A stretch of 64,000 nucleotides of DNA from a virus, in IMG/VR virus record IMGVR_UViG_3300033182_000487, positions 1 to 64,000 of that record. The stretch is one strand, 5' to 3'. The notes beneath the pieces are model-generated. The model was not told the origin of the DNA, did no database searches, and saw only the letters and a list, made by a program, of their open reading frames with translations. Position 1 is the first letter of the stretch, and the number at the start of each line of letters is the position of its first letter. The position numbers were made by a program, and so were the translations under genes. Of the stretch, positions 1-64,000 are shown one piece after another.

Positions 1-15
1 GATCAACCGCTGCAT
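1..15 (-). CDS. 5' end of a gene running off the window (MQRLI...), probably a DNA methyltransferase
   Basis: ATG at 15 with GAGG RBS right after the stop of 25..1902; MQRLI matches the start of the methyltransferase fragment at 32335 (MTQRLILRHGDC). Confidence 0.4.
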
Positions 16-24
16 CCCGTCCTC

Positions 25-1902
25 CTACAAGCCGAACAGGTCATCAAGAGAAATCGTCTGCGGCTCGGCGTCCTGTGCCTCGGCGATCTCCGTGAGGTCG
101 GACTCGACCACGGCAGCGTTCCAGCCAGCATCGCGGGTGTTCCAGTACCGCACCCGGCCCTCGGCGATGGTCAGGTACTCCTTCTCCCGCTCGATGCCGA
201 TGAAGTCATGCCCTGTCTGGGCACAGGCGATGCCTGTAGTCCCGCTGCCCATGAAGGGGTCCACCACGGGGCCGACGTCCTTGGGCACATCGTGGAGCAG
301 GCGTGCCATGACGGCGTAGGGTTTGACTGTGTTGTGGCTCATGCCCACAGCCGTCTGAAAGGTCGGTGACCCCTCCACGGAGAGATTGACCACATCCCCC
401 TCATAGGGAACACGGGACACAGCCTTGACATAGGACAAGACGAAACGCACCCCGTCGTGGACGATCTCATAGGGTCGGGAAGCCTTGCGTGATCCCGCAG
501 CGACATTCCGCGTGTTGTCCGAGTAGAGCCGAATCTGGTAGGTCTGCCGAACAGACTTGAACAAGCGATCCCCGATGCCTTTCCCCTCTACGGGCGCGTA
601 GGTGAACAGGTTGGCCTTGTACCCCACGGACGCGGCAAGCAACCGCATCTGTGATGCGAGGTCGGGCGATACGGTCTTGACCTGCAAGTAGGTACGCACC
701 TTGCCACCATCCCCAGCCATGTAGCCATCAAGGATGGCTGCACGGATGTTCTTTGGAAGGGTCCAAACAGAGGGGTGGAGGCACTTCGTCGCCGCTCCGC
801 AGCCCGCCAGTTCAACGAACCGCGACCCCGCCACCTTGTCGAAGGACATGACCTGCACGGCTTTGGTGCCCTTCTTCGGGTACACGCTTGTAGTCACCGA
901 CGAGAACACCGACTTGATCCGCCCAATCAGGTCGGTTTCCCTCTCGTGGAGGGTGAAGGACGGATACACCGCACCCCCATGCCCCGAACGCTGGGCGACT
1001 CCCTCAGCCACCCACAGGCCAAACACGAACCACCATTCGGGATCAAGGTGTTCGCTCGGAGGGGGTTCCGCCAGATCCGGGGTCATTGTGTAGTCCCCCT
1101 TCTGCATCTGATCAGCGCGGAGCCACAGGACTTGACCGCCCGTAATGGCGTTCCTCTTGCGGGTGGGGCGGTACACCAAGAAGGGGTGGTTGTCGGAAGC
1201 CAGCGTCGTGTAGTTGGTCCCCATGACCTTGATCTCAAAGAGATCGGGACTGGTGTAGGAGTGCCGAGAGACGTGCTCGACGGCATGGAACCTTCCGTCC
1301 GCTGAGTACACTTCGTCCCCCACGACGATCTCGGAGATCGGGCGGTAGCCGTGGGGCGTCATCACCAGTGCATCCGGGTGGAGACAGGGATGCACATTGC
1401 GGCGCTTCTGGACCCGGTTCAAGCCGATGTCCTGCCCGCCGGGTGCCTCGACCTCCTCGCCGTCCTCGGTCGATGCGATGGCCCCCTGTGCGCCCCCGGA
1501 CATGCCGAAGACCTTGAGGGGCAGGTGATCCAGCCCGGCCTCGCGCTCGGAGCGGGATGCCTTCGCGACGTAGTGCATCTGGTCCATCATGCTGTCGGCG
1601 ACCATGATGCAGTCGCGAACCTCAAAGCCCGTGTCCTCGGCGAAGCAGGCCCCGGTGTGTCCCGTAGGCTCGGCGACGTCGTTGGCGAGCATCAGGTGTC
1701 CGCCCGGCTTCAAGGCCCGATGGGCCTCGGTGATCTCGTCGAGGGCATCGAGAGAACTCTCCAGGACGATGCCGTGGACGCTCTCGTCCTCGTGTTGGGA
1801 CCAGTCGTAGCCCTTCGTGGCGTAGACGAACACACCCTCGACCCCCTGGGGGTCACCGGGCGTGATCATGCCACGCAGGTAGTCAATCAGTTCACTGTTC
1901 AT
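25..1902 (-). CDS. N4/N6 DNA methyltransferase-like protein with intein; catalytic DPPY motif not present
   Basis: RALKPGGH, FEVRD, YVAKAS, HP|TVKP, DPFMGSGTTGIA (SAM-binding motif I), FIGIERE. Confidence 0.85.
   Translation of the reverse strand: MNSELIDYLRGMITPGDPQGVEGVFVYATKGYDWSQHEDESVHGIVLESSLDALDEITEAHRALKPGGHLMLANDVAEPTGHTGACFAEDTGFEVRDCIMVADSMMDQMHYVAKASRSEREAGLDHLPLKVFGMSGGAQGAIASTEDGEEVEAPGGQDIGLNRVQKRRNVHPCLHPDALVMTPHGYRPISEIVVGDEVYSADGRFHAVEHVSRHSYTSPDLFEIKVMGTNYTTLASDNHPFLVYRPTRKRNAITGGQVLWLRADQMQKGDYTMTPDLAEPPPSEHLDPEWWFVFGLWVAEGVAQRSGHGGAVYPSFTLHERETDLIGRIKSVFSSVTTSVYPKKGTKAVQVMSFDKVAGSRFVELAGCGAATKCLHPSVWTLPKNIRAAILDGYMAGDGGKVRTYLQVKTVSPDLASQMRLLAASVGYKANLFTYAPVEGKGIGDRLFKSVRQTYQIRLYSDNTRNVAAGSRKASRPYEIVHDGVRFVLSYVKAVSRVPYEGDVVNLSVEGSPTFQTAVGMSHNTVKPYAVMARLLHDVPKDVGPVVDPFMGSGTTGIACAQTGHDFIGIEREKEYLTIAEGRVRYWNTRDAGWNAAVVESDLTEIAEAQDAEPQTISLDDLFGL
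331..1386 (-). mobile_element. Intein (352 aa) with LAGLIDADG homing endonuclease in the methyltransferase
   Basis: Starts CLHPDALVMT, block B SDNHPF, LAGLIDADG-like FGLWVAEG and LDGYMAGDG, ends MSHN followed by Thr; interrupts the conserved HPTVKP motif. Confidence 0.92.
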
Positions 1903-2025
1903 CGCGGGTCGGTCCTCGGGTCAACGCATGGGCAAGCAGCACGACGGAGAGTGCCCACACGCAGGTCAATGTACCCATGGCACCCAGCACCTTACGGGTG
2001 CGGCGGCATCTGGGACGGCGGCGCT

Positions 2026-2286
2026 TCACGCTTCGCCTTCGGAGGAGGCCAGCGAGCGGGTCACCGACGGGGAAGCGTAGGGACAGGCGGGACAGCCGAG
2101 GTAGTGGCAGATGCCACGGCCTCCGCGCAGTTGGGGCATGGTGACCTCCAACGTGACCTCGCACAGATGGCTCCCACAGTGTGGGCAGTCAGCCCCCTTC
2201 GGCGCTGGCTTCCACTGTGGAACGGCTCCCTTGACGGGAGTAGGGTCGGGCAGCCCGTAGTCTCGACGGCTCGGTTTCTTCGGCAT
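2026..2286 (-). CDS. Small zinc-ribbon protein
   Basis: GGAGG RBS before ATG 2286; CPHC...CPAC; GGGGGT-N18-GGGTA motif upstream (2316-2344). Confidence 0.65.
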   Translation of the reverse strand: MPKKPSRRDYGLPDPTPVKGAVPQWKPAPKGADCPHCGSHLCEVTLEVTMPQLRGGRGICHYLGCPACPYASPSVTRSLASSEGEA

Positions 2287-2370
2287 GTGGCCTCCTCGTA
2301 TTCTCGTAGAGGGAGTACCCGTTGGTCTGTCTATGGCGACCCCCCATCGTAGACGACGAAGGAACACCAG

Positions 2371-3846
2371 ATGCCCCGCTACCCGGCACCACAGGTCCAG
2401 TACAGGAAAGACGAGCGAGCGCGAGCGAAGCACATCGCAGCGGCTCGGCGTGACTTCCGTGCGCTGTTGAAGGCGCTGGCCCCGGACGCGGCGAAGGTCA
2501 AGGCGCTCCACAAGAAGGACGTCAACAAGCAGAAGCGAGCCCTGGTCAAGAGCCTCAAGGGGCGCGGCGACGTGCAGGCGTTCCTCGACAAGTACATGGG
2601 CACCGACACCGCGAGTCCGGTGGCGTACTCGTGGCAGAACTCGGGTCGGTACTTGCTCCGGGACGCGGCGCTCGGGATCAAGAGCCTCCGGGATGTCCTA
2701 CCTGCACTGGACAAGGTGACGAGCAACGGCTTCCAAGCCCTCACGGTCGAGGAGTTTCAGGCACCGCTGCGGTCTGTGATCCCGGCCCTGCTGCGGGAGT
2801 ACCTGCCGAAGACGGTCGAGGTCAACGTGGACGAGAACGGGACCATCCAGCGGGTCACGGACAGGTTCAACAACGAGTACAAGACCCTGGCCGTCAAGAT
2901 CGCCCACCAGAAGGCGCTCTTGAAGAAATACAACCAGATCGCCAAGCAGGTGAAGCGGGACTTGAAGTCCTCGGACGAGATCACCCGGCTCTCGGCGCTG
3001 ATCACGTCGATCCTCATGGAGACCGGCATCCGACCCGGCAAGCGGGGCAACGGCGTGGTCAAGACCGTCGGCGACAAGGAGGAGTTCATCGAGACCTTCG
3101 GAGCCGTGACCCTGGGACCGGGCCACGTCAACTTCGTGCGGGACAACTTCGTCGAGTTGAGTTTCCTGGGCAAGATGACCGGCCAGAACACAGCCACGCT
3201 GTCCGACCGGGTGATCATCAAGGCGCTCCAGGACTATGTGAACAACGCGCTCAAGTCGGGGAGCAAGTACGTCTTCGTGACCGACGATGGCTACGAGTAC
3301 ACCTACAACGACCTGTACAAGTACTTCCAGAAGCACTTCAAGGGGATTGACCCCACGGACTGGCGCAAACTCAAAGCCTCCGAGACCGTGTTCGACGCCA
3401 TCCAAGCAGAGCAGGAAGCCCTGTACAGCAGGATTCTGGCCTTCGCAGACAGCGAGGGCGATGAACTCATGGACCGGGTCACGGAAGAAATCGCACGAAC
3501 CCTGGACCTGGCCATCGCCAAAGCCCAGCAAGCCCTGTCTCACGACAACGCCACGACGACGAAGAAGCAGTACATCAACCCAGAGGTGCTGCTCCGGTTC
3601 CTGAGCACAGCGACGATGGGCGGCAAGACGTTCCGCGATGCCATCCTCGCAGGGAAGCCGACGCTGGCGTTTGACCCGCAGCGGTTCATCGAGGTCGCGA
3701 GCGCAGCAGCGGTCGCAGGCAAGAAGGCGGGCCTCCCCCACGGGGCGCGACGGGTCGCCAGCATGACTCTGGAAGACATTCTGGATGTCCTCGCCGAGGA
3801 CATCGGCCTCCCCCGCGCAGCGGGTGGCCACAGTGAAGGGAGATAG
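2371..3846 (+). CDS. DNA topoisomerase IB (poxvirus/bacterial type)
   Basis: Catalytic pentad in the expected order: GIRPG (R), FLGK (K), DWRK (R), LSH (H), KQYINP (Y). Confidence 0.85.
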   Translation: MPRYPAPQVQYRKDERARAKHIAAARRDFRALLKALAPDAAKVKALHKKDVNKQKRALVKSLKGRGDVQAFLDKYMGTDTASPVAYSWQNSGRYLLRDAALGIKSLRDVLPALDKVTSNGFQALTVEEFQAPLRSVIPALLREYLPKTVEVNVDENGTIQRVTDRFNNEYKTLAVKIAHQKALLKKYNQIAKQVKRDLKSSDEITRLSALITSILMETGIRPGKRGNGVVKTVGDKEEFIETFGAVTLGPGHVNFVRDNFVELSFLGKMTGQNTATLSDRVIIKALQDYVNNALKSGSKYVFVTDDGYEYTYNDLYKYFQKHFKGIDPTDWRKLKASETVFDAIQAEQEALYSRILAFADSEGDELMDRVTEEIARTLDLAIAKAQQALSHDNATTTKKQYINPEVLLRFLSTATMGGKTFRDAILAGKPTLAFDPQRFIEVASAAAVAGKKAGLPHGARRVASMTLEDILDVLAEDIGLPRAAGGHSEGR

Positions 3847-3848
3847 CC

Positions 3849-4112
3849 ATGGAAGTAAACCCGAAAGACCCGAAGACGTACATCCCGGTGCTGGTCGTAC
3901 TGGCCGGAGCGTTGGGAGCAGGATCACTGCTGGGCTTCACCATCGAACCCGAGGAGACGACGGCCTTGCGGGTCGAGAACGCCATGCTCAAGGAACGGAC
4001 GGCGAACCTTGAGGAGGAGACGGAGAACCTGGAGCGGCGGGTAGCGTCCCTTGAACGGATCGTCGAAGGGTGCCGTGCTGTCGTTGATGCTTGCCGAACC
4101 ACGGGGGACTGA
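3849..4112 (+). CDS. Membrane-anchored coiled-coil protein
   Basis: N-terminal hydrophobic helix followed by heptad repeats. Confidence 0.65.
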   Translation: MEVNPKDPKTYIPVLVVLAGALGAGSLLGFTIEPEETTALRVENAMLKERTANLEEETENLERRVASLERIVEGCRAVVDACRTTGD

Positions 4113-4116
4113 GATC

Positions 4117-4515
4117 ATGACCCACCAACCAACCGACCGAGAGACCAGCGTACTGGTCACCGTGATGCTGATGGCCCTCGCGATGGCAGCAGTTGAGTCC
4201 TTCTCGACCCCCGCACGGGCAGGCGATCCGCCGACGCAAGAGGAAGCGATTGAGAACCTGGAGCAGTTGCTCGTGGAGTACGACGAGGGAACGCTCAACG
4301 CGCACCACGCGCACCAAGGACCGACGGCAAACGTGGAGGCTGATGCCATCGACCCCGCGAGCCTCGTGTCCCTGCGAGCGGAGATCTCAGCACTGAGAGC
4401 AGAGAATGCGGCGCTGCGAGAGCAGAACCAAGAACTTCGACTGCTGTGTCCCTCGCCTATCGCTGTGCCTGATCCTGTGCCTGCGCCTGCGACGATGGGC
4501 CCCTGGCTGCCCTAA
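4117..4515 (+). CDS. Hypothetical exported/membrane protein with coiled coil
   Basis: Signal-like segment VLVTVMLMALAMAA; coiled coil; Pro-rich tail. Confidence 0.6.
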   Translation: MTHQPTDRETSVLVTVMLMALAMAAVESFSTPARAGDPPTQEEAIENLEQLLVEYDEGTLNAHHAHQGPTANVEADAIDPASLVSLRAEISALRAENAALREQNQELRLLCPSPIAVPDPVPAPATMGPWLP

Positions 4516-5300
4516 AGACTGGAGAGGATCGCCCGCCGGGTCTCGTCGCCCTTCGGCAGCCGTGAAGCAAGGCGGATCAGCGCGGACCGGTCGGCACTGG
4601 CCCTGCGGTAGAGGCTCTTGAAGCCCTCGGAAGCGATCATCGTGACGGTGATCTCGATCCCCCGTCGGCTGACATCGACGTCGAGATCCTTGATCCCTGC
4701 CGGGGATCCGATGCTCTGGTGGCTGAGTTCTGCGTCTTCGGGAACGCGGTCGAGGTCCACGTTCTCGTCGTAGACGGCCTCGATCTTCTCGTCGATCAAC
4801 TGCTGGATCTTGCTGTCAATCAGTTGGTTGAGGCGGGATGCCACGAAGGCTTCCACGATGCGGTCGTGGAACGTCAAGGCATCGTCCATCGGCTCGGCAC
4901 CGTACTCCTTGATGTCGTACCGGAGATCCGAGTCCTGTGCGCTGACATCCGCTTGCACTTGCTCCAGGATGAACTTCATGGGGAGTTTGAACTCCAACAC
5001 CACGAAGATCGCAGTAGGCCGCTCAAACTCTCCGGTGTACTCCCCACCCTCGGCTGACCACTTGCCATAGCCCCGTTCATCGACGTCGATGTAGCCAGTA
5101 GAAGCAGCCTTCGCGATGGCTGCGGGCAGTTGCTTCTTGAGCCCGCTCGTGATGGCGTAGCCGAACCCCGACGTGATGTTCTTCGCAGTCTCCTTCAAGC
5201 CGTAGGTGGCGAAGTGCTCGGCTTCGTTCCGCCCGTCCCCGAGGTCGAGGATGCTCTCCAGGAAGGTGGTCATGACAGGGATAAGGGCGCGTGAGTGCAT
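4512..5300 (-). CDS. Acidic late protein with C-terminal tag A
   Basis: GGAG RBS before ATG 5300; CGGTA-N6-CTAT upstream; ends RRASADRSALIRLASRLPKGDETRRAILSSL. Confidence 0.75.
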   Translation of the reverse strand: MHSRALIPVMTTFLESILDLGDGRNEAEHFATYGLKETAKNITSGFGYAITSGLKKQLPAAIAKAASTGYIDVDERGYGKWSAEGGEYTGEFERPTAIFVVLEFKLPMKFILEQVQADVSAQDSDLRYDIKEYGAEPMDDALTFHDRIVEAFVASRLNQLIDSKIQQLIDEKIEAVYDENVDLDRVPEDAELSHQSIGSPAGIKDLDVDVSRRGIEITVTMIASEGFKSLYRRASADRSALIRLASRLPKGDETRRAILSSL

Positions 5301-5334
5301 GGTGGCTCCAAAGGCTCGTACCTGGACCGGCAGT

Positions 5335-5349
5335 ATAGAGAGCCTACCG
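5335..5349 (-). promoter_or_regulatory. Class L (putative late) promoter motif CGGTA-N6-CTAT
   Basis: CGGTAggctctCTAT; the same motif recurs upstream of many other genes. Confidence 0.65.
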
Positions 5350-5350
5350 T

Positions 5351-5701
5351 TCAAGCCTCTCCACGGGACTGGTTGGCTGCCATGGAGGCGATGACGTCGT
5401 CGAGTTGCTCGGTGATCTTCCCCAACTCGGTGCGGAGGGTCAGGGCCTCCAGCAGGCTGTACGAGGACACTTCCCCGAAGACCTTCCGAGGGAGCACGGC
5501 GAGGATGGCCCCTGTGCTCTCCGCGAGAGCGTCTGCCATCTCGTAGACCTCAGCAACGTCTGCTTCTGACACGCCTTCCTCGGTCCACAGGACAACGAGG
5601 TCGTAGGGCGTAGCACGGACCACGGTGACGGCTTCTCGGAGGCGCTCGACGGTCTCACGGTCAGCGGTGGGGTCTTTCGTAGGGGGAGGCTTCCGGGACA
5701 T
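5351..5701 (-). CDS. Hypothetical protein
   Basis: ORF with phage-like codon usage. Confidence 0.65.
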   Translation of the reverse strand: MSRKPPPTKDPTADRETVERLREAVTVVRATPYDLVVLWTEEGVSEADVAEVYEMADALAESTGAILAVLPRKVFGEVSSYSLLEALTLRTELGKITEQLDDVIASMAANQSRGEA

Positions 5702-5839
5702 GGCAGGGGACTGTACCCCCTATCACCGCCCCACGGTGCGTCGTCGGGGTCGAGGTGTGGTCACGAAGGGGGATGCGCCCCCGGTTGTGGCACCGTTGTC
5801 CGGGCACGGTCACGGGGGACATGGACGTAGATCCGAGTC

Positions 5840-6290
5840 GTGATCCTGCGTGAGAGGCTGGAATCAAGGGATCACGCTAAACCCACATAGAAATCCGAAA
5901 CCGAAATGGGTTCGTAGTGATCCTCGCCGGGCTGGCTCTCGTGATCCTCAAACCTGGCCACAGTGAAATCGGCTGTGATCCTGATCCGTGATCCTCGGAC
6001 CCGAAGGCTCGGACGTTGTCGTAAATGGGGAGAGCGGCTCATGGTCCGAGACGTAGGCGAGAACCCCCACCGACCAACCAGCATGTAGTCACACGGGGTC
6101 ACCGTGATCCCACAACAACCGCGCAGGGAGGAGGCGAGGAGGAGGCGAGGAGGAGGCGGGAGGCACTGAGTGAGAAATCGCTGAACGACGAAAAGGCGGA
6201 CGCTGACCCCCAAACCTGCCGCGCATGGCGGTACTTTGCCAAGGCCGGTGGTTACGAGGGGATCAGCGTCCGCCAGTGAGAGGATCACGC
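5840..6290. repeat. Non-coding island with clustered GGATCAC/GTGATCC heptamers and a GGA-rich tract
   Basis: GTGATCC at about 5840, 5917, 5941, 5975, 5988, 6104; GGATCAC at about 5869, 6282; GAGGAGGAGGC-type repeats 6126-6162. Confidence 0.6.
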
Positions 6291-6397
6291 CCACACACGG
6301 ACTGGCAGGCCCGTGTGTGGGTGAGGCTTCGCCTCGGCGTCCCGGTCTGCCAACCAGTCCTCCGAGGCACGCGCACCGTAGACCCATCCCCGCCATC

Positions 6398-6870
6398 AGC
6401 GGGTGGGGGAGTTGAACCCCCACGATGCGTGCTCTCTGTCGCTCAACCACGGGGTCGGTGACCCACGTTTCATGCCCAGGAGGGGTTGCGCCTCCGCAGC
6501 GGGTTACCACACCCGCCGATCCTGCTCTGCCGCCGGAGCGGCCTGGGCCGTGTATTCAGCAGGCACCTGTCTGGTGCCCGTGGTCGAAAAGGTAGAGACC
6601 CCCTGGACCGACGCTTTGCGGGCCAGGGGGGAAGGGTGAACGAAGGTGATGTGGGACGTGAGAGGTCAAGCGCCACCCGGCCCCCGTCGTGGGGACCGGA
6701 TGACGCGACCCTTCATCACTCCCATGTGATGCGTTGGTAGCCCGTAGGTGGGCCAGCCCCTCACCGGTTGAGGAGGGTGAGCAATCCTCGTCGTCAATCC
6801 CAGCGCGACTTCCGCTGCCCCCGTAGGTGGGTTGGAACCTCGCAGTAACGCCGCTGGTCGCGCCAGTTTC
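6398..6870 (-). ncRNA. Candidate structured RNA with tRNA-like 3' domain
   Basis: Many hairpins, including a 16-bp stem whose mismatches are G-U on the minus strand; T-arm-like GGGGG-TTCAACT-CCCCC then ACCCGCT, which can pair with GGCGGGT at 6517-6511. Confidence 0.4.
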
Positions 6871-6886
6871 ACGTCTTGTGGGGACG

Positions 6887-6908
6887 CCCTCCCCCCGAAG
6901 GGGGAGGG
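6887..6908 (-). terminator. GC-rich hairpin after 6921..7715
   Basis: CCCTCCCC-loop-GGGGAGGG. Confidence 0.45.
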
Positions 6909-6920
6909 AAGGGGTTGAGC

Positions 6921-7715
6921 CTACGCAGCCACGGTGTCGAGGATGCTGGCGACCACCGTGGGGTCCACGGTGATGCCCGCGTCGTCGCTCGCGGTCACAG
7001 CGTCCGCGCCCAGGTTGAGCACGAAGTCCGTGCCCGGCTCCAGGGCGTAGGAGACGTAGCGGCGGCTGGGGAGGAGGCGGGTGATGACCCGCTTCGCCAC
7101 GGCCTTGGCACCAGACTTGCTCTGGGGGCGCGGGTACTGCGCGGCCTCGATGACCTTGCGGCCCACGCGGAGGCCCTGGACGTAGATGGTGCCAGGAGCC
7201 GAGGCGGGCTTGATGCTGGGGTCAGCAGGGCCGACGTAGACGCGGTAGCCCTTGAGGGCCTTGCCGTCCACGACCAGGGGCTCGTAGACGTGATCCGTGG
7301 TGCTGGAGTTGGTGCCAGCGATGCTCTTGGCCGTGCTGGCGATCATGTCGGCCAGCGCGGCGTCGAAGTCGGCGCGGGTCACAGCGACCTGCGTGGCCTT
7401 CGCGCCACGGCCCGACCAGGCCATGTGGCCCTCGGCGACCATGGCGTCGAGATCGGCACCCGTGAGGGCGTCGAGGATCACGGCATCGCGCTGCTTGAGC
7501 GCGGTGTAGGACCGGCCAGCGACGAAGGTGTCGCGGACGGTGTCGTTGCCCATCTGCACCTTGAGGCCGCCCCGCTTTTCGCCGGGGGCGAGGCGGGTGA
7601 CGCCCTTGAGGGTGGTGACGACGGACATGATGGACGCGCACTGCGCGGAGCGCGAGCCAGCGATGGCCTGCGCGAGGGTGGTGGACTCGGTGGAAGCGTT
7701 GGTCTTGATGGTCAT
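6921..7715 (-). CDS. Hypothetical early protein
   Basis: Strong codon bias; GGAG RBS; two class E motifs upstream. Confidence 0.8.
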   Translation of the reverse strand: MTIKTNASTESTTLAQAIAGSRSAQCASIMSVVTTLKGVTRLAPGEKRGGLKVQMGNDTVRDTFVAGRSYTALKQRDAVILDALTGADLDAMVAEGHMAWSGRGAKATQVAVTRADFDAALADMIASTAKSIAGTNSSTTDHVYEPLVVDGKALKGYRVYVGPADPSIKPASAPGTIYVQGLRVGRKVIEAAQYPRPQSKSGAKAVAKRVITRLLPSRRYVSYALEPGTDFVLNLGADAVTASDDAGITVDPTVVASILDTVAA

Positions 7716-7792
7716 GCGAATCTCCGTTGGCCCCTTGCTGGGGCACTGGGTTGATGGAGTGTGGGAGTGAGCGGGTCAGGAGCGACCCTCTC

Positions 7793-7826
7793 GTAGTAGG
7801 TACGGGAGCCGGGCATGGCTCCAACC
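7793..7826 (-). promoter_or_regulatory. Class E (putative early) promoter motif, copy 1
   Basis: GGTTGGAGC-catgcccggct-CCCGTACCTACTAC. Confidence 0.7.
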
Positions 7827-7903
7827 AGCAGGGCCGAAAAAAACCGAATCAGTTTGGTTTGGTTGGCTGCGCTGGTGAGCGGGGCAGCATCGCCCCCTCT
7901 CAC

Positions 7904-7935
7904 AGTAGGTACGGGAGCCGGATGCTGCTCCAACC
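7904..7935 (-). promoter_or_regulatory. Class E promoter motif, copy 2
   Basis: GGTTGGAGC-agcatccggct-CCCGTACCTACT. Confidence 0.7.
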
Positions 7936-8146
7936 AGGGAATCCGAAAAAAGTTTCAGATTCCCTGGGGATGCGCTGCTGGTGCGCGTTCACGCGCTACC
8001 GAAGCAGCCGGGATGGGCAGATCACGACGTCAGGACAGGGGTGGTGGGGTCGAAAGTAGACGCGGTGGAACCTCCGTTGGCCCAGAGAAATCGGGGCACA
8101 GGATGAAGCCCCCCGGCGCGTAGCCGGGGGGCGGGGTGGGGTGGGA

Positions 8147-8638
8147 TCACGGGAGTCCGGTCGGACTCCAGCAGGTGTCAGGCTTGAAGCCCACGCGAGG
8201 CGTAGGCTCGTCCAGAGTGAGGTACTGGAGCACCTCCGCAGCGTTGTCGCGCTGCTCCAGGAGGTCGGCGATGTCCGGGCGGCTTCGGACCGTCGTGACG
8301 GTCGTGAAGTACACGTCGAAGTCGGCACCGAGGGCCTCGCGGGCCTTCGTCCAGTCCGTGTCCTTGCGGGCCTCGTAGCGTTGCTCGGGGAACGTGACGG
8401 ACACACGCCCGCCAGGGACGGTGTAGCCGACGTGGTGCCCCTCGCCGCGCTCGGTGCGGGCAAGGTCACGGATCATCGCCTTGAGCGGCTCCAGAGCCGC
8501 CTGAGCCTCCTTGATGTGGCGAGCCAGATCAACGGCGACTTCGGACAGCGACTCGGCGCTGCCCCCGACGTGTCGGAGCCGGGTGGCGTCTGTGAGCAAC
8601 TGCTGGAACGGGGTCAGGTCAGTGTGGGTGATGGTCAT
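8147..8638 (-). CDS. Hypothetical early protein
   Basis: GGAG RBS before ATG 8638; hairpin at about 8108-8132 downstream. Confidence 0.75.
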   Translation of the reverse strand: MTITHTDLTPFQQLLTDATRLRHVGGSAESLSEVAVDLARHIKEAQAALEPLKAMIRDLARTERGEGHHVGYTVPGGRVSVTFPEQRYEARKDTDWTKAREALGADFDVYFTTVTTVRSRPDIADLLEQRDNAAEVLQYLTLDEPTPRVGFKPDTCWSPTGLP

Positions 8639-8728
8639 GGTTGTCTCCAATGGCGGCAGGGCCGCACAGGTAACCATGGAGGGCGCGGCAACCCGCTGCC
8701 CCCCACGGTGGGTGGGGGGGTCAGGGGT

Positions 8729-9568
8729 TTAGAGGGCCTCGTAGCACTCGACGTGGAACACGCCGCCGCCATCCTCGGCCTCACGGAAGGCCGCGAGGGT
8801 GCCGCCTTCGATGGTCTTGCCGCAGGACGCACAGGGGCAGGCGAAGGGCACAGCGACGGTCTTGACGCCAGCCTTGGCCTGCTGGGTGGGCACGGGCACC
8901 TCGTCCACGACGGGAGCGGGAGCCGCAGCCGCAGCCAGATCGGCCTCGGTCTTCGCGTCGAGCGCCGCAGCGACCTCGGCGAAGTCGGCCATGCCAGCCT
9001 GCTGGCACAAGCCAGCGAGCGGACAGCCGTTGCACTGGTCGGAGCGGGACGACCACGCGCCGAAGCACCGGGTCTGCTCCGCAGCCATGCGCCGCAGACC
9101 AGCGTCCGCAGCCTCGTAGGCGGCGCTGTTCACAGCCCCGGTCTGGGGAGTGAAGGACACGCCGTCCTTCGTGACCACGTTGAGGGTCACAGGAGCGGCC
9201 ACAGGAGCCTTCACAGGCTCGGAGCGGGTCTGGACAGGCATCGGGGCCTCCACGGGCGCAGGAGCCGCCACAGGGGCGTCCACGGCCCCGGAGAGGGCGT
9301 AGTAGCCACGGCGCGGGCAGCGGATGCTGCCCTCGGCCTTCAACTTGCCAGCGGCAAGCGTCACGGCCCGCTGGCCACGCGGGTAGGGCTTGCCACGCTT
9401 GGTCATGGTGCCCCAGGTGTCCCAGCCAGGGAAGCCGGGCTGGGCCTCGCACCATGCGAGGACCGAAGCGAAGCGCACCTCGCGCCCGAGGGGGCCGAGG
9501 TTAGAGAGAGCAGCGATGACGACTGGCTTCCAGGCGTCGGCGTTGTGGGTAGAGGGGAAAGCGAACAT
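8729..9568 (-). CDS. Early protein: winged-helix-like N-terminus, Ala/Pro linker, Cys-rich Zn-binding modules
   Basis: RCPRRGYYAL wing-like end; CFG..CNGCPLAGLC; CASC...FHVEC. Confidence 0.75.
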   Translation of the reverse strand: MFAFPSTHNADAWKPVVIAALSNLGPLGREVRFASVLAWCEAQPGFPGWDTWGTMTKRGKPYPRGQRAVTLAAGKLKAEGSIRCPRRGYYALSGAVDAPVAAPAPVEAPMPVQTRSEPVKAPVAAPVTLNVVTKDGVSFTPQTGAVNSAAYEAADAGLRRMAAEQTRCFGAWSSRSDQCNGCPLAGLCQQAGMADFAEVAAALDAKTEADLAAAAAPAPVVDEVPVPTQQAKAGVKTVAVPFACPCASCGKTIEGGTLAAFREAEDGGGVFHVECYEAL

Positions 9569-9638
9569 GGGTGTCTCCGTTGGCCCCTGTGGGGCACATT
9601 GAGTGAGTGAATGGGAGTGTGGGAGGCTCTTGCCTCCC

Positions 9639-9672
9639 GTAGTAGGTACGGGAACCGAAAGGCGCTCCAACC
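9639..9672 (-). promoter_or_regulatory. Class E promoter motif, copy 3, overlapped by a perfect 17-bp inverted repeat (9664-9704)
   Basis: GGTTGGAGC-gcctttcggtt-CCCGTACCTACTAC. Confidence 0.7.
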
Positions 9673-9711
9673 GCCGAGGTCGAAAAAACCTCGGCGGTTG
9701 GAGCCGGAGGA

Positions 9712-10911
9712 CTACAAGTCCTCGTCGGCGAACACGCCACCAGTGACGTGCGCGTCGATGAGGGACTTGGCGATCAGCCGGTTGTCCGGGTCGAGCCGGT
9801 CCAGCCACGCGCGGAAGCCCTTCTTGAGCAGACCCTTCGGCGGGGTGCCGTTGGCCAGCCACAGGAGGTCATCGCACTCGGCGAGGATCTCGCAGAGACC
9901 CCGGTGGGTGAGATCAGCCTCCAGGTCCATGTCGGCCTCGCCCTTGATGGCGAGCCGGATCGCGCCGCAGGCCGCGCCCAACTCGTCGAACAGGGCCGGA
10001 GCCTTGCTGGCGAGGTCAGCGAACTTGCCACGCAGGATCGCGCCCTCGTCCTTCCAGTCGAGGTACTCGGCCTCCACGAAGCGGCCCATGCGGTCAAGCA
10101 GGGACGCATCCATGGCACGGCTGGACATGCGACCGTCCACGTCGCCCGTCCCGCACGAGTTCGCCGTGAAGGCGAAGCGGGTGCCGGGGAACAGGGTGTG
10201 GACCCGACCCGTGGGGCCGACGAGCCGCTTGGAGGTGGTGTCCAGCATGAGCCGGAACTCCTCCAACTGCTCGGGGGTGCCCCGGTCAACGTCACTGAAA
10301 CAGATCAGCGCCGGGTAACGCTTCCCGTCGGTGCCCTCGATGCCGTGAACCAGCGCATCCCAGAGGATGCCGTAGGACCACGAGGTGCCCTGGGAGTCGA
10401 TCTCGCGGCTGTAAAACCACCGCTTGACGTCGGTCCCGCTGGTGAAGGTGTAGATCAGGCTCGGGGTGCGCGTGTCGGCGCAGTAGGCCGAGATCGCCGC
10501 GTCCTTGCCCGTGCCGCTCGGACCCCAGTAAAAGACGGGGTGCCCACGGCGCAGCGCCAGGACGACGCGACGAGCGCGCTCCAGCGCCTTGCCCGTGGAC
10601 GGCCACTGGTAGCCGTCGGGCTTGGGCAGGCACTGACCCTCCGCGATGTTGACGTTGACGGGCGCGGCAACGCCCATCATGTCATGGGAGAGGGTGGCCA
10701 GCGCAGGAGCGGGCTGGCGACGACGGCCCTTGCGCTTGTCCATGACGCCCTGGATCAGGGCGTGGGACACGGTCGCAGCACCGGGGTGCTGGGCGAGGTA
10801 GTCGGCCACCGAGAGGCCGTGGGCCTCGCGCAGGTGGTCGAGGAGGGAGTGGCTCTTGTGGCCACAGATCGCGCAGACGGCGCGGTCATCAACAAGGTGA
10901 AGTGCAGGCAT
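9712..10911 (-). CDS. CobS/MoxR-like AAA+ ATPase with N-terminal C2H2-type Zn finger
   Basis: CAIC...H...H; Walker A GPSGTGKD; Walker B variant CFSDVDR; TANS; MDASLLDRM. Confidence 0.85.
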   Translation of the reverse strand: MPALHLVDDRAVCAICGHKSHSLLDHLREAHGLSVADYLAQHPGAATVSHALIQGVMDKRKGRRRQPAPALATLSHDMMGVAAPVNVNIAEGQCLPKPDGYQWPSTGKALERARRVVLALRRGHPVFYWGPSGTGKDAAISAYCADTRTPSLIYTFTSGTDVKRWFYSREIDSQGTSWSYGILWDALVHGIEGTDGKRYPALICFSDVDRGTPEQLEEFRLMLDTTSKRLVGPTGRVHTLFPGTRFAFTANSCGTGDVDGRMSSRAMDASLLDRMGRFVEAEYLDWKDEGAILRGKFADLASKAPALFDELGAACGAIRLAIKGEADMDLEADLTHRGLCEILAECDDLLWLANGTPPKGLLKKGFRAWLDRLDPDNRLIAKSLIDAHVTGGVFADEDL

Positions 10912-10982
10912 GGTGTCTCCGTTGGCCCCTTGCTGGGGCACTGTGAGTGGAAGGGAATGAGAGAGGGTCAGGAGCGACCCTC

Positions 10983-11016
10983 GTAGTAGGTACGGAAGCC
11001 CGGTCAGGCTCCAACC
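10983..11016 (-). promoter_or_regulatory. Class E promoter motif, copy 4
   Basis: GGTTGGAGC-ctgaccgggct-TCCGTACCTACTAC. Confidence 0.7.
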
Positions 11017-11033
11017 AGACCGGGCGAACTTTT

Positions 11034-11417
11034 TCAGTCGAACATGGCGAGCATCGCCTTGAGCAGGCGGTACTCGTCGCGACGGGCAGCGATGTACCGC
11101 TCGCCGACGGCGATGATGTGCTTGCACACCATGCCGCGATCCTGGTGGTCGCGGCAGGTGCAGGACATGCGGCGGACACGGCCACGGACGGGGCCTTCGA
11201 TGACCACGTTGTAGACGGTGTCGCTGGTCGCGCTCTCCACGGTCGCCGTGATGGCTCCCGTGCTCTTGCTCTCGACCGCCTTGACGACGGCGACGGTCGC
11301 CGCGCGCTGGGCACGGCGGGACTCGGCACCGTCCAACAGGATGCGGACGGCCTTGCCGCGCTCGATCAGCGTGGCCTGCCGAGACTCGATCTCGGCGATG
11401 GTGATTGCCTTGGACAT
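11034..11417 (-). CDS. SWIM zinc-finger protein
   Basis: YNVVI...SCTCRD...VCKHIIAV. Confidence 0.8.
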   Translation of the reverse strand: MSKAITIAEIESRQATLIERGKAVRILLDGAESRRAQRAATVAVVKAVESKSTGAITATVESATSDTVYNVVIEGPVRGRVRRMSCTCRDHQDRGMVCKHIIAVGERYIAARRDEYRLLKAMLAMFD

Positions 11418-11447
11418 AGGATGCCTCCGGGGTTTGATGTTGGGTTC

Positions 11448-11481
11448 ATAGGGGGTACGGAAGCCCGCCGACGCTCCAACC
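11448..11481 (-). promoter_or_regulatory. Class E promoter motif, copy 5
   Basis: GGTTGGAGC-gtcggcgggct-TCCGTACC. Confidence 0.65.
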
Positions 11482-11548
11482 AGCCGGGCCAGATTATTTC
11501 GGCCCATGGGGTGTCTTACTCGATGATCCCACGTCGCCGACCCCCTGC

Positions 11549-11583
11549 CCGCCATCCCCTCTACTGCGTAGAGGGGATGGCGG
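11549..11583. repeat. Perfect 16-bp inverted repeat with 3-nt loop at the divergence point
   Basis: CCGCCATCCCCTCTAC-TGC-GTAGAGGGGATGGCGG. Confidence 0.8.
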
Positions 11584-11726
11584 ATTTCTCGAAATCCTTG
11601 TTGCGGGGCTGGGGTCACTGGGATCACGGCGCTGGGGTCGCTGTTGCACCAGGTGAGAGATCGCTCCCCCACGATCCCGCGCCAACGCCCGCTTTCGCGC
11701 TTTTTCGGGCTTTTTTGGGGCTGGGT

Positions 11727-11760
11727 GGTTGGAGCGTGGTTGGGTTCCCGTATCTCCAAT
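11727..11760 (+). promoter_or_regulatory. Class E promoter motif, copy 6
   Basis: GGTTGGAGC-gtggttgggtt-CCCGTATC. Confidence 0.65.
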
Positions 11761-11833
11761 GTGGGGGCACACCTGCCCCCCCTCCCTTCCCTTCACACTC
11801 AACGTGCCGCGACGAGCGGCCACTGGAGACACC

Positions 11834-12937
11834 ATGAGCAAGCAAACCGCCCCACAGGGCACCCTGACCTTGGATGGTCGCAAGTGGATCGGAGCCGCGC
11901 AGGCTTCGGTCAACTCGATCCTCGGCAACGACGCCCCGAAGGTCTCGTCGCGAGGCCAGCAGTTTTTCAATATCAATAGGTGGACTGCTCGGACCCTGTT
12001 CGCGAAGTTGGCCGAGTCGATCAAGTACGGCAACGTGATGGACGAGTGGACCGTCCGCAACGCCATCGCCCTCGCCAACGGCACCAGTGTGCCGAACCGG
12101 GAGATCGTCATCGCGGCGGTCCCTGACCGCATCCCAACGTGGCTGGCCCGGTCCAGCGTCGGGGGCCGCTACCACGAGGCGTGGCACGACCTGTACTCGT
12201 GTACCCGTGACCTCGACTTCGACGAGGTCTTCGGTCCGCTGATGCAGCGGTGGCCGATGCTCGCTGACTGGAGCCCGTTCGTCGGTGCCGTGCTCACCTG
12301 GGGCAACGTCATCGAAGACATCCGCATCGAGCGGCATGGCTGCAAGGAGCATCCCGGCTCCCAGGACAAGATGCAAGACTTGCAGGACTTGATCCTCAAG
12401 TTGGAGGCCGACGGTCGCACGGCTGCGGAGCACAAGGGCCTGCCCACGAACGACGACATGGCTGTGGTCATGGGCGCGTTCCGTGATCTCGGACTCGGCT
12501 ACGAGACCGAGGCCCAGCAGGCTGCGCTCGCTGGCTACCAGCAGCGGTCGCCCGCTGGCTGGCGTCTGGTCACCCAGGGTGCCCTTAAGCCCCTCCTGGA
12601 CCGTGCCATCACCATGGGTCGGGACGATGATCTCGGTCACTGGTGGCTCGCCATGGAGGTCGTGGCTGTGCTCGCGACCCTCGGCCAGCAGCCGCAGGGA
12701 CGTCCCCAGCCTCCGCAGGACGGCGGCGGCGAGGGCCAGCCCGGTCAGCCCCAGCCCGACGGTGAGGGCGGTGAGGGCGGCGACAGTAAGCCTCCCCGGT
12801 TCCCCCTGTTCAAGGTGGGCGACCGTGCGAAGGCGAAGCGCGGCCCCCATCGCGGCAAGATCGTGGAGGTCACGTTCGCTGGTCCTCCCGACGAGGACGG
12901 GCGGCAGACCCTCAAGTTCGCCCCGGTCCTCGACTGA
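11834..12937 (+). CDS. CobT-like N-terminal (metallopeptidase-like) protein with C-terminal KOW-like motif
   Basis: YHEAWH (HExxH), GNVIEDIRIE, acidic Gly-rich linker, FKVGDRAKAKRGPHRGK. Confidence 0.7.
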   Translation: MSKQTAPQGTLTLDGRKWIGAAQASVNSILGNDAPKVSSRGQQFFNINRWTARTLFAKLAESIKYGNVMDEWTVRNAIALANGTSVPNREIVIAAVPDRIPTWLARSSVGGRYHEAWHDLYSCTRDLDFDEVFGPLMQRWPMLADWSPFVGAVLTWGNVIEDIRIERHGCKEHPGSQDKMQDLQDLILKLEADGRTAAEHKGLPTNDDMAVVMGAFRDLGLGYETEAQQAALAGYQQRSPAGWRLVTQGALKPLLDRAITMGRDDDLGHWWLAMEVVAVLATLGQQPQGRPQPPQDGGGEGQPGQPQPDGEGGEGGDSKPPRFPLFKVGDRAKAKRGPHRGKIVEVTFAGPPDEDGRQTLKFAPVLD

Positions 12938-12960
12938 TCGCGACTTTTTCGGAGCCGGGT

Positions 12961-12994
12961 GGTTGGAGCGCCACCCGGCTCCCGTATCTACTAC
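12961..12994 (+). promoter_or_regulatory. Class E promoter motif, copy 7
   Basis: GGTTGGAGC-gccacccggct-CCCGTATCTACTAC. Confidence 0.7.
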
Positions 12995-13063
12995 GAGGGG
13001 CACCTTCGCCCCCACTCCCTTCCCATTCACATCCCGTGCCCCACAGGGGGCCAAGGAGACACC

Positions 13064-14647
13064 ATGCTTACTTCAATCCTTGAGCGTCTCGGCGCTGCCA
13101 TCTTCGGCAGCAACGAAGACCTCTCCCCCATGCCCCAGCCCAGCGACGACCAGTCCGGCGGCAAGGGCGACAGCAACGACGACACCGACACCGAGCAGGA
13201 CGACGAGTCCGGCGAGGGTGGCGAGTCGGGCGAGTCCGGCGACGACGAGCAGGACGGCGACAGCGCCGACGGTGAGTCCGGCCAGGACGGCGACGACGGC
13301 GACGAGTCCGACGGTTCCGGTGACGGTTCCGAGGACGGCGACGACGGCGAAGGCTCCGACGACGACGGCAGCGACGGTGGCGACACCGACGGTGACCAGC
13401 CCGGAGACTCCGACGGCGGCGAGTCCGGCGGCGGCGATTCCGACGGCGAGTCGGGCGAGTCCGACGCCGACGGTGGCGAGCAGACCGACGACGTGGACCC
13501 GAACAGCGACAAGACCGCTGGCGGCCACGACGACCAGGGCGAGTTCGCCGAGGCCCTGATCGACGGGCTCAAGGCTCCCCAGGATCACATCCTGGACGCT
13601 GCGGACGCTCTCCAGCAGGCCACCGACTCCTGCCGCACGGAGGACGACGTCCAGCCCGGTGAGCAGGTCTGGCGTCCCTACGACCCAGAGGACGACCTGA
13701 TCGCGAAGCCGAAGGGCGACAAGGTCCAGTCCGCGATCCTCCACAAGGAGGCGAAGGTCATCACCGCTGCCCTGCGGACGCAGTTTCGGCGGCGCTTCCT
13801 CGCTGCCCGGAACCCCCGTGAGCAGCACGGCGTCCGGCGCGGCAAGGATCTGTCCGAGCGGCGTCTCGTCGAGTCCTTCGTCGAGATCAAGTCCGGTGTG
13901 CGGCCCAGCCGTCCCGACTACAAGATCACCGCCCAGCAGGACGTGAGCCTGTGCCTCGGTGTGGTCATCGACCAGTCCGGGTCTATGCACGGTCGCGAGC
14001 AGCACGCTGCTGCGGTGTCCGCGCTCGCCATGGCTGAGGCGTTCGATAGCCTCAACGCTCCGGTGATGGTCTGTGGTCCCCGGAACGGTGGCCGTGGTGT
14101 CCGTGGTGGTCGTCAAGGCTACTTGACGGACTACTACCACGAGGACAGCCACACGGGTCAGACGGGCTACGGCGTGGGCACCGGCTCGCTGCAATACCAC
14201 CGTCACGAGCGCATCGTGCTGGACGTCTTCAAGGACTGGGACGAGTCCTTCAAGCAGGTCAAGCACCGTTTCAGCAGTGTCCAGGCCACTGGCTCGACGC
14301 CCCTGTCGGACGGCATCCAGTTCGCCCTCCAGGAGTTGTCCAACCGCCCCGAGCGTCACCGGATCATCGTGGTCCTGACCGACGGCGAGCCGGACCACCG
14401 TGCTGTGGTGAAGCGCCAGATCCGGCTGGCCCGCGAGGCCGGGATCACCGTGATCGGTGTCGGCATCAGCGGTGCCGAGTACGCGGTGCCCGCCCTGTTC
14501 GTTGACCACCACATCGTGGTCAACGATCTCCAGGAGTTGCCGAAGCGCATGATCGAGGTCGTGGGTGCCATCGTGTTCCCCCGCACTGCGAAGCGCGCGG
14601 CCCTGGACGGTCGTGTGGGCTCCAAGCGAGCCCGCCGCCGGGCGTAG
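13064..14647 (+). CDS. CobT-like VWA-domain protein with long D/E/G/S acidic tract
   Basis: MIDAS VIDQSGSM, GSTPL, VLTDGEP, GVGI. Confidence 0.85.
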   Translation: MLTSILERLGAAIFGSNEDLSPMPQPSDDQSGGKGDSNDDTDTEQDDESGEGGESGESGDDEQDGDSADGESGQDGDDGDESDGSGDGSEDGDDGEGSDDDGSDGGDTDGDQPGDSDGGESGGGDSDGESGESDADGGEQTDDVDPNSDKTAGGHDDQGEFAEALIDGLKAPQDHILDAADALQQATDSCRTEDDVQPGEQVWRPYDPEDDLIAKPKGDKVQSAILHKEAKVITAALRTQFRRRFLAARNPREQHGVRRGKDLSERRLVESFVEIKSGVRPSRPDYKITAQQDVSLCLGVVIDQSGSMHGREQHAAAVSALAMAEAFDSLNAPVMVCGPRNGGRGVRGGRQGYLTDYYHEDSHTGQTGYGVGTGSLQYHRHERIVLDVFKDWDESFKQVKHRFSSVQATGSTPLSDGIQFALQELSNRPERHRIIVVLTDGEPDHRAVVKRQIRLAREAGITVIGVGISGAEYAVPALFVDHHIVVNDLQELPKRMIEVVGAIVFPRTAKRAALDGRVGSKRARRRA

Positions 14648-14720
14648 CCCTTCCCCGCCCCTGGGGGCCCTCACGGGCTCCTGGGGGCTTTCCCCTTCCA
14701 CCCTTGACCAAGGAGACCCC

Positions 14721-14921
14721 ATGGACGTCAATGACATGGGCGACGGGCGCATCGCGCTCACCGGGACCAAAGACGAGTTGGACGCCGCGACCCTTTGGGC
14801 GCGGGCCGTGCTCCACATGGCCTTCGGTCCCGAGGCGGGCGAGGAACGCTTCCGTGCCGTTCCGGCACTGGCTGTGCTCCTCGCCTACCGGGAACACGTC
14901 GCCAACGCCCCCGAGTGTTGA
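14721..14921 (+). CDS. Hypothetical protein
   Basis: AGGAG RBS; followed by a terminator-like hairpin. Confidence 0.6.
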   Translation: MDVNDMGDGRIALTGTKDELDAATLWARAVLHMAFGPEAGEERFRAVPALAVLLAYREHVANAPEC

Positions 14922-14938
14922 TCCCCCATCCACCCAGA

Positions 14939-14984
14939 CAGGCCCCCCGACCGCTTCGTGCGGCGGGGGGCCTGTTCGTTCGTT
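14939..14984 (+). terminator. Rho-independent terminator-like hairpin
   Basis: CAGGCCCCCCG...CGGGGGGCCTG followed by TTCGTTCGTT. Confidence 0.55.
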
Positions 14985-15171
14985 GGCCCTCGGCGCTACC
15001 CCTCCACGGTGGCCCTCCGGGGGCCGACCTCTCCCCCCACCGAGAAATCTGTGGAACCGGCGACATAAATCATGGGGGCCCCCCGGCCTGTCATGACGGG
15101 CGCATTGAAACCGCGTGGAAAACCGAAACGCTGATCCCAACCCCCCTTGCCATCCCCTTTCCCTGCGGGAA

Positions 15172-15431
15172 CTGGAGCGGCGCGAGGAGGAGGAGGAGGA
15201 GGAGGAGGAGCGGCGCGAGGAGGAGGAGCGGAGGAGGAGCGGTTGGTCAGCGCGAGCGAGGAGCGGTTGGTGTCTCCCACAGAGGGGGCCTCTCTCACAC
15301 AGGATCACAGGATCACGAGATCAATGACTCCCCGGCTGCGAAATAGTTTCGCGGCTGGTCCCAGAACAGAAATCTCAACCCCCTACGGCTTCCTACGGTT
15401 GCCAGCCGTTGCCAGCCGTTGCCTACGGTTG
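15172..15431. repeat. Non-coding island: GGA-rich tract, AGGATCACAGGATCAC, five 10-bp tandem units
   Basis: (GGA)n runs 15172-15265; 16-mer at 15301-15316; CCTACGGTTG/CCAGCCGTTG units 15382-15431. Confidence 0.7.
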
Positions 15432-15517
15432 CCATCTGCCCTGTGGCCTCGGGGGAAGTCGGGGGAAGGAAGCATGGTTCACATCGGTACTCTACGGAGA
15501 AATCTTTGGGAGGTCCG

Positions 15518-16318
15518 ATGAAAGACGACGCGCAAGCCCCAACGGAAGGTGTGCAAACGACAACGGAAGCAGACTTCAAGTTCACCCGGACGGACGCCCG
15601 GCAGGTTCGCCCTGACCTGGGATGCCTCCACTCGGGCATCTACCACCTGTGGAACAGCCTCCCCCGGAGGATGGGATCACCGGATGTGTACAACACCTAC
15701 ACCATCATGGCTCTGGCTTGCGGCGAAGACATCGAGGGTCTTCCCCACGATGACCCTCGGCGGAAGTTCATCCGACGGATGACCGTCGAGCAGTGTCTGA
15801 TGATCGCAGACGCGGTGCTGGAAGACCCTGGAGGCAACCCGTCACGCTTCAACCCGCTTGCCCTTCTTCACCGGGGGTCTTCCCACATCAAACCGGCGCG
15901 GTCGTGGGCGACGGTCATCCGGCTTCACATCAAGCACCGGCACTTGCGGCATCTGCTCGTGGAGGCTTGCATCCACGAGGACAAGCGGATCCAGGCCGAG
16001 CGAAGGGAAGCCGCACGGGTCCGCGCAGAGAAGCGTCGGGCCGTCGAGCGTGAAGAAGCCTTGCGCCAGGAGCGGCAGAAGCGCCATCGGATTCGGACGG
16101 ACGTCACCTATGTGACCCGAAGGTACGGGAAGCGGCACGGTGAGAACCTTCGCGCCCACCTGGAGGGTCGAAGCCTGCCGTACCCCTACCGCTGCACCAT
16201 CTGTGGCTTCATCACGAGCAACGAACACGGGCTGAGGGCGCACGTCACAGGGAAGCACGGGGATCACGCCCGAGAAGAACCGGCAGGCGAAGTCCTGACC
16301 GGACCCGTGTGGAAGTGA
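15518..16318 (+). CDS. Hypothetical protein with C-terminal C2H2 zinc finger
   Basis: GGAGG RBS; YRCTICGF...LRAHVTGKH. Confidence 0.7.
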   Translation: MKDDAQAPTEGVQTTTEADFKFTRTDARQVRPDLGCLHSGIYHLWNSLPRRMGSPDVYNTYTIMALACGEDIEGLPHDDPRRKFIRRMTVEQCLMIADAVLEDPGGNPSRFNPLALLHRGSSHIKPARSWATVIRLHIKHRHLRHLLVEACIHEDKRIQAERREAARVRAEKRRAVEREEALRQERQKRHRIRTDVTYVTRRYGKRHGENLRAHLEGRSLPYPYRCTICGFITSNEHGLRAHVTGKHGDHAREEPAGEVLTGPVWK

Positions 16319-16360
16319 GCGGAGGGTAGCGTAGCGACATCAAGCGACAGCGAGACTGAC

Positions 16361-16774
16361 ATGACGACCACCCACCAACTCACCGTCGGCGACGACGGAC
16401 AACTGCTGTGCCCGTGTGGTCACGACTACCTCCACTTCTACAAGGTGGTCGTGTCTCAGGCTCCTCGTGACGAGCACGTCGTCCAGGACTACACGTTCAA
16501 GTGCATCGAGCGCATCTGTGGACCTGCCCGGCCTGTGGTCCCGTCCACGGAGCGCAGATCGTCGCTCCGTGGAGGTGGGGTCACGACGACCTACTGGTGT
16601 GAAGCCTGTGGGCACTTGACCCACGAGACCCGGACGTTCCACAAGGGCATGACCTACAGCACGGTCGTGTACGACACGTCGGTCGATGTCCACGACGAAA
16701 TGTTCGCTGCGGAGCGGGACCGGGGCATGATCGGGTCACACGACCACTGGCGCGACTACGACCCGGCCTCGTAG
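16361..16774 (+). CDS. Hypothetical Zn-binding protein
   Basis: CPCG...CEACG...FHKG. Confidence 0.65.
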   Translation: MTTTHQLTVGDDGQLLCPCGHDYLHFYKVVVSQAPRDEHVVQDYTFKCIERICGPARPVVPSTERRSSLRGGGVTTTYWCEACGHLTHETRTFHKGMTYSTVVYDTSVDVHDEMFAAERDRGMIGSHDHWRDYDPAS

Positions 16775-16789
16775 CCTGAGCCCTGAGTC

Positions 16790-17050
16790 CTACCCTTCTC
16801 TCTGGGACCGCTTGAAGCCCAGCCAGAAGCCCAGGGCAACCGCCAGATGCAGCCCCATGGACGCGAACGTCTCTACGTCGGCGTGGTAGTCGGTCACATG
16901 CAGGTGGACCTGGCCGACGACCCAGAACGGGATTGCGAACTGCTCGCTGTACCAGATCAGGCTGTACTCGACGAAGTCCTTGAGCGTCTGGGCTCTCGTC
17001 CTGCTCGGCAGGTCCGGCGGGTCCGGCGCGTCTGGCGGGTCGTAGGTCAT
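16790..17050 (-). CDS. Small membrane protein
   Basis: Hydrophobic segments; fills the gap between neighbours. Confidence 0.5.
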   Translation of the reverse strand: MTYDPPDAPDPPDLPSRTRAQTLKDFVEYSLIWYSEQFAIPFWVVGQVHLHVTDYHADVETFASMGLHLAVALGFWLGFKRSQREG

Positions 17051-17157
17051 GCCTCGGCAGGATCATAGAAATCCCACCGAAGGCGCTGGTGATCTCGCCG
17101 ATGTCGGTAGTACCTCACAGCCAGTCCGCTCCGAGACCGGCAAACAGGAAGGAGCCC

Positions 17158-17649
17158 ATGACCAACGACAGCCCAAAGCCTCGGTTGACCATCGAACTCG
17201 TCCCACAGGGCCAGTGGGGGATCAACCTCCGCTCCGAGTTGCCCTCGGGCGAGTGGAACCGTCTCCGGCGAAGCGTCTACCACGCGGCCAACTACCGCTG
17301 CGAAGTCTGCAACGGCGTCGGACCGAAGCACCCTGTCGAGTGCCACGAACGCTGGGACTACAACGAGGAGACGAAGACCCAGACCCTCGTGGGCTTGATC
17401 GCCCTGTGCCCCTCGTGCCACGAGGTCAAGCACATCGGGCGCACCATGACCATCGGCAAGGGCAGTCTGGCCCTGGCCCACATGATGGAGGTCAACGACT
17501 GGGAGGCGCACGAAGCAGCCCTCTACGTCGAGAGCGCCTTTGCGGTTTGGGAGCGCAGGAGCGCCGAGGACTGGACTCTGGACATCTCGTGGATCCACGA
17601 CCAGGGCCTTGAGGCGAAGCCCCCCGTAGACGGACTGGAGGACTTGTAG
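17158..17649 (+). CDS. HNH-like nuclease / Zn-finger protein
   Basis: YRCEVC...VECHERW...ALCPSCHEVKH. Confidence 0.75.
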   Translation: MTNDSPKPRLTIELVPQGQWGINLRSELPSGEWNRLRRSVYHAANYRCEVCNGVGPKHPVECHERWDYNEETKTQTLVGLIALCPSCHEVKHIGRTMTIGKGSLALAHMMEVNDWEAHEAALYVESAFAVWERRSAEDWTLDISWIHDQGLEAKPPVDGLEDL

Positions 17650-17650
17650 G

Positions 17651-18298
17651 ATGGCTGGACGAATGAGGTCTGCCCGACAGGCGGCTCTTGCCGGGTTCCG
17701 GGGAGCGTTGGTGACGTCCCTCTGGGGCGACTACTACGACCTGGCCTACGGCAGCAGTGTCCATCAGGACTTCGACGTGCGTATCAACAACTTCAAGCAC
17801 GGGGCGTACCGGGATCAATGGACCCTGGAGGTCACTCACATCCCGACGAAGACTCGGTGGGCGGCCCAGGCCACGTTGGACACCAAAGCCCTTGAGGATG
17901 TCTCGTCGGACGAGACGGCTCTGATGATGCTGGAGGACGCCATCCTGCGGCTGGCGCGGCAGGTGGCTCCCCACATGTACCACCTCGACCCCCGCATCGG
18001 GACGATGTTCACCGGGGTCAACGGTGATCCTCTGCCCTCGTGCCCCCTGTTCGACCGCATCGACGGCGCTGGCTTCCGCCAGGAGCAGACACTTCGCGCC
18101 CTCACCACGAGGACGGCCCAACTCCAGCACCTGACCTCAAAGACCCCATCCGAGGTCGAACCCGCCATTCACGTCGGTGGAGTGCCTCACACCTGCCCCT
18201 TTTGCCGGGAGAGCCTCCTGTTCCCCGTCTCGGGCAAGGCCGTCGTGTGGGGCGGTGGTGCGCTGTGCTGGACCCACAAGGAGTGCCTCCCCGCCTAA
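17651..18298 (+). CDS. Hypothetical protein with C-terminal Zn finger
   Basis: CPFC...HKEC. Confidence 0.65.
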   Translation: MAGRMRSARQAALAGFRGALVTSLWGDYYDLAYGSSVHQDFDVRINNFKHGAYRDQWTLEVTHIPTKTRWAAQATLDTKALEDVSSDETALMMLEDAILRLARQVAPHMYHLDPRIGTMFTGVNGDPLPSCPLFDRIDGAGFRQEQTLRALTTRTAQLQHLTSKTPSEVEPAIHVGGVPHTCPFCRESLLFPVSGKAVVWGGGALCWTHKECLPA

Positions 18299-18350
18299 TC
18301 ACACCCCCGGAGGGGGCAGACCTCTGTCCCCGTTCCAGTAAAGGATCACC

Positions 18351-18575
18351 ATGAGAAGCAAAGCCGAAGAAGCCTTCATCGACCAGAAGACCCGCAGCCT
18401 CACCGTGGAGTGGGCGGACCACATGGTCCGCTACCCCGGTGGGGTACCTCTGTGGGAGAGGGTCGCACCCGTCTACTTCGACCACGCTCTGGCGAAGGGG
18501 TGGATCACCAAGCGGGAACCCCACCGCCTCACGGCCAAGGGCTTTGGTGTCGCCGCATCTTTCCTCAAGAGGTGA
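18351..18575 (+). CDS. Hypothetical protein
   Basis: RBS and operon context. Confidence 0.6.
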   Translation: MRSKAEEAFIDQKTRSLTVEWADHMVRYPGGVPLWERVAPVYFDHALAKGWITKREPHRLTAKGFGVAASFLKR

Positions 18576-18578
18576 TGA

Positions 18579-19004
18579 ATGACAGTGAACGTGCTGCTGG
18601 ACGAGGAGTACGGCTACCGAGAGTGGCTGTGGAAGACGGGTATGACTGCCGAGCAGTTGACGGAGTGGTGGACGAGCCTCCGCTCCGTCTCGGCCTTCTT
18701 CTTCGATCCCAGCCAGGGCGGAATGCCTGGTGAGATGCTCCAGGTCATCGAGGACACCACAGACCTCAACGCCGAGGTCGCCCGAGTCCGGGCCGACGAA
18801 TCCCTCTCCACCGAGGAGCAGGACGAGGCCATCGCGAAGGCGTACCAGACGATGCCTTACAAGATGGTCATCAAGGACACCGGGGAGCCGATGCCCGACA
18901 CGAAGGGCTGGTGGCGAGGCCACCTCCACATGGACGACGACTCGTGGCTGGAGTCGTCCGAGGGCGTGATGCTGCGCCACGCGGGCTACTCCGAGGAGGA
19001 GTGA
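18579..19004 (+). CDS. Hypothetical protein
   Basis: GAGG RBS, codon bias. Confidence 0.7.
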   Translation: MTVNVLLDEEYGYREWLWKTGMTAEQLTEWWTSLRSVSAFFFDPSQGGMPGEMLQVIEDTTDLNAEVARVRADESLSTEEQDEAIAKAYQTMPYKMVIKDTGEPMPDTKGWWRGHLHMDDDSWLESSEGVMLRHAGYSEEE

Positions 19005-19011
19005 GAGCCTC

Positions 19012-19026
19012 CGGTAAAGTGCCTAT
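19012..19026 (+). promoter_or_regulatory. Class L promoter motif
   Basis: CGGTAaagtgcCTAT. Confidence 0.65.
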
Positions 19027-19062
19027 AGGATCGGGAAGGTCAAGACTTCTGGAGTGACCCCG

Positions 19063-19569
19063 ATGCCCCGCACCCTGACTGCCGCCGACCGATCTGCACT
19101 CATTCGCCTCGCGGCGACCATGGACAAGGGCTCTCCTGAGAGGAAGGCCATCCTCGCCGGACTGGAGAAGTCCGCGTCCCTTCTCATGAAGGAGTGGGAG
19201 GCCGGGCAGGAGCCGCTGTTCAAGGCGGGATCAAGCAAGGAGGAGAAGTACGTCCAGTTGTTCCGTGATCTCGCCGACAAGCGCCGCAAGACCATCCAGG
19301 TTGACCTCAAGGGCGTCATGGGCGGCAGCACCAACGGCCTCCGCGAGTTCAAGCGGGGTCGCATGGGCCGCCCGAAGCGTTGGCGTGGCGGACGGAAGGG
19401 CCCCTTTGAGCGGGTCAGCCTCTCCATCGTCCCCCTCGACGACCAGGGCAACCCCATCAAGATGCGGTCCGGCTACAAGTTGTGGCTTTCCGAGTACGAC
19501 GACGGCACGGCAGACGTGAGCGCGTCCATCGGTGACATGGCCATCATGATCAACGATATGAAGGCGTGA
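19063..19569 (+). CDS. Late protein with N-terminal tag A
   Basis: MPRTLTAADRSALIRLAATMDKGSPERKAILAGLEKSAS. Confidence 0.75.
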   Translation: MPRTLTAADRSALIRLAATMDKGSPERKAILAGLEKSASLLMKEWEAGQEPLFKAGSSKEEKYVQLFRDLADKRRKTIQVDLKGVMGGSTNGLREFKRGRMGRPKRWRGGRKGPFERVSLSIVPLDDQGNPIKMRSGYKLWLSEYDDGTADVSASIGDMAIMINDMKA

Positions 19570-19587
19570 TCGCAGCCCATCAGACCC

Positions 19588-19761
19588 ATGCCCCGTACCC
19601 TTACTGCCGCTGACCGCTCCGCACTCATTCGCCTTGCCTCGACGCTTCCTGCCGGAAGCGAGGAGCGTCAGTCCATCTTGGCTGGACTGTCGAATGCCCA
19701 TGTAAAGTCCGAAAAAACCTACACGAACGAGCGTGGGCTCAAGACTCCACGCCCGACGTAG
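19588..19761 (+). CDS. 57-aa micro-protein consisting mostly of tag A (not in ORF track)
   Basis: MPRTLTAADRSALIRLASTLPAGSEERQSILAGL...; first 17 codons identical in amino acids to 19063, with only synonymous changes. Confidence 0.6.
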   Translation: MPRTLTAADRSALIRLASTLPAGSEERQSILAGLSNAHVKSEKTYTNERGLKTPRPT

Positions 19762-20345
19762 GGACCGAAGGCTGACCTGACCCCACGACCGAACCGGGGC
19801 TGTGCCAGACCACGCATGTAGTGGACCGTCCGGGACTTCGCCTCGGTGAGTTTGTCCCACTGGTCCTCGGCGTTTTGCTTCATGCCTTCGTACTTGCTGG
19901 ACTTCTCGATGTCCAAAGAGATGCCGCCGATGGAGTATGTGTTGTGGGCGACGATGCCGTTGGCGAGGACGAAGTTCTCTGGACCCGGCACACAGAGATC
20001 GTAGGAGATGGTGAGGGGTTCACCCTGCTCAACCTCGACGGTGCATCCCCCGAGGGTTCCCTGCTGGACTTCTGCGATGGCGTCACCGGGTCGCAGGTCT
20101 TCCGCCCGAACGGGCTTGATCCCAGACCCGTGCAGATGGAACAGGGAGTGATCACAGGTGGTGGTGACCGACCGACCGTCTGGGGTCGTGCATGTGGTGG
20201 AGGGTCTGTCGCCAGTGCTGTGTTGCATCACATCTTTGATGACATGAAGGCCGACTTCTCCTGTGTCGGGGTCAACAGACCGAGTGCGGAGTTCCCCGGC
20301 GAGGAAGGCATCACGGATGGCTTGGCGGGTCTGTGCGTCGATCAT
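19719..20345 (-). CDS. C-half of a fractured gene: split-intein IntC (135 aa) + 73-aa C-extein
   Basis: Block B TTTCDHSLF, block F SYDLCVPGPENFVLANG, block G VAHN followed by Thr. Confidence 0.88.
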   Translation of the reverse strand: MIDAQTRQAIRDAFLAGELRTRSVDPDTGEVGLHVIKDVMQHSTGDRPSTTCTTPDGRSVTTTCDHSLFHLHGSGIKPVRAEDLRPGDAIAEVQQGTLGGCTVEVEQGEPLTISYDLCVPGPENFVLANGIVAHNTYSIGGISLDIEKSSKYEGMKQNAEDQWDKLTEAKSRTVHYMRGLAQPRFGRGVRSAFGPYVGRGVLSPRSFV

Positions 20346-21337
20346 GCTGCACTCCTATGGGCTTGTTCTACGGCGGCGGCGATCAAGCCCAGCGCGGTTT
20401 CGGGGTTCTCTCGGACCATGTGTCCGGGGAGTCGCAGCAGCGTCCACCCTGCTGCTTTGAGGCAGGCGTCCTTGCGCTTGTCATTTGCCAAGGTCGAGGG
20501 CACTCCAGTGTGCCCACAATCTGAACACCCATGCCAATAGCAGCCGTCGATCTCGACAGCGATTCGCAGTTCGGCGTGTGCTTCGTCCACCTCAAACGGG
20601 CCGACCTTTCCTTCGGTGGTGAATCCTGTGAATCCGGCGTTCACCATGCGGTCTTTGAATCGGAGGTGCATCTTCGATGTCTTGTTCATCGCGGCGCGTG
20701 CCTTTGCCATCGAAGTGTCCGCGATGTGGGAGCGTGCGTTTGCTGCCCCGGCAAGGGAGGCTTCTCGATTGTCTCGGTGCCACCCCCCCACCGCTTCTCT
20801 CTGCCCCCCAGACTCCCACCGGGCTTTGGTCTCCCGAGAAACAGCCTCACGGCGCTTCTGCGAGCGGTTCATTCCGACCAACCGTTCGACAAGCACTTCT
20901 CGGTAGCCTGTTTCCATGAGGCGGCGGGATGCCGCAGCGATCTGTTGGCGGGTGCGCTCCCCTTCCGGGGTCTGAAACCGAGCCTTGAGGGTTTCGGATT
21001 GCCGTGCCTTCTGGTCTTCCGTCTTGGCCTTGTTCCGCGACACCACCCCACAGAGCAGTGGTGCGTCGGGGTGTTTCTCGGAGTATTCGTTCAGGGACAG
21101 TCCCGAACACGCCCGCAAGTGCTTGGTTGTGATCTGACCCGCCCACTGACCGCACTCTCGGCACACGATGTAGTGATCCCCCTCGGACAACCCCTCGACT
21201 GCTTCCTGTGCGTACTTCGGACGGCGGGGGGTGCAGCCCTCCAGAACAGAAAGGGCACCGATCTCCGTGAGGGTCTTGATGTGCCGAGTGTTGAACCCGT
21301 ACAGAACTGAAATCTGGCGGATAGACAAGTTCATCAA
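20342..21337 (-). CDS. Free-standing Vsr/DUF559-like homing endonuclease
   Basis: FEVDEA...IAVEIDGCYWHGC...NDKRKD...GWTLLRL; Zn finger CREC..H; basic helical repeats; lower GC than flanks. Confidence 0.82.
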   Translation of the reverse strand: MMNLSIRQISVLYGFNTRHIKTLTEIGALSVLEGCTPRRPKYAQEAVEGLSEGDHYIVCRECGQWAGQITTKHLRACSGLSLNEYSEKHPDAPLLCGVVSRNKAKTEDQKARQSETLKARFQTPEGERTRQQIAAASRRLMETGYREVLVERLVGMNRSQKRREAVSRETKARWESGGQREAVGGWHRDNREASLAGAANARSHIADTSMAKARAAMNKTSKMHLRFKDRMVNAGFTGFTTEGKVGPFEVDEAHAELRIAVEIDGCYWHGCSDCGHTGVPSTLANDKRKDACLKAAGWTLLRLPGHMVRENPETALGLIAAAVEQAHRSAA

Positions 21338-22107
21338 GTCTCCGTGCAGATGGAGTGGAGTTCTTCGATGGGGAGCGTGACCTCACGCCCATCCGGCAGA
21401 TGGACGGTGACTTCGGTTTCGGGGGCGACCGAAAACTCGTTCGCGATCCAGTTGTAGACGAGCGCCTGAGCGGCGTTGACGAGTGCTCCCCACAGCAGCG
21501 CCGCCTTCCATGACGGCTTCTGGTGGCACAGCATGTCGATGGTCTTGATCTCCTCGGTCGAGGGCGGGTGCATGTTCCACTTCCAGAGGGCGATCTCCAG
21601 GTACTCGGCGAACTCCTCGTCGGTCCAGATGTAGCCGAACACCTGGTTGAAGCAGCCCACGGTGCCTTCGCCTTCGGGAGGCATGAAGCGGTAGTTGCGG
21701 TCAGGGTTGTTGTCCCTGGTCAGGAAGCGCATCTTGCGGATCAGGTCCGTCATGCAGTCGGAGTAGGGGCTGGCCTCGGTCTCGACGGCGCTGGAGACGA
21801 CGCCGAACTCCTGCACGGCCCCTTCCTCGGCGGTCGTAGCCGTCTCTCGGAAGCGCCAACGGATGCGGTAGTCGCCCGGAGCCGCGCTGGAGGGCACCTG
21901 GAGGCTGGCGTAGTACTCGCCTACCGTGGGGTTCACCGGGGTCCGGGAGGCGGACCCGATCAGCACCTCGGCGGTCGTGGTGGGGTCCACATAGTAGATG
22001 GCGTAGGAGATGCTGAAAGCGTTGGTGGGGTTCCCGTCGGCGTTGGACAGGTAGATGTCCAGGTCGCCGCGACCGAGCACCTGCCCCTGCGTGAATACGA
22101 CGGCCAT
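21334..22107 (-). CDS. N-half of a fractured gene: putative virion (neck/head-tail-like) N-extein (225 aa) + split-intein IntN (32 aa)
   Basis: Ig-like beta-rich N-terminus; ends EF|SVAPETEVTVHLPDGREVTLPIEELHSICTET (intein block A). Confidence 0.8.
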   Translation of the reverse strand: MAVVFTQGQVLGRGDLDIYLSNADGNPTNAFSISYAIYYVDPTTTAEVLIGSASRTPVNPTVGEYYASLQVPSSAAPGDYRIRWRFRETATTAEEGAVQEFGVVSSAVETEASPYSDCMTDLIRKMRFLTRDNNPDRNYRFMPPEGEGTVGCFNQVFGYIWTDEEFAEYLEIALWKWNMHPPSTEEIKTIDMLCHQKPSWKAALLWGALVNAAQALVYNWIANEFSVAPETEVTVHLPDGREVTLPIEELHSICTET

Positions 22108-22110
22108 GTG

Positions 22111-22533
22111 CTACCTCCTGTTGGTCCATGTGACGCGGTAGCCCTTGTCCCCGGTACGAGGCGAGGTCACATGCTCAATCTTGATCCGAGCACTTCCTGC
22201 CTCCTGCGCTTTCGCCAACGCCTCTCTGTAAGCCCTCATCCCAAACTCGTCTTCGGCCACCTCACCGTCGTGACCGGCTTCTTCATACAGGTAATCCTGG
22301 AGCCAGTTACGGACATCCTTCTCGGTGAGGGCGGGCCCGATCAGATCGTGGTTGTCTCTTAGGAACGCCTTTCCGTTCCTGTCCAACAGGACAGCGACGT
22401 CGAAGCCCAGATGCTCCAACACGGCTTTTGGGCTGCCCTTCCCACGACCCTTCCTATCCACGTCGATGAAATCACGGCTGGCGATGCGACCGAAGTCGTA
22501 AAGGGAGGCGACACGTCGAGAGGATGGCTGCAT
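22111..22533 (-). CDS. Hypothetical late protein
   Basis: Class L motif upstream; N-terminus MQPSSRRVASLY...RIAS. Confidence 0.7.
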   Translation of the reverse strand: MQPSSRRVASLYDFGRIASRDFIDVDRKGRGKGSPKAVLEHLGFDVAVLLDRNGKAFLRDNHDLIGPALTEKDVRNWLQDYLYEEAGHDGEVAEDEFGMRAYREALAKAQEAGSARIKIEHVTSPRTGDKGYRVTWTNRR

Positions 22534-22559
22534 GGGATTCTCCTACAGGGCTGGCTCCC

Positions 22560-22574
22560 ATAGCCTCACTACCG
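22560..22574 (-). promoter_or_regulatory. Class L promoter motif
   Basis: CGGTAgtgaggCTAT. Confidence 0.65.
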
Positions 22575-22890
22575 GAGGGCCCACCATCTCCAGAGGTCGA
22601 ACACGAGCAAAGCCCCGATGACGAGAGCCAGCAGGGACCAGATCAACCAGGCTGGAGTCTTGTCGTTCACACCCTACCGGGGCCATAGAGTTCCCACCGA
22701 CAATGGTGCCCCGCACCCCTTCTTCGGGGTGGTCGCCTGTCAGGTTCCTGCGGGGGTTTTTCGGGACGGCCCGTCTGTTGTTGTGGTTGTTGCCATGACC
22801 CCACGCAGGTGAGACGGCTCCACTGGCCAGTCTATTCCCCACCACAGGGTGTGTACGCCATGGGGGCGGCACCGCTGCACAGGAAGTCCG

Positions 22891-23301
22891 ATGCCGGAAG
22901 ACGTCTTCTCCCAACTCTTTGACTTCGGGGCTCTCGGGGTGTTCGCCGGGTTCCTGATCTGGCAGCACCTGGGGATGCAGAAGCGGTTGGACAAGATGGT
23001 CGAGCGGTTCCAGGAGCAACTCCGAGAAATCGAGGCGAAGCACGAGGAGCGCGTCGAGATCATGCGGGGCCGGTACGACGTGGTGATCGACAAGGTGCGG
23101 GCCGAAGGCCAACAGCAACTCCGGGAGTGCCTGGCCACGCGGGACGAACTGATCACCAAACTCGGCGACCAGGTCGAGGACAACGCGAAGGCGGTTGCCC
23201 AGGCGCTGATCAAGCAGGACGTGGCCCTGGCGAAACTCGACGAGGGCCTCACCGAGATGCGGCTCCAACGAGAAGTCCGCAGACGGACAGAGGACCGCTG
23301 A
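22891..23301 (+). CDS. Single-TM coiled-coil protein (holin-like)
   Basis: FGALGVFAGFLIW helix then a long coiled coil. Confidence 0.6.
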   Translation: MPEDVFSQLFDFGALGVFAGFLIWQHLGMQKRLDKMVERFQEQLREIEAKHEERVEIMRGRYDVVIDKVRAEGQQQLRECLATRDELITKLGDQVEDNAKAVAQALIKQDVALAKLDEGLTEMRLQREVRRRTEDR

Positions 23302-23726
23302 CAGCGTGACCCCACGCAACAACAACGAAGGGTGACCCCATCAAGGACATGTCCGCACGGACATGAGATCCGGTAGCCAATAAACCTCTGCCCGAAAGTC
23401 CGCGTAATACCTACGTTTTTATGGAACGAGTAAGAAAGAAGTGGTTTTTGGTGTCACTCAATCTCGATAAGCCGCTCCCGGCGGCCAGGCGGTCTTCGTG
23501 ACCCCACCATCCCACCTCTCCGGCTATCCATAGGACCATCCATACGGAAGCCCTCGTCGAGAAGCCCCGTCGGACGGTCCTTTTGAAGGTTTTCAACTTT
23601 TTTCGATTTATCTGTCCGAAAAGCGGTCCTCCTCGCCGCGTCTCGCGCGAGGGCTTCGGCAGCGTTGTTGTAAGACCGTGATCCCACGATACCTCGGCTA
23701 TGTCCGGGCACGGGTAGAGGTTTCCT

Positions 23727-25049
23727 ATGGCCCACGACGATGACGCACCGAAGACCGGCGACGACCAGGCACCGTTTGCCCTGGCTCAGAACCCTGCGCC
23801 CAACCCTCCCTCGGGGCAGGCGTACCTGACCGACAAGCAGGCGCTGACCCAGCAGATCATGGCGACCTTCCGTGCCGTGCTGCCCAGCAACTACGTCGCC
23901 CAGGTCAACGGCCCCTGGTACTCACTCCAGTTCCAGGCCATGGCCGAGCAGTTGGCCGAGATCCAGATCAGCACGACCGAGATCTACAAGGACTCCGGGT
24001 TCGACTTCACCCGGACGGATTTCTTGTGGCAGGTGCTCGGGTCGCTGGTGTTCCCCGAAGCCTCGGACCAGTCAGGCATCCCCCAGATCGACGGTGACCT
24101 GGCCTACCGCGAGTTCCTCCACAAGATGGTGCTCCTCCTGCTGGAGGGTGCGACGAAGGCCAGCATGGAAGGCGGTCTGGAAGCCCTGGACCCCAACGTG
24201 GTGGCGACCATCACCGAGCGGTATCTGGAGACACCGCCTCGTGACCCCGTGGGAGCCTGGACCATCGAGGACCAGTTCCTGATTGACATCTTCATCGAGG
24301 GTGCGACCCCCGACACCTTCCCGACCGACCCCTTCACGCTCCAGCGGAACGCGGAGTTGGTTCTCGCGGCCTTGAAGCCTGCCCACGTCTTCTACGGCTA
24401 CTCGTACCTGTTCCGGGATGCCTTCGACAAGGTGGCGGACGACACGGGGGGCATGAGCCTCGATCTGGACTCCTACTACTACGCGGACCTGCGGAAGTGG
24501 TGCCTCGGAGCCCAGCGCATCAGCGGCACCGGAGACACCCTCTCCACCCGGACCTTGTTCACCGACCCCGACGTGTCGTTTCAGAGCATCCGGGCAGGGG
24601 CCGTCCTGGAGATCGACGGCGGCACGAACGCGGGCCAGTACCGTGTCGTGAGCACACGAGCCCTCCTCTATGGGGCCGAGGCTACCGCCAGGTCGTACAC
24701 GACCTCCACGGGCCTGTCAGGCACCCTCACGGCGACCTCTGGCAACACGGTGGTGGACCCCGGACAGGACTGGGGCGCGTTCCCTGTGGACACGACCATC
24801 ACCATCGCGGACGGCCCGAACGCCGGGACGTACCGACTCGACACTGTGCTGGGCGAGACGGGTGGACCCATCGGCGTGGTCGGGGTCAGCGGCACCGAGG
24901 TCCGGCTCTCTCCGAGCACCCTCCAGGTGGCCCGGCGCATGGACGCTGTGGTGACGGGTCAGACGTACACGGTGAGCGTGGACCGCCTCGGAGTGCAGAC
25001 CCCACGGCCTGTGTCCGGCGAGGACGTCACTCTCCAGTTTCTCCTGTGA
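23727..25049 (+). CDS. Putative baseplate/tail structural protein
   Basis: LPSNY..., DFLWQVLG, YREFL, LKPAH motif typical of baseplate wedge proteins; two GxNAGxYR beta repeats. Confidence 0.65.
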   Translation: MAHDDDAPKTGDDQAPFALAQNPAPNPPSGQAYLTDKQALTQQIMATFRAVLPSNYVAQVNGPWYSLQFQAMAEQLAEIQISTTEIYKDSGFDFTRTDFLWQVLGSLVFPEASDQSGIPQIDGDLAYREFLHKMVLLLLEGATKASMEGGLEALDPNVVATITERYLETPPRDPVGAWTIEDQFLIDIFIEGATPDTFPTDPFTLQRNAELVLAALKPAHVFYGYSYLFRDAFDKVADDTGGMSLDLDSYYYADLRKWCLGAQRISGTGDTLSTRTLFTDPDVSFQSIRAGAVLEIDGGTNAGQYRVVSTRALLYGAEATARSYTTSTGLSGTLTATSGNTVVDPGQDWGAFPVDTTITIADGPNAGTYRLDTVLGETGGPIGVVGVSGTEVRLSPSTLQVARRMDAVVTGQTYTVSVDRLGVQTPRPVSGEDVTLQFLL

Positions 25050-25092
25050 TCCCGGTAGCCCTTCGATAGGACTCTCACGGTAGGAGACCCCC

Positions 25093-25821
25093 ATGAACCG
25101 AACCGCGCTTCGCAAGATTCTCGCCGAAGAAGGGCTGCTCCCTTCCCGGACGGCGTCTGCCCCAACGGCTCTCGCCAAGTTGATTTCGACTGCTCCGGGC
25201 TACGAATCCCTGAGCAGTCGGGACACGATGGGTGTCGCGAAGACACTGATCAAGACTCTCCTGGATGAAGTCAAGGACCGCATCGAGCGTGACCTGGACA
25301 TGGATGAAGCCGAGACCACGGAACGCGCCAGGGGCGAGTATGAGAAGTCGGTCGGGCGCGGTGGAGGCCCTTCCCGGTTTGGCCCTGGGGGAGATGAAGC
25401 CTACTACGACATCACGGAAGACATCGAGTACGACTACCCCCGTAGGATGAAGGTAGACCTGGAGGTAAGCGCGGACCTCGGCGGTGCCGGTACTCCCGAC
25501 AACAGCGACGAGGCCGAAGAAGAAGACCTGTTTGAAGTGCTCGGCAGGAGCCGGTTGTGGCAGTCCATCGTCAAGGACGCCCTCAAGGGTATGTGGCGCA
25601 AGTGGTTGGCTAAGGCTGCCGACGAGTTCTTTACCGAGCAGGGGTTGGAGGAGTTGAGCAATACCATCGGATCGGACCTCGACCTCTCTGTGGATGTAGA
25701 AGAAGACTGGGGGCCCTTCCGAGTTGACTACCACATCAAGTCCGTCCACCTTGCGCGGAACGGTGAGGTCACCATCGCTCTCGTGCTGACCGCCGGTTTT
25801 GAGGAGCCTGTGATCACCTAA
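25093..25821 (+). CDS. Acidic late protein with N-terminal tag B
   Basis: MNRTALRKILAEEGLLPSRTAS; class L variant CGGTA-N6-CGAT at 25053. Confidence 0.75.
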   Translation: MNRTALRKILAEEGLLPSRTASAPTALAKLISTAPGYESLSSRDTMGVAKTLIKTLLDEVKDRIERDLDMDEAETTERARGEYEKSVGRGGGPSRFGPGGDEAYYDITEDIEYDYPRRMKVDLEVSADLGGAGTPDNSDEAEEEDLFEVLGRSRLWQSIVKDALKGMWRKWLAKAADEFFTEQGLEELSNTIGSDLDLSVDVEEDWGPFRVDYHIKSVHLARNGEVTIALVLTAGFEEPVIT

Positions 25822-26168
25822 TCGGTCGTCGGCTTGATCCGGCCCATCGCTTCCTCGACGGCACCGCCGACGAACTGCTCTGCCATCTTCGACACCTGGA
25901 CTCGGACGCGCTCCTCCAGGTCACCGGGCGTGATGTCCTCGGGCCTCCTGCCTTGCGAGATCATCGTGATCGCCATGACGTAGGCTTCGCGCCGCAGGTA
26001 CTCGATGATGAACGCATGGGCGACCTGGACCAGACCGCCGGACGGCCACTCCGCAGCACGCTGGGCATCCCCAGGTGTAGCAGGACGATGCGCCGTGAAC
26101 AGGGCGTCGTCTCTCAGGCGTCGTCGGACCTCAAGAAGGAACCGGACGGTGTCGAACTGGTCGGTCAT
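25818..26168 (-). CDS. Hypothetical protein
   Basis: ORF, codon bias. Confidence 0.65.
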   Translation of the reverse strand: MTDQFDTVRFLLEVRRRLRDDALFTAHRPATPGDAQRAAEWPSGGLVQVAHAFIIEYLRREAYVMAITMISQGRRPEDITPGDLEERVRVQVSKMAEQFVGGAVEEAMGRIKPTTD

Positions 26169-26176
26169 GCCGGACT

Positions 26177-26632
26177 CTACCCGAGCCACGCCTCCGACTC
26201 GGGGGCGATGTTGGGGAGGCGGGGGCTACCACCCACTCCGTACAGGAGGGCAGCGACACCCGCGTCGTCGCGGGCCATGGCCTTCAACTTCTCGGAGAGC
26301 ACCTTCTCAAGGTCGTACTTGGCCTTCGCCTGGTCGGTCCCCTCGTCGTACTTGACGAAGAAGGTGACGGAGTTCCGGCCCTCGGTCGTCTTGAGGAGGT
26401 CGCCCATGCCGACGGTCCTGCCGACCGCCTTGAGGTCATCCACGGCATCGTCGTAGTCGCGACCGTAGGGGTCATCGAATCGGGTCCACTCCCTGGCGTT
26501 GACGTCCAGGGGGATCTCGACACTCAGGAGGTTGTCCATCCCGATGCGGCGGAAGTAGGCACGCCGCACCATCCGGTCCTGCCGGTAGGCGTGTTCCAGT
26601 GCGACTCGGTGAACAGATGCGGTACGGATCAT
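26177..26632 (-). CDS. Hypothetical late protein
   Basis: AGGAG RBS; class L motif upstream; N-terminus MIRTASVHRVAL. Confidence 0.72.
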   Translation of the reverse strand: MIRTASVHRVALEHAYRQDRMVRRAYFRRIGMDNLLSVEIPLDVNAREWTRFDDPYGRDYDDAVDDLKAVGRTVGMGDLLKTTEGRNSVTFFVKYDEGTDQAKAKYDLEKVLSEKLKAMARDDAGVAALLYGVGGSPRLPNIAPESEAWLG

Positions 26633-26659
26633 GGCGTGTCTCCTGCCCCCTGTGGGGGC

Positions 26660-26674
26660 ATAGAAGCCCTACCG
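26660..26674 (-). promoter_or_regulatory. Class L promoter motif
   Basis: CGGTAgggcttCTAT. Confidence 0.65.
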
Positions 26675-27649
26675 AGCCTCGGCCTGCGGGGCATCCCCAT
26701 CCCAGCCCCATGACCCCGTGAAGGCGCTGGCTGAGTAGTCCGTGACGCGCTTCTCAAAGAAGTTCGACATGGTGTCCCCGTTGAGCACCCAGTCGAGCCA
26801 CGGCAGCGGGTTGTCCTCGACCTTGAAGATGGCCTTGAGGCCCAACTGGTTCAAGCGGCGGTCCGCGAGGTAGCGGATGTACTGCTTCATCTCGTCTGGG
26901 GTCAGCCCCTCGACGTCACCCACCTTGTAGGCGAGGTCGATCACCTTGTCTTCCAGGTCCACAGCGGTCTCGTACATCGAGTAGACGCTGCGCTTGAAGT
27001 CGTCGGTGACGATGCGTGGGTGCTCGTCGCAGTAGGTGCGGAACAGCCGGGCCATGTTGGCGACGTGGAGCGTCTCATCTCGGATCGACCATTCGACGAC
27101 GGTACACATGCCCTTCATCTTCCCGTACCGCTGGTAGTTGAGGAGCATGACGAAGGCCGAGAACAGGCTCATGCCCTCGTTGCAGACGCTCTGGGCGAGC
27201 GCACGACCGAGGCCGCCCTTCGTGGAGACGTCGTTGTCCTGCATGAACTCGATCTTCGCGGCGAGTTCTTCGTACTCCATGAAGGCCCAGTACTCGGACT
27301 CGGCCAGCCCGAGGGTGTCGTTGAGCAGGGCGTAGGCCCGCTGGTGGACGCCCTCGCGGTTGGCGAACGAGAGCAGCATGTTCCTGATCTCGTTGTTGCG
27401 GAACTTCGGGATGAACAGGTCGCAGTAGTTGCCGCCCACCTGCACGTCGCTCTGGGTGAACAGCCGGAGGATCTGCGTGATGTGCTCACGCTCGACCGTG
27501 GTCAGGGTGCCGTTTTTCCACTGGGTCACGTCCTCTTGGAGTTCGGCTTCCCAGGAGCCCCAGTGGATCTTCTCATGCGCTTCCGTCACTTCCATGGCCC
27601 ACGGGTACTTGAACGGTTTGTAGGCTTTGCTGTACTCAGTCAGGCTCAT
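26669..27649 (-). CDS. nrdB: Ribonucleotide reductase class Ia beta subunit
   Basis: FTQSD, REGVHQRAY, EGMSLFSAF, IRDETLH, NFFEKRVTDY. Confidence 0.95.
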   Translation of the reverse strand: MSLTEYSKAYKPFKYPWAMEVTEAHEKIHWGSWEAELQEDVTQWKNGTLTTVEREHITQILRLFTQSDVQVGGNYCDLFIPKFRNNEIRNMLLSFANREGVHQRAYALLNDTLGLAESEYWAFMEYEELAAKIEFMQDNDVSTKGGLGRALAQSVCNEGMSLFSAFVMLLNYQRYGKMKGMCTVVEWSIRDETLHVANMARLFRTYCDEHPRIVTDDFKRSVYSMYETAVDLEDKVIDLAYKVGDVEGLTPDEMKQYIRYLADRRLNQLGLKAIFKVEDNPLPWLDWVLNGDTMSNFFEKRVTDYSASAFTGSWGWDGDAPQAEAR

Positions 27650-28047
27650 TGTCCCTCCAGATAGATAAGCGCGGCGCGAAGCACCGAGGGGTCTTCCCCC
27701 AGCAGGCCGAGAGCGGTGTTGCACTTCCGGCAGAGGAGACCGCGAATCTCCCCTGTGGTGTGGCAGTGGTCTACGTCCAGCCTTCCATTGAGGCTGTCTT
27801 CGGACGGTCGGCGGCAGATGGCGCACGCCCCCGCCTGTGAAGCGAGGCGTTGGTGGTAGTCCTTCTTGGTCACCCCGTACCGCTCGCGGAGATGCCCCCA
27901 ACGACGGTCGCGCTTGTAGTATTCGCGCTTGTAGTCCTTACAGAAGGCTTCACGACCACCCCCTGCTTTCAGTGAGCGTCGGTAGTAGGCGGTTTCGGAG
28001 TCCTTCGATTCCCCACACTTCGTGCAGGTCTTCGTCAACCCTGGCAT
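27646..28047 (-). CDS. Endonuclease VII-type (HNH) homing endonuclease
   Basis: CAIC...LDVDHCHTTGEIRGLLCRKCNTALG; inserted between nrdA and nrdB. Confidence 0.88.
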   Translation of the reverse strand: MPGLTKTCTKCGESKDSETAYYRRSLKAGGGREAFCKDYKREYYKRDRRWGHLRERYGVTKKDYHQRLASQAGACAICRRPSEDSLNGRLDVDHCHTTGEIRGLLCRKCNTALGLLGEDPSVLRAALIYLEGQ

Positions 28048-31034
28048 GACAGACACTCCTCCTCTGCGACGTAGTCCTTGAGCGCGACCCGTTCGATCTT
28101 CGCCGACACCTTGTCAGGGTCTACCCCGGCGGTGGTGCGGAGGTAGTAGAGGCCCTTGAGGCCCTCCTTCCATGCCTTGATGTGGGTCATCAGGACGTAG
28201 TGGCGGTCACTTCCGGCGGGGAAGAACAGGTTCACCGACTGACCCTGGCAGATGAACGGCTGGCGGTCGGCAGCGTGGCCGACGACCCACCGTTGGTCGA
28301 GTTCAAAGGCGGTCTTGTAGACGTCCTTCTCCCACTCGTCGAGACAGTCGAGGTGCTGGACTGACCCTGCGTTCGTCGTGATGCTGGACCAGACGCGCTC
28401 GCGCTCCGTGGGGTCGGTGATCTTCTTCGCCAGGAGACGCTCCAACTCGGGGTTCCGCACCTGGTGTGATCCCGCACGGGTCCGGTGCGTGTAGGCGTTG
28501 GACTTCCAGGGCTCGATGGACGGGCTGATGTTCAACAGGATGCTGCTGTTGGCGTTGGGGGCCACGGCGAGCAGGTGCGAGTTGCGGCGTCCGGTCCCCT
28601 CGCCGTCCAGGTACTCACCCTTCTCGGCGGCCAGGGCCTCCGTCGCAGCCACAGCCTCGGACTGGATGTGCTGGAAGATCTGGAGGTTCACGCCCTTTGC
28701 CAGGGCCGACTCCCAGGGGAGCCTCCTCTGCTGGAGGTAGGCGTGGAAGCCCATCGCTCCCAGACCGAGGCTGCGCTCACGGGTGGCCGAGTAGACGGCC
28801 CGGTGCAGTTCGTCGGGGGCGTGGTCGATGAACACCTGGAGCACGTTGTCGAGCAGCCGGATCAGATCACGCACCATCGGGGTGTCGCGCCACTCGTCGA
28901 ACTTCGCCAGGTTGACGCTGCTGAGACAGCAGACCGCCGTGCGGTCCTCGGACGTGGGGAGGTGGATCTCGTTGCAGTTGTGGGTGACCATCCCGTTGCA
29001 CACGAAGTGATGGTCTTCCGAATCAACATTCACGCAGAACACATCGTCCGTCCCCACGGCTTCGACGGACACGACTTCGGAGACCTTGCGTGAGTTGTTC
29101 CGGTACTTCCGCTTCGGGATCTTGACCCCCTTCCTCGTGAGGAATCCGGTGGCTTCCTCAAAGGCCAACGCATCGGTCTTGTTGCCGATGACGATGCGCC
29201 ATGCGTCCTTCACCTCGTAAGGGGCATGTGACCCCTTCCCGTCAGGAAGCATGACGGTGCCTGACTTACGGTGAAGATAGAGGCTGGCGCTCATGCCGAG
29301 ATTGCGGAGAATCAGAAGGATGTCGGAGAGGAAGTCTTTGTCGATGTTGGTCAGCGACAGGTAGACGGGAGCACCCTTCCCCCCTCCCACATTCACGGTG
29401 CCATCCGCGTAGAACAAGCCTCGGATGTACTGCCATTGAGTCGCTTCATCGGATGACCAGATCCAGTCTGGCACTGAACCCTTCACGAATCCCAACCCCG
29501 ACTTGTGGAATGTGCGGCTGGAAAGGCGGACCTTCCGCACATCAGAGCAACCCGTGTTCTGGTCGCGGAACCTCGCTGGGTCGCGAGGCCGTGACCCAAC
29601 AACATCCCCGGTTCCGTTCCGAACCTCGTAGGTGTCGCACCCGTACTTGTGGTGTACGCGGTCGAACCGTTCCTGAACTTCGGGAATGAGGTCGAAATCA
29701 GGCTCCCACAGGTCGATCATGTGCATGAGGGATGCTTCATGCTGGGTTCCGTCGGCTTGGTACAAGCCGAGCAAGAACGCCTCGTCTTCCATCGAAACCT
29801 GACCGAACAACCCCTTGTTCGTCTGGACATGAACGCGGTCACCGATGACGAGATCATCACACCGGACATCCCCCCTGTCTGTCTTGACCTTGTGGTACTC
29901 CGTGACCGTGTGGGTCATGCCGTTCTTCAGCGTGATCCGAAAGACCGGAGCATCCTGCTCGACCAAGAGCATGGCCGAAGACTTCTGGGGCAGGTTGTTG
30001 TCGAACACGGTCAGATCATCACCTTGTTCGTACAGTTCCCTTGCTGTCAGCAGTCCCCGGTCGGTGACCACCCGCTGATGTCCCGCAACGCAGAGGTTCG
30101 ATCCGTTGATGCGAAGCCCCAAACGCTTCAACGTCTCGGGGAGTGCCCGGTTCGCGGCGTCGATGAAGTTGAGGTAGGGTTCGCCCGTGCGGCTGCGGAC
30201 CTCGATGATCCGCTGGAACAGGTCACGGGCAGGCATCGTGTCGCGGATGCTCCCGTCGGCGGGGTCCACGAGGTTCCATTCCTTGCCCTCGATGCACGCC
30301 TGCATGAAGTCGTCGGTGATGTTCAAGGCGTTGTGGAGATTGAGGCACTTCCGGTTGGGATCACCGCCCGTCGGGAGTCGCATCTGCAAGAACTCCAGGA
30401 TGTCGGGGTGCGAGACGTCGAGGTAGGCCGCGTAGTTGCCCTTCCGCGTCGTGCCTTGTCGGTACGCGGTCATGTCGGCATCGACGGTCTTGAGAAACGG
30501 GATCGGGCCGGGGGACTTGTCCGACACCGAACGCACGGAAGACCAGTGACCTCCGACGCCACCGCCCTTGACCGCACACCACCGGAGTTCCGCCGTGTGG
30601 GAGATCAAGCCCTCCAGGGTGTCCGGGACGTACTGCAAGAAGCAGGAGATGGGCAGCGACTTCCACTTCTCGCCGGGCACGGGAGCGTTGCTCAGGACCG
30701 GGCTGGCGAACATGAACCAGCCCTTGCTGGCGTAGTCGTAGATGCGTTGAGCGAAGCCCGTGTCACCCTCGCAGTAGGCGACGGCGGCACGGGCGAAGGC
30801 TTCCTGTGGGGACTTCTCGTCGGGGCGCATGTAGTACGCCTTGAGGAGGTCCAATGCGAACGGGCTGAGGTCTTCATCTCGGTCCAGAGAGATCTGGATG
30901 CCGTGGCAAGAGGAACGGGGCTGTGATGGGGTCAACGCCTTCTCCTGTCGATCAGTGCTAAGGAGGAGCGATCTCGGAATCTCGTGCCAGGTCGTGTTCA
31001 TTTCGCTGTCAGACAGGGGCACAAGTTCAGCCAT
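28035..31034 (-). CDS. nrdA: Ribonucleotide reductase class Ia alpha subunit with intein
   Basis: FASPVLSN, PISCF, GGGVG, GSNL|CNEI, SLGLG, APNANSS, CQGQS, KGLYYLRT, CLSCQG. Confidence 0.95.
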   Translation of the reverse strand: MAELVPLSDSEMNTTWHEIPRSLLLSTDRQEKALTPSQPRSSCHGIQISLDRDEDLSPFALDLLKAYYMRPDEKSPQEAFARAAVAYCEGDTGFAQRIYDYASKGWFMFASPVLSNAPVPGEKWKSLPISCFLQYVPDTLEGLISHTAELRWCAVKGGGVGGHWSSVRSVSDKSPGPIPFLKTVDADMTAYRQGTTRKGNYAAYLDVSHPDILEFLQMRLPTGGDPNRKCLNLHNALNITDDFMQACIEGKEWNLVDPADGSIRDTMPARDLFQRIIEVRSRTGEPYLNFIDAANRALPETLKRLGLRINGSNLCVAGHQRVVTDRGLLTARELYEQGDDLTVFDNNLPQKSSAMLLVEQDAPVFRITLKNGMTHTVTEYHKVKTDRGDVRCDDLVIGDRVHVQTNKGLFGQVSMEDEAFLLGLYQADGTQHEASLMHMIDLWEPDFDLIPEVQERFDRVHHKYGCDTYEVRNGTGDVVGSRPRDPARFRDQNTGCSDVRKVRLSSRTFHKSGLGFVKGSVPDWIWSSDEATQWQYIRGLFYADGTVNVGGGKGAPVYLSLTNIDKDFLSDILLILRNLGMSASLYLHRKSGTVMLPDGKGSHAPYEVKDAWRIVIGNKTDALAFEEATGFLTRKGVKIPKRKYRNNSRKVSEVVSVEAVGTDDVFCVNVDSEDHHFVCNGMVTHNCNEIHLPTSEDRTAVCCLSSVNLAKFDEWRDTPMVRDLIRLLDNVLQVFIDHAPDELHRAVYSATRERSLGLGAMGFHAYLQQRRLPWESALAKGVNLQIFQHIQSEAVAATEALAAEKGEYLDGEGTGRRNSHLLAVAPNANSSILLNISPSIEPWKSNAYTHRTRAGSHQVRNPELERLLAKKITDPTERERVWSSITTNAGSVQHLDCLDEWEKDVYKTAFELDQRWVVGHAADRQPFICQGQSVNLFFPAGSDRHYVLMTHIKAWKEGLKGLYYLRTTAGVDPDKVSAKIERVALKDYVAEEECLSCQG
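28977..30092 (-). mobile_element. Intein (372 aa) with LAGLIDADG endonuclease, inserted just before the NrdA catalytic Cys
   Basis: CVAGHQRV..., TEYHKV, LGLYQADG, IRGLFYADG, MVTHN|C. Confidence 0.93.
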
Positions 31035-31137
31035 CGTGGGATTCCTCAAAGATTAGTGTTTTTGCTGGCGGCAGGCGGACGAGAGCAGCCATCGAGCCTT
31101 TGATGAAGCCTCTCTGGACCCGCCTCTATAGGGCTGG

Positions 31138-32142
31138 CTATTGACCCCCTACCGAGGAACAACCCCTCAGCAGAGCCGCCTCACATGCTACCCACGGGGC
31201 GGGGATTCCCCGCAGAAGCCCACGGTCCGCATGTGCGAGGTCACGCACCAGCACCACAAGATTTCTTGTGCCCCACTTTTTCGCAGCGGGGATTGTCGTG
31301 CGCTCCGTGACCCAGGCGGGTGACCCCAGCCTGGAGACGATCTGCTCGGTCGAGGTTCCACGCTCCAGGAGCATCGCCGCCTGGAGCCATCGGTAGGCGA
31401 GGTCAGCCGGACCGCCTCGTGCTCGCAGGAGGAGCATCGTGGGGTCAGACGCCGCCTTTCGGTGCATCTTGCTCAGGGCCTTCGCCATCATCTTCGGGTC
31501 GGCAGCGGCCAGCGCGTCCCGGATGGGCTGCATCTCGGCTCCCGCCTTCCCTCGGATCAAGGCTGTGACGTCGGCCACTTCGATCTGGGTGCTCCCGCTC
31601 CGGGAACGGACCAGCGCCGTGACCTTGCCCATCTCGTAGGCGAGGACACCGAGGTCGGTGCCGATGGCCTTGACCATCGCCTTCGCGAGGTTCGTGGAGA
31701 GCGCCTTCTCGTCCCCGGTCAGTCGGTGAGCCTCCATCGCTACGAACTTCCGGGCGCGGGCCTCCTGGTCTTGCCGACGAGCCGGGATGCTGTAGTTGAA
31801 CTGGTGCTTCTTCTTGACCAGTGCGACCGCAGGGTGCTTCTTCTCGCTCACTGAGCCCGGCACCTCCATGACGATGCAGGCTTTGGCGGCCTTGCTGGCG
31901 AGGTGCTCCTTCACGGTCTCAGGATCAACGTGTGCCCCGGCGACCCGGATCATCGTCGGCTGGCCGAACGTCCCTGCCATCGAGAGGGCGTCGATGACCT
32001 CGCCGTCGCTCCCCGCGTCGATGACCTCATAGCCCTCGCGGTACGCGCCGAGGGTCAGGTGCTGCAACCAGCGCCGACGGAGGTAGTGCTCGTCTCCGGT
32101 CACCGCCATCACGGCGGGTGGCTTGTCCCACGAGAGTTTCAC
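31138..32142 (-). CDS. holA: DNA polymerase III delta-like clamp-loader subunit
   Basis: AVTGDEHYLRR, GTDLGVLAYEMGK, IEVADV, DLAHADRGL; GTG start overlaps the upstream stop. Confidence 0.75.
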   Translation of the reverse strand: MKLSWDKPPAVMAVTGDEHYLRRRWLQHLTLGAYREGYEVIDAGSDGEVIDALSMAGTFGQPTMIRVAGAHVDPETVKEHLASKAAKACIVMEVPGSVSEKKHPAVALVKKKHQFNYSIPARRQDQEARARKFVAMEAHRLTGDEKALSTNLAKAMVKAIGTDLGVLAYEMGKVTALVRSRSGSTQIEVADVTALIRGKAGAEMQPIRDALAAADPKMMAKALSKMHRKAASDPTMLLLRARGGPADLAYRWLQAAMLLERGTSTEQIVSRLGSPAWVTERTTIPAAKKWGTRNLVVLVRDLAHADRGLLRGIPAPWVACEAALLRGCSSVGGQ

Positions 32143-32335
32143 GGCTTCCTTCCCACGACGACAGGCTCCCACGACGGCTTGAGCGCGGTGCCCCACCCGT
32201 CCCACTTCTTCCCCATAAACTCAAGGCCAATCAGCCGTAGGGAGGGTCGCAAACGACGCTCCCTACGCTGTCCTCCTTCATGTCTGCGAGAACTGCTACG
32301 CAGTCCCCGTGTCGCAGGATCAACCGCTGAGTCAT
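32139..32335 (-). pseudogene. Miniature DNA methyltransferase fragment interrupted by 8 nt (stop plus frame change)
   Basis: HGDC...SVGSVVCDPPYG, then TGATTGGC, then LEFMGKKWD-GWGTALKPSWEPVVVGRKP. Confidence 0.7.
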
Positions 32336-32949
32336 GCCATCGCCTCCAGCAGAGCCGAGGCCGCACACAGGTGCGACCCCCTCCCGTCCCGGAGAGGGCG
32401 CACGAGTTCCCACACAGCGACCGTCTCCGGGCTGCCCAGATCAGGGTGCTCCTCCGCGATGACCTCGCAGAAGCCCTGGAGCAGAGCAGGCCAGTCGCGC
32501 TGGCTGTTGTAGATGATGTCGAGACAGCCCGGCGCATCCTTCTTCGACCAGGCCGTGTAGAGAGCACGGGCCGCGTCGTCCATGAACGGAGACACCCATC
32601 GGGCATCAGGCGGACACCAGCGTTCCAGAGTCCGGGACCGGATGGTGCCGATGACCCCGCCGTAGAAATCTGCCCACAGGATGATCCTGACCGGACCGTC
32701 CGCGAGGTCTTCCAGGGTCTTCAACAGGGCATCCCCGGCTTCGGGGGTCGCCCGGTCCAACGGACCCACGACCAGCACCGGGGGCTTGTCTCCCACGCCA
32801 GCGTTCCCGGCGAGCCGGACGATCTCACGGGAGTCATCGACCTTGAGGCCGTCGTCGCCAATCGGATCGGCCATCAACCGACCCGAGGCACGAGCGTGCT
32901 TGACTGCTTCGCCTCTCGCACGAGGACCATGGAACAACACAGGGGTCAT
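32332..32949 (-). CDS. holB: DNA polymerase III delta-prime-like subunit
   Basis: LFHGP, LKVDDSRE, ATPEAGDALLKTLED, TIRSRT. Confidence 0.75.
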   Translation of the reverse strand: MTPVLFHGPRARGEAVKHARASGRLMADPIGDDGLKVDDSREIVRLAGNAGVGDKPPVLVVGPLDRATPEAGDALLKTLEDLADGPVRIILWADFYGGVIGTIRSRTLERWCPPDARWVSPFMDDAARALYTAWSKKDAPGCLDIIYNSQRDWPALLQGFCEVIAEEHPDLGSPETVAVWELVRPLRDGRGSHLCAASALLEAMA

Positions 32950-32959
32950 GCACCAGCCC

Positions 32960-33154
32960 TCAGAAGCGCGTGAAGAACCGCTTGTTGCACTTCTTGCAGC
33001 GGTAGTGGATGACGGTGCCTCCTCCCTGATCAGGTGACATAGGGGTCACCATGAGGATCTCGGCCTGGTTTCCATCGCAGAGTTCGCTGGCCCGGCAGTT
33101 GACCCACTGGACATCACCGACCTTCTGCTTCACGCGGTTCGTGAACTTGCTCAC
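32960..33154 (-). CDS. Small zinc-ribbon protein
   Basis: CRASELC...YRCKKC; GGAGG RBS. Confidence 0.6.
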   Translation of the reverse strand: MSKFTNRVKQKVGDVQWVNCRASELCDGNQAEILMVTPMSPDQGGGTVIHYRCKKCNKRFFTRF

Positions 33155-33183
33155 AGGGGCATCCCTCCTTCATGTAGAAGGAG

Positions 33184-33211
33184 TACCCACTGGCAGGCTT
33201 CCCCGACCCCC
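33184..33211 (-). promoter_or_regulatory. Class M (putative middle) promoter motif GGGGGT-N17-GGGTA
   Basis: Exact match, heading the holB/holA operon. Confidence 0.65.
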
Positions 33212-33215
33212 CGTT

Positions 33216-33719
33216 TCAGTAGCCCTGGGAGACAGCCTGAGCCCGGATGATCCCGGACACCGCAGTCAGGTACTCCTCGGTCTGCCACTGGTACAGCCCT
33301 CCGTTCCCAGCCGTGCTGTGGGAGGAGGTGCCGACAACGGTGCCAGTAGCGTACTCGACCTGTCCTCCGCTCTGAGGAACCAGTACGTTCGCGGGCAGGG
33401 TCAGGACATCCCCGGTGGAAGGATCAACCCCAGCCCACCAGTTGGTCCGCAGGTCATCCACAACCGGGACGACCACGTTCTGCCACTGAGTCCAATGGAC
33501 CCAGACAGGTAGCCTGTCCTTCAAGGTGGGCATGGTGTCAGGCAACGTCTCGACTCCCATGATCCCCACCTTCGGAGAGGGGTTGGATCTGTCCGTGCCA
33601 GGGAACACCGCCTTCGCGTATCCCTTGATCAGCAGGAGGATCGGAATGGGGAGGAGATCAGCCAACTCCGTGGCTGTCCTGATCGGGGCAATCCCGTTTC
33701 GATAGTCAGCCCGTGCCAT
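33216..33719 (-). CDS. Hypothetical late/structural protein
   Basis: GGAGG RBS; class L variant CCGTA-N6-CTAT at 33745-33759. Confidence 0.7.
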   Translation of the reverse strand: MARADYRNGIAPIRTATELADLLPIPILLLIKGYAKAVFPGTDRSNPSPKVGIMGVETLPDTMPTLKDRLPVWVHWTQWQNVVVPVVDDLRTNWWAGVDPSTGDVLTLPANVLVPQSGGQVEYATGTVVGTSSHSTAGNGGLYQWQTEEYLTAVSGIIRAQAVSQGY

Positions 33720-34321
33720 GGTTCCTCCTACAGCGAGGAGTCCGATAGACGGACTACGGAGAGGATCACAGGATCACTCGTCGTGGGTGTCGTTGTACTA
33801 CTGCTTGTATGCGTATGGGGTGTCTGGTTCTGGTTGGTGGTTGTCGTGTCATTCATCGTGAGTGTCTTATTCAATCGGTCAACCTACGGTTTCCCTACTC
33901 CTAAGAGAAGGTATAGAGAGCCTTCTCTCGTCCCTCCCCTTGCTTGTCAGTGAGGAGGTTGAGGATGCCGAGGAGGAAGAACCTGACCCTTGCCACGGCT
34001 CGCTTGTGGTCTCCCTGTCTCCCTTCCCAGTTGGGAGAGCAGGTTGGTGAGAAGCACAAGGCCGAGGAGGCTGGTTCCGAAGACCCGCTCCTGTGGGGGA
34101 GGTAGGGTCAACCCTTCGTTAGTTCCGTCGTGGGAAAGAGCATGTGGCTGGGGCTGTTCCTTGACCCTCGGATTTCTCCGATCTGGCACCTACGAACCTC
34201 AAGCGAGCACACGATCTGACGAACCGGCCCATCCTGTCTTCGTAAGTCTCAGACTTACCGCCACGGGTAGTATCTACTCGACGAGGGGGGTTGGAGCAAC
34301 CCCCTTCTTTGAGGAGCCGAT

Positions 34322-34636
34322 GTGTACCACGTTTGGATTGTGACCAGCCGCGATCTCCAGCCGATCCGATTGAGCGAATCCTTCACCGATGAACACGAGG
34401 CCCTTGCATCCTGCTCCCGCATCCTCACCGGCCTCGGCGCGCTGTTCCTGGCTGCCCGGAACGCCGAAAGAAATGGTGGCCTGAGCCTGTTGGTCTACGA
34501 CCCCACCGGGGCGCTTCCTGTGGCTGCTCTGGTGGACGGGGCTGTGCTTGCGGAGGAGGGTCGTCCCCTCTCGCCTCACGAGACGACGGAGACGGTGGTG
34601 CCCCTGCTGTCTGGACCTGGGGCCGAGGTCAACTGA
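34322..34636 (+). CDS. Hypothetical protein
   Basis: GAGGAG RBS. Confidence 0.55.
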   Translation: MYHVWIVTSRDLQPIRLSESFTDEHEALASCSRILTGLGALFLAARNAERNGGLSLLVYDPTGALPVAALVDGAVLAEEGRPLSPHETTETVVPLLSGPGAEVN

Positions 34637-34637
34637 C

Positions 34638-35984
34638 CTACTCCTCGTCGAGGGCGTAGGTGTCACCCCAGCCAGCCTTCACGAGGCTGTGGCTCTCCAG
34701 GTAGGCCAGCAGTCGGTTCCAGCGGGGCTCGTCCACCACGGTGCCGCTCTCGTCCCGGAGGTGGTCCTTGATCTCCCCCTTGGTGGACCAGGGCTCTGCC
34801 CGGAGCAGGGCGAGGGTGGCCTCGACGTCGTCACGGGTCGTTGCTCCCTCACGGAGGGCAGCGCGGATCTTGCTCTTGAGGGTGGTCGCCCGACCCTCGG
34901 AGCACTCGACCCCTTGGATGCGGGTGTCGAGGACGCGGATCTCCTCGGTCTCGGCACCCTCCATGAGGGCGTCGTACACCGCCGTGTACCGCTCGACGGC
35001 ACCCCGGTACGCCGCCTTGATGATCTCCCGACCCTCGGCGACCATGTGGTCCCACTCCTGAGCATCGCCCAGAGCGTCCTCGGGGGTGGGGGCGTCGTCC
35101 ACGATGACGTGGCTCCACTCCTGCTCGTCATCCCCACGCTGCCAGACGACGCGGGGGTCGCCTGCCACGAGGCTCTCGGGGGCGACGTAGTCGTCGGAGC
35201 CCAACTCCACCCGCTTGTTGATCTCGTGCTGGGTGCGGGCACCGCGCTGGCGGGCCAGTGCGTCCTGTGCGGTCTTGTAGGTCGTGGAGGTGCGCTTGCG
35301 CTCGACGGCGCGGACCAGCCACGAAAAGGGCACCGTGCCCTTTTCCTCAAGGATGGTATCGAACGTGCCCTTGTTGCCCCAGACGGCGAGCCACTCGCCC
35401 ACGTCGGAGCAGATGTCGTCGAAGTCTGTGGCCTTGTCGCGCTTCGCGAGCACGGCGGCGATGCGCTTGATCAGACCGCTCTCGTTGCACTGGCGGTCGA
35501 GCCAGATGCGGGACGCGGTGAGGGGTGCAGGAGCGGGAGCAGGGGCAGGAGCCTCCTCGACCTCCACGGTCTCCTCGACGGGAGCCTCGGGGGCCTCCTC
35601 GACCTCGACAGGGGCCTCCTCCACGACAGGCGCAGGAGCGGGAGCCGCCTCGACGGAGGCAGGGGGGACGTAGTCGGTGGGCAGGGCAGTGGCGACCACA
35701 TCCCGGTCACCCTCGCGGAGGGTGAGCATCAGGGCCTCGGGCTGACCCCGGAGGGCAGCGAGGAGGTCGGTGGCGAAGCGGGTCTGAGCACCCGCCCCCC
35801 TGTAGCCATTTTGGAGCACGAGGTCGCGGCGCACGATGCTGCGCTTGCGGCCCTGCTCCTCGGCAGTAGCGGTGATCCAGAGCGACACCTGGGACTCGAC
35901 CGAGGTGACATCCTCGGGAGTGTCGGTGAACGACGCGATCAGGTTGACGAGCAGGGAGAGACGACGAGGGGTCTTGGTAGGCAT
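34638..35984 (-). CDS. Divergent sigma70-family-like protein with acidic Ala/Pro N-terminal extension
   Basis: Region 2-like DFDDICSDV...PFSWLVRAVERK; DDAPTPEDAL; region 4-like LMEGAETEEI...CSEGRATTLKSKIRAALR. Confidence 0.55.
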   Translation of the reverse strand: MPTKTPRRLSLLVNLIASFTDTPEDVTSVESQVSLWITATAEEQGRKRSIVRRDLVLQNGYRGAGAQTRFATDLLAALRGQPEALMLTLREGDRDVVATALPTDYVPPASVEAAPAPAPVVEEAPVEVEEAPEAPVEETVEVEEAPAPAPAPAPLTASRIWLDRQCNESGLIKRIAAVLAKRDKATDFDDICSDVGEWLAVWGNKGTFDTILEEKGTVPFSWLVRAVERKRTSTTYKTAQDALARQRGARTQHEINKRVELGSDDYVAPESLVAGDPRVVWQRGDDEQEWSHVIVDDAPTPEDALGDAQEWDHMVAEGREIIKAAYRGAVERYTAVYDALMEGAETEEIRVLDTRIQGVECSEGRATTLKSKIRAALREGATTRDDVEATLALLRAEPWSTKGEIKDHLRDESGTVVDEPRWNRLLAYLESHSLVKAGWGDTYALDEE

Positions 35985-36089
35985 AGCGATCCTGGGTTTG
36001 CCAGCAGGGCTGGACAGCGATGGGTGAGGTTGTCAGTCAGGACAGGGCGACAGTGCAGCAAGGTGCGGGTCTTTGGTCGTGACCCCATG

Positions 36090-36118
36090 GTTGTACCATG
36101 GGAGGGCTACCGGGTCAA
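36090..36118 (-). promoter_or_regulatory. Host sigma70-type promoter
   Basis: TTGACC-N17-TACAAC upstream of 35984. Confidence 0.55.
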
Positions 36119-36179
36119 CTCGATTTCTCCACAAAGTGTCCACATTCCCCCACCAACCCGGCTGTGGTACACGGTGCCT

Positions 36180-36229
36180 CGGTAGGCTCTCTATGCGCCG
36201 CTCAGGGTGAGGCTCGGTACTCTCTCTAT
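36180..36229 (+). promoter_or_regulatory. Two tandem class L promoter motifs
   Basis: CGGTAggctctCTAT (36180) and CGGTActctctCTAT (36215). Confidence 0.7.
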
Positions 36230-36261
36230 GGGCACCGTCCAGCAAGACCTTCGGAGACACC

Positions 36262-38898
36262 ATGATCCCCTCAGACATCCAGCCCCTGATCCGCCTGGCC
36301 GCGACCCTCCCCGTAGGATCACTCGACCGCCGCACCATCCTCGCCTCCTTGAAGAAGCAGGCCGCGTTCGCGGACGACCTCGTTGCACGGGTGGACGTGA
36401 TGTCGGGGTCCATGGGCGGCAAGGACGCGGACCGTGGCCCTCTGTTGAAGGCCGTCCAGGCCGGGCTCCCGGAGAGCGTGTTCAACCTGGAGGAGTTCAC
36501 GGCTGAGGCGTTCCCTCGCTACGGGGTGACCTCCCTCGACGAACTCAGGAAGGCCGAAGACCTCACCGACGAGGACCGCGCCGAACTCAAGTCTCTGGAA
36601 GACCGGATCAAGCCTTTCAGCGCCATGGTCGCGAAGGTGGAGAAGTGGAGCGGGACGAAACTGGGGCAAGACCTCGCCGAGGGTCTCAGCCTGGTCTCCG
36701 GCAAGACCGACCACAAGTTGCGCGAGGCCGTCTGGGCCGGGGTCGCGAAGGGGATGCACGGCGACGTCGAGAAGTTGGAGTCTGGACGGCGCGTCGTCAC
36801 TGACACTGGTCGGGGGTCACTGACCACTCCTGGAGCCCTGGGCACCGAGCCGGAAGACCTCGTGCAGGTGATGCTGGCGGGCGGCATCGAACTGCCGGGC
36901 ATGATCTTCGACAAGAACATGTCGGACAAGACCTACTACGAGGGCGTCCGTGTCCGAGGCACGTTCAAGCCCCGGAAGGAACTGTTCAAGCCGGGCACCA
37001 GCGTCTACACGCTGGCTGGCGCGAAGATCAAGCCGACGAAGATCTCGGAACTGAGGTCGGTCCGAGGCTACGCGAAGTCCGTGGCTTCGACCACGGCCAT
37101 CGACTGGAAGCGGTCGGTCCACATCGGCACCGAGTACATCCTGGCCGAGGGTGATGCCAGTGCTCCTGATCCTGAGCACGCCATGAACATGGGCGGCAAG
37201 GTGAGCCTGGAGTCCCTGCTGGGAGCGGACCTCATTGACGGGGTCACGGTCAGCAAGCAGATGACTCTGGCCCGGTACTACATCAAGAAGATCCGCCAGG
37301 TCATGAAGCGCGCCCTTCCCAAGGGTGTGCAGGCTGCGGTCTGGGAGGCTGTCGCCGAGATGATCACGAAGGGGATCAACCCCTGGAAGGGTCAGGGTCG
37401 CGGTGGCGAGTTCGCCGTTGACTACAACGCCATCGAGAAGTTCCTCGACACCCGTGACGGGCAGAAGATCCTCGACGAGAACGAGATCACCGCCGACTCG
37501 ATCAACAAGAACAACGTCCAGAAGAACTGGGTCCGGGTCCGCGAGAAGATGCTCAAGGCCCTCTCGCAGTTGAGCGACGATGATCTCCTGGCTTCCATCC
37601 ACCTGTCCCTCGCGGCAGGCGGGATGGTGGACGACGTGCCCGAGTACATCAAGAAGATCAAGCGCGACAAGGATCTCTACCAGACCTACATCAGCGACAT
37701 GCGGAAGTACGGCTCGACCCGCGTTGCGGAGCAGGTCGTCAAGCGTGCCGCCGAGCGCCGCGCCATGATCCGGCTCGCAGCGACCCTTCCCGTGGGATCA
37801 CCGGAGCGTCGGGCCATCCTCGCTGGCTGCGAGAAGATGAAGTCCCCGGCCATGCAGGAGTCCTGCGAGGCCATGAAGGCTGGCAAGAAGCCCGGCAAGG
37901 GCAAGGCGAAGTCCGACGACAAGAAGAAGGACGACGGCAAGATGCCCGCCGAGTTGCTGGAGAAGTTCAAGGCGAAGAAGGCCGCTTCCGGCCCTCACCC
38001 CAAGGGTCGCAACTGGAAGGACAAGGGTGGTCGCTGGGTGTGGGCAGGCTCCGATGGTGATCCTGCATTCACCGTGGTCGAGAAGTCCGCTCCGTTCGGC
38101 TCCTACTACAAACTCCAGATGCTTCTCCCCGATGGGGGCATGTACGCCGCTGCGAACCAGAAGACCGAGAAGGAAGACCTGTTCAAGCGTGCTGCGGAAC
38201 TCTACAAGGCGTGGGGCAGCGCAGCCGGGTTCAACCTGAGCCGCCAGCCCGAGCGGTGGAGCAAGATGGCTGGCAAGGGCGACGTGCCCGACGCTCTCAA
38301 GAAGCACCAGTTCACCTCCGAGGACAACCCCAACCCAAAGGGCAACGACAAGGACGGCGACGGCAAGTCCAACGAGCCGAAGCCCGCTGGCCTCAAGGGC
38401 AAGAAGGCTGGTCGCGCTTCCGGTCAGATCATGGCCGAGATCACCAGGTTCGCCGATGCGTTCCTCCCCTCCCTCACCAGGAGGGTTCCTGTGGAGTCTC
38501 TGGGTGATCCCAAGACCTTGAAGCAGATCCAGAACTCGTTGGTGTACGCGATGTCCGATCTGGCGAAGGACGTGGTGATGGAGGAGCGTTTCGGACCCAA
38601 GGGTGGTGGGCAGTACAAGCGGCAGTTCGGCAGCGTCCTGTCCAACCCTCCCCCCTTCTCGTCGCAGACCGCTCACTGGTTTGAGGAGAACCGTGACGCG
38701 CCCAAGTACACCGCTGCATGGAAGGCGATGTCCGGTTGGGCTGCACGGGAAGGCATCTCTCTCGATGCTGGTGCCCGCATCCGTGCCGCAAACAGCAAGA
38801 AGGCCGCGCTGATTCGCCTTGCCGCCGCTCTCCCGGTCGGCTCCTCCGAGCGCAAGACCATCCTCCGCATGGCCGCCTTGAAGGAGATCCGTCCGTGA
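36262..38898 (+). CDS. Late polyprotein with three tag A copies and a sigma-factor-like domain
   Basis: Tag A at N-terminus, middle and C-terminus; EPEDLVQ, AKSVASTTAIDWKR, region 4-like helices. Confidence 0.8.
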   Translation: MIPSDIQPLIRLAATLPVGSLDRRTILASLKKQAAFADDLVARVDVMSGSMGGKDADRGPLLKAVQAGLPESVFNLEEFTAEAFPRYGVTSLDELRKAEDLTDEDRAELKSLEDRIKPFSAMVAKVEKWSGTKLGQDLAEGLSLVSGKTDHKLREAVWAGVAKGMHGDVEKLESGRRVVTDTGRGSLTTPGALGTEPEDLVQVMLAGGIELPGMIFDKNMSDKTYYEGVRVRGTFKPRKELFKPGTSVYTLAGAKIKPTKISELRSVRGYAKSVASTTAIDWKRSVHIGTEYILAEGDASAPDPEHAMNMGGKVSLESLLGADLIDGVTVSKQMTLARYYIKKIRQVMKRALPKGVQAAVWEAVAEMITKGINPWKGQGRGGEFAVDYNAIEKFLDTRDGQKILDENEITADSINKNNVQKNWVRVREKMLKALSQLSDDDLLASIHLSLAAGGMVDDVPEYIKKIKRDKDLYQTYISDMRKYGSTRVAEQVVKRAAERRAMIRLAATLPVGSPERRAILAGCEKMKSPAMQESCEAMKAGKKPGKGKAKSDDKKKDDGKMPAELLEKFKAKKAASGPHPKGRNWKDKGGRWVWAGSDGDPAFTVVEKSAPFGSYYKLQMLLPDGGMYAAANQKTEKEDLFKRAAELYKAWGSAAGFNLSRQPERWSKMAGKGDVPDALKKHQFTSEDNPNPKGNDKDGDGKSNEPKPAGLKGKKAGRASGQIMAEITRFADAFLPSLTRRVPVESLGDPKTLKQIQNSLVYAMSDLAKDVVMEERFGPKGGGQYKRQFGSVLSNPPPFSSQTAHWFEENRDAPKYTAAWKAMSGWAAREGISLDAGARIRAANSKKAALIRLAAALPVGSSERKTILRMAALKEIRP

Positions 38899-39563
38899 AC
38901 AAGCAAGCACTCCGAGAGGCGTTGATCGCCGAGGGCATGGTGCGTGAAGGCTCCCGCTGGGATGCCTACCCACCCATCAGGGTTCCGCGAAACTGGCGTC
39001 CACCCCACAGCGAAGGCTGCGACGACGACCACAAGGAGTGGGTGCTCCGGGAGTTCCCCAAAGCCGTCGAGACCTTCGCGAAGCGGATGATCATCCCAGC
39101 CCTCAAGCAGCGTGGTTGGCGCGTAACAGATTCGTGGGTCGAGGACGTCGCTGAGGTAGACGAGGACGGCGTTGAACTGATAGTGGAGGTCGAGGGGAAG
39201 GCTGGGCAGACACGCGGCCTCGGTGGACGGAAGTACATCGTCCTTGACCGAAATGTCGAAGACCAACTCACCCTTTACGTCTACCCGGTCATGGAGAACG
39301 TCGAGTTCCACGGCCAGCAGCAGTTCGACGTAGACGAGTTCGCTGAGTGGACCTGGGATGCTGAGTGTCCCGTGGACGAGATCAGAGCCATCCAGGAGGA
39401 GAACGGCTCCCGCGAGCACCCTCCGACACCAAAGGGCGTCCAGACGATCCTGTCCGACTGGGACCGTCTGTGGATCCGCGACAGCAAGGTCCGCTCCAAA
39501 ATCCAGAAGAAGGCCGACCTCCGGGCCATCCTCGCCGAGGAAGGCTTGCTCAAGCAGGGCTGA
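38895..39563 (+). CDS. Acidic late protein with tag B at both ends
   Basis: MNKQALREALIAEGMV ... KKADLRAILAEEGLLKQG. Confidence 0.75.
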   Translation: MNKQALREALIAEGMVREGSRWDAYPPIRVPRNWRPPHSEGCDDDHKEWVLREFPKAVETFAKRMIIPALKQRGWRVTDSWVEDVAEVDEDGVELIVEVEGKAGQTRGLGGRKYIVLDRNVEDQLTLYVYPVMENVEFHGQQQFDVDEFAEWTWDAECPVDEIRAIQEENGSREHPPTPKGVQTILSDWDRLWIRDSKVRSKIQKKADLRAILAEEGLLKQG

Positions 39564-39644
39564 CAGGAAGTACGACTTCCCTCGTGCTCCAGAGCCGGAG
39601 TAGGCTCACGCGGGTACAGTCCCCAGACGAACCTCGGGACTGCT

Positions 39645-40025
39645 ATGCCGACCTACGAATACAAGTGCGAGAAATGCGACCACCGCTTTGAGCGGCTGCT
39701 TCGCATCTCGCAGTACAAGGAACCCCAGGCTTGCCCTGAGTGCGGGCACAGCCCTGCCAAGAAGCAGGTCTCGATGGGGTCAGGCTTCATCCTGCGTGGC
39801 GACGGCTGGGCCGGGAAGAACAACCGGATCAAGGGCCAGATGCGCCGCAAGAACCAGCGACTCAAGGGCAAGGAGGACGAGTGGAAGCGAGACTCCGGCC
39901 CCACGCTGGCCCCCAACGTCGGCGGTGAGCGCACGGAGTCCTGGGCCGACGCCAGCAAACTGGCCGCCTCTCAGGGCAAGGACACGAGCGGCTACGACAA
40001 GTTGGCCCGCAAGGAGAAGAAGTGA
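39645..40025 (+). CDS. FmdB-family zinc-ribbon protein
   Basis: MPTYEYKCEKCDHRFE...CPECG...FILRGDGW. Confidence 0.85.
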   Translation: MPTYEYKCEKCDHRFERLLRISQYKEPQACPECGHSPAKKQVSMGSGFILRGDGWAGKNNRIKGQMRRKNQRLKGKEDEWKRDSGPTLAPNVGGERTESWADASKLAASQGKDTSGYDKLARKEKK

Positions 40026-40255
40026 CGCGGGGTGAAGACCCCCCACACCAACCTCCCGCCCCGAGCGGGATCAAGGACTCGTTCAACAAGTCCTTCCAGG
40101 TGGCCTTCGTCACCACGACCTTCATCATCATCGCCTTCGCAGCCCTCGGGGTCAGGATCGCCCGGCGCTTGAAGCGGGACCGCGAGCGGAACAAGAACAT
40201 CATCGACGCTGAGTGGACCCCGGCGGACGACCCGGATGACCTGATGCTTCGGTAG
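40022..40255 (+). CDS. Small membrane protein
   Basis: One TM helix. Confidence 0.55.
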   Translation: MTRGEDPPHQPPAPSGIKDSFNKSFQVAFVTTTFIIIAFAALGVRIARRLKRDRERNKNIIDAEWTPADDPDDLMLR

Positions 40256-40264
40256 GCTGCCTAT
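40250..40264 (+). promoter_or_regulatory. Class L promoter motif
   Basis: CGGTAggctgcCTAT. Confidence 0.65.
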
Positions 40265-40289
40265 GGCCCCTGTCTGACAGGAGATCACC

Positions 40290-40991
40290 ATGGCGACCCC
40301 TTTCCTCGTTGACCGTTACCCCGGCGTCATCTCGATGGCCGTGAAGAACCGGCCCAGCGTGGCCGAGTACCGATTCGGTGCGGCCAACACCCTCGACAGT
40401 GCGTTCGCTGGGGTCACACCGCTGGAGGACGTCCGCAAGGGCACCTCGTTCCGGTCACCGACTCTGGTGGCCTCGTCGCTCAACCGCTGTGCTGACTCTC
40501 GCACGGGGCAGACCCGCTTCTCGGTGAACATGGACGACTACGCCTCGGCTGCTGTGCCGAGCGATGCCGCGATGGCCTTCTTCCGGGTCCAGGAGATCGA
40601 CCACGCCGGGAACATTCGCCCTGCTGGGCCGATCATGGTCGTCCCTCCCCCCTACCTCAACACGTCGCCGTACCGCACTCTGTCCTTGACGGGCACCGCC
40701 CCGGACCTGACTGCGACGGCGACGGGGCTGCCCCCGGCAGGAGCGATGGTGATCTCGCTCCCCGTGCATGTGGATGATCTCACCATCTACAACGACGATT
40801 CAGCCAACCAGAACAGCCTGTTCATCGGCCTGGGACCAGGACAGCAAGAAATCGAAGTCCCCTACAACACGAGCAACGTGAGCGGCCCGGACATGACCCT
40901 GCCGTTCGGCGGCTCCGTCATCTACATCCGAAGTGCCAGCGACGTAGTACCTTTTCGCCTGACCATGACCCTTGTGGCGGGTCTTCGATAG
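40290..40991 (+). CDS. Putative structural protein
   Basis: Beta-rich composition; class L motif upstream. Confidence 0.7.
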   Translation: MATPFLVDRYPGVISMAVKNRPSVAEYRFGAANTLDSAFAGVTPLEDVRKGTSFRSPTLVASSLNRCADSRTGQTRFSVNMDDYASAAVPSDAAMAFFRVQEIDHAGNIRPAGPIMVVPPPYLNTSPYRTLSLTGTAPDLTATATGLPPAGAMVISLPVHVDDLTIYNDDSANQNSLFIGLGPGQQEIEVPYNTSNVSGPDMTLPFGGSVIYIRSASDVVPFRLTMTLVAGLR

Positions 40992-41048
40992 TCATTCAAT
41001 ACTCGCCCCAAAGGGTGAGGACCACAACCTTTCCACTGGAGAATCCCC

Positions 41049-41777
41049 ATGGCCAACGAAGCATACATCTACCGCCTTCGCACCGACCTCGGTTCGGGCG
41101 CGATCCAGATCACCGATCTGCTCCCCAACACCTCCCGCCGAGCCTTCTCGTACCAGTCCTACGGACAGAGCGGTTACCTGCCCGCCACGGCTCCCGGTGT
41201 CAGCGCGACCAACCCCACCGATGATGGTGGTGGTGCTGGTGGCGTGACCACGAACGACAGCACGGGCCTCGCCGCCTACATGCTCGGCAACACCAACGAC
41301 GGCACCAGTGGCCGGCAGATCACTGCTGCACAGGCCATCGCCGCTGAGACCACTCTCCTCGGCGCGTTCGCTTCGGGCACTCAGGTCACTGAGGCCGAGA
41401 TCGAGGCTGCGCTGACAGGTGCTGGCTGCGGTGCGGACACCCTTCCCTTCCCGTCGCAGATCCCCGGCAGCGTGTCTGGAACCGCTTCCTCCGCTGGTGG
41501 TGTGGCTTCCGTGGGAAGCCGGAACGACTTCTACAAGGCGCTTTTCAGTTCCTACACGCTCCCCACGGGCTCCGTCTCGGACGCCACGACTGCGCTGGTT
41601 GCAGCGCAGGGTTCGTTCGACGATGACGACTACCGCCAGTTGTACATGTCTGGCGCGATGGCGATCTCCCTGGGACAGGGCGACCTCGCCACCTACTGCG
41701 ATGCCTCCTTCACCTACGGTGGTGTCGCTGGCGCTGCTGCTGTGGTCTACGGACCCGGCGGACTCGTCGTCTCCTGA
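41049..41777 (+). CDS. Putative structural protein (Gly/Ala/Ser/Thr-rich)
   Basis: GGAG RBS; class L variant CGATA-N6-CAAT at 40986. Confidence 0.7.
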   Translation: MANEAYIYRLRTDLGSGAIQITDLLPNTSRRAFSYQSYGQSGYLPATAPGVSATNPTDDGGGAGGVTTNDSTGLAAYMLGNTNDGTSGRQITAAQAIAAETTLLGAFASGTQVTEAEIEAALTGAGCGADTLPFPSQIPGSVSGTASSAGGVASVGSRNDFYKALFSSYTLPTGSVSDATTALVAAQGSFDDDDYRQLYMSGAMAISLGQGDLATYCDASFTYGGVAGAAAVVYGPGGLVVS

Positions 41778-41868
41778 TCTTTAGAGGGGGTGGTCCTCAC
41801 CTCTCCTTTCCTGTGTCTGAGGCTCCGGGGGTATCTTGCCCTCGGAGCCTCGCTCGTTTGGGATGGAG

Positions 41869-42114
41869 ATGCCCGCAACCCCCTACCGCACCAAAGACCT
41901 CTACTTCTCCGCGTACCTGCGCGTGGCGGGGGTGCCGTTCCTGGGTGCGGAGCGCCAGGACGACGGCAAGGTGGTCTTCCTGTTTGAGGATCTGGGCCCT
42001 CCGGCCATGCGTGATCTCAAGCGGGGCTATTTCTCGGACCAGGCCAAAGTCCCGGCCATGTCCTTCGTGCAGATGATCCGGTCCATGAAGTCCCTCACCT
42101 ATTCGACCCGGTAA
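41869..42114 (+). CDS. Small phage protein (DUF5659-like)
   Basis: YRTKDLYFSAYL...VVFLFE. Confidence 0.6.
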   Translation: MPATPYRTKDLYFSAYLRVAGVPFLGAERQDDGKVVFLFEDLGPPAMRDLKRGYFSDQAKVPAMSFVQMIRSMKSLTYSTR

Positions 42115-42116
42115 CG

Positions 42117-42144
42117 GGGGGTGCGCCGTCTCGGGCGATGGGTA
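42117..42144 (+). promoter_or_regulatory. Class M promoter motif
   Basis: GGGGGT-N17-GGGTA. Confidence 0.65.
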
Positions 42145-42153
42145 TGACGGGGC

Positions 42154-42633
42154 ATGGCACTTCCCCTACAGGTCATCGAAGGCATCTTTTGTGAGCGTGA
42201 CGGCGCTTGCGTGGTGACCCGTCCGGGTGAAGCCGACATCAACGTCAACGACGTCCTGGCCGAGTTCGTCGGGAGGCTCGTGGAGATCAACCTCCACCAC
42301 TTCCCCCTCGACATCAACAAGGCGGCCCCCGGCGGGGGATCATGCCTTTGGCACGGGCACTGTCCCCATGGCCACCAGGAGCGTCCCGGCTGGCTGTTCC
42401 ACCAGAAACTGTCCGGCACTCTGACCCTCACCGACACGCACGAGTGGGACGTCGGGGGGACTCTCCTCGACCTGAGCAAGATGCCGGGACATCAGGGGAG
42501 ACTGGTCCTGCTGGACGAGGACGCCATCAAGCCGCCCGAGCCAGGAGATCAGAGGTCCACCGAAGACCTGCTCCGCGAGGCACAGGCGATGGTGGACCTT
42601 CTCACAGGTTTCCAGAAGGTAGTGAAGCCATGA
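42154..42633 (+). CDS. Hypothetical protein
   Basis: ORF translationally coupled to recD2. Confidence 0.7.
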   Translation: MALPLQVIEGIFCERDGACVVTRPGEADINVNDVLAEFVGRLVEINLHHFPLDINKAAPGGGSCLWHGHCPHGHQERPGWLFHQKLSGTLTLTDTHEWDVGGTLLDLSKMPGHQGRLVLLDEDAIKPPEPGDQRSTEDLLREAQAMVDLLTGFQKVVKP

Positions 42634-44873
42634 GTCAGGTGTACAGCGGTCGGGTGACCTCGGTCATCTACCAGTCCGAGGACTTCCGAATCCTCAAGGC
42701 CCTCATTGACGGAGGGAAACCCCAACCCGTGACCGTGCGAGGTCACTTCCCGGCGCAGAACGTCGTGCTGGGGTCATGGGTGTCCTTTGAGGCGAAGTGG
42801 ATCAAGCACGCGCAGTACGGCAACCAGTTGACCGTGACCCGGAGCCCCGTGTTCGTGAAGTCGTGGTCGGACGACCGGGTGTTGTCTGCGCTGTCGGCCA
42901 ACCAGGTCGGACCTCAGTTGCGGCTCCAGTTGCAGATGTACGCGAAGGGCGCAGGCATGGACCTCGCCGATGCGCTGGACGCTGGCCTTGAGGGCATGGA
43001 CCTGGAGGCATTGACGAAGCAGTACGTCGTGGGGCGCTGGAAGGCCCTCCGCACCCACCTGGACGCGGCTCAGTTCCTCTCGGACGCTGGTGTCCCTCCG
43101 AAGGTCATCGGCAAGGTCTGGTCCGCCCTGGGCGAAGACCTGGAGGAGAAGATCACGGAAGACCCGTGGATCCTCGTCCGCGTCGGCGGCATCTCCTTCA
43201 AGGAGGCCGACGAGGTCGCCATGCGCCTCGGCGTGGACGTCAACAACCAGGGCCGCATGAACGGTGCGGTCCTCACCGCTGTGCAGGACGTCGCCACCGA
43301 GGGCCACGTCTACGCTGGCACAGGGCAGATCGTGAACGCGGTCGGGAAGATGCTGTCCGGCACCCCTGACCCAAAGGCCGTGGCCGCTGCCATCAAAGAC
43401 CTTCACGCCAGCAAGCAGTTGTCGGTGGTGCGGGACTTCGGTGGGGTCGCGGTCTACGAGCCGTGGGTCGAGGAGATGGAGCGGTCCTGTGCCGACATGC
43501 TCCTCCGACGCCACGAGGACGCGGCATCACCGCTGACCAGAGAGCACGTCAACGCCGAGTTGGACAAGTGGGCGCAGGGCCGCAAGGTCACCCTGACCGA
43601 CACCCAGCGGCTCGCGGCGCTCCGTGCCTTGACGGACCCCATCAGTGTGCTCACCGGGCTTCCGGGCACAGGTAAGACGACTACGCTCCACGCCATCGTG
43701 TCCGTGTTGAACGACGCCAGTGTGCCCTTCCTGCTCGTGGCTCCCACGGGCATCGCAGCGAAGCGGCTGGCGACCGTCACCTACTCGGCTGCTTCGACGG
43801 TCCACCGGGCTTTCAGCGCAAAGGGCTGGAGCGACGAGGAGCGGGAGGCCACCTACGTCGGGATCACGGGCGCGGCGGAAGCGAAGCGCGGCACGGACAC
43901 GAAGGGAGAACAGTGGGGCTACGGGCCCGGCAACCCCCACCCCGCACAGGTCGTGATCGTGGACGAGTCCTCGATGCTCGATCTCCACATGCTGTACCGA
44001 CTGCTCCAGGGCACGTCGGACGAGTGCAGGCTGGTGTTCGTGGGCGACCCCTACCAGTTGCCCAGCGTCGGAGCGGGTGACGTGCTCCGTGATCTCAGGG
44101 ACAGTGAGCGTTTTTCGCACACCCACCTCCACGAGATCTTCCGGCAGGACGGCACCTCCAGCATCGTCACCGCCGCACACGCCATCCACGCAGGCAAAGC
44201 CCCGGACATGACGGACCGGGACTTCATGCTGATCACCACGGACGGAGATGACGACGGGCTGGAGGCCCGCATGGTGATCCGCAAGATCGCGACCCGGCTG
44301 TTCGACAAGCGCGAGAACTTCCAGGTGCTCTCACCGCGCCACAAGGGAGAGGCTGGGGTCACGAACCTCAACGAGATCCTGCGGATGTCCATCAACCCGC
44401 CCAGCCCTGGCCGCGCCGAGAGAAATCTGGCCGGGGGCGTCGTCCGGGAAGGCGACAGGATCATGGTCATCAAGAACGACTACGAGCAGGGCGTCTACAA
44501 CGGCGACGTGGGCAAGGTCCACATGATCGACCACCGCAAGAAGCGGCTGTCGATCCGGGTGTTCGGCCCTCCGGGTCAGCCGGAACAGGAGGTCACCTAC
44601 GACCTCACGAAGGGCACACCCCCGATCCGGCTCGCTTATGCACAGACCATCCACAAGAGCCAGGGTCAGGAGTACGACATCATCGTGGTGCCCATGCTCA
44701 AGACCTTCGGCTGGCAGTTGCAGCGCAACCTGCTCTACACCGCCATCACCCGAGCGAAGAAGCGCGTGTTCATCGTCGGCCACGCCGACGCCGTGATGAA
44801 GGCGGTCCGAAACGACCGTGCAGACCAGCGCAACACCCACCTCGCAGCCCGCTTGAAGATCAAGGGGGGTTGA
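42630..44873 (+). CDS. recD2: RecD2-like SF1 helicase
   Basis: GLPGTGKT, APTGIAA, VDESSM, GDPYQLPSVG, IFRQ, YNGDVG, TIHKSQGQE, LYTAITRA. Confidence 0.93.
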   Translation: MSQVYSGRVTSVIYQSEDFRILKALIDGGKPQPVTVRGHFPAQNVVLGSWVSFEAKWIKHAQYGNQLTVTRSPVFVKSWSDDRVLSALSANQVGPQLRLQLQMYAKGAGMDLADALDAGLEGMDLEALTKQYVVGRWKALRTHLDAAQFLSDAGVPPKVIGKVWSALGEDLEEKITEDPWILVRVGGISFKEADEVAMRLGVDVNNQGRMNGAVLTAVQDVATEGHVYAGTGQIVNAVGKMLSGTPDPKAVAAAIKDLHASKQLSVVRDFGGVAVYEPWVEEMERSCADMLLRRHEDAASPLTREHVNAELDKWAQGRKVTLTDTQRLAALRALTDPISVLTGLPGTGKTTTLHAIVSVLNDASVPFLLVAPTGIAAKRLATVTYSAASTVHRAFSAKGWSDEEREATYVGITGAAEAKRGTDTKGEQWGYGPGNPHPAQVVIVDESSMLDLHMLYRLLQGTSDECRLVFVGDPYQLPSVGAGDVLRDLRDSERFSHTHLHEIFRQDGTSSIVTAAHAIHAGKAPDMTDRDFMLITTDGDDDGLEARMVIRKIATRLFDKRENFQVLSPRHKGEAGVTNLNEILRMSINPPSPGRAERNLAGGVVREGDRIMVIKNDYEQGVYNGDVGKVHMIDHRKKRLSIRVFGPPGQPEQEVTYDLTKGTPPIRLAYAQTIHKSQGQEYDIIVVPMLKTFGWQLQRNLLYTAITRAKKRVFIVGHADAVMKAVRNDRADQRNTHLAARLKIKGG

Positions 44874-44892
44874 TCCCTTTCCTGGTTGGGTA
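44865..44892 (+). promoter_or_regulatory. Class M promoter motif
   Basis: GGGGGT-N17-GGGTA. Confidence 0.65.
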
Positions 44893-44938
44893 AGAGCAGG
44901 AACCGCCTCGCCCGAGGCCGGACAACATGGAGGATCAG

Positions 44939-45376
44939 ATGGCTGATCAAGCACACCTCAAGCACATCAAGGACACCGTGGACCGCGTGAAGGGCAAGAT
45001 GCGGATCACGAAGGTCGTCGCCACCCGTGCCGTGAAGACGAAGCAGGGTGACTTTTTCGCTGGCATGAGCGCCGCATGGGACACCGTGCAGGACGACGCT
45101 GGCGGGATGGGCGCTGACACCGACGTGTCCGTGGACACCGCCGACACCGCGTCCTCTGGCATGACCATGCAGGAAGCGCAGGTCGCCCACATCCTCCTCT
45201 CGATGGAGGCCAGCATCGCCGCGTGGCGCGCTGCCCTCTCGGACGGAGCCATCAGCGAGAACCGCTTCGACGGCAAGGTCCGTGACGTGAAGCGCAACGC
45301 GCTCGCCCACCTCTCCCGCATCCTGCCGAAGCAGGAAGCGAAGGCGATGGTGGATTCCACCTCGCAGGTCGCGTAG
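44939..45376 (+). CDS. Hypothetical protein
   Basis: GGAGG RBS. Confidence 0.7.
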   Translation: MADQAHLKHIKDTVDRVKGKMRITKVVATRAVKTKQGDFFAGMSAAWDTVQDDAGGMGADTDVSVDTADTASSGMTMQEAQVAHILLSMEASIAAWRAALSDGAISENRFDGKVRDVKRNALAHLSRILPKQEAKAMVDSTSQVA

Positions 45377-45384
45377 GAGGGACC

Positions 45385-46206
45385 ATGACGGAAGAAGCCC
45401 CCGCTCTCCCCGAGATCAGCGTGAACGTGGTCGAGTCGGTGTTCCGCCGCCTCTCGACCATGGAGGTCGAACTCGACAACGACCCGCTCCAGTACGGACC
45501 CAAGCGGTTGAACGGCAAGGTGGCCGAGGCACGAGGGATGCTCACCGAGTGCGAGGGCGTCTACCTCAAGGTCTCCCTGTGGCTCCAGAAGTACCGGGCC
45601 GCGCACCGCACCCTCGCGATGGAGATGGACCTCGCGAAGAAGCACCTCTACGCCAACGACCCGGAGGTCCGGGCTGGTAGAAATGTGGCCGACCGTGAGG
45701 CCCTCGCGACGATGAAGTTGCGGGATCAGGCTCGCTCGCTGTCCGCCGTGGCTCAGTCTCAGGAAGACCTGGAGGCCATGCTCACCGTCGTGAAGGCGAA
45801 GCGAGCAGACCTCAAGGACGTGCAGGGACGGCTCCGGGATCAGATGAAGTTGTGCCACGAGGAGATCAGCCTCGGCGGACGCTGGGGCAGCAAGCCTGCG
45901 CCCGGCACGAAGGCACCGGATCTCGACGAGGCTCCCAACGTGGACAAGAAGACCCTCCGTGATCTGCATGAGATGTTCACGGGCGACCGCGCTGCGGAGC
46001 CTGACCTCGCTGCTGTGGTCCCTCCCGTGGAGGAGGCCGCACCCGAGGCCCCCGTCGAGGAGCAGGTGCAGGATGATCCCCCCGCACAGGAGACCAACGG
46101 GCTGATCGACGAGGAGGCCGACGAGTTCCTCGCAGCCATCGAAACCCCTGCCACTGGCAAGGATCTCAAGAACCTGGACGACCTTCTGGACGACCTCGAC
46201 CTCTAA
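45385..46206 (+). CDS. Helical protein with acidic tail, possibly a UvsY-like recombination mediator
   Basis: Coiled-coil N-terminal half, NVADREA, acidic C-terminus; next to SSB and RecA. Confidence 0.5.
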   Translation: MTEEAPALPEISVNVVESVFRRLSTMEVELDNDPLQYGPKRLNGKVAEARGMLTECEGVYLKVSLWLQKYRAAHRTLAMEMDLAKKHLYANDPEVRAGRNVADREALATMKLRDQARSLSAVAQSQEDLEAMLTVVKAKRADLKDVQGRLRDQMKLCHEEISLGGRWGSKPAPGTKAPDLDEAPNVDKKTLRDLHEMFTGDRAAEPDLAAVVPPVEEAAPEAPVEEQVQDDPPAQETNGLIDEEADEFLAAIETPATGKDLKNLDDLLDDLDL

Positions 46207-46217
46207 TCCAGCGGCAG

Positions 46218-46245
46218 GGGGGTTGATCCCTCTGCGCGTTGGGTA
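46218..46245 (+). promoter_or_regulatory. Class M promoter motif
   Basis: GGGGGT-N17-GGGTA. Confidence 0.65.
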
Positions 46246-46323
46246 CAACCCCTTTGGGCGCACCAAACATCAACGCTTCATCAAGCACATGACCTTTCAC
46301 CCGCGCCCTGGAGACACAACACC

Positions 46324-47052
46324 ATGACTGATGGATTCATCGACTTTTCGTTCGGCTCTGGCGACGACGCTCTCAAGAAGAAGTCCTCGCGCTACAAGCC
46401 CGAGACCGGGGTCACCGACCGCGCCTCGTTCGTGTGGTTCAACGACTACGACGGCGAGGGGATGCCCGCCGAGGGTGCCCAGCCGAAGTTCGCTGGCTGC
46501 GAGCGCACGAAGTACGACAGCCGCGTCGGCGTCGTCCTGCTCACCCCGTCCAACCGGGACGAGATCCTGCGGATCCTCCGCACCGACCCCCAGCACCGCG
46601 TGGCCTCCGTCATCTGCGTCTGGCCGACCGACAAGGACGGCGAGTTGGACGTGGCATCGTTCAAGGCTGGCAAGGGCTGGAAGGTCCAGCCGTGGGTCTT
46701 CGACCCCGGCAAGTACAACCAGATCAAGAACGTGAACAAGCGGTTCCCGCTCACGGCTCACGACCTGTCCATGACCTGCACGGACGGCACCTTCCACAAG
46801 ATGACCTTCACCCCCGAGGGTGAGTCGCTGCTGGACAAGTACCTCAACGCCAAGAGCGAGGACTTGCAGGCCGTCGGTCGCAAGATCATCGCCGAGGCCC
46901 GTCGGGTCGCGGACGACATCTACCGCGACCTCGCCCGGTCCATGACCCCCGACGAGGTCCGCGAGGCCATCGGCGAGGAGGTCGCTTCCTCCGGTGGCTC
47001 CGGTTCCCACACCGCCGCCGACGTGGACAACCTCCTCGACGACGTGCTGTAG
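46324..47052 (+). CDS. Putative single-stranded DNA-binding protein (gp32-like)
   Basis: Beta-rich core, acidic tail DVDNLLDDVL, replication context. Confidence 0.55.
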   Translation: MTDGFIDFSFGSGDDALKKKSSRYKPETGVTDRASFVWFNDYDGEGMPAEGAQPKFAGCERTKYDSRVGVVLLTPSNRDEILRILRTDPQHRVASVICVWPTDKDGELDVASFKAGKGWKVQPWVFDPGKYNQIKNVNKRFPLTAHDLSMTCTDGTFHKMTFTPEGESLLDKYLNAKSEDLQAVGRKIIAEARRVADDIYRDLARSMTPDEVREAIGEEVASSGGSGSHTAADVDNLLDDVL

Positions 47053-47053
47053 G

Positions 47054-47746
47054 GTGAGGGTACTTGGTCTCGACCCGTCATTGACGAACTACGGTTGGGC
47101 CGTACACGAAACAAGCGCCCCCGTCGGCACGCCTGAGCGGCTTGCCGCACGGGGGCGTTTTCGCACCCCGTCGAAGATGGAGTTCATCGAGCGGTACAAG
47201 GCGCAGCGGGAGTCCCTGCGTGCCCTGATCCGCGAGTACCGCCCTGACCGGGTGGGCATCGAGTTCCCCGTCTTCGACAACCTGTGGTCCGAAGGCATGT
47301 ACGGTCTGTTCCTCTACTCCTGTGAAGCCCTCCGCGCCGAGTGTGTGGACGTGGTCTTCTGGAGCCCTCTGCAAGCGAAGGCACACGCCCGCGACACCCT
47401 CGACCGTCCGAAGGGATGGAAGATGGACAAGGCGGATATGTGCGAGGCCGCGAAGCAGGACGTGGGTGGCGGGCGCAACTGGAATCACAACGAGGCGGAC
47501 GCCTACCTGGTCGCGGTCCTGTCGGGTCGCTTCTGGGACTTCTACGACGGAAGGCTGGAGGAAGGGGGGTTGACCCCGACCGAGAACCGGTACTTCACAA
47601 AGGTCCACACCTTCGTCCGAGGGAAGCGGGCTGGCAAGACAATCAAGAAGGGAGTGATCTACCGGGAGTCGGATCGCTTCTTCATGTGGTCCCGACTCCG
47701 GGACGAGGAGAATCCCCATGGCACGAGCAACGAAGAAGAAGGGTGA
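47054..47746 (+). CDS. ruvC: RuvC-like Holliday junction resolvase
   Basis: VLGLDPSLTNYGWAV, VGIE, NEADAY. Confidence 0.8.
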   Translation: MRVLGLDPSLTNYGWAVHETSAPVGTPERLAARGRFRTPSKMEFIERYKAQRESLRALIREYRPDRVGIEFPVFDNLWSEGMYGLFLYSCEALRAECVDVVFWSPLQAKAHARDTLDRPKGWKMDKADMCEAAKQDVGGGRNWNHNEADAYLVAVLSGRFWDFYDGRLEEGGLTPTENRYFTKVHTFVRGKRAGKTIKKGVIYRESDRFFMWSRLRDEENPHGTSNEEEG

Positions 47747-48935
47747 GGGCAGCAACGCCCTCGCAAACGCAGCCAGCCCACTGGCAGCGGTCACCGCATA
47801 CCTGACCGAGAAGAAGGGCAAGGAGTTCACGGGCATCGTCGTCGCGATGGACGACAGCACGGTCCAGGAGTCCCTCCCCCACATCAGCACGGGCAGCATC
47901 GTCATCGACTACCTGATCGGCGGCTCGCAGAACTCGTTCGGGGTCTCCCCCTGTCCGGGGTTCCCTCGTGGCCGGGTCACCCAGATCTGGGGTCACGAGT
48001 CCGCTGGTAAGACGACGCTGTGCTTGGAGGCTGTGGCTCAGTGCTGCGCCGAGGGTGGCACCGCCGTCTACATCGACTGGGAGAACGACATCGTCCCCGA
48101 CTACGCGGCGGCGCTGGGTGTGCCCATCACCGACTCCAACAAGTTCATGCTCCTCCAGCCCGACACGCTGGAAGACGGGATCAAGTACGCGATGGCCTAC
48201 GCCACGGCTGGTGTGGACCTGATCATCTTCGACTCCGTTGGTGCCGCCGTGACCCGACGCATCGCCGAGCGTGATGCCCTCGACGTGGCCGAGCAGTCGA
48301 AGGTCGCAGAACTCCAGTCCGTGTGGTCTCAGGAACTCCCCAACATCAAGGGCACCATCGCTCGCAGCGGCACCGCCGTGGTTGGGATCAGCCAGGTCCG
48401 CGCCAACATGAACACGGGCCCCGGCGCGAAGACGAAGCCGCAGGGCGGCAACGCATGGAAGTTCTACGCTGCCGTGCGTCTGGAGTTGCGCCGTGTCCAG
48501 AACGAGAAGGCCCGCGAGTACAACGACCTGACCCACAAGACCGACGAGCGTGTGGTCGGTGGGATCATCAAGGCCAAGACGGTCAAGTGCAAGGTCTCCA
48601 GTTCGCAGGGCCGCGAGGAGATCTTCTACATCCGCTGGGGCGAGGGCATCGACAACGTGCGGACGGTCATCGAGATCGCGAAGTCCCACGGGATCATCAA
48701 GGGCTCCGGCTGGATGACCTGGGCCGACGCTCCCGGCGGACCGCTCAAGTTGCAGGGCTCCGAGAAGATGCGGAAGCACATGCTCGACAACCCCGACACC
48801 TTTGAGGCGTTGAAGGCGAAGGTCATGCCGTTCCTCGGAGCAGGTGGCGCTGACCAGTACCAGGACGAGGAGATCGGTGATCTCGCCATGTCCGCCCTGG
48901 ACGAGCAGATGGCCGCTGCGGGGATCGATCTGTAG
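47718..48935 (+). CDS. recA: RecA recombinase
   Basis: ISTGS, GHESAGKTT, IIFDSV, ISQVR, GGNAWKFYAAVRL. Confidence 0.93.
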   Translation: MARATKKKGEGSNALANAASPLAAVTAYLTEKKGKEFTGIVVAMDDSTVQESLPHISTGSIVIDYLIGGSQNSFGVSPCPGFPRGRVTQIWGHESAGKTTLCLEAVAQCCAEGGTAVYIDWENDIVPDYAAALGVPITDSNKFMLLQPDTLEDGIKYAMAYATAGVDLIIFDSVGAAVTRRIAERDALDVAEQSKVAELQSVWSQELPNIKGTIARSGTAVVGISQVRANMNTGPGAKTKPQGGNAWKFYAAVRLELRRVQNEKAREYNDLTHKTDERVVGGIIKAKTVKCKVSSSQGREEIFYIRWGEGIDNVRTVIEIAKSHGIIKGSGWMTWADAPGGPLKLQGSEKMRKHMLDNPDTFEALKAKVMPFLGAGGADQYQDEEIGDLAMSALDEQMAAAGIDL

Positions 48936-48966
48936 CGGATCGAGTATGACCCCGTAGGAGGCGAAG

Positions 48967-50052
48967 ATGCCCGTTCAAGTACGAGTCAGGGACTTCCAGT
49001 CCATCAAGGACGCGACCGTCACCATCGACGGTCTCACCGTGGTGACTGGAGCCAACAACAGCGGCAAGACCGCGTTCATGCGGGCCATCCGAGGGGTGTT
49101 CACCAACGCCCCTCCCGGCCCTCTCGTGCGCCACGGCTGCGCCCACCTGTCCGTCACCCTCACCTTCGACGACGGGACCACCATCCTGTGGGAGAAGGGG
49201 TGGGAGAAGCCGGGCCGCAAGGGCAAGACAGTCAACCGCTACACCATCAACGGGAAGCAGATCGCCACCGTGGGTCGAGGAGTCCCGCCCGAGGTCGAGG
49301 CGCTGGGGGTCAGGGAGATCCAAGCAGCGTCCGACCGGGTGTGGCCGCAGATTGCCCAGCAGTTCGACGGCACCTTGTTCCTGGTCAACAGGCCGGGGTC
49401 GGCTGTGGCCGAGGCCCTGTCGGACGTGGAGAGGGTCGGTGCGCTCTCCTCGGCGCTGAAAGCCTCCGAGAAGGACCGTCGAGCGGTGAACGCCGAGTTG
49501 AAGGTCCGGCGCAAGGACGTGGAGACGCACAAGGTCGCTGCCGAGAAATACGACGGTCTGGACGTGGTGGGGGATCAGATTCGCCGCCTCTCCGATGACC
49601 TCAAGAGCATCCAGCAGAAGGAGCAGGACATCCAGGACACCACCCGGTGCCGGGATCAGCGGGCTGCGGCAGCACAGGCCGTCAACGACCTGGCGGACTT
49701 CGACGTGGTGATCCCGACCACGAAGGCAACGAAGATCAAGCAGGGCATCGTGAAGGTGCAGGGCTACGCCGACCGCCTCCGCGAGGCACGGGACGAGCAC
49801 CAGATCTGGGGCTCTGTGTCCGTCACCCTCCCGTCCGCCGATGGGGTCAACGCCACCCGTGCGGGGATCGACGTCGTGAACACGCTCTGGGAACGGTTCA
49901 ACGCAGCCCACGATGCAGTCGATGCGGCAGATGCCGACGCCAAGCGTGTGGCAGCGGAACTGGTCGAGGCCGAAGCCGAGGTCCAACGGCTCCTGGGCGA
50001 GCGTGGGGTCTGCCCGACCTGCAACACCATCCATGAAGGAGCACACCCATGA
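48967..50052 (+). CDS. sbcC: SbcC/Rad50-like ATPase, N-terminal half, ending at the Zn hook
   Basis: DFQSI, Walker A GANNSGKT, Q-loop AQQFD, coiled coil, terminal CPTC. Confidence 0.8.
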   Translation: MPVQVRVRDFQSIKDATVTIDGLTVVTGANNSGKTAFMRAIRGVFTNAPPGPLVRHGCAHLSVTLTFDDGTTILWEKGWEKPGRKGKTVNRYTINGKQIATVGRGVPPEVEALGVREIQAASDRVWPQIAQQFDGTLFLVNRPGSAVAEALSDVERVGALSSALKASEKDRRAVNAELKVRRKDVETHKVAAEKYDGLDVVGDQIRRLSDDLKSIQQKEQDIQDTTRCRDQRAAAAQAVNDLADFDVVIPTTKATKIKQGIVKVQGYADRLREARDEHQIWGSVSVTLPSADGVNATRAGIDVVNTLWERFNAAHDAVDAADADAKRVAAELVEAEAEVQRLLGERGVCPTCNTIHEGAHP

Positions 50053-50486
50053 GTCAGAACAGCCTGTTTGCCTACCGTGAGTCCGAGCGGACCACGGGGG
50101 AGAAGCGTCGGATTGCCGTGTACCACTACATGCTCGTCCAAGGAGACGAGGGAGCCACCGACGACGAGATGATCCACACGCTGGGGATCAAGCACGCCAG
50201 CATGGCGGGCACCCGTCTCCAGTTGATGCGTCTGGGCGCGGTGGTCAAGACCACGAAGCGTCGGAAGACGGCAGCGGGCAACCCTGCCGATGTCTACGTC
50301 GCCATCCCCGGCATCAACGTCCGCAAGGCCCCTCCGAAGACCGAGCGGGATCACATGCTCACCGCAGCCCGGAAGAAGATCAAGGAGATGTCCGACGACG
50401 AGTTGCGGGCGTTCCTGGCCGAGGGGTCCGACGAACACGAGGCCCCCGACGACCTGCTCGATTTCTACGCGGAGTTCCGGGATTAG
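50049..50486 (+). CDS. Winged-helix DNA-binding protein
   Basis: VYHY...GATDDEM...L...GAVV...RKTAAG. Confidence 0.65.
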   Translation: MSQNSLFAYRESERTTGEKRRIAVYHYMLVQGDEGATDDEMIHTLGIKHASMAGTRLQLMRLGAVVKTTKRRKTAAGNPADVYVAIPGINVRKAPPKTERDHMLTAARKKIKEMSDDELRAFLAEGSDEHEAPDDLLDFYAEFRD

Positions 50487-50488
50487 AG

Positions 50489-50516
50489 GGGGGTCGAGAT
50501 CTCCTCCGGGTCGGTA
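50489..50516 (+). promoter_or_regulatory. Class M promoter motif (variant)
   Basis: GGGGGT-N17-CGGTA. Confidence 0.55.
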
Positions 50517-50547
50517 AATACAGAGGCACCTCTCAGCAGGAGACCAG

Positions 50548-50955
50548 ATGCCTTCCAACCGAGTCCGCCTCTACCACTACTTCCTCAAGCGGGGGAAGTC
50601 CGGGTCCACCGACGAGGAGGCTGAGGACGCTCTCGGTCTCCCCCACCAGACGGTGAGTGCTGTGCGCGGGGAACTGGTCAAGGCGGGGGCCGTGGTGGAC
50701 ACGGACCTGTGCCGATGGACCCGCAGCGGGAAGAAGGCGACCGTCCGGGTCGGAGTCCCCGACGTGGACGTGTCCCGCCGACTGCCCACCACCGCAGCCG
50801 AGGAGAAGCAGCGGTGGATCCGTGCCCAGATCCGCAACGTGAACGAGTCTGTCCTGGATGACATCATTCACACGCTCCAGGAAGCCCTGACCCCACCCAA
50901 CCACACCGAGCAGTTGACCATCCTGGACCTGTTCGGAGAGGAGACGTCCCCATGA
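50548..50955 (+). CDS. Winged-helix DNA-binding protein, paralog of 50049
   Basis: LYHY...GSTDEEA...HQTVSAVRGELVKAGAVV...RWTRSG. Confidence 0.7.
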   Translation: MPSNRVRLYHYFLKRGKSGSTDEEAEDALGLPHQTVSAVRGELVKAGAVVDTDLCRWTRSGKKATVRVGVPDVDVSRRLPTTAAEEKQRWIRAQIRNVNESVLDDIIHTLQEALTPPNHTEQLTILDLFGEETSP

Positions 50956-51197
50956 ACCAGCCCCTCCGAGTCGTCTGCAACAACCCCAACCTCTCCAGCC
51001 ACGGCCTGTTCGGCACCGTTGTCGGCTCCGAGCGTGGCGAGGACAACCCCGTCCGCCCCGGCGTCCTGTGCGATGTCATCTGGCTCGACTACCCCGACGA
51101 GGGGAGCGACGAGATCGACGGCAGCAACCTCAAGGTGGTCAGCGAGACCGCCTACCAGATCGAGGTCGTGGAACGCCGCCTTGACGGTGACTCGTGA
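50952..51197 (+). CDS. Hypothetical protein
   Basis: Coupled ORF. Confidence 0.6.
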   Translation: MNQPLRVVCNNPNLSSHGLFGTVVGSERGEDNPVRPGVLCDVIWLDYPDEGSDEIDGSNLKVVSETAYQIEVVERRLDGDS

Positions 51198-52162
51198 GCA
51201 TCAACCTCGTCTGGCGCACCGACGTTCACTTGTCCGACCGCGCACCGTCCAGCCGTACCGACGACTGGGCCGACGCCGTGTTCGACAAGTTGGGGCAGGT
51301 CCGTGATCTCGCCCGTGAGGTCAACGCCGCTGCCATCATCGACGGCGGTGACTTCTTCCACATCAAGTCCCCCGGTCGGAACAGCCATGCGCTCGTCAAC
51401 CGGACGGCAGAGCACCACAGCACCTATCCGTGCCCGGTCTACTGCACTCCGGGGAACCACGACGCGGTGTACGGCGACTACTCCTTCCTGCCTCAGCAGC
51501 CGTTGGGCGTCCTGTTCAGCACGGGTGTCTTCAAGCGTTTGTACGACGAGCATGAGGCTGTGTTTGAGGAGTTCCACGGGGTCAAGGTCCGCGTGGTCGG
51601 CATCCCGTACCACGGCACGTCCTACGACATGGAGCGGTTCACCAGCATCGAGAAAGGTGACGAGGACGTCCTGATCTGCGTGGCCCATGTGCTCGCCTCC
51701 CACAAGGGCGGCACCATGTTTGAGGGCGAAGACATCATCAAGTACGCCGACCTCGTGGACACCGCCCCCGACGTGTACCTGTTCGGTCACTGGCACAAGA
51801 ATCAGGGGGTCGAGGAGATCGGCGGCAAGCAGTTCGTGAACATCGGCTCCCTGACCCGTGGGTCACTCTCGCAGGACAACATGGACCGGGTGCCCGCTGC
51901 GGCTGTGCTCCGATGCACCGAGCAGGGGGTCGAGATCGAGGTTGTACCGCTCAACGTGCGCCCCGCCGAGGAGGTCTTCGACGTGGAAGGCCGCGCTCGA
52001 CAGGTCAAGCGGCAGGTGGAGATGGACTCGTTCGTCGAGGCTATCCGTGAAGCCCTCCAGCCCGCCGAAGGCGAGCAGACGCTGGCCGAAGCCGTGACGG
52101 GTATGGGTGATGTGCCCCACGAGGTTCGGGAGCGGGCACTGGCGTATCTGGAGAACACATGA
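51194..52162 (+). CDS. sbcD: SbcD/Mre11-like metallophosphoesterase nuclease
   Basis: TDVH, GGDFFH, PGNHD, FGHWH, NIGSL. Confidence 0.88.
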   Translation: MSINLVWRTDVHLSDRAPSSRTDDWADAVFDKLGQVRDLAREVNAAAIIDGGDFFHIKSPGRNSHALVNRTAEHHSTYPCPVYCTPGNHDAVYGDYSFLPQQPLGVLFSTGVFKRLYDEHEAVFEEFHGVKVRVVGIPYHGTSYDMERFTSIEKGDEDVLICVAHVLASHKGGTMFEGEDIIKYADLVDTAPDVYLFGHWHKNQGVEEIGGKQFVNIGSLTRGSLSQDNMDRVPAAAVLRCTEQGVEIEVVPLNVRPAEEVFDVEGRARQVKRQVEMDSFVEAIREALQPAEGEQTLAEAVTGMGDVPHEVRERALAYLENT

Positions 52163-52266
52163 CCCCATTGATCCTGACCCCCGGCTTTGGGGACGACGCA
52201 CCCACGGCTGTCCTCTAGTTCGGAGGGTAGGGTGGCCCACGCTTCACCTTCCGTCTGGGAGCCGAC

Positions 52267-53187
52267 ATGAATCCTCAATCCACCCTCTACTGGTCCACCT
52301 TGAAGATGTACGAGGACTGCCCCCAGCAGTTCGTCTGGTCGAAGGGGTGGGAGGGGTATGACTGTGGGCACGGGCCGGGCAACCGCAAGCCGAAGCCTGA
52401 GCAGCGGTCCCGACACCATGCGGTGTTCGGCATCGTGATCCAGCACGCCATCGAGGCCATGTACAACGAGGAGTTGTACCGGGAGCCGAAGACCCTGACC
52501 GCCCGGATGCTGGAGATCGGCAAGGTCGAGTTCGACCGCCAGATCGACAAGCCGAAGAACAACATCTCGTACTCCGAGGCTCGCATGACCCGCGCAGAAA
52601 TGTGGGATCTGTGCGCCAGCGGGATCACGGGCTTCGTCCAGACCATGAAGGCTCACCGCTTCCTCGGCACCTACGCGAAGGCCGAGGTGGACCTGGTGGG
52701 GTGGATCGACAAGAAGAACCCCATCGGAGGCCGGGCCGACACCATCATCAAGCGCGGCGACACGGGGATCACGATCCTGGACGGCAAGAACACGAAGTAC
52801 AAGATGAAGTACACCGACCCGGACCAGTTGCGGTGGTACGCCCTGCTCTACAAGTTGGCCTACAAGGAACTCCCCGACCGTCTGGCCTACGTCTGGTACA
52901 GGTTCCCCTACGACCAGGACAACGACGAGGACGGGGTCGAGTGGGTCGAGTTCGACGAAGCAGACCTCCAGGGCCTCGCCCAGCGTGCGCTCGATGCGAA
53001 GGTCGCCATGCGCGCCGAGAAGTTTGATCCCACCCCCTCCCCGAAGACCTGTGACTTCTGCGACTTCGTGACCGTCTGCGATGCACGCCGGGAGCAGAAG
53101 GCCGCCAACTCCGCAAAGCGGAACAAGAAGTCCCGCATCCAGGAGATCACCGACTCCGAGACGGGGTTCGCGGACCTGACCCTGTAG
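52267..53187 (+). CDS. PD-(D/E)xK RecB/Cas4-like exonuclease
   Basis: YEDCP, GIVIQH, GRAD, ILDGK, QLRWY, CDFCDFVTVC. Confidence 0.85.
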   Translation: MNPQSTLYWSTLKMYEDCPQQFVWSKGWEGYDCGHGPGNRKPKPEQRSRHHAVFGIVIQHAIEAMYNEELYREPKTLTARMLEIGKVEFDRQIDKPKNNISYSEARMTRAEMWDLCASGITGFVQTMKAHRFLGTYAKAEVDLVGWIDKKNPIGGRADTIIKRGDTGITILDGKNTKYKMKYTDPDQLRWYALLYKLAYKELPDRLAYVWYRFPYDQDNDEDGVEWVEFDEADLQGLAQRALDAKVAMRAEKFDPTPSPKTCDFCDFVTVCDARREQKAANSAKRNKKSRIQEITDSETGFADLTL

Positions 53188-53215
53188 GGGGGTCGCGGAG
53201 GCCACTGGTTGGGTA
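53188..53215 (+). promoter_or_regulatory. Class M promoter motif
   Basis: GGGGGT-N17-GGGTA. Confidence 0.65.
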
Positions 53216-53233
53216 TGCCTCACACACAGGGAG

Positions 53234-53509
53234 ATGCACATGTCCGATCTTGATTCACGCCTCGATGCCGCCCTCGCCTTGCGGGACTCGTTGAGCAGAG
53301 ATGCCCAACGGATCCAAGGCCGCAAGGAGGCCGCAGAGAAGGCTCTGCGCGACGTGGAGGAGGAGATCCGGTCGAAGAACCTGGACCCGGACAACCTCGA
53401 CGCGACCCTGGACACCCTCACTACCGCCTACGAGAAGGAGGTCACCTCGTTTGAGGCCGCCCTCGCGTCGGCCCAAACCGCACTGTCCCCCTATCTGGAG
53501 AACGCATGA
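53234..53509 (+). CDS. Small coiled-coil protein
   Basis: Heptad pattern throughout. Confidence 0.7.
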   Translation: MHMSDLDSRLDAALALRDSLSRDAQRIQGRKEAAEKALRDVEEEIRSKNLDPDNLDATLDTLTTAYEKEVTSFEAALASAQTALSPYLENA

Positions 53510-54657
53510 ACATCGAAGTCGCAAAGTCGGACCTTGAGGTCGCCCTCAAGGTCGCATCCACCACCGTCGGGTCTGGTTCCGACCTGTCCTCCCACTACCT
53601 GTTCCGCTACCGCGACGGGCAGGCCGAGGTCTTGTCCTACGATATGCGCGTCTTTAGCCGTGCTCCCTTCACCGCGACCGTGGAGGGCGACGACGACGCA
53701 GCGTTCACCGTCGAGGCGTGGCGTCTCGACAAGTGGATCTCCTCCGTCGGTGACGGGGTGCTCACGCTGACCTGCGATGACCAGGGCCAGGTGACCGCGA
53801 AGGGTCCGCGTTCCAAGGTCAAGTTGCGTTCGCTCGACGCCAGCCGCTTCCCGTACTGGGATGGCCTGATGGCAGAGGCCGAGGACGTGGGTGACGTGGC
53901 TCCTGCAACGCTCCACCGTGCTCTCAGCCTGAGCAAGCACTTCGTGTCCTCCGATGACACCAGCCGCCCCGAGATCTGTCAGGCCGAGGCCACCGACGGT
54001 GTGTTGAAGGCGACCAACCGTCGTGCTGTGTCGAGCGTCACGGTCCGTGATCTCCCCGGTCTGGACCTCCGGGTTCCGGGCAAGGATCTGTCCGTGATCC
54101 TCAAGTTCCTGTCCGACAAGACTACCCAGGAGGACGACGTGTCCGTCAAGCGGGCCAGCCGCCCCGACGGCTCCGGCGGCGGTGCCGCTGCGATCTTCCT
54201 CCGTCCCGACGGCTCCTACGTTGGGGTCAGCCGCCCCACGACGGCGATGCCGAAACTCCCCATCGAGGTGGAGGAGTCCGACGTGACCCTCTCCATCAAC
54301 ATCGAGGAGTTCAACGGCGCTGTCGATGTACTCCTCTCGTCTGCTCCGAAGGGGCACGAGGCTGTGTCCTTCTCGACGGGTGAGGAAGGTACCCTCTACC
54401 TGGCGATGCCCTCCGAGGCTGGAGGCATCGACGAGTACCCCATGATCCAGTCCTCGGCGACGGGCTTTGGGGACACCACCTTCACCATGGACTACTCCTA
54501 CGTCGGAGCCATCGCGGACATGTTCGACCTCGACACCCTGACCTTCGGGGTTCACCAGCGGGGCCGAGGTGGGTATGTCTCTTTTGCCTACGAGGACGAG
54601 GGAGCCACCGAGGACTCGGGCAACCACTACTACACGGTGATCGTTTGGCGTTCGTGA
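53506..54657 (+). CDS. dnaN: DNA polymerase III beta sliding-clamp-like protein
   Basis: 383 aa; MNIEVAKSDL start, LDASRFP, DTSRPEI, ATNRR, MDYSYV, terminal YYTVIV. Confidence 0.7.
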   Translation: MNIEVAKSDLEVALKVASTTVGSGSDLSSHYLFRYRDGQAEVLSYDMRVFSRAPFTATVEGDDDAAFTVEAWRLDKWISSVGDGVLTLTCDDQGQVTAKGPRSKVKLRSLDASRFPYWDGLMAEAEDVGDVAPATLHRALSLSKHFVSSDDTSRPEICQAEATDGVLKATNRRAVSSVTVRDLPGLDLRVPGKDLSVILKFLSDKTTQEDDVSVKRASRPDGSGGGAAAIFLRPDGSYVGVSRPTTAMPKLPIEVEESDVTLSINIEEFNGAVDVLLSSAPKGHEAVSFSTGEEGTLYLAMPSEAGGIDEYPMIQSSATGFGDTTFTMDYSYVGAIADMFDLDTLTFGVHQRGRGGYVSFAYEDEGATEDSGNHYYTVIVWRS

Positions 54658-55283
54658 ATGACCATGACGGACTCTGCCAGTCTCTGGCACGGGTGGAAGC
54701 ACTGAGGGATGCCTCTCTCGGTGCGCTCGCCAGTGCCGAGCAGCAGGTGGCGGCTCTGGAGGCTGAGGAAGAAGTCCTCGCCCGTGTGGCCGACCTGTTC
54801 CGCGTCTTGATTGACCGGGAGGTGGTGGACAACGCAAAGACCGTGGAAAGCCTCCTCACCGAGGGCCTGCAAGCGATCTTCGACGACCTGGACCTGTCGG
54901 TGCGAACCGAGATCGAGGTCCAGCGAGGCAAGGTCGCTGTGGACCTCGTGACGGTCCAGAAGGAACCCGACGGCACGACCACGGAAGGGTCCAGCACCGA
55001 CGCCTACGGCGGATCGGTCGCCACGGTCCAGTCCGTGCTGCTTCGCATCGTCGTCCTCAACCGACGGGGACTGCGCCCGCTCCTCCTGTTGGACGAGTCC
55101 CTCGGCGCGGTGGCCGAGCACTACGTCCCTCGCGTGGGCCAGTTCCTGTCCATCCTGTCCGAGCGGATGGGCCTTGATGTCCTCGCCGTGAGCCACAACC
55201 CGGCTCTGGTCGAGGCCGCGAACACGGCCTACCGCATCCAGAAGAAGGACGGCGAGGCGGCGTTCCGCAAGATCGGGCGGTGA
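54654..55283 (+). CDS. SbcC/Rad50-like ATPase, C-terminal half
   Basis: Coiled coil, signature-like YGGS, Walker B LLLDES, H-loop VSHN. Confidence 0.8.
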   Translation: MNDHDGLCQSLARVEALRDASLGALASAEQQVAALEAEEEVLARVADLFRVLIDREVVDNAKTVESLLTEGLQAIFDDLDLSVRTEIEVQRGKVAVDLVTVQKEPDGTTTEGSSTDAYGGSVATVQSVLLRIVVLNRRGLRPLLLLDESLGAVAEHYVPRVGQFLSILSERMGLDVLAVSHNPALVEAANTAYRIQKKDGEAAFRKIGR

Positions 55284-55287
55284 CCTC

Positions 55288-55704
55288 ATGCGAACCCGAA
55301 GCGAGATCCAGCAGAAACTCAAGCAGGCCAAGTACCGGCATGTGAAGCGGATCTTGCGTGATCGGTTCCCCCGCGATCAGGACTGGCCGAAGCACGAGGT
55401 CGAGCAGATCAAGGACGAGTACCGGACCTTCTTCCAGGAGGCTCCGCTCCACGAGATCGCCCGCGAGTTCCCTGATGTCGCTGCCCTGATGTGGGTGCTG
55501 CAAGACCAGCCCGACCAGGCGCTGGCCGTCAACGGCACGATGGTGGGGGCCATGGGTGGGGTCATGCTGTGGGCAGACTCCCACGACGAGGCCGAGTACG
55601 CCCGTGACCTCATTGAGAAGGTCATGGCTCAGGCGCTCCAGCCGCCGACCGTGCGAGACCCCGACCCGGTGAAGAAATCTTGGTGGCAGAGGATCTTCGG
55701 ATGA
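55288..55704 (+). CDS. Hypothetical protein
   Basis: Operon context; amphipathic tail SWWQRIFG. Confidence 0.7.
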   Translation: MRTRSEIQQKLKQAKYRHVKRILRDRFPRDQDWPKHEVEQIKDEYRTFFQEAPLHEIAREFPDVAALMWVLQDQPDQALAVNGTMVGAMGGVMLWADSHDEAEYARDLIEKVMAQALQPPTVRDPDPVKKSWWQRIFG

Positions 55705-56222
55705 ACCCGCACCTGCTCGCCTCGGTTCAACACCCGTTCCAGAAGCGCCCCCTGATGCTCGATGGGGTTCCCGTACCCCGCGAGGCCGGGCCGTTCCTGA
55801 TCACCGCGACCCGCGAGTTGATGTGGGTGGAGCGAGCCTTCGGCAGCGGCTTCCTGCGACTGGCGGTGCGGAAGCAGACCACCGACCAGTTGTACAGCGA
55901 CCTGGTCGCCGAGATCGCCGAGGAAGGCGTCCGCCGTGACTGGGGGAACGTCCAACCGCCGACCATGGCAGGTGTGCTGGAGGGGATGAACTACCTCCAC
56001 TACTACGACCTCCCTGACCCCACGCTGCTGTACGGGTCTGAGTTCGACATCGGGGCCGCGCCTGACATGAACCGCGCCCCCGCTGACTGGCTTCCTCCCT
56101 CGTGGGCGGTGCTGGTCCCAGACCGAGCGTATGTGGGCACCGTCTACCTGTTTGGTGGCGGCTACCTCGGCGCGGTGGTTCACAACCCATCCCGAGGCGT
56201 GGTCGTCCTCCGAGGGGCATGA
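55701..56222 (+). CDS. Hypothetical protein
   Basis: ATGA-coupled ORF. Confidence 0.7.
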   Translation: MNPHLLASVQHPFQKRPLMLDGVPVPREAGPFLITATRELMWVERAFGSGFLRLAVRKQTTDQLYSDLVAEIAEEGVRRDWGNVQPPTMAGVLEGMNYLHYYDLPDPTLLYGSEFDIGAAPDMNRAPADWLPPSWAVLVPDRAYVGTVYLFGGGYLGAVVHNPSRGVVVLRGA

Positions 56223-56224
56223 CT

Positions 56225-56238
56225 CGGTAGGTTTCTAT
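56225..56238 (+). promoter_or_regulatory. Class L promoter motif (N5 variant)
   Basis: CGGTAggtttCTAT. Confidence 0.55.
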
Positions 56239-56273
56239 GCGTAGGGTGTCGTATGACTCACGCGAGGATCCCC

Positions 56274-56369
56274 ATGACCCCCTCAGACCACAAAGCCCTG
56301 ATCCGGCTGGCGAGCACCCTTCCTGATGGGGACCGCCTTCGCCGTGCGATCCTGCGGAGCGTGAAGTAG
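56274..56369 (+). CDS. 31-aa micro-protein that is tag A alone (not in ORF track)
   Basis: MTPSDHKALIRLASTLPDGDRLRRAILRSVK; GAGG RBS; own class L motif. Confidence 0.7.
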   Translation: MTPSDHKALIRLASTLPDGDRLRRAILRSVK

Positions 56370-56397
56370 GGGGGTCTGATCTCCCCGCGAACGGGTA
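56370..56397 (+). promoter_or_regulatory. Class M promoter motif
   Basis: GGGGGT-N17-GGGTA. Confidence 0.65.
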
Positions 56398-56406
56398 AGC
56401 CACTCC

Positions 56407-57129
56407 ATGCGAGAGTGGTTGACCAACGCCCTGCTGGACTCTGCTGAGTCCGTCCCCGAAGAAGCCGAAGGCTACGTCCTCGGACGAGGCTTGCCGTATC
56501 GACTGATGGAGGAGATGCGGGTGGGCATCTGGCGCTGGCCGGAAGCCCCGTGCCCCGACGACACCTTCCTCAAGCGGCATGGGGACAAGGGCTTCCAGGT
56601 GGATGGTTGGCTCTCGATCCCTCTGTGGTCACCGCGAGGTCGGATCGTCGGTGTCGAGTTCCGCCGCTGGGACGGCGAGAAATCCGTGTCGAAGTACTTC
56701 CTTCCCGACACGTCCTGGTCCCCGGTGTTCGCGGGCATGACCCCATCGACACTCAACCGCATCTGGAAGGGCGGGGACATCTGGCTCGTCGAGGGGGTCT
56801 TTGATCTCGCTCTGGCCCACGCTGTGCCACGCAAGGACGTGGTGCTCTCGTGCGGGGGTGCCAAGATCACGCCCAACCAGGTGGCCTTCATCCAGCGGTT
56901 CCTTGATCCTCGTGCGATGGTCCACGTCGCCTTCGACATGGACGAGACGGGACGCAAGATGGCCCTCGGCTACCAGCACCCGGACACCGGACGTCGGGTC
57001 TGGGGTGTGGTCGAGCGACTGGAGCGTGTAGGCGTCCGATGCCGCGACGTCCAGTACCGTGGCAAAGACCCCGGCGATGTTTGGGAGGTTGGGGGATCTG
57101 CTGGTTTGCGCCGTGCCTTCCGCCTGTAG
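56407..57129 (+). CDS. DnaG-type primase core (TOPRIM) without zinc-binding domain
   Basis: YVLGRG, IPLWSPRGRIVG, SKYF, LVEGVFD, AFDMDETG, KDPGD. Confidence 0.8.
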   Translation: MREWLTNALLDSAESVPEEAEGYVLGRGLPYRLMEEMRVGIWRWPEAPCPDDTFLKRHGDKGFQVDGWLSIPLWSPRGRIVGVEFRRWDGEKSVSKYFLPDTSWSPVFAGMTPSTLNRIWKGGDIWLVEGVFDLALAHAVPRKDVVLSCGGAKITPNQVAFIQRFLDPRAMVHVAFDMDETGRKMALGYQHPDTGRRVWGVVERLERVGVRCRDVQYRGKDPGDVWEVGGSAGLRRAFRL

Positions 57130-57157
57130 GGGGGTCATCGGAGCGCCCCGACGGGTA
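57130..57157 (+). promoter_or_regulatory. Class M promoter motif
   Basis: GGGGGT-N17-GGGTA. Confidence 0.65.
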
Positions 57158-57196
57158 AGGATGAAGGACCGAGAACACCTACGACAGGAGGGCCCA

Positions 57197-57667
57197 ATGG
57201 CCGTAGACATCTGGAAAGCCAACGACGAAGTACACGCGAAGATCGCGGAACTGATCGGACAGAACCACCCCGACCTCGCACTGGTCTCCGACGAGATCGT
57301 CGTCGTGTTCCGCGAGAAGGCGGGCAAGAGCGGAGGACAGGTCGTCCTCGGCAACAGCAAGAAGGTCGCGGCCATCGCCAACGCCATCGGCAACACCGAC
57401 TACAAGTTCGTGCTGGAGGTCGCTGCCGACCAGTGGGAGCACGAGTTGACCTCCCGCCAGCAGGAGGCCCTGCTCGACCACCTGCTCACCGCCTGCCGCT
57501 GCGAGGAAGACCCGAAGTCGGGCAACCTCAAGTGCAGCGTGGCGAAGCCGGACATCATGGCCTTCCGCGAGAACGTGGAGCGGTACGGCATGTGGTTCCC
57601 GGTCGAGGAGAAGGAAGACGAGGGGCCGTCGCCCGTCGAGGAAATGTTCGGCGTCGATTCCGAGTAG
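57197..57667 (+). CDS. Phage metallopeptidase-like protein (degenerate HExxH)
   Basis: HPDL, VLG, FVLEV, ALLDHLLTA, PDIMAFRENVERYG. Confidence 0.65.
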   Translation: MAVDIWKANDEVHAKIAELIGQNHPDLALVSDEIVVVFREKAGKSGGQVVLGNSKKVAAIANAIGNTDYKFVLEVAADQWEHELTSRQQEALLDHLLTACRCEEDPKSGNLKCSVAKPDIMAFRENVERYGMWFPVEEKEDEGPSPVEEMFGVDSE

Positions 57668-57676
57668 GAGGGGACC

Positions 57677-59119
57677 ATGGCCCTCGACACGAAGTATCGG
57701 CCCCAGACCTACGGACAGGTGCTGGGTCAGGAGGCCGCTGTGGCCGTCCTGCGGCAGTTCGTTGTCGAGGGCCGTGGATTCCATCAGTCCTACGTCTTCT
57801 GCGGACAGCACGGTTCCGGCAAGACCACCCTGGGGAGGCTCCTCGCCAGGGCCTTGCTGTGCGAGGCTCCCGTTGATGGGGAGCCTTGTGACCAGTGCTC
57901 GTCCTGCACGACCTTCCTGAGCGGCGACGTCCACGAGTGCTTCGTGGAACTGGATGCGGCAACGAAGTCCGGGAAGGCTGATCTCGCTCGCATCCTGGAG
58001 GACATCCAGTACTCCACGGTGTCGGGCAAGCGCCGCATCTACCTGTTCGACGAGTCCCATCGGTTGTCGAAGCAGGCGCTCGACGCCCTGTTGAAGCCGA
58101 TGGAGGACAACGTGCTGGGGTCGGAGGACAAGCGGCTCGTTTGCATCTTCTGCACCACCGAGCCGGACAAGATGGTCAGCACCATCTTCTCTCGCTGCGC
58201 CCCGGCCTTCGTGATCCGCTCCGCACCCCACGCGGAGATCGTGAAGCGGTTGGGGTGGATCTGCGAGCAGGAAGGCATCGAGGCTGACCCCGAGGCACTG
58301 GAACTGATCGTCGAGCAGTCGGAGTCCCACATCCGGGATGCGCTCAAGATGGTCGAGGGCGTGTCGATGCTGGGTGGGGTGACGCGGGAGAACGCGGCCA
58401 CCTACCTCCAGGTGGGGTCCAACGACGGGGTGTTGGACCTTCTGGATGCTCTGGGGTCTGACCTCTCGGCAGCGGTCGAACGCGCCACCAGCCTCTCGCG
58501 AGAGGTGAGCCCAGCCTCCGCTTACGAGCGTCTGGCCGAGGCTGCTATGCTGGCTTACCGGGTCCACCTCGGTGTGGCCGGACGAGTCCCGGCGAAGTGG
58601 GACGCGGAGAAGGTGGAGGTTTTGTCCTCACAGGGGTCTGCATGGTTGAATGTGGCTACTCGTTTCGCCGCACCCCCACACCGACCGACGAGACAGACAC
58701 TGGTGCTGGACGTTGCGACCGCGCACCACTTTTTCGGGGGTCAACTGCATCCACAGGCGGGGGGGATCCCCCTGCCACACCCCCCGCCTTCGGTTCCTAC
58801 GGCTTCCCCGCCCCCGTCCACCAGAGAAACCCGAACACCGTCAACACCTTGTGATCCTCCCGTGGGTAATGTCGGACATGCTTCCACAGACTCCTCAGCA
58901 CACCTCACCTCCTCCAACGTCTGGGTTGACCCCAGAGCGGTTGGTGGTGGTCCGCAGGATCGTGCTGCTCCCACCTCCAACCCAACCGCCCCTACCGGGT
59001 TGCACGTCCTCAATCCGAACGTCTTCCGTGAGTTGGTGCAGCACCACCTGCGGAGGCTGAGGCGTGGACGCACGGGATCAGACAACATGGGTGGTGCTGG
59101 AACTCAGCCATCATGGTGA
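57677..59119 (+). CDS. dnaX: DNA polymerase III gamma/tau subunit
   Basis: KYRPQ, GQHGSGKTT, CDQCSSC, ELDAA, DESHRLS, ALLKPMED, SRC. Confidence 0.92.
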   Translation: MALDTKYRPQTYGQVLGQEAAVAVLRQFVVEGRGFHQSYVFCGQHGSGKTTLGRLLARALLCEAPVDGEPCDQCSSCTTFLSGDVHECFVELDAATKSGKADLARILEDIQYSTVSGKRRIYLFDESHRLSKQALDALLKPMEDNVLGSEDKRLVCIFCTTEPDKMVSTIFSRCAPAFVIRSAPHAEIVKRLGWICEQEGIEADPEALELIVEQSESHIRDALKMVEGVSMLGGVTRENAATYLQVGSNDGVLDLLDALGSDLSAAVERATSLSREVSPASAYERLAEAAMLAYRVHLGVAGRVPAKWDAEKVEVLSSQGSAWLNVATRFAAPPHRPTRQTLVLDVATAHHFFGGQLHPQAGGIPLPHPPPSVPTASPPPSTRETRTPSTPCDPPVGNVGHASTDSSAHLTSSNVWVDPRAVGGGPQDRAAPTSNPTAPTGLHVLNPNVFRELVQHHLRRLRRGRTGSDNMGGAGTQPSW

Positions 59120-59603
59120 GCGAGCCGCCGAGGAGGGGATCCTTGAAGAAATCCTCCGTGATCACGCGGACCTGGACTACGACCACCCGATCTTCATCCC
59201 GTACCTGACCTACACCTACCAGGGGAAGCGGACCCTGCTCTCCGTCATGGAGGGCTACGTCTTCGTGGCGTCTGGCTTCGACGACGCCAGCCGCGACCAC
59301 TTTGCCCGATCCCCCTACATCAAGAAGATCCTCACCCGAGGGGCCAACCACTACTCCCCCTACGAGACCGTATCTCAGGCTTCGGTGGACTCTTTGCGCC
59401 ACCGACTACGCGAACTGATGGCGGTCGAGATCCGGGAGGGGATGGAGGTCCGTATTGTGGATGGGCCACTCAGTGGTATAAGTGGGAGCGTGGTGGGGGT
59501 GTTTGATACACATGCGACCCTCCTCGTAGAGATGCGGTCCATACGCGCCATCCAATATCTTCCGTGCTTCCTCCTACGACCCGTGAGTGACGAGCATGAG
59601 TAA
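59064..59603 (+). CDS. nusG: NusG-family transcription factor
   Basis: NGN domain (WVVL, MEGYVFV) and KOW (GMEVRIVDGPLSGISG). Confidence 0.8.
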   Translation: MDARDQTTWVVLELSHHGERAAEEGILEEILRDHADLDYDHPIFIPYLTYTYQGKRTLLSVMEGYVFVASGFDDASRDHFARSPYIKKILTRGANHYSPYETVSQASVDSLRHRLRELMAVEIREGMEVRIVDGPLSGISGSVVGVFDTHATLLVEMRSIRAIQYLPCFLLRPVSDEHE

Positions 59604-60237
59604 CTATTGGTGCAGCCACATTGTCTTAGACCCCTCCGACATCGAGCGCATGTTCTCCAACGAGGACGGCCTCTCCACCTTCCCCGGCTCCACGGAGGAA
59701 CTCTCGGACGAGAGCAAGGCCGAGTTGGAGCAGGTCAAGGGGGTGCTGGACCAGATCCCTCCCCGCGAAGCGGACTTCGTCGAACTCTACTTCTTCCAGC
59801 GCATCCGGCAGACCACCATCGCCTCGCTGTTCAACATCAGCCAGCCAACCGTCTGCTACCGCCTGCAACGAGCCGCAGCCCGGATCCGCTACCTCCTCGA
59901 CATGCCCAAGTACGACCCGTGGTTGATGGAGCAAGACCTCCGGGGCGTCCTCACTGACCCGAAGGACATCCAGATCATGATGGGCATGGTCGCCACGACC
60001 TGCCAGAGCGAGGTCGCGAAGGAACTCGGGGTCACGCAGGGCTTCGTCCGCCATCGGTACTTCCGCACCATCGGACGGCTCCAGAAGATGCGGGGGATGG
60101 AGCAGTACGTCCGGGTCTTTGAGCACGTCGCGGCGAACCTCAACATCCTCAAGGAGACCCACAGGTCGAAGTGGTCGGAGCCTGTGATCTACGTCGTCTC
60201 CGAGCACCCGACAGCGGTCGAAGCACAGCCCGCGTAG
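59596..60237 (+). CDS. Protein with two sigma region-4-like HTH domains
   Basis: IPPREADFVELYFF...QTTIASLFNISQPTV; CQSEVAKELGVTQGFV. Confidence 0.75.
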   Translation: MSNYWCSHIVLDPSDIERMFSNEDGLSTFPGSTEELSDESKAELEQVKGVLDQIPPREADFVELYFFQRIRQTTIASLFNISQPTVCYRLQRAAARIRYLLDMPKYDPWLMEQDLRGVLTDPKDIQIMMGMVATTCQSEVAKELGVTQGFVRHRYFRTIGRLQKMRGMEQYVRVFEHVAANLNILKETHRSKWSEPVIYVVSEHPTAVEAQPA

Positions 60238-60245
60238 GGGTAGGT

Positions 60246-60260
60246 CGGTAGTCGCTCTAT
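60246..60260 (+). promoter_or_regulatory. Class L promoter motif
   Basis: CGGTAgtcgctCTAT. Confidence 0.65.
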
Positions 60261-60293
60261 TCCATTTCTCCTGTGAGACTTTGGAGCGAGAGC

Positions 60294-60614
60294 ATGGAAG
60301 ACACGAAGACCGTATCTGTCCGCCGGGTCGCGATGGCGAAGCGGCTTGCGGCGAAGTGGATCCGATCTCACGCAGAGCCCGAGTACCGTCTCACGGTCTA
60401 CCGGGGGTCAGGTCGTGAGTCCCGGAATCTGCCCGGACTGCTGCGGTCGTTCCGTGACGGCAAGATCAAGATCGCCGCGACCGAGCCAGTCCGCGACATG
60501 GGCATCAAGGCGGCCTTCGACCACATCACTGTCTGGTCGAAGGACAGGGAGGGGCTCCAGCGCCTCTCTGATGCCCTCCAGAAGATGGGCTGCGAAACCA
60601 CAGGGGTCTTCTGA
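60294..60614 (+). CDS. Hypothetical late protein
   Basis: RRVAMAKRLAAKW N-terminus. Confidence 0.7.
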   Translation: MEDTKTVSVRRVAMAKRLAAKWIRSHAEPEYRLTVYRGSGRESRNLPGLLRSFRDGKIKIAATEPVRDMGIKAAFDHITVWSKDREGLQRLSDALQKMGCETTGVF

Positions 60615-61042
60615 TGGCAGCGTCCCTCGCCCAGTCTGAGTTCGTCTACAGGTCGGGCACGAGCCCGGACATCTACACGTTCACCATCGTTTCCGATTCC
60701 CAGGGGAACCTGTCGGTGCGGGACATCGAAGACCCCTATGGGTTCGTGATCTCGCCGTACACCCAGATCCCGCAGAGCGTGACCGCCGACATCTCCTCTG
60801 CCATGTCAGCCGTGGAGACTATTTTGGCACTCACATCAGCCGTCAACGGCACCCTGACCTTCACCGCTGAGACATCGAAGTCCGTGACCTTCGCCGAGGC
60901 GTTCGCCGACACCTCGTACCGAGTCCAGACGACCTCCGATGTCTTCGCCCCCTTCCGCATCACAAACAAGACCGTCCTGGGCTTCACCATCCAGGCCGGA
61001 GCCACCATCACCGGGACCGTCGGGTACGACGTCTTCGTGTGA
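60614..61042 (+). CDS. Putative structural protein with beta-sandwich C-terminus
   Basis: VTFAEAFADTSYRV, ITNKTVLGFTI. Confidence 0.7.
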   Translation: MAASLAQSEFVYRSGTSPDIYTFTIVSDSQGNLSVRDIEDPYGFVISPYTQIPQSVTADISSAMSAVETILALTSAVNGTLTFTAETSKSVTFAEAFADTSYRVQTTSDVFAPFRITNKTVLGFTIQAGATITGTVGYDVFV

Positions 61043-61045
61043 TCA

Positions 61046-61060
61046 CGGTAGCGAGCCTAT
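61046..61060 (+). promoter_or_regulatory. Class L promoter motif
   Basis: CGGTAgcgagcCTAT. Confidence 0.65.
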
Positions 61061-61089
61061 GCCCCCGTGGGGGTGACTGGAGATTCACA

Positions 61090-63018
61090 ATGACCACACT
61101 CCCCATCGAGCGTACTGCTTCGACCTTGCGCAAGGTCAAGTCCATCCTTCGTCGGTCGGGCCTTCTGGACAAGGTTGAACTTGGCGGACGAGGCAGCGAT
61201 TGGAACGTCGAGGCTCCCGATGGGACGATCCAAGAGCAGGTTTCCGACGCGCTCCGCAAAGCCGGGATCAACGTCGGCGGCTACCGCACCGGATACGGCG
61301 CATGGGTCTTGAGCGAGTCGTACCAGACCGACGACTACGACTTCAACAACCCGGCGAGCCGCAGCCACTACGCCTCGGATCACCTGCCTGTCGAAACCCG
61401 CACCGCCGCGTCGTTCTTCGACATGTTCTTCAAGGAGAAGAACGTCCCGTACAAGGTCTTCGACGTGACGGACTCGCAGGGGATCACGCACAGCATCCCC
61501 AACGAGGTCGTGATCAACATGATCAAGCAGACCCGTGGCCGCGAGAAGGCGAAGATCGAGGAGACGCTTCGCATGATCGACTTCAAGAACGGGGATGTGA
61601 ACCACTACCTCCAGCACCTCGCTCGCGGTCTGGCCGAGCAGTACAGCGGAACTCTCCGCTTCGCTTCCGAGCAGCAGGCCGAGAAGTTTGAAGCCGAGGC
61701 CGAAGCCGCCGAGGCACAGGCCGAAGCCGACCGCCAGAAGGCCGATGCCTCCCGCTTGAAGGCGGCGGGTCTTGGACCTGTCGCCCAGACCATCCTTGAC
61801 CAGATGGGTGGCAATCGAGTTCTGGCGATGCTTGGGGTCAACCGCCTTGTTGATCTCCGCAACGGCATCGGGATCGGCTGGCCCAACCGCCAGCGGTCGA
61901 AGGGCAACTACGTCGAGATCATGCTCAACGGGAAAGACCTGTACGACATGACCTTCTACAACCTCTCCATGCGGGGGAAGAAGAAGGTCAAGGAGTTCAA
62001 GGATCTCTACAACGACTCGCTGGCCGATACCTTTGAGGGTCAGACGGGGTGGTATCTCCGCATGGCGTCCGACAAGGCCGCTGCTGGTGGCCTCTACGGC
62101 TACACGAAGGGCACCCAGCGGGACGTGGAAGCGTCCATCCGCAAGGCCCAGCGCCGTGCCGCCAGCATCGCCAAGACCCTCTACGCGAAGGACGAGCGGA
62201 GCGTGGACTTCTTGAAGGCCCACGCGAAGCGGGCCAACAGCAAGACCGCTCGCCTGATCCTGGCTGCCATGAAGACCATCGGACCCCGCGTGGCGTCCGA
62301 GACGCTTCCGAGCGAGCGTCATGCCTCGATCTACCACGCCTCTGAGCAGGAGCAGTTGGAGTACGTCGTCGATGCTCTCCGTCTGGCGGGTGAGCAGGGA
62401 CTCCGTGTGGACGGCCTCCCCCGCAAGGGTGCCCTGGCCGCTCAGAGCAAGGGCCTTGCCGACGCCGAGCGCGGCTACCTCTACATCACCCGGAAGGGTC
62501 GGAACGTCCGCATGGCTGCCGAGGAGAAGGTCGCTGGTGGCCTCTACGGCTACCCCACGAAGACCGCCCGTCTCGCACTGGTCGCTTGCTCCGACCTCCG
62601 CGCCTACGTCGGCGAGGTTGCCTACGGGCTGCACAGCCGCCGCACGGCCCGGTACGACCGGATCACCGGCTTCCTCAAGGAGCACGGCAAGACCGCGAAG
62701 TGCGCCTACTCCCGCATGATCCTCGACTGCTACCCCGACGCTCCGGTGTCGAAGCAGGCGAAGGAGGAGTACCCCTGGCCCGAGTGCATCGCTGACCAGG
62801 AGAAGCAGTACGGCAGCAAGGAGACCGCCGAGAAGGTCTGCGGCAAGATCAAGGCTCAGTCGCAGGGCAAGAGCGCAGGGGCCAAGGACTATGGGATCAT
62901 GGGGGGCAAGTTGGCCTCCAGCGAGATGCTCAAGAAGGCGTTCGTTCCTGACTCGGTGGACGGCTGGCTGGAGTGGGAGGACGGCTCCCGTACCGCTGCC
63001 ACCCGACGCCGTGGTTGA
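61090..63018 (+). CDS. Late multi-module polyprotein
   Basis: GGAG RBS before ATG 61090; small modules separated by [K/R]-x-A linkers; internal GGLYGY repeat. Confidence 0.8.
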   Translation: MTTLPIERTASTLRKVKSILRRSGLLDKVELGGRGSDWNVEAPDGTIQEQVSDALRKAGINVGGYRTGYGAWVLSESYQTDDYDFNNPASRSHYASDHLPVETRTAASFFDMFFKEKNVPYKVFDVTDSQGITHSIPNEVVINMIKQTRGREKAKIEETLRMIDFKNGDVNHYLQHLARGLAEQYSGTLRFASEQQAEKFEAEAEAAEAQAEADRQKADASRLKAAGLGPVAQTILDQMGGNRVLAMLGVNRLVDLRNGIGIGWPNRQRSKGNYVEIMLNGKDLYDMTFYNLSMRGKKKVKEFKDLYNDSLADTFEGQTGWYLRMASDKAAAGGLYGYTKGTQRDVEASIRKAQRRAASIAKTLYAKDERSVDFLKAHAKRANSKTARLILAAMKTIGPRVASETLPSERHASIYHASEQEQLEYVVDALRLAGEQGLRVDGLPRKGALAAQSKGLADAERGYLYITRKGRNVRMAAEEKVAGGLYGYPTKTARLALVACSDLRAYVGEVAYGLHSRRTARYDRITGFLKEHGKTAKCAYSRMILDCYPDAPVSKQAKEEYPWPECIADQEKQYGSKETAEKVCGKIKAQSQGKSAGAKDYGIMGGKLASSEMLKKAFVPDSVDGWLEWEDGSRTAATRRRG

Positions 63019-63107
63019 CAGGAGGGTGAGAAGCGGTCGCTTCCACACTCCCATCCCCACCCCGAAGACATTGACGAATGGAACCCCGTGATCGAGGACG
63101 ACGAGAC

Positions 63108-63938
63108 ATGAGCCAGCACCAGCGCGACAAGCAGGCGTACTTGAACGCCACACCCATGCAGCGGGAAGTGGTGCGTCGGCTCCTGTGCGACGTGCTGGCG
63201 TGTTTGAGAGCGCAGTATCTCTCGTACCAGACCTCGCACTGGCAGGTCGTCGGACAGTCCTTCTACGGCAACCACCTGCTGTTTGAGCGGCTGTACTCGT
63301 CCGTCCTGCTCCAGATCGACTCCCTCGCCGAGAAGTTGGTCGGCTACCTCGGGCGTGACGTCGTTGACCTCTCCGGCCAGTTGGAGAAGATCTGGGAGTA
63401 CACCTCGGTGTGGACGCAGATCGACTGCCACCACAAGCGAGGCATCCGGTCAGAGCAGGACATCCAGGCCGCGCTCCAGCGTGCCTACGACGGGATCAAG
63501 CAGGCCAAGGCGATGACCCTGGGCCTCGACGACTGGATCATGGCCACGGCCAACATCCACGAGGAGAACGAGTACCTCCTCCAGCAGGCGCTGACCCCAG
63601 TGCCCGGACAGAAGCGGGCATCGACCGACGAGGGCTACTTCTACGACGCCCCCGACCACCACGTCGTCCTGGACTTCGCAAAGAGCCGCGCCATCACCAA
63701 CGATGTGGATGTCGCCAAAGACGCTGCCGCCGAAGATCACCTCGACATTCCCGAATCACAGGCTGTCACCGAAGCCGAGGAAGCCCCGCCTCTCCCGACG
63801 GAGATCGCGCAGGAGCCTGGTGGCGCATCCGTTTCCACGCTGAATCAGTACGTCATCACGTCGGAAGACCCCGTGGCTGAGAAGGCTGTCGCCATGAACA
63901 AGGCCCACATGGCCGCATGGCTCAAGGAGTTGACCTGA
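63108..63938 (+). CDS. Dps/ferritin-like protein with acidic C-terminal extension
   Basis: SHWQVVGQSFYGNHLLFERLY...IDSLAEK. Confidence 0.75.
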   Translation: MSQHQRDKQAYLNATPMQREVVRRLLCDVLACLRAQYLSYQTSHWQVVGQSFYGNHLLFERLYSSVLLQIDSLAEKLVGYLGRDVVDLSGQLEKIWEYTSVWTQIDCHHKRGIRSEQDIQAALQRAYDGIKQAKAMTLGLDDWIMATANIHEENEYLLQQALTPVPGQKRASTDEGYFYDAPDHHVVLDFAKSRAITNDVDVAKDAAAEDHLDIPESQAVTEAEEAPPLPTEIAQEPGGASVSTLNQYVITSEDPVAEKAVAMNKAHMAAWLKELT

Positions 63939-64000
63939 TGCCACCCCGCCCTTCCATGGCCTCCATGGCCGTCTCAGACCGCGCCTTCATGCAGTACCTG
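63938..64000 (+). CDS. 5' end of a gene running off the window
   Basis: TGATG overlap; AGGAG RBS; open to the window edge. Confidence 0.5.
   Translation, partial: MPPRPSMASMAVSDRAFMQYL

What the first reader, a model, noticed from the sequence alone, without database searches (positions are those of the whole stretch)
4512..56369. Portable ~25-aa peptide tag (tag A) on unrelated late proteins and as stand-alone micro-genes: candidate virion-cargo targeting system
Seen: the motif ALIRLA(A/S)xLPxGSxERxxIL occurs 7 times. Locations: C-terminus of 4512..5300; N-terminus of 19063; a 57-aa ORF at 19588; N-terminus, middle (about 37760) and C-terminus (about 38805) of 36262..38898; and a 31-aa ORF at 56274 that is only the motif. 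The host proteins are otherwise unrelated. Every tagged transcription unit sits behind the CGGTA-N5/6-CTAT motif. The fused tags are separated from their cargo by [K/R]-x-A sites (KKQAA, EKSAS, RRASA, KRAA, KKAA). The 19063 and 19588 copies differ only synonymously over 17 codons, suggesting selection on the peptide. Established: T4 internal proteins carry a short capsid-targeting sequence that the prohead protease removes. Inference: tag A is a position-independent packaging or scaffold-binding signal that loads effectors into the head and is then clipped off.
Basis: partly seen in the sequence, partly recalled or inferred. Interest (0 to 1): 0.9.

Follow-up and report, generated by a model that had tools for sequence, protein, structure and literature searches.

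The report
Portable peptide tag on huge-phage late proteins
A conserved 30-residue helix-loop-helix peptide sits on dozens of otherwise unrelated late proteins of an uncultured group of huge phages; it is most likely an address label that loads these proteins into the forming phage head, which has not been described before.

Summary
All 7 copies are at the stated coordinates. Two more lie outside the window on the same 113-kb viral contig. A profile of the copies separates them sharply from everything else (at least 41 bits against 9 or less). Conservation is at the peptide level, not the DNA level.

The tag matches no Pfam or PHROGs family and was not found in 50,697 GenBank phage records. 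It does occur in 1,513 metagenomic protein clusters and reaches 24 copies in a 297-kb relative. Cargo is hypervariable: 82 unrelated groups among 107 single-tag proteins.

Every tagged unit follows a 15-nt promoter (20 sites against 0.03 expected) that also heads the terminase, portal and protease-scaffold-capsid operons. A K/R-x-A junction follows the tag in 53% of copies, against 6.5% background. The same short motif is enriched in the scaffold and the head protease.

A related 485-kb phage carries a diverged variant of the tag with the same junction, 11 copies in all. One of these lies inside its head operon.

The 31-aa micro-gene is a "solo tag", left by recombination between two flanking tags.

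Loading into the capsid fits all of this but is not demonstrated.

The same tag had been noted earlier in this scan, from an overlapping window of this genome.

The parts
4512..5300 (-). 262-aa orphan protein with the tag at its C-terminus (tag 4515-4604), preceded by an R-R-A-S junction
   Evidence: start set by the promoter position
5335..5349 (-). CGGTA-N6-CTAT promoter-like site in front of 4512-5300
19012..19026 (+). promoter-like site heading the 19063 and 19588 unit
19063..19569 (+). 168-aa orphan protein with an N-terminal tag (19075-19164), followed by an E-K-S-A-S junction
   Evidence: close homologue P0199
19588..19758 (+). 56-aa ORF made of the tag (19600-19689) plus 23 residues; probably a truncated tagged gene
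   Evidence: homologues are 137-157 aa and no remnant lies downstream
36180..36229 (+). two tandem promoter-like sites (36180-36194 and 36215-36229)
36262..38898 (+). 878-aa conserved three-tag protein (tags at 36262-36351, 37741-37830 and 38785-38874) with 13 K/R-x-A-[SAG] sites; its second half is a separate N-tagged gene in other phages
56225..56238 (+). promoter-like site (N5 spacer) in front of the solo-tag ORF
56274..56369 (+). 31-aa 'solo tag': the N-terminal tag of a P0017-like gene joined to the last four residues of that gene's C-terminal tag
   Evidence: the relative G001 has a 412-aa two-tag gene at the syntenic spot

Best explanation
The tag is a 30-34-residue helix-loop-helix module (alignment A1) that acts as a portable address label. 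It docks late-expressed accessory proteins onto the interior of the assembling procapsid, either the scaffold core or the shell. They are thereby enclosed in the head, in the way the T4 capsid-targeting sequence works.

The K/R-x-A junction between tag and cargo is the probable site at which the head maturation protease (101640-104435 on the contig) trims the tag. The same protease would degrade the scaffold. Proteins with two or three tags are polyproteins or doubly anchored cargo.

Shown here: portability, peptide-level selection, helix-loop-helix shape, shared late promoter, fixed-offset junction, co-enrichment of the junction motif in scaffold and protease, hypervariable cargo, and a diverged variant of the tag in a related phage.

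Inferred: binding to the procapsid, cleavage, and delivery into the host.
For: 1. Portability. Among 107 proteins with a single N-terminal tag, the tags are 84% identical pairwise while the cargo falls into 82 unrelated groups. Of the copies in the 150 best hits, 128 are N-terminal, 71 internal and 37 C-terminal.

2. Hypervariable cargo. Cargo is not conserved between this contig and its syntenic relative G001, while neighbouring genes are 60-80% identical. Tagged genes occupy conserved slots.

3. Promoter. CGGTA-N5/6-CTAT precedes all six tagged units. It also heads the operons that hold TerL, the portal, and the protease, scaffold and capsid genes. No recognised replication enzyme carries a tag.

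4. Junction. Position +2 after the tag is K in 49% of copies and +4 is A in 40%. K/R-x-A falls within 6 residues in 53%, against 6.5% background.

5. Motif enrichment. K/R-x-A-[SAG] is enriched against composition-preserving shuffles in the scaffold (10 against 2.0), the protease (10 against 2.5), the three-tag protein (13 against 4.4) and two late polyprotein-like genes. It is not enriched in TerL, the portal, RecD2 or RNR. In G001 the scaffold and tagged proteins again top the list. The capsid protein N-terminus keeps a K-L-A-A-S site in four phages down to 52% identity.

6. Cargo type. One tagged protein, P0045, is an ADP-ribosyltransferase with two C-terminal tags, recalling T4 Alt. Others carry pentapeptide repeats or lysine-rich modules.

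7. Variant tag. LR745208.1 (capsid protein 86% identical) has an 11-copy variant that shares helix 1 and the K-x-A-[AG] junction (hhalign P = 3e-5). One copy lies between the scaffold and capsid genes.

8. Shape. AlphaFold2 models each copy as helix, loop at LPxGS, helix.

9. Precedent. The T4 CTS and the P22 scaffold tag are described in PMC7411985 and PMC6387247.
Against: - No isolate, virion proteome or structure exists for this clade.
- The contig's own scaffold (104432-105907), protease, capsid protein and portal carry no tag, so the receptor is unknown.
- The capsid protein is 86-99% identical across phages whose tags differ in helix 2. This argues against the shell as the receptor and leaves the scaffold or another partner.
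- Upstream junctions at C-terminal tags are less regular: 25% against 9% background.
- Intact tag-only ORFs recur (P0066 and others), which a pure targeting role does not require.
- K/R-x-A is a short motif, and its reading as a cleavage site is circumstantial.
Confidence: 0.5

Rival explanations
1. The tags form an internal core by binding each other. On this reading the tag is a homotypic or heterotypic oligomerisation module. Tagged proteins, with the conserved three-tag protein as a hub, polymerise into an inner body or condensate inside the head, rather than each docking on the scaffold or shell.
For: Multi-tag proteins are common: 75 of 149 of the best hits have two or three copies. The 878-aa three-tag protein is the one conserved tagged family. 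It is lysine-rich and largely disordered in its second half. No tag is found on the scaffold.
Against: Most tagged proteins have a single tag. The junction motif shared with the scaffold and protease suggests the tags are removed, which would dissolve such a network. LR745208.1 has a tag variant but no homologue of the 878-aa protein.
Confidence: 0.15
2. The tag is a docking module for a late complex that is not the head. It would recruit accessory proteins to the tail or baseplate, to a cytoplasmic late complex, or to a host hub, and the proteins would not be enclosed in the capsid.
For: Only co-expression with structural genes is shown. Some tagged genes lie next to a sheath-like gene and a C39-like peptidase rather than next to head genes. 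The receptor is unidentified.
Against: The junction motif is shared with the scaffold and the head protease. A tagged gene lies inside the head operon of LR745208.1, and another directly follows the portal gene in G001. The cargo variability resembles that of injected effectors.
Confidence: 0.2
3. The tag is a leader peptide processed by the neighbouring C39-like cysteine peptidase, as in bacteriocin or RiPP maturation or export.
For: A Peptidase_C39_2 domain protein (79342-80253, 6e-11) lies directly downstream of a tagged gene here, in G001 and in G005. Many precursors have a conserved N-terminal leader and a variable remainder.
Against: There is no double-glycine site at the tag end; the residues are x-K-x-A. 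Cargo is made of large folded proteins of 100-900 aa, including an enzyme. Tags also occur at C-termini and internally. No transporter domain was found. Most tagged genes are far from the peptidase.
Confidence: 0.04
4. It is a DNA-level repeat, an assembly artefact or a chance motif.
For: None was found beyond the repetition itself.
Against: 58% of identical residues use different codons. The longest shared run is 14 nt. The tag scores in only one frame and strand per copy. It is present in 1,513 independent protein clusters.
Confidence: 0.01

Closest known systems
T4 capsid targeting sequence (CTS) of internal proteins IPI-III and Alt
   Same: Both are short peptides shared by otherwise unrelated, rapidly evolving accessory proteins expressed with head genes. 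Both are followed by a motif that also occurs in scaffold-type proteins, which are the substrates of the prohead protease. Both have an ADP-ribosyltransferase among the cargo (PMC7411985).
   Different: This tag is three times longer and is a predicted helix-loop-helix. It is used at N-termini, C-termini and internally, often in two or three copies. The junction is K/R-x-A rather than the T4 protease site. There are up to 24 copies per contig and more than 1,500 cargo clusters. Function is untested.
P22 scaffolding-protein C-terminal coat-binding helix-turn-helix (the SP tag used to load cargo into P22 capsids)
   Same: Both are basic helix-loop-helix modules of about 30 residues. The P22 tag, when fused to a protein, suffices for enclosure in an HK97-fold shell (PMC6387247). 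The predicted shape and a net charge of about +1.8 match.
   Different: The P22 use as a cargo tag is an engineering trick. Here the phage's own scaffold does not carry the tag, while many natural cargo proteins do.
Encapsulin cargo-loading peptides and the C-terminal targeting tail of the HK97 maturation protease
   Same: All are terminal peptides that direct proteins to the inside of an HK97-fold shell.
   Different: There is no encapsulin here: the only HK97-fold protein is a genuine capsid protein encoded with a portal and terminase. The protease tail of this clade is conserved but not significantly similar to the tag (hhalign P = 0.22; 7.8 bits, E = 1.8 in LR745208.1).

Membership tests
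T4-type capsid targeting sequence system | Short peptide at the extreme N-terminus of internal head proteins | tested here: inconclusive
   128 of 236 copies are N-terminal, 37 are C-terminal and 71 are internal. Location in the virion is unknown.
T4-type capsid targeting sequence system | Removed by the prohead protease at that protease's consensus site, which also occurs in scaffold proteins | not testable with these tools
   Indirect only: a K/R-x-A junction at a fixed offset and enrichment of the same motif in the scaffold and protease.
T4-type capsid targeting sequence system | Sufficient to load a foreign protein into proheads | not testable with these tools
   Needs tag-reporter co-expression with the head genes.
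P22-type scaffold coat-binding helix-turn-helix | Helix-loop-helix of about 30 residues with basic residues | tested here: met
   The AlphaFold2 model of the 878-aa protein gives helix, loop, helix at all three copies. Mean net charge is +1.8.
P22-type scaffold coat-binding helix-turn-helix | Located at the C-terminus of the phage's own scaffolding protein | tested here: not met
   A broad tag profile finds no copy in 104432-105907 or in any head-module ORF.
Encapsulin cargo-loading peptide | Cargo gene co-encoded with an encapsulin shell gene, with no portal or terminase | tested here: not met
   The shell protein is phrog_2522 major head protein (2e-54), next to a protease and scaffold, with a portal and TerL on the same contig.
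Double-glycine leader with C39 peptidase | Leader ends in a GG, GA or GS cleavage site and is followed by a small core peptide | tested here: not met
   Residues after the tag are x-K-x-A. Cargo is 100-900 aa.
Double-glycine leader with C39 peptidase | C39 domain fused to or paired with an ABC exporter | tested here: not met
   79342-80253 has only the Peptidase_C39_2 domain.
Any curated protein family (Pfam-A, PHROGs v4) | Profile match to the tag | tested here: not met
   No family covers the tag in the 7 carriers at E up to 1 or in 95 representatives.

The most novel reading that the evidence does not exclude
Huge phages of this group use a family of interchangeable, co-diverging address peptides. 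This contig and its relatives use tag A; LR745208.1 uses a variant that shares helix 1. These peptides, together with a K/R-x-A protease site, would form a general loading code. Through it, dozens of hypervariable effectors per genome would be packed into the capsid, trimmed, and injected with the DNA. That would be the first sequence-defined cargo-loading signal for jumbo-phage ejection proteins.
Probability: 0.45. Interest if true: 0.9.

Novelty: new variant of a known kind. Interest (0 to 1): 0.8.

Why it matters
How jumbo and huge phages select the many ejection proteins packed in their heads is an open question. In the phiKZ and SPN3US group, only cleavage motifs and long propeptides are known.

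This finding offers a sharply defined candidate signal of about 30 residues with a candidate cleavage junction. It marks more than 1,500 cargo families in uncultured phages, so that whole set becomes a list of likely host-takeover or anti-defence effectors. The idea can be tested with a tag-GFP fusion co-expressed with three head genes.

If confirmed, it would also be a natural, position-independent tag for loading proteins into HK97-fold shells.

Tried and rejected
- DNA repeat: rejected.
- Known families: no Pfam or PHROGs match for the tag or for most cargo. No tblastn hit in 50,697 GenBank phage records. No paper contains the core motif.
- Encapsulin-like loading peptide (my first idea, from the GS turn): no encapsulin is present and the shell protein is a true capsid protein.
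- Mimicry of the head protease's C-terminal tail: not significant. The first tool hit in LR745208.1 was 12 bits, but my exhaustive search gave 7.8 bits, E = 1.8. 111 protease tails score 2 bits or less, and hhalign gives P = 0.22.
- C39-like peptidase as the tag processor: there is no double-glycine site, and nothing beyond its position next to some tagged genes links it to the tag; the peptidase is also present in LR745208.1.
- Atlas look-up of the 262-aa cargo: only weak lipid-binding-like leads at 0.85.
- ADP-ribosyltransferase family in five related contigs: none found.
- Genome-collection scan: one confirmed hit, on a 17,970-bp contig binned in an Actinomycetota MAG.
Full report
**What the window is.** It is bases 1-64000 of a 113,148-bp IMG/VR viral contig with 64% G+C. 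CheckV estimates 25% completeness, so the genome is probably several hundred kb.
- The window mainly encodes replication and nucleotide-metabolism proteins. These are an intein-bearing N6/N4 methylase, topoisomerase IB, a MoxR-type ATPase with a VWA partner, both ribonucleotide reductase subunits, RecD2, RecA, SbcCD-like proteins, a PD-(D/E)XK nuclease and a clamp loader.
- The rest of the contig holds a sheath-like giant protein, TerL (82176-84137) and the portal (85063-86766).
- It also holds a head operon. In order, this is an intein-interrupted head maturation protease (101640-104435), an acidic 491-aa scaffold-like protein (104432-105907), a 195-aa protein and the major capsid protein (106762-107634; phrog_2522, 2e-54).
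- The isolate Tunturiibacter phage Tunturi_5 has the same order and is annotated accordingly.
- The closest sequenced relatives by TerL are the uncultured 485-kb phage LR745208.1 (55%) and Tunturi_5 (29%).

**The observation.** The contig has two more, at the N-termini of 67647-67970 and 78881-79327.
- A profile of the copies gives nine hits of 41-71 bits, against a next best of about 9 bits. Each copy scores in only one frame.
- The copies are conserved as peptides, not as DNA. The 19063 and 19588 genes share 17 identical residues with 7 synonymous changes.
- The 19621 copy and the copy in 78881-79327 are 90% identical in protein and 68% in DNA.
- Over all pairs, 58% of identical residues use different codons, and no two copies share more than 14 nt.
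- The carrier proteins have no Pfam or PHROGs family and no similarity to each other outside the tag.

**The promoter.**
- *Occurrence.* CGGTA-N5/6-CTAT occurs 20 times, against 0.03 expected. Every site points at a gene, and most lie 13-70 nt before a start codon. The extended consensus is CGGTAG-N5-CTAT, followed by a ribosome-binding site.
- *What it precedes.* It precedes all six tagged units. It also heads the operons containing TerL (site at 79329), the portal (84132) and the protease-scaffold-capsid genes (100630). Calling it a late or structural promoter is therefore reasonable.
- *Contrast and relative.* Recognised replication genes carry no tag. The syntenic relative G001 has 37 such sites, and 9 of its 16 called tagged genes have one within 150 nt; the rest lie in runs of tagged genes.

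**How widespread it is.**
- *Not in curated collections.* The tag was not found in 50,697 GenBank phage records or in curated family libraries.
- *Common in metagenomes.* A profile search of 1.84 billion representative proteins found 1,513 clusters at E of 0.001 or less and 373 at 1e-10 or less. A few, such as the repetitive P0057, are false positives. All are metagenomic and unnamed.
- *Related contigs.* IMG/VR contigs carry 4 to 24 copies each.
- *Position and cargo.* In the 150 best hits, 128 copies are N-terminal, typically residues 5-34 straight after the start codon. 71 are internal and 37 C-terminal, and half of the proteins carry two or three copies. Among 107 proteins with a single N-terminal tag, tags are 84% identical pairwise. 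The cargo falls into 82 unrelated groups.

**Comparison with a syntenic relative.** G001 (297 kb, 59.5% G+C) shares gene order and 50-93% protein identity with this contig. The tagged proteins, however, match only across the tag.
- Tagged genes sit in conserved slots with different cargo. One slot is before the C39-like peptidase gene, and one follows the homologue of 55680-56222.
- This is the pattern of fast-evolving accessory or effector loci.
- G001 also has a tagged gene directly after the portal gene.

**The micro-genes.**
- *The 31-aa ORF at 56274.* Its first 27 residues are 96% identical to the N-terminal tag of P0017 (308 aa). Its last four residues equal the end of P0017's C-terminal tag. 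At the syntenic spot G001 has a 412-aa two-tag gene. The ORF is therefore a solo tag, produced by recombination between the two tag-coding repeats that deleted the cargo.
- *The 56-aa ORF at 19588.* Its homologues are 137-157 aa, and no remnant lies downstream. It looks truncated, although its tag is intact.
- *The internal tag of the 878-aa protein.* In other phages this is the N-terminal tag of a separate gene. P0034, P0036, P0059 and P0086 align from residue 496. Internal tags can therefore arise by gene fusion.

**The junction.**
- *At the tag.* After the tag, position +2 is K in 49% of copies and +4 is A in 40%. K/R-x-A lies within six residues in 53% of copies, against 6.5% elsewhere in the same proteins.
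- *In this contig.* K/R-x-A-[SAG] is strongly enriched in a small set of late proteins when tested against shuffles of each protein. These are 61039-63018 (17 against 3.2), the scaffold (10 against 2.0), the three-tag protein (13 against 4.4), 91657-93933 (11 against 3.9) and the protease (10 against 2.5). All have P of 0.0005 or less. TerL, the portal, RecD2 and the reductase show no enrichment.
- *In relatives.* In G001 the scaffold and tagged proteins again head the list. The capsid protein keeps a K-L-A-A-S site near its N-terminus in four phages, down to 52% identity.
- *Reading.* This is what one expects if the head protease cuts at this motif. It is circumstantial.

**A second tag variant.**
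- *The search.* LR745208.1 has no tag A in an exhaustive search. I then ran an all-against-all scan for short shared peptides. This scan recovers tag A when run on this contig.
- *The variant.* It found an 11-copy family in LR745208.1 (example L078:18174-18575:-). Ten copies come directly after the start codon and one is internal.
- *Shared and different parts.* The variant shares helix 1 (the LIRLA core) and a proline turn with tag A (hhalign P = 3e-5). It has a different second helix. In 9 of 11 copies it ends in K/R-x-A-[AGM].
- *Location.* One copy heads a gene between the scaffold and capsid genes of the head operon.
- *What this says about the receptor.* The capsid proteins of the two phages are 86% identical. 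The diverging part of the tag therefore probably contacts something less conserved than the shell, such as the scaffold.

**Shape and cargo.**
- *Shape.* AlphaFold2, run on an alignment of 17 homologues, models each tag of the 878-aa protein as helix, loop at the LPxGS turn, helix. The N-terminal 440 residues fold with moderate confidence and match nothing in PDB or BFVD. The second half is largely disordered and lysine-rich.
- *Cargo.* Among 95 tagged representatives, Pfam recognises only a few cargo types. One is an ADP-ribosyltransferase (P0045; domain at 148-330, two C-terminal tags). Another is a pentapeptide-repeat protein (P0062). The remaining matches are to DUF2958, a fusellovirus VP2-like basic protein family and a mycobacteriophage L5 gp82-like domain.

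**Interpretation.** The best reading, with confidence of about 0.5, is a portable procapsid-targeting tag that the head protease clips at the K/R-x-A junction.
- It is analogous to the T4 capsid-targeting sequence, which binds the prohead core and is removed by gp21 (PMC7411985). It is also analogous to the P22 scaffold tag used to load cargo (PMC6387247).
- It is not a member of either family.
- Rival readings are listed with their tests: a tag-tag network forming an inner core, docking to another late assembly, and a leader for the C39-like peptidase.
- My lead that the tag mimics the protease's C-terminal tail did not survive testing.

**Limits.** There is no isolate and no proteome, and no multimer prediction was available. 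Gene calls outside the tools are my own GC3-based calls.

Noticed in passing
window 25-1902 (-), 28035-31049 (-); contig 101640-104435 (+): Three inteins with LAGLIDADG or Hint domains interrupt the DNA methylase, the ribonucleotide reductase large subunit and the head maturation protease. Protease homologues elsewhere are about 480 aa and lack the intein.
   Followed up: partly
window 61039-63018 (+): A 659-aa late protein behind its own promoter site has 17 K/R-x-A-[SAG] sites (3.2 expected from shuffles) and no tag. It is a candidate polyprotein processed by the same protease.
   Followed up: partly
contig 79342-80253 (L008:16342-17253): A late gene encodes a Peptidase_C39_2 domain (6e-11) followed by two K/R-x-A sites and a variable C-terminal part. 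It lies directly downstream of a tagged gene here, in G001 and in G005, and is also present in LR745208.1.
   Followed up: partly
contig 101640-104435, C-terminal 50 residues; P0202-P0321: The head protease has a strongly conserved C-terminal tail across 111 homologues, a good candidate for its own procapsid-targeting signal. It is not significantly similar to the tag.
   Followed up: yes
window 37860-37900 and representatives P0034, P0036, P0059, P0086: A second recurrent module, with two cysteines about 12 residues apart followed by a lysine-rich stretch, directly follows the tag in 19 of 200 tagged proteins. A third module (the K-Y-L-K-x-H-P-x-A-D type) follows it in at least five.
   Followed up: partly
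contig 96317-100606 (L009:14317-18606): A 1,429-aa protein combines a PAP2 phosphatase domain with a topoisomerase IB catalytic core, just upstream of the head operon. A second topoisomerase IB lies at window 2371-3846.
   Followed up: no
LR745208.1, upstream of 8 of 10 variant-tagged genes: A CTAT(C) box lies 18-28 nt before the start codon. The full CGGTA...CTAT site occurs only twice in the 485 kb, so the late promoter appears to have diverged along with the tag.
   Followed up: partly
window 9712-14647: A MoxR-type AAA ATPase with a Ros/MucR-like zinc-finger region, and a VWA/CobT-like partner, are conserved in G001. A second Ros/MucR-domain protein lies at contig 76926-78437.
   Followed up: no

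Follow-up and report, generated by a model that had tools for sequence, protein, structure and literature searches.

Fractured genes and hydroxyl-dependent split inteins

Fractured genes, which occur mostly in phage and metagenome DNA, were described in 2009 by Dassa, London, Stoddard, Schueler-Furman and Pietrokovski (PMC2677866). They consist of half ORFs on the same strand, each carrying part of a split intein; a Vsr-like (or GIY-YIG) endonuclease gene, itself free-standing, separates the halves, and the reading frames overlap. Their hosts were the gp41 helicase, DnaE, NrdA/NrdJ, IMPDH, ligase and terminase (PMC2677866). The same layout was found in a 64,000-nt stretch of viral DNA (the window; positions 1 to 64,000 of IMG/VR record IMGVR_UViG_3300033182_000487), where paired ORFs with split-intein parts and a free-standing endonuclease ORF on the same strand constitute a real fractured gene in the sense of Dassa 2009. 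In contrast to the replication, nucleotide-metabolism and packaging enzymes of that study, the host here is probably a neck/adaptor-like protein, and its intein combines Ser1 with Thr+1. We estimate a probability of about 0.9 that this is a neck gene of an uncultured jumbo phage, fractured by a split class 1 intein and a free-standing Vsr/DUF559-like homing-endonuclease gene, whose halves are joined to a product of 298 aa.

PolB16 OarG (Pasch et al. 2023, PMC10189870) is alike in being a natural class 1 split intein with a short IntN, hydroxyl junctions (Ser1/Ser+1), the histidine of the NX motif and few non-catalytic cysteines (two in native PolB16). It resides in a PolB gene of a sheep-gut metagenome and consists of a 15-aa IntN and a 168-aa IntC, with Ser+1 and Arg/Lys before the NX histidine, whereas the present copy is divided into 32 and 135 aa and has Thr+1 and Gln at these positions. 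An earlier note on this DNA had called the use of hydroxyl nucleophiles at both junctions, in an apparent late virion gene, an unusual combination; an atypical split with hydroxyl-only junctions is indeed present, but it is not unprecedented, PolB16 OarG being the one published precedent (PMC10189870). The layout as a whole is of an already known kind (Dassa 2009; PolB16 OarG 2023), and neither this host protein nor this intein family was found in the literature searched. Among the PDB sequence matches of the present intein (E ≤ 1), no PolB16 chain was identified.

Atypically split phage terminase inteins, such as GOS-TerL and the Cys-dependent AceL-TerL, resemble the present intein in their short IntN, long IntC and phage origin. 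So does the consensus Cat (PDB 6DSL), whose similarity is marginal (E 0.055) and whose alignment (6DSL_B) sets the split point within ~10 residues of the same region as in the present copy. GOS TerL is a Ser1 intein with Cys+1 and without the NX histidine (PMC10189870). The closest solved structures by sequence are Mja TFIIB, PI-PkoII, Pho CDC21-1 and Pho RadA (E 1.7e-6 with a single sequence, 4.5e-14 with a profile); the archaeal Ser1 mini- and maxi-inteins Mja TFIIB (PDB 5O9I/5O9J) and PI-PkoII/PI-TkoII (PDB 2CW7) are alike in Ser1, Ser/Thr+1 and an [R]-H that aligns with His42 of the present IntC. These archaeal inteins are contiguous, and in PI-PkoII a LAGLIDADG domain lies in frame between block B and block F, whereas the endonuclease here is a separate gene located ahead of block B.

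Gene anatomy of the locus

Three minus-strand ORFs, 21334-22107(-), 20342-21337(-) and 19719-20345(-), are present as the earlier note had described them. They overlap through TGATG (or TTGA) and ATGA, and each lies in a separate frame. The first encodes an N-extein (21433..22107, minus strand), comprising residues 1-225 of an adaptor-like protein that ends in NWIANEF and has homologs at E 1e-146, followed by a 32-aa IntN with block A (21337..21432, minus strand; stop codon 21334-21336), of which Ser1 is Ser226 of the ORF (SVAPETEV...). The middle ORF is the putative free-standing homing-endonuclease gene (20342..21337, minus strand), which measures 331 aa from the TTG at 21337, the ATG at 21334 being the likelier start. 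The third, starting from its own ATG with GGAG ahead, encodes a 135-aa IntC (19941..20345, minus strand) that contains TTTCDH, YDLCV and VAHN, and a 73-aa C-extein (19722..19940, minus strand) that begins TYSIGGISLDIEK, with the Thr+1 codon at 19938-19940 and the stop codon at 19719-19721. The separate chains are thus 257 aa (N-extein and IntN) and 208 aa (IntC and C-extein) long, and the joined exteins 298 aa.

A promoter/terminator scan of 18900-23800 found no promoter-like sites, and terminator-like sites were at background level. The recognisable neighbours within the window are RNR, methylase and helicase genes; a conserved virion-gene neighbourhood was not found, and the neighbours common to the closest relatives only are unannotated. 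The context is therefore neutral on the label 'late' that the gene had been given, speaking neither for nor against it. No second copy of the adaptor-like gene occurred in 113 kb of phage sequence (~25% of the genome), and a second intact adaptor gene may be located elsewhere in the phage genome.

Uninterrupted homologs and allele states in relatives

Homologous halves were detected in the hundreds, with E values down to 1e-146, well outside what chance would give. A search for uninterrupted homologs of the joined exteins, which had been suggested together with the fractured-gene reading, bears that reading out. The joined exteins align without gaps across NEF|DYSIGG to an uninterrupted 298-aa homolog, P0001 (286/298 identical, 96%), of which residues 226-298 correspond to the C-extein. 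Such uninterrupted homologs are 297-299 aa long and span the predicted junction; 92 of the 120 best N-half matches continue uninterrupted across (N/D)EF|(D/S)YSIGG, and the uninterrupted gene was present in 33 of 41 IMG/VR loci.

Four states of the gene exist in the relatives: intein-less, with a contiguous mini-intein, split with an endonuclease, and with a second, Cys-type intein at another site. The contiguous mini-inteins (156-175 aa) occupy the same site, have the same Ser1 and Ser/Thr+1, and open with the same 32 residues as the IntN; their variable linker of 4-15 aa coincides with the exact position at which the present copy is split. By this comparison, the endonuclease gene is evidently inserted in the variable intein loop after residue 32, which is the atypical split site.

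Intein fragments and splice junctions

The third ORF matched Pfam Intein_splicing (E 1.1e-10, 42.0 bits against a cut-off of 35.8; 43.5 bits summed in a whole-genome scan) and could also be aligned to solved inteins. Ser226 directly follows ANEF, where the uninterrupted homologs go on with (D/S)YSIGG. The marks of a class 1 intein are all present, namely Ser at position 1, the block B TxxH (T63 and H66), the block F Asp (D116), the block G His-Asn (H134 and N135) and Thr at +1. T63, H66, D116, H134 and N135 do not vary among 53 IntC sequences, in which the mean column identity is 52%, and all 26 IntN tails among the 120 N-half matches listed start with Ser1 (SV or SI). A usual IntN has ~100 aa, and the short IntN of atypically split inteins 15-25 aa (PMC12707363). 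The division into 32 and 135 aa is an atypical split; the alignment to Pho CDC21 sets IntC residue 19 at chain residue 51. The proposal of an atypically split intein with hydroxyl nucleophiles at both junctions, Ser226 and Thr+1, is thus supported on every catalytic position.

His42 of the IntC is also invariant. It aligns with the His of [R/K]-H in the Ser1 inteins PI-PkoII and Mja TFIIB and with the 'KH' His of the PolB intein 9HTH, while the Cys1 inteins Pho CDC21 and RadA have no His at this position; His42 fits the NX motif of Ser1 inteins (PMC10189870). The Arg/Lys before the NX histidine, termed invariant in PMC10189870, is replaced by Gln41 in the present copy. One cysteine is located in the IntN (..SICTET) and four in the IntC (TTCTT, TTCDH, GGCTV and DLCVP), and none at the junctions; with these five non-junction cysteines the intein is not strictly 'cysteine-less'. 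The charge complementarity known in some split inteins is absent, both fragments being acidic with net charges of -6 and -9.

The +1 residue was Ser (95) or Thr (25) in all 120 listed IntC halves, whereas the same position in the 92 intein-less alleles among the 120 N-half matches listed was Asp in 74, Ser in 17 and Gln in 1. Nothing but selection for splicing chemistry accounts for a residue that is always Ser/Thr with the intein and mostly Asp without it. Thr+1 was also considered as a clade marker and rejected, since well-supported tree branches force at least six switches between Ser and Thr. The repeated interchange makes Thr+1 no special trait; it is the minority state (25 of the 120 listed) of a family that mostly has Ser+1.

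The putative endonuclease between the halves

The middle ORF matched DUF559 with 22.9 bits, above the Pfam cut-off of 20.6, and stayed below the cut-off for Vsr (15.4 vs 27) and MTES_1575 (20.6 vs 38.2). It also matched the endonuclease family phrog_13076 in PHROGs at 4.3e-7. Its product has a Cys/His zinc-finger-like module at the N-terminus, with a ROS_MUCR match at residues 53-103, and a DUF559/Vsr-like nuclease domain at the C-terminus (residues ~212-326); a sequence search found no solved nuclease structure matching the ORF. Orthologs at the same place in three other IMG/VR contigs (L023, L024 and L037) are 45% identical, and the pattern F.VDE...VEIDGCYWH...NDK is kept in all four. The conserved catalytic positions of Vsr-like homing endonucleases are described as Asp, Glu, aromatic-Trp-His and Asp (PMC2677866); the pattern was compared with this description rather than with an alignment to Vsr itself. 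Together with the DUF559 match, the conserved D...E.DGC(Y)WH...DK agrees with the earlier view of a free-standing Vsr/DUF559-like endonuclease between the halves.

Compared with a 91% identical intein-less allele (L011), nucleotide differences are densest in the 45 nt immediately 3' of the insertion site, where they number 13, the mean being 3.95 (Poisson 2.4e-4; 0.005 corrected for 20 bins). Such a cluster of substitutions is what would be expected for a homing target or a co-conversion tract. We tentatively suggest, at somewhat less than even odds, that the endonuclease gene is a parasite of the intein, which homes into the variable loop of endonuclease-free mini-intein alleles, turns cis into trans splicing each time and can be lost again. 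If so, the neck-gene family would record repeated recent births of split inteins, and natural cis/split pairs, independent of cysteine and with an IntN the size of a peptide, would be available in their hundreds.

The extein protein

No named family was found for the extein by sequence in Pfam, PHROGs (E up to 10), a PDB profile search or the ESM Atlas. In an exhaustive VIA-align wide search with a model of its C-terminal domain (residues 112-298; 187 residues, pLDDT 60), each of the top 16 fold matches was a chain from a phage neck, adaptor or portal-tail complex (Z 10.0-7.4), with 99-133 residues aligned, spanning model residues ~1-177 of 187. Of the searches made with the extein, this one alone gave a consistent answer. 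Phage adaptor-type matches were also obtained with the full-length model; confidence in the extein models is moderate (pLDDT 60-71) and the Z values are middling. With Foldseek, the full model gave mostly generic matches to the Ig-like N-domain, and the C-terminal domain alone gave none at E ≤ 0.001, with only weak phage connector and neck rows.

The adaptor fold comprises a helical bundle, a hairpin and an extended C-terminus. The fold of the extein appears similar to those of the phage neck proteins of Pa223, KHP30, VP1, SU10, the PhiM1 portal-adaptor complex and T4 gp13/gp14, from which the extein differs in having no sequence-level family match in Pfam, PHROGs or PDB and in an extra N-terminal Ig/macroglobulin-like domain. 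In the N-extein this domain is modelled as an Ig-like beta-sandwich (residues 1-105; fold Z 8-9.7), after which the helical adaptor domain begins. A distant homolog, Tunturi_5 gp319, bears the label head-to-tail connector, which it received from automatic annotation by Phold and DRAM-v (PMC11924767). The host protein is therefore probably a head-to-tail adaptor-like protein of the virion neck, and the assignment to the late virion genes made earlier finds support in the modelled adaptor fold of the C-terminal domain.

Predicted splicing and alternative explanations

Judged from its sequence, the product is almost certainly trans-spliced from two halves, with co-transcription, association of the fragments, splicing, and the activity and target of the endonuclease as predicted steps. 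A single transcript would be translated into all three overlapping ORFs, and the HINT fold would be completed when the 32-aa IntN at the end of the first product docks on the 135-aa IntC with which the third begins. Ser1 would then perform the N-O acyl shift, probably aided by the invariant NX-type His42 and the block B His66, and the hydroxyl of Thr+1 would take over the N-extein by transesterification. Cyclisation of Asn135, followed by the O-N shift, would leave ...WIANEF-TYSIGG... in a single chain. The element itself could have spread by endonuclease cutting of alleles without it.

It is improbable that the intein halves no longer splice, so that the protein is assembled non-covalently with the fragments as a dimerisation module only, or that the gene is dead. 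Both fragments are acidic, and in one reported case the product of a phage gene that a homing endonuclease had split is reassembled without splicing (PMC3045599). However, no catalytic residue varies among 53 diverged IntC and 26 IntN sequences, the +1 residue is Ser/Thr in every intein-bearing allele and mostly Asp in the intein-less ones, and in closely related contiguous alleles splicing is the only route to a functional adaptor.

The same contiguous mini-intein alleles, and the occurrence of Vsr-like endonuclease genes in group I introns (PMC2677866), would also suit an endonuclease ORF that lies within a self-splicing intron or is bypassed by recoding, restoring a contiguous cis intein at the RNA or translation level. 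This RNA-level alternative, which the earlier note had set against its own reading, seems highly improbable. A search of 19000-23000 on both strands yielded no Rfam family at E ≤ 1, on which ground a ribozyme at the locus was rejected; the endonuclease ORF overlaps both of its neighbours, so that a ribozyme core would find no non-coding space, the three ORFs lie in three frames with the IntC under its own start signals, and the layout is kept in four loci. The sequence stems from a metagenomic contig, the virus being uncultured, and two frameshift errors in assembly or sequencing could in principle have broken a contiguous intein with an in-frame endonuclease domain. Such an artefact is hardly credible, as the same split recurs in 26 independent N-halves and more than 100 independent IntC halves, and the start of the endonuclease ORF overlaps the upstream stop codon here and probably (as a GTG) in L023. 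Moreover, the IntN-endonuclease-IntC layout is shared with L023, L024 and L037, contigs from other samples at 45-55% identity, and their exteins are only 54% identical to the present ones, which argues against an assembly artefact. Trans-splicing of a fractured neck gene accordingly remains our preferred reading.

Implications for fractured genes and intein engineering

The locus would widen the range of fractured genes, beyond enzymes of replication and packaging, to a structural protein of the virion that forms a ring on the portal; building the virion would then require protein trans-splicing. The locus also places the intein-less, cis, split and double-intein states of one gene side by side. 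Cysteine-independent split inteins are 'very rare' and wanted for ligation under oxidising conditions (PMC10189870), and short IntN fragments are valued for being accessible to peptide synthesis (PMC10189870, PMC12707363). The present natural family is large, with Ser1, Ser/Thr+1, a 32-aa IntN, more than 100 diverged IntC and matched contiguous versions, and could serve as a ready-made panel for finding efficient variants and the residues that tune oxyester chemistry, such as the Gln, Arg, Lys or Glu before the NX histidine. Across the family, this residue is Gln in 44 sequences, Arg in 44, Lys in 16, Glu in 10 and Val in 1.

Gene layout and relatives of the fractured, probable neck gene

Three ORFs lie consecutively on the minus strand of the window: ORF1 (21334-22107, 257 aa), a middle ORF (20342-21337, 331 aa) and ORF3 (19719-20345, 208 aa). 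The final 32 residues of ORF1 start with Ser226, ORF3 consists of 135 residues to VAHN, a Thr and then 73 more residues, and the joined flanks make 298 aa; coordinates and translations thus agree with the earlier note, which had described three overlapping ORFs with this 32-aa block, 135-aa remainder, Thr and 298-aa product. ORF3 has a Pfam Intein_splicing match (E 1.1e-10, 42 bits against a cut-off of 35.8). The ORF1 stop TGA (21336-21334) shares bases with the start of the middle ORF, which is TTG at 21337 or, likelier, ATG at 21334 (reading TGATG), and the middle-ORF stop overlaps the ORF3 ATG (ATGA); GGAG lies a few nucleotides 5' of this ATG.

ORF1 as query gave 589 relatives; of the best 120, 92 were uninterrupted (mostly 296-299 aa, some to about 330) and continuous through (N/D)EF-(D/S)YSIGG, and 26 were N-halves of about 255-281 aa with the same 32-residue tail. 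The earlier note had proposed looking for uninterrupted homologs across the junction, and these were found: the joined exteins align with P0001, an uninterrupted 298-aa homolog, with 286 identities and zero gaps, the sole change at the junction being Asp to Thr at +1, the first C-extein residue. Uninterrupted neck genes occur in 33 of 41 related IMG/VR loci, and three other loci (L023, L024 and L037) have the window's order of N-terminal intein fragment (IntN), endonuclease and C-terminal fragment (IntC), with exteins only about 54% identical. A search for longer proteins retrieved contiguous alleles in which a 156-175-aa mini-intein occupies the window's insertion site (including P0125, a close kin of the window copy), others with a 199-215-aa insert there, some whose mini-intein is of the Cys type and follows residue ~133, a second site, and ~600-aa alleles with inteins at both sites (P0246, P0249, P0253, P0255 and P0257 are contiguous at both). 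No second neck-gene copy was found in the 113-kb record (about 25% of the genome by CheckV estimate). By these comparisons, ORF1 and ORF3 are the halves of one gene.

The second site is also fractured, in L048-L050 and in the 485-kb phage LR745208 (LR745208.1, 2205-4579, minus strand), all from other huge phages. The intein in LR745208 is Cys1/Cys+1, with an IntN similar at ~32 aa, and the ORF between its halves differs from the window's and has a PD-(D/E)xK-like motif, read by eye.

Split site and predicted intein chemistry

In the alignment to contiguous inteins, IntC residue 19 corresponds to residue 51 of Pho CDC21-1, and the break therefore falls after about residue 32, on the N-terminal side of block B, which confirms the split as atypical; the classical endonuclease-domain site, seen in PI-PkoII, lies instead between blocks B and F. 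Contiguous alleles have a variable 4-15-residue linker at the split point, replaced in their large versions by an insert of 40-50 residues, and the endonuclease gene therefore occupies a tolerant surface loop. The combination of atypical split and hydroxyl junctions, which the earlier note considered unusual, is present, but natural inteins with an atypical split are known, and one of these, PolB16 OarG, with Ser at both junctions, is a precedent (PMC10189870).

Ser is the first residue in 26 of 26 IntN, and when 53 IntC halves are aligned (column identity averaging 52%), the invariant residues include His42, T63, D65 and H66 (block B), D116 (block F), and H134 and N135 (block G). His42 aligns with the 'RH' His of the Ser1 inteins PI-PkoII (2CW7) and Mja TFIIB (5O9I/J) and the 'KH' His of the PolB intein 9HTH; the Cys1 inteins Pho CDC21 and Pho RadA lack it. 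This pattern agrees with the NX motif, a His-containing motif reported to be specific to Ser1/Ser+1(Thr+1) inteins (Pasch et al. 2023, PMC10189870). The Arg/Lys before the NX His is described there as 'invariable', whereas the window intein has Gln; the family counts are Q 44, R 44, K 16 and E 10.

Of the 120 listed IntC halves, 95 have Ser at +1 and 25 have Thr; the intein-less alleles among the best 120 ORF1 relatives have Asp at this position in 74 cases, Ser in 17 and Gln in one. All intein-bearing alleles among those listed thus have a +1 nucleophile, a pattern not easily accounted for without selection for splicing. In a maximum-likelihood tree of 135 IntC-equivalent sequences (a quick search, with many forks unresolved), Ser+1 and Thr+1 are mixed: branches with good support require at least 6 changes, and both states occur among the nearest relatives (91-96% identity). 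Thr+1 is thus the minority state of a freely exchanging pair. The contiguous and the split form are mixed as well (at least 5 forced changes, 14 by parsimony); either the endonuclease gene has come or gone many times, or the alleles were shuffled by recombination.

Three other explanations of the layout were considered. It is not an artefact, as many independent contigs carry it, and the three ORFs lie in three different frames by coordinate arithmetic, and therefore did not originate from one ORF by a single nonsense or frameshift error. RNA splicing or recoding could restore a contiguous intein, and an RNA-level intron was the case that the earlier note named against its own reading; however, there is no Rfam match and no non-coding space, and the ORFs have their own start signals, which leaves this unsupported. 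Assembly of the halves without splicing is contradicted by the conservation of Ser1, the catalytic IntC residues and Ser/Thr+1.

The arrangement, endonuclease type included, is that of the fractured genes of Dassa et al. 2009. A full-text literature search returned no intein in a phage adaptor/neck protein and no account of a neck-gene intein family. This family is of real practical interest, as nature supplies in it many split inteins that have a short IntN and are cysteine-independent; the window intein is not strictly cysteine-less, having five Cys, none at the junctions.

The predicted intervening endonuclease

The middle ORF matches DUF559 above the Pfam cut-off; its matches to the Vsr and MTES_1575 nuclease models and to a ROS/MucR-type zinc-finger region fall short of the respective cut-offs. 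Its PHROGs label is endonuclease. Conserved in four orthologs (45% identity) are, from the N-terminus on, a YGFN segment, a C-x2-C...H...C module, a middle part that is basic and helical, and a C-terminal nuclease core, F.TE..VG..(D)E...VE(I/V)(D/N)GCY(W/Y)H.C..C...TL..DK.K...GWT. This core fits the published description of Vsr-like homing endonucleases (catalytic Asp, extra Glu, aromatic-Trp-His, Asp; Dassa et al., PMC2677866), in line with the Vsr-like assignment proposed before.

In a comparison with L011, an intein-less allele of 91% identity, the 45-nt bin immediately 3' of the insertion site has the most nucleotide differences: 13, where bins average 3.95 (Poisson 2.4e-4, 0.005 after 20 bins). 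Two Ser codon-family switches are among them. In this one allele pair, the peak is as expected of a homing target or co-conversion tract. The zinc-finger-like N-terminal module (residues ~46-119) recurs at 10756-10899 (minus strand) of the window and at 77043-77546 (plus strand) of G000:C1, the longer record of the same phage, and the long open frames sharing it may encode additional endonucleases, likewise free-standing, that use this DNA-binding module.

Identity of the host protein

No sequence profile named a family for the extein. In an AlphaFold model of P0001 (pLDDT 70.7), the N-terminal part is a beta-sandwich that resembles macroglobulin/Ig-like domains (Z 8-9.7), and the C-terminal half is helical. 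This half was modelled separately (pLDDT 60, pTM 0.53) and compared with 48,161 PDB representatives. Ranks 1-16 were all phage neck, adaptor or portal-tail chains (Z 10.0-7.4, 99-133 residues), from Pa223, KHP30, VP1, SU10, cyanophage A4, HRP29, B2, Carin 1, GP4, Moo19, T4 gp13/gp14, P-SCSP1u, the PhiM1 portal-adaptor complex, the phage 812 neck, Kp7 and DEV. Tunturi_5 gp319, 29% identical, is annotated as a head-to-tail connector by automatic pipelines (Phold, DRAM-v) rather than proteomics. With moderate confidence, the modelled fold points to a head-to-tail adaptor-like neck protein, consistent with the virion gene proposed before. The intein lies between a long helix and the YSIGG hairpin, the protein's most conserved stretch. 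Five loci (L041, L042, L046, L049 and L051) have, at ~4001-4270, a separate upstream ORF that is a paralog of the beta-sandwich domain (31-35% identity to neck residues 4-93).

Other features of the phage

The ribonucleotide reductase large subunit (28035-31049, minus strand) has an intein of the classical contiguous kind, its LAGLIDADG domain in frame (Ribonuc_red_lgC 2.7e-97, LAGLIDADG_3 1.8e-13, Intein_splicing 4e-6), and classical and fractured layouts therefore coexist in one phage. An N6/N4 DNA methylase (25-1902, minus strand; methylase match at residues 521-581) is broken by a Hint_2 and LAGLIDADG_3 region (residues ~172-442), probably the window's third intein. Outside the window, G000:C1 has another Intein_splicing match (102678-103547, plus strand; 34-38 bits) within a 952-aa open frame.

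Directly 5' of the neck gene, on the same strand after a 3-nt gap, lies a 140-aa ORF (22111-22533, minus strand). As none of the 41 related loci has a homolog of it and Pfam and PHROGs gave no match, it resembles a lineage-specific insertion. Two convergent plus-strand ORFs (19054-19569 and 19588-19761) have a near-identical starting peptide (MPRTLTAADRSALIRLA...); the latter, only 57 aa, shares 43 nt with the 3' end of the C-extein gene, which runs on the other strand. A 491-aa ORF (2371-3846, plus strand) matches the eukaryotic-type topoisomerase I catalytic core (Pfam Topoisom_I, E 3.4e-12).

Follow-up and report, generated by a model that had tools for sequence, protein, structure and literature searches.

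A conserved, tag-bearing modular protein of an uncultured huge phage: tests for a sigma factor and a possible role as virion cargo

The open reading frame at 36262–38898, in a 64,000-nucleotide window on a 113-kb contig (about 25% of the genome), encodes P0001, a genuine protein of an uncultured huge phage, conserved and modular, in which three copies of a portable tag frame a large core and a tail of smaller modules (Table 1). A preliminary description had read it as a sigma factor embedded in a late polyprotein. The tag-flanked modular layout, the junction motifs and the tandem promoter-like motifs of that description stand, and the sigma factor does not: at the sequence level P0001 is no more similar to ECF sigma regions 2 and 4 than expected by chance, and a sigma-factor identity is supported by neither the sequence nor the profile comparisons. 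We tentatively favor, at somewhat less than an even chance, the explanation that P0001 is a cargo protein of the virion, made late, addressed by its tag, possibly processed, and equipped with a helix-turn-helix-like domain.

Table 1. Positions of P0001, its parts and its upstream motifs in the window
Feature	Position	Strand	Basis or remark
Promoter-like motif copy 1, CTCGGTAGGCTCTCTATG	36177..36194	+	sequence read; core invariant in L098, L099, L100
Promoter-like motif copy 2, CTCGGTACTCTCTCTATGGG, 33 nt 5' of ATG	36213..36232	+	sequence read; conserved in relatives
GGAG ribosome-binding site, 6 nt 5' of ATG	36252..36255	+	sequence read
P0001 ORF, 878 aa	36262..38898	+	GC3 0.85; 16 homologues; locus syntenic in L098–L101
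Tag copy 1, aa 3–31, then KKQAA	36268..36354	+	tag HMM E 1.5e-15; predicted helix-turn-helix hairpin
N-terminal all-helical sub-domain, aa 36–150	36367..36711	+	pLDDT about 90; in 17 proteins
Middle alpha/beta sub-domain, aa 151–300	36712..37161	+	invariant columns; in 26 proteins
C-terminal helical sub-domain, aa 325–445	37234..37596	+	weak sigma4/LuxR-type helix-turn-helix resemblance, two insertions
Helical end of core, aa 446–495, conserved	37597..37746	+	low-confidence model
Tag copy 2, aa 496–524, then invariant GCEK ... CE	37747..37833	+	tag HMM E 1.5e-16; invariant columns
Lys-rich linker module, aa 527–576, end KFKAKKAAS	37840..37989	+	in 60/163 related proteins
Variable insert X1, aa 577–671, end SKMAG	37990..38274	+	indel position in family alignment
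DKDGDG module, aa 672–716, PDALKKHQFTSEDNPNPKGNDKDGDGK	38275..38409	+	EF-hand/dockerin-like acidic loop; in 65/163 proteins
Variable insert X2, aa 717–848	38410..38805	+	copy with 95% identity in P0021
Tag copy 3, aa 845–872, C-terminal, SKKA before	38794..38877	+	tag HMM E 2e-16

Codon-position GC in the ORF is typical of genes on this contig, and each of the full-length homologues repeats the same order: tag, core of ~460 residues, tag, Lys-rich linker, variable inserts, DKDGDG module, variable inserts, tag. Among the related loci P0001 keeps 50% identity versus 80%–96% for neighboring genes, pointing to faster evolution, and in one related phage (L101) a different head domain occupies the locus. 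Searches of Pfam and PHROGs with the whole protein returned only sub-threshold noise (DUF6964, E 0.0055; phrog_37604, E 0.15). No match was obtained by tblastn of P0001 and of a tagged ORF of 171 aa against 50,697 phage records, among which there is no cultured relative with the family by this search, and the ESM Atlas gave no usable feature match, the top structural neighbor being a viral cluster at TM 0.41. The AlphaFold model of the full-length protein has a mean pLDDT of 51; a VIA search with it was discarded because its sole match was confined to a low-confidence long helix (aa 714–777).

The 28-residue tag is widespread among the relatives of P0001: a tag HMM detects it in 127 of 163 related proteins, with 236 copies altogether, of which 96 are N-terminal, 95 internal and 45 C-terminal. 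Nine copies are distributed over seven genes of the contig, two of them within the sheath/terminase/portal block, and tag-only ORFs exist as well. The flanking copies that had been noted in P0001 are recovered by the same HMM, three in all (E 1e-15 to 1e-16), and in the model of P0001 the helices at the first copy span residues 3–15 and 21–48. The tag is attached to differing head domains, as a targeting-type peptide common to otherwise unrelated proteins. Other tagged proteins bear an Alt-like ADP-ribosyltransferase domain and modules of Fusello_VP2, the fusellovirus capsid protein family. The protein bearing the Alt-like domain could not be pinpointed, since a phmmer search of the tagged proteins with T4 Alt produced no direct match; a strict R-STS-ExE regular expression found none among them.

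The tail of P0001 is Lys-rich and, in the model, largely helical. It had been described as a string of small modules split by KKAAS, KMAG, KKAGRAS and RAA, and this holds: all four are present, and the tail has an excess of [KR]-x-A-[SGA]. P0001 contains 13 matches to this motif versus 4.4 in shuffles, a count inflated by Lys/Ala-rich composition and by RLAA within the tags themselves (3 of the 13); ten matches fall in the tail (p about 5e-4), and the 463-residue core has none where 1.6 are expected. The motif is concentrated at module boundaries, with indels in the family alignment beginning and stopping at x-x-A|[GSA], and the junction site after the N-terminal tag is kept in 12 of 15 homologues. 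Module shuffling between proteins is seen in the head swap in L101 and in P0021, a protein of 376 aa that contains X2 without the core; X1 has one distant relative, P0085. The Lys-rich linker follows a tag in every architecture listed. Five residues of the DKDGDG module (D696, D698, G699, D700, and G701) are invariant, and the module may bind Ca.

Two tandem promoters had been claimed ahead of the gene, and promoter-like motifs of the form CTCGGTAG/C-N5-CTATG are indeed present there in two copies, conserved in three related phages with the core CTCGGTAG-N5-CTATG unchanged. The motif CGGTA-N6-[CT]TAT occurs 19 times on the contig versus 2.5 in shuffles. It stands 5' of five of the seven tag genes and of ORFs adjoining terminase, portal, fiber-like and neck genes, so that P0001 and the neighbors of virion genes have this promoter-like motif class in common. 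Such sharing would be consistent with late expression of P0001 together with the head genes.

Between the first two tags, the core alignment shows Gly-rich loops that are conserved, together with invariant residues (D, E, K, R, H and S). The N-terminal sub-domain is restricted to the close family, and fold searches with it gave no specific match. The middle sub-domain contains those Gly-rich loops that are most conserved and both strings formerly assigned to sigma region 2, separated in the model by four strands that form a beta unit, conserved and about 60 residues long; 23 of the 26 proteins that possess this sub-domain also have the C-terminal helical sub-domain. The latter is the only part of P0001 that in the model weakly resembles the DNA-binding region 4 fold, and its putative helix-turn-helix carries insertions of about 18 and 20 residues. 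Within the middle sub-domain, the pattern R...S-x-Y-T...E-L-E recalls ADP-ribosyltransferases; this reading was rejected, as the Pfam scan showed no ART family and the spacing is odd.

The four strings on which the sigma-factor claim had been built are all in P0001: GTEPEDLVQVML (aa 194–205, nt 36841), YAKSVASTTAIDWKR (aa 270–284, nt 37069), IRQVMKRALPKGVQAAVW (aa 344–361), and DYNAIEKFL...NNVQKNWVRVREKMLKAL (aa 387–433). Their likeness to ECF regions 2 and 4 found no echo in the searches. A Pfam scan of 23 family members at E up to 10 detected no sigma family, Pfam searches with fragments aa 186–216, 262–295 and 186–295 gave no sigma match, and six-frame contig scans with Sigma70_r2, r4_2 and TIGR02937 missed P0001, with no region-2 match anywhere on the contig. 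The region-4 scans do work on this contig, because they find a true sigma4 ORF at 59587–60237. The family matches neither the region-2 model (PF04542; TIGR02937 positions 1–90) nor the region-4 models (PF08281, PF04545). With unfiltered sigma2 and sigma4 HMMs it scores -1 to +2 bits, the level of unrelated phage proteins, and away from the quoted strings; its best sigma2 score is 0 bits, and its sigma4 scores are 2.4 bits or less versus 14.4 for the true sigma4 ORF as control. An hhalign comparison with a small home-made sigma alignment gave a probability of 3.5% and aligned the "region 2.1" string not with its supposed counterpart but with sigma region 4.2, and hhalign of the family against the contig's own sigma4 ORF found no relation. 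PDB sequence searches with P0001 and the family profile returned no sigma factor (the best matches were dynein, BBK32 and calmodulin, E 0.03 or worse), and Foldseek of the core model against PDB and BFVD, a check of the kind that had been suggested for the claim, gave nothing at E 0.001 or better. Two whole-sigma rows of another VIA search (4xln_F and 9n9q_C) have rmsd values of 12.9 and 16.7 Å and Z scores not above those for sigma4 alone; no row covers aa 151–300 alone, so the region-2 fold comparison barely probes the model there. P0001 differs from the ECF/sigma-70 proteins (Sigma70_r2, Sigma70_r4_2, TIGR02937) in lacking any signal, by sequence or profile, for the two regions and any detected sigma2 domain, in the two insertions within its putative helix-turn-helix, and in a core embedded in an 878-residue tagged protein.

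If P0001 is virion cargo, the tag at its start, middle and end would dock it onto a common partner as the head assembles, and the [KR]-x-A-[SGA] joints behind and between the modules would be where a maturation protease most likely cuts. The large product would then span about aa 33–495 (~51 kDa), its conserved unit consisting of the alpha/beta domain and the helix-turn-helix-like domain; since the unit ends in the latter, the product may bind nucleic acid, presumably DNA. Docking to the procapsid and cleavage at the candidate junctions would be followed by packaging and ejection. Packaging and injection gain their only indirect support from the presence of the same tag on Alt-like ADP-ribosyltransferases and Fusello_VP2 modules; T4 Alt is annotated as residing in the T4 capsid and entering the host alongside the infecting DNA. 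The head swap in L101 fits swappable cargo better than an indispensable early sigma.

Several observations count against virion cargo. P0001 lies among replication-type genes (RNR, clamp-loader-like, RecD-like helicase) outside the structural block, and no match to an S77/S78 head protease (PF03420 and PF04586) was found on the 113-kb fragment, where the sole peptidase seen is C39-like (79342–80253). Some matches to the junction motif are the RLAA within tags, and the closest large relative by portal, LR745208.1, is without the tag altogether. Nor does the T4 system offer a parallel for tags in internal or C-terminal position, or for mini-genes made up of a tag alone.

The setting among a conserved block of replication-type genes would suit a protein that stays in the infected cell, its tag docking to a phage-made hub (a replication/transcription factory, compartment or chaperone), its core serving as a DNA-binding regulator or enzyme, and its [KR]-x-A joints being merely flexible Lys/Ala-rich linkers. 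The helix-turn-helix-like fold of the C-terminal sub-domain and the lack of a head protease on the fragment point the same way, and tags in internal and C-terminal positions or as separate ORFs suit a general docking module. We nevertheless consider it rather unlikely that P0001 is such a protein, in view of its promoter-like motif shared with genes adjoining terminase, portal and neck genes, the tag genes inside the structural block, the company of Alt-like and Fusello_VP2 domains, and a junction motif that avoids the core and clusters at indel boundaries. That late-type motif class would be expected as well of a head-interior assembly protein of the scaffold or inner-body type, whose three tags, at conserved positions in each chain, cross-link capsid or core subunits multivalently, with the small tagged proteins and tag-only peptides as further scaffold parts. 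The predicted hairpin of the tag, a shape shared with the coat-binding end of the P22 scaffolding protein, and the largely helical, Lys-rich tail agree with this, yet a swappable head domain and fast evolution would be unusual in a scaffold, the Gly-rich loops and invariant residues of the core look more like a binding or catalytic site, and the gene is distant from the portal and terminase genes; we judge a scaffold improbable.

The core could in principle be a highly derived ECF-type sigma factor, with sigma2 and sigma4 interrupted by insertions; sigma-like phage subunits without sequence similarity are known, such as phiKZ gp68 and AR9 gp226 (PMC13282480). It would be made late, packaged, processed and injected, and would direct host RNA polymerase to early promoters. 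The co-occurrence of the middle and C-terminal sub-domains, the family consensus strings DAEDLAQV and VAMNAAVDWKR, which recall regions 2.1 and 2.3, and the failure to find an RNA polymerase gene on the 113-kb fragment speak for it. Against it stand the uniformly negative profile, PDB and six-frame searches, the beta unit that separates the two "region 2" strings, and the replaced head in L101, and we hold it to be exceedingly improbable. Very unlikely, too, is a virion-delivered, promoter-directing DNA-binding factor outside the sigma-70 family, formed by the aa 151–445 pair, sent to the head by a new portable helix-turn-helix tag and released by a protease specific for [KR]-x-A|[SGA], which factor would act in a sigma- or activator-like manner at the start of infection.

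A packaged sigma factor, if true, would be a novel means by which a phage begins its infection; we found no report of one in the literature, and the evidence here does not support it. The cases on record are packaged RNA polymerases, and sigma homologues in jumbo phages without their own RNA polymerase (PMC13282480). What P0001 does offer is a clear case of a portable peptide tag that is specific to its lineage and comes with a conserved C-terminal cassette; the tagged proteins have head domains that are unrelated or swapped (in this instance at a fixed locus), and their genes have a promoter motif in common with virion genes. The present analysis contributes a negative outcome for the sigma factor, a description of the sub-domains and the link to the promoter motif. 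If the tag addresses the capsid, the capsid-targeting principle of T4 would apply in huge phages too, with another signal and another cut site, and the tag would lend itself naturally to the loading of proteins into large capsids.

In the T4 capsid-targeting sequence system, the internal proteins IPI–III and Alt are cut by the prohead protease gp21 (PMC3012670, PMC9026906). P0001 is similar in its short peptide common to unrelated proteins with a putative cleavage-type motif just behind, in the Alt-like ADP-ribosyltransferase among the proteins with its tag, and in probable late expression with head genes. It differs in the length of the tag (about 28 residues), its predicted helical hairpin, and its additional occurrence in internal and C-terminal positions and as tag-only genes; in the candidate cut motif, read from sequence as [KR]-x-A|[SGA] versus L/I-x-E in T4; and in that a gp21-type protease was not found on the 113-kb fragment. 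The inner-body and ejection proteins of phiKZ and SPN3US also have propeptides that are taken off by a head protease (PMC5694885, PMC10052503, PMC13282480). Likenesses there are the giant phages themselves, the abundant head proteins of unknown fold, processed and partly injected, and the paralogous modular families; differences are that no common portable tag has been reported for those proteins and that P0001 has no sequence or fold match in BFVD or PDB. The phiKZ and SPN3US head proteins are reportedly cut at S/A/G-x-E.

The coat-binding end of the P22 scaffolding protein is a helix-turn-helix, and this element, like the cargo-loading peptides of encapsulins (motif LTVGSLRR), illustrates that a small module is sufficient to address a protein into an HK97-fold shell. 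The tag of P0001 is likewise a predicted helix-turn-helix with conserved basic residues. One tag copy reads LPVGSLDRR, recalling the encapsulin motif, a likeness from which we claim no sequence relation; the GSL triplet varies among tag copies.

The ORF at 36262–38898(+) encodes an 878-residue protein (P0001), has gene-like GC content by codon position, and carries GGAG 6 nt 5′ of its ATG. A search of 5.8 billion proteins returned 15 homologues at 35%–96% identity, and the family alignment (A1) reveals a single fixed plan common to P0001 and its homologues: a conserved core and a tail set among three copies of a portable 28-residue peptide, the tag (see table). The invariant Cys pair after the second tag (AGCEK-x9-CE; window 37825–37875, aa 522–538) is found again alongside the linker module in 60 of 163 related proteins, and may form a metal or disulfide knuckle.

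Features of P0001 and of the contig (window coordinates unless given as residues, aa, or in the coordinates of the whole 113-kb contig, G000; L001 and L002 are later stretches of the contig)
Feature	Position	Strand	Basis or match
Tag copy 1	aa 3–31		A1
Conserved core	aa 33–495		A1
All-helical N-terminal part	aa 36–150		core model, pLDDT about 90
Alpha/beta part	aa 151–300		core model
Helical part	aa 325–445		core model, pLDDT 76–88
Helical end of core			core model, low confidence
Tag copy 2, then invariant GCEK...CE and Lys-rich linker ending KFxAKK	aa 496–524 (tag)		A1
Variable insert, module with invariant DKDGDG, second variable insert	after linker		A1
Tag copy 3, C-terminal	aa 845–872		A1
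CGGTA-N6-[CT]TAT, examples	5335–5348(−), 19013–19026, 40251–40264, 60247–60260
CGGTA-N6-[CT]TAT, further examples	G000 67602, 69287, 79330, 84133, 86770, 87447, 100631
RNR large subunit, split by intein with LAGLIDADG endonuclease	28035–31049	−
Tag-only ORF, 31 codons	56280–56366		tag HMM
216-aa ORF, two Sigma70_r4 units, no region 2	59587–60237	+	Pfam E 4.3e-12; TIGR02937 positions 93–162 and 131–163
Peptidase_C39_2-like cysteine peptidase	G000 79342–80253 = L001:15342–16253	+	E 6.4e-11
Portal	G000 85063–86766		phrog_16240, E 2.8e-33
1429-aa PAP2–topoisomerase IB fusion	G000 96317–100606 = L002:12317–16606	+	PAP2 phosphatase E 3.8e-12; eukaryotic-type topoisomerase IB catalytic core E 3.8e-22
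Second intein-bearing ORF, 931 aa	G000 101640–104435	+

The preliminary description took the core for an ECF-like sigma factor. All of the strings that it quoted are present where it placed them, but their resemblance to sigma regions 2 and 4 was negative in every sequence test. Pfam returned no sigma family for P0001 (E up to 1), for 23 family members (E up to 10), or for four short and two long fragments around the alleged regions, and a search of all PDB sequences with the family profile listed no sigma either. When the contig was scanned in six frames with three models, Sigma70_r2, Sigma70_r4_2, and TIGR02937 (full-length ECF), the 216-aa ORF was recovered and the P0001 ORF was not, so such scans work on this genome. 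That ORF is conserved at ~80% in three related phages, and is a candidate phage transcription factor, perhaps for CGGTAG-N5-CTATG promoters. With all filters off, sigma2/sigma4 HMMs gave the family −1.5 to 2.4 bits, within the range that unrelated phage proteins cover and away from the positions first proposed, versus 14.4 bits for the 216-aa control. Against an alignment of Escherichia coli RpoE, FecI, FliA, RpoH, RpoS, and RpoD with RpoE orthologues, hhalign gave the family a probability of 3.5%; its best local pairing set the alleged region 2.1 string EDLVQVM on EEIAAIM of sigma region 4.2, which shows that helical strings of this kind are unspecific.

Mean pLDDT is 51 for the full-length model, a poor result; a model of the core alone, from 23 sequences, reaches 71.7 (pTM 0.50) and is usable. 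Foldseek found no match for the core in PDB or BFVD. A structure comparison of the core model listed 5wuq_A at 24% identity; none of its rows covers aa 151–300 by itself or supports a sigma2 fold, and two whole-sigma rows have rmsd of 12.9 and 16.7 Å and Z no better than for region 4 alone. The ~60 residues between the two "region 2" strings are modeled as a four-stranded unit holding the family's most conserved, Gly-rich positions, and this conserved unit, as modeled, is unlike sigma2. By sub-profiles, the alpha/beta and helix-turn-helix-like parts co-occur in 23 of 26 proteins, among them compact tag-flanked forms of 415–540 residues, and the N-terminal helical part is confined to the close family.

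The family profile has 731 matches among 1.84 billion representatives, most of them to the tag, linker, or DKDGDG module and not to the core. Of 163 related proteins, 127 match a tag HMM, with 236 copies in all (96 N-terminal, 95 internal, and 45 C-terminal); the contig itself has nine copies in seven genes. The tag is also present on Alt-like ADP-ribosyltransferases and on modules of Fusello_VP2, a fusellovirus capsid protein family. Two adjacent small genes (19054–19569 and 19588–19760, +) open with nearly identical 30 residues (MPRTLTAADRSALIRLA...); this is a duplicated tag with different cargo or none.

Three observations support module exchange: the variable insert X2 of the P0001 tail has a 95% identical copy in P0021, a 376-aa protein without the core; P0001 is 50% identical to its counterparts in the related-phage loci L098 and L099, versus 80%–96% for neighboring genes; and the syntenic locus keeps tags and tail but not a constant head. 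The core is complete in L098 and L099; at the thresholds used, L100 retains the alpha/beta part alone. L101 (IMGVR_UViG_3300048031_000487) encodes at 9170–12460 a ~1,090-aa protein that has an unrelated head, four tags, the linker, the DKDGDG module, and an inserted relative of ORF 90305–91762 (phrog_2859). By portal identity, the closest large relative is LR745208.1 (66%), an uncultured phage of 485 kb; the values for Tunturiibacter phage Tunturi_5 and Bacillus phage G are 36% and 26%. LR745208.1 matches neither the tag nor the family profile, and a 297-kb relative (the IMG/VR record behind locus L103) has 24 matches in about 18 genes; hence, the tag system is lineage-specific.

Two copies of CTCGGTAG/C-N5-CTATG lie 5′ of P0001; both persist in L098, L099, and L100, where the spacer around them has diverged. 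They correspond to the tandem "class L" promoters of the preliminary description, and we infer the label "late" from the genes that this motif class precedes. No sigma-70-type promoter was found. The contig has 19 copies of CGGTA-N6-[CT]TAT (2.5 in shuffles), and nearly all lie 13–70 nt 5′ of a same-strand ORF. Among the genes downstream are five of the seven tag genes, ORFs adjoining terminase and portal (84172, 86811), an ORF by a pectinesterase-like fibre candidate (87502), and an ORF by a putative neck gene (22111–22533, −).

P0001 has 13 copies of the junction motif [KR]-x-A-[SGA], versus 4.4 ± 2.0 in shuffles. The 463-residue core has none (1.6 expected) and the tail has ten (3.0 expected; reached by 0.05% of shuffles); three of the 13 are RLAA within tags. 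Twelve of the 15 homologues retain the copy that directly follows the N-terminal tag, and the variable inserts of the family alignment start and stop where x-x-A precedes G, S, or A. Neither Peptidase_S77 nor S78, sought as head proteases, is matched on the 113-kb fragment. The sole peptidase seen there is C39-like; its gene directly follows a tag gene at about 78890, behind its own promoter-motif copy, and it could be a lysin or a processing enzyme of tagged proteins. The tag often ends in ILAG, which slightly resembles double-glycine leaders.

Our tentatively favored view of P0001 is that of a cargo or assembly protein, made late and addressed by its tags, with probable cleavage at the junction motifs. 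The ~51-kDa core that such cuts would release has a helix-turn-helix-like domain; cleavage, like docking, packaging, and DNA binding, is presumptive. According to the T4 record, Alt is carried in the capsid and passes into the host along with the DNA. That the tag instead serves docking inside the cell seems unlikely, and a multivalent scaffold or inner-body role for P0001 is more doubtful still. The literature searched describes sigma homologues encoded by jumbo phages that have no RNA polymerase of their own, as well as inner-body proteins and packaged RNA polymerases (PMC13282480). It describes no packaged sigma, and we consider that earlier reading of P0001 highly improbable. Explanations other than these four take the remaining probability.

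The window covers the initial 64 kb of a 113,148-bp source record. CheckV puts this record at 25% completeness, which implies a huge phage with a genome of some 450 kb; the analysis thus rests on about one quarter of the genome of an uncultured phage. The divergently transcribed neighbor of P0001 (448 aa; 34638–35984, −) has no match in Pfam or PHROG, is 60% identical in relatives, and contains an Ala/Pro/Glu-rich spacer. Elsewhere the contig encodes RNR subunits, one bearing an intein, a RecD-like helicase, a terminase large subunit by a weak match only, and a sheath-like protein of 1722 aa.
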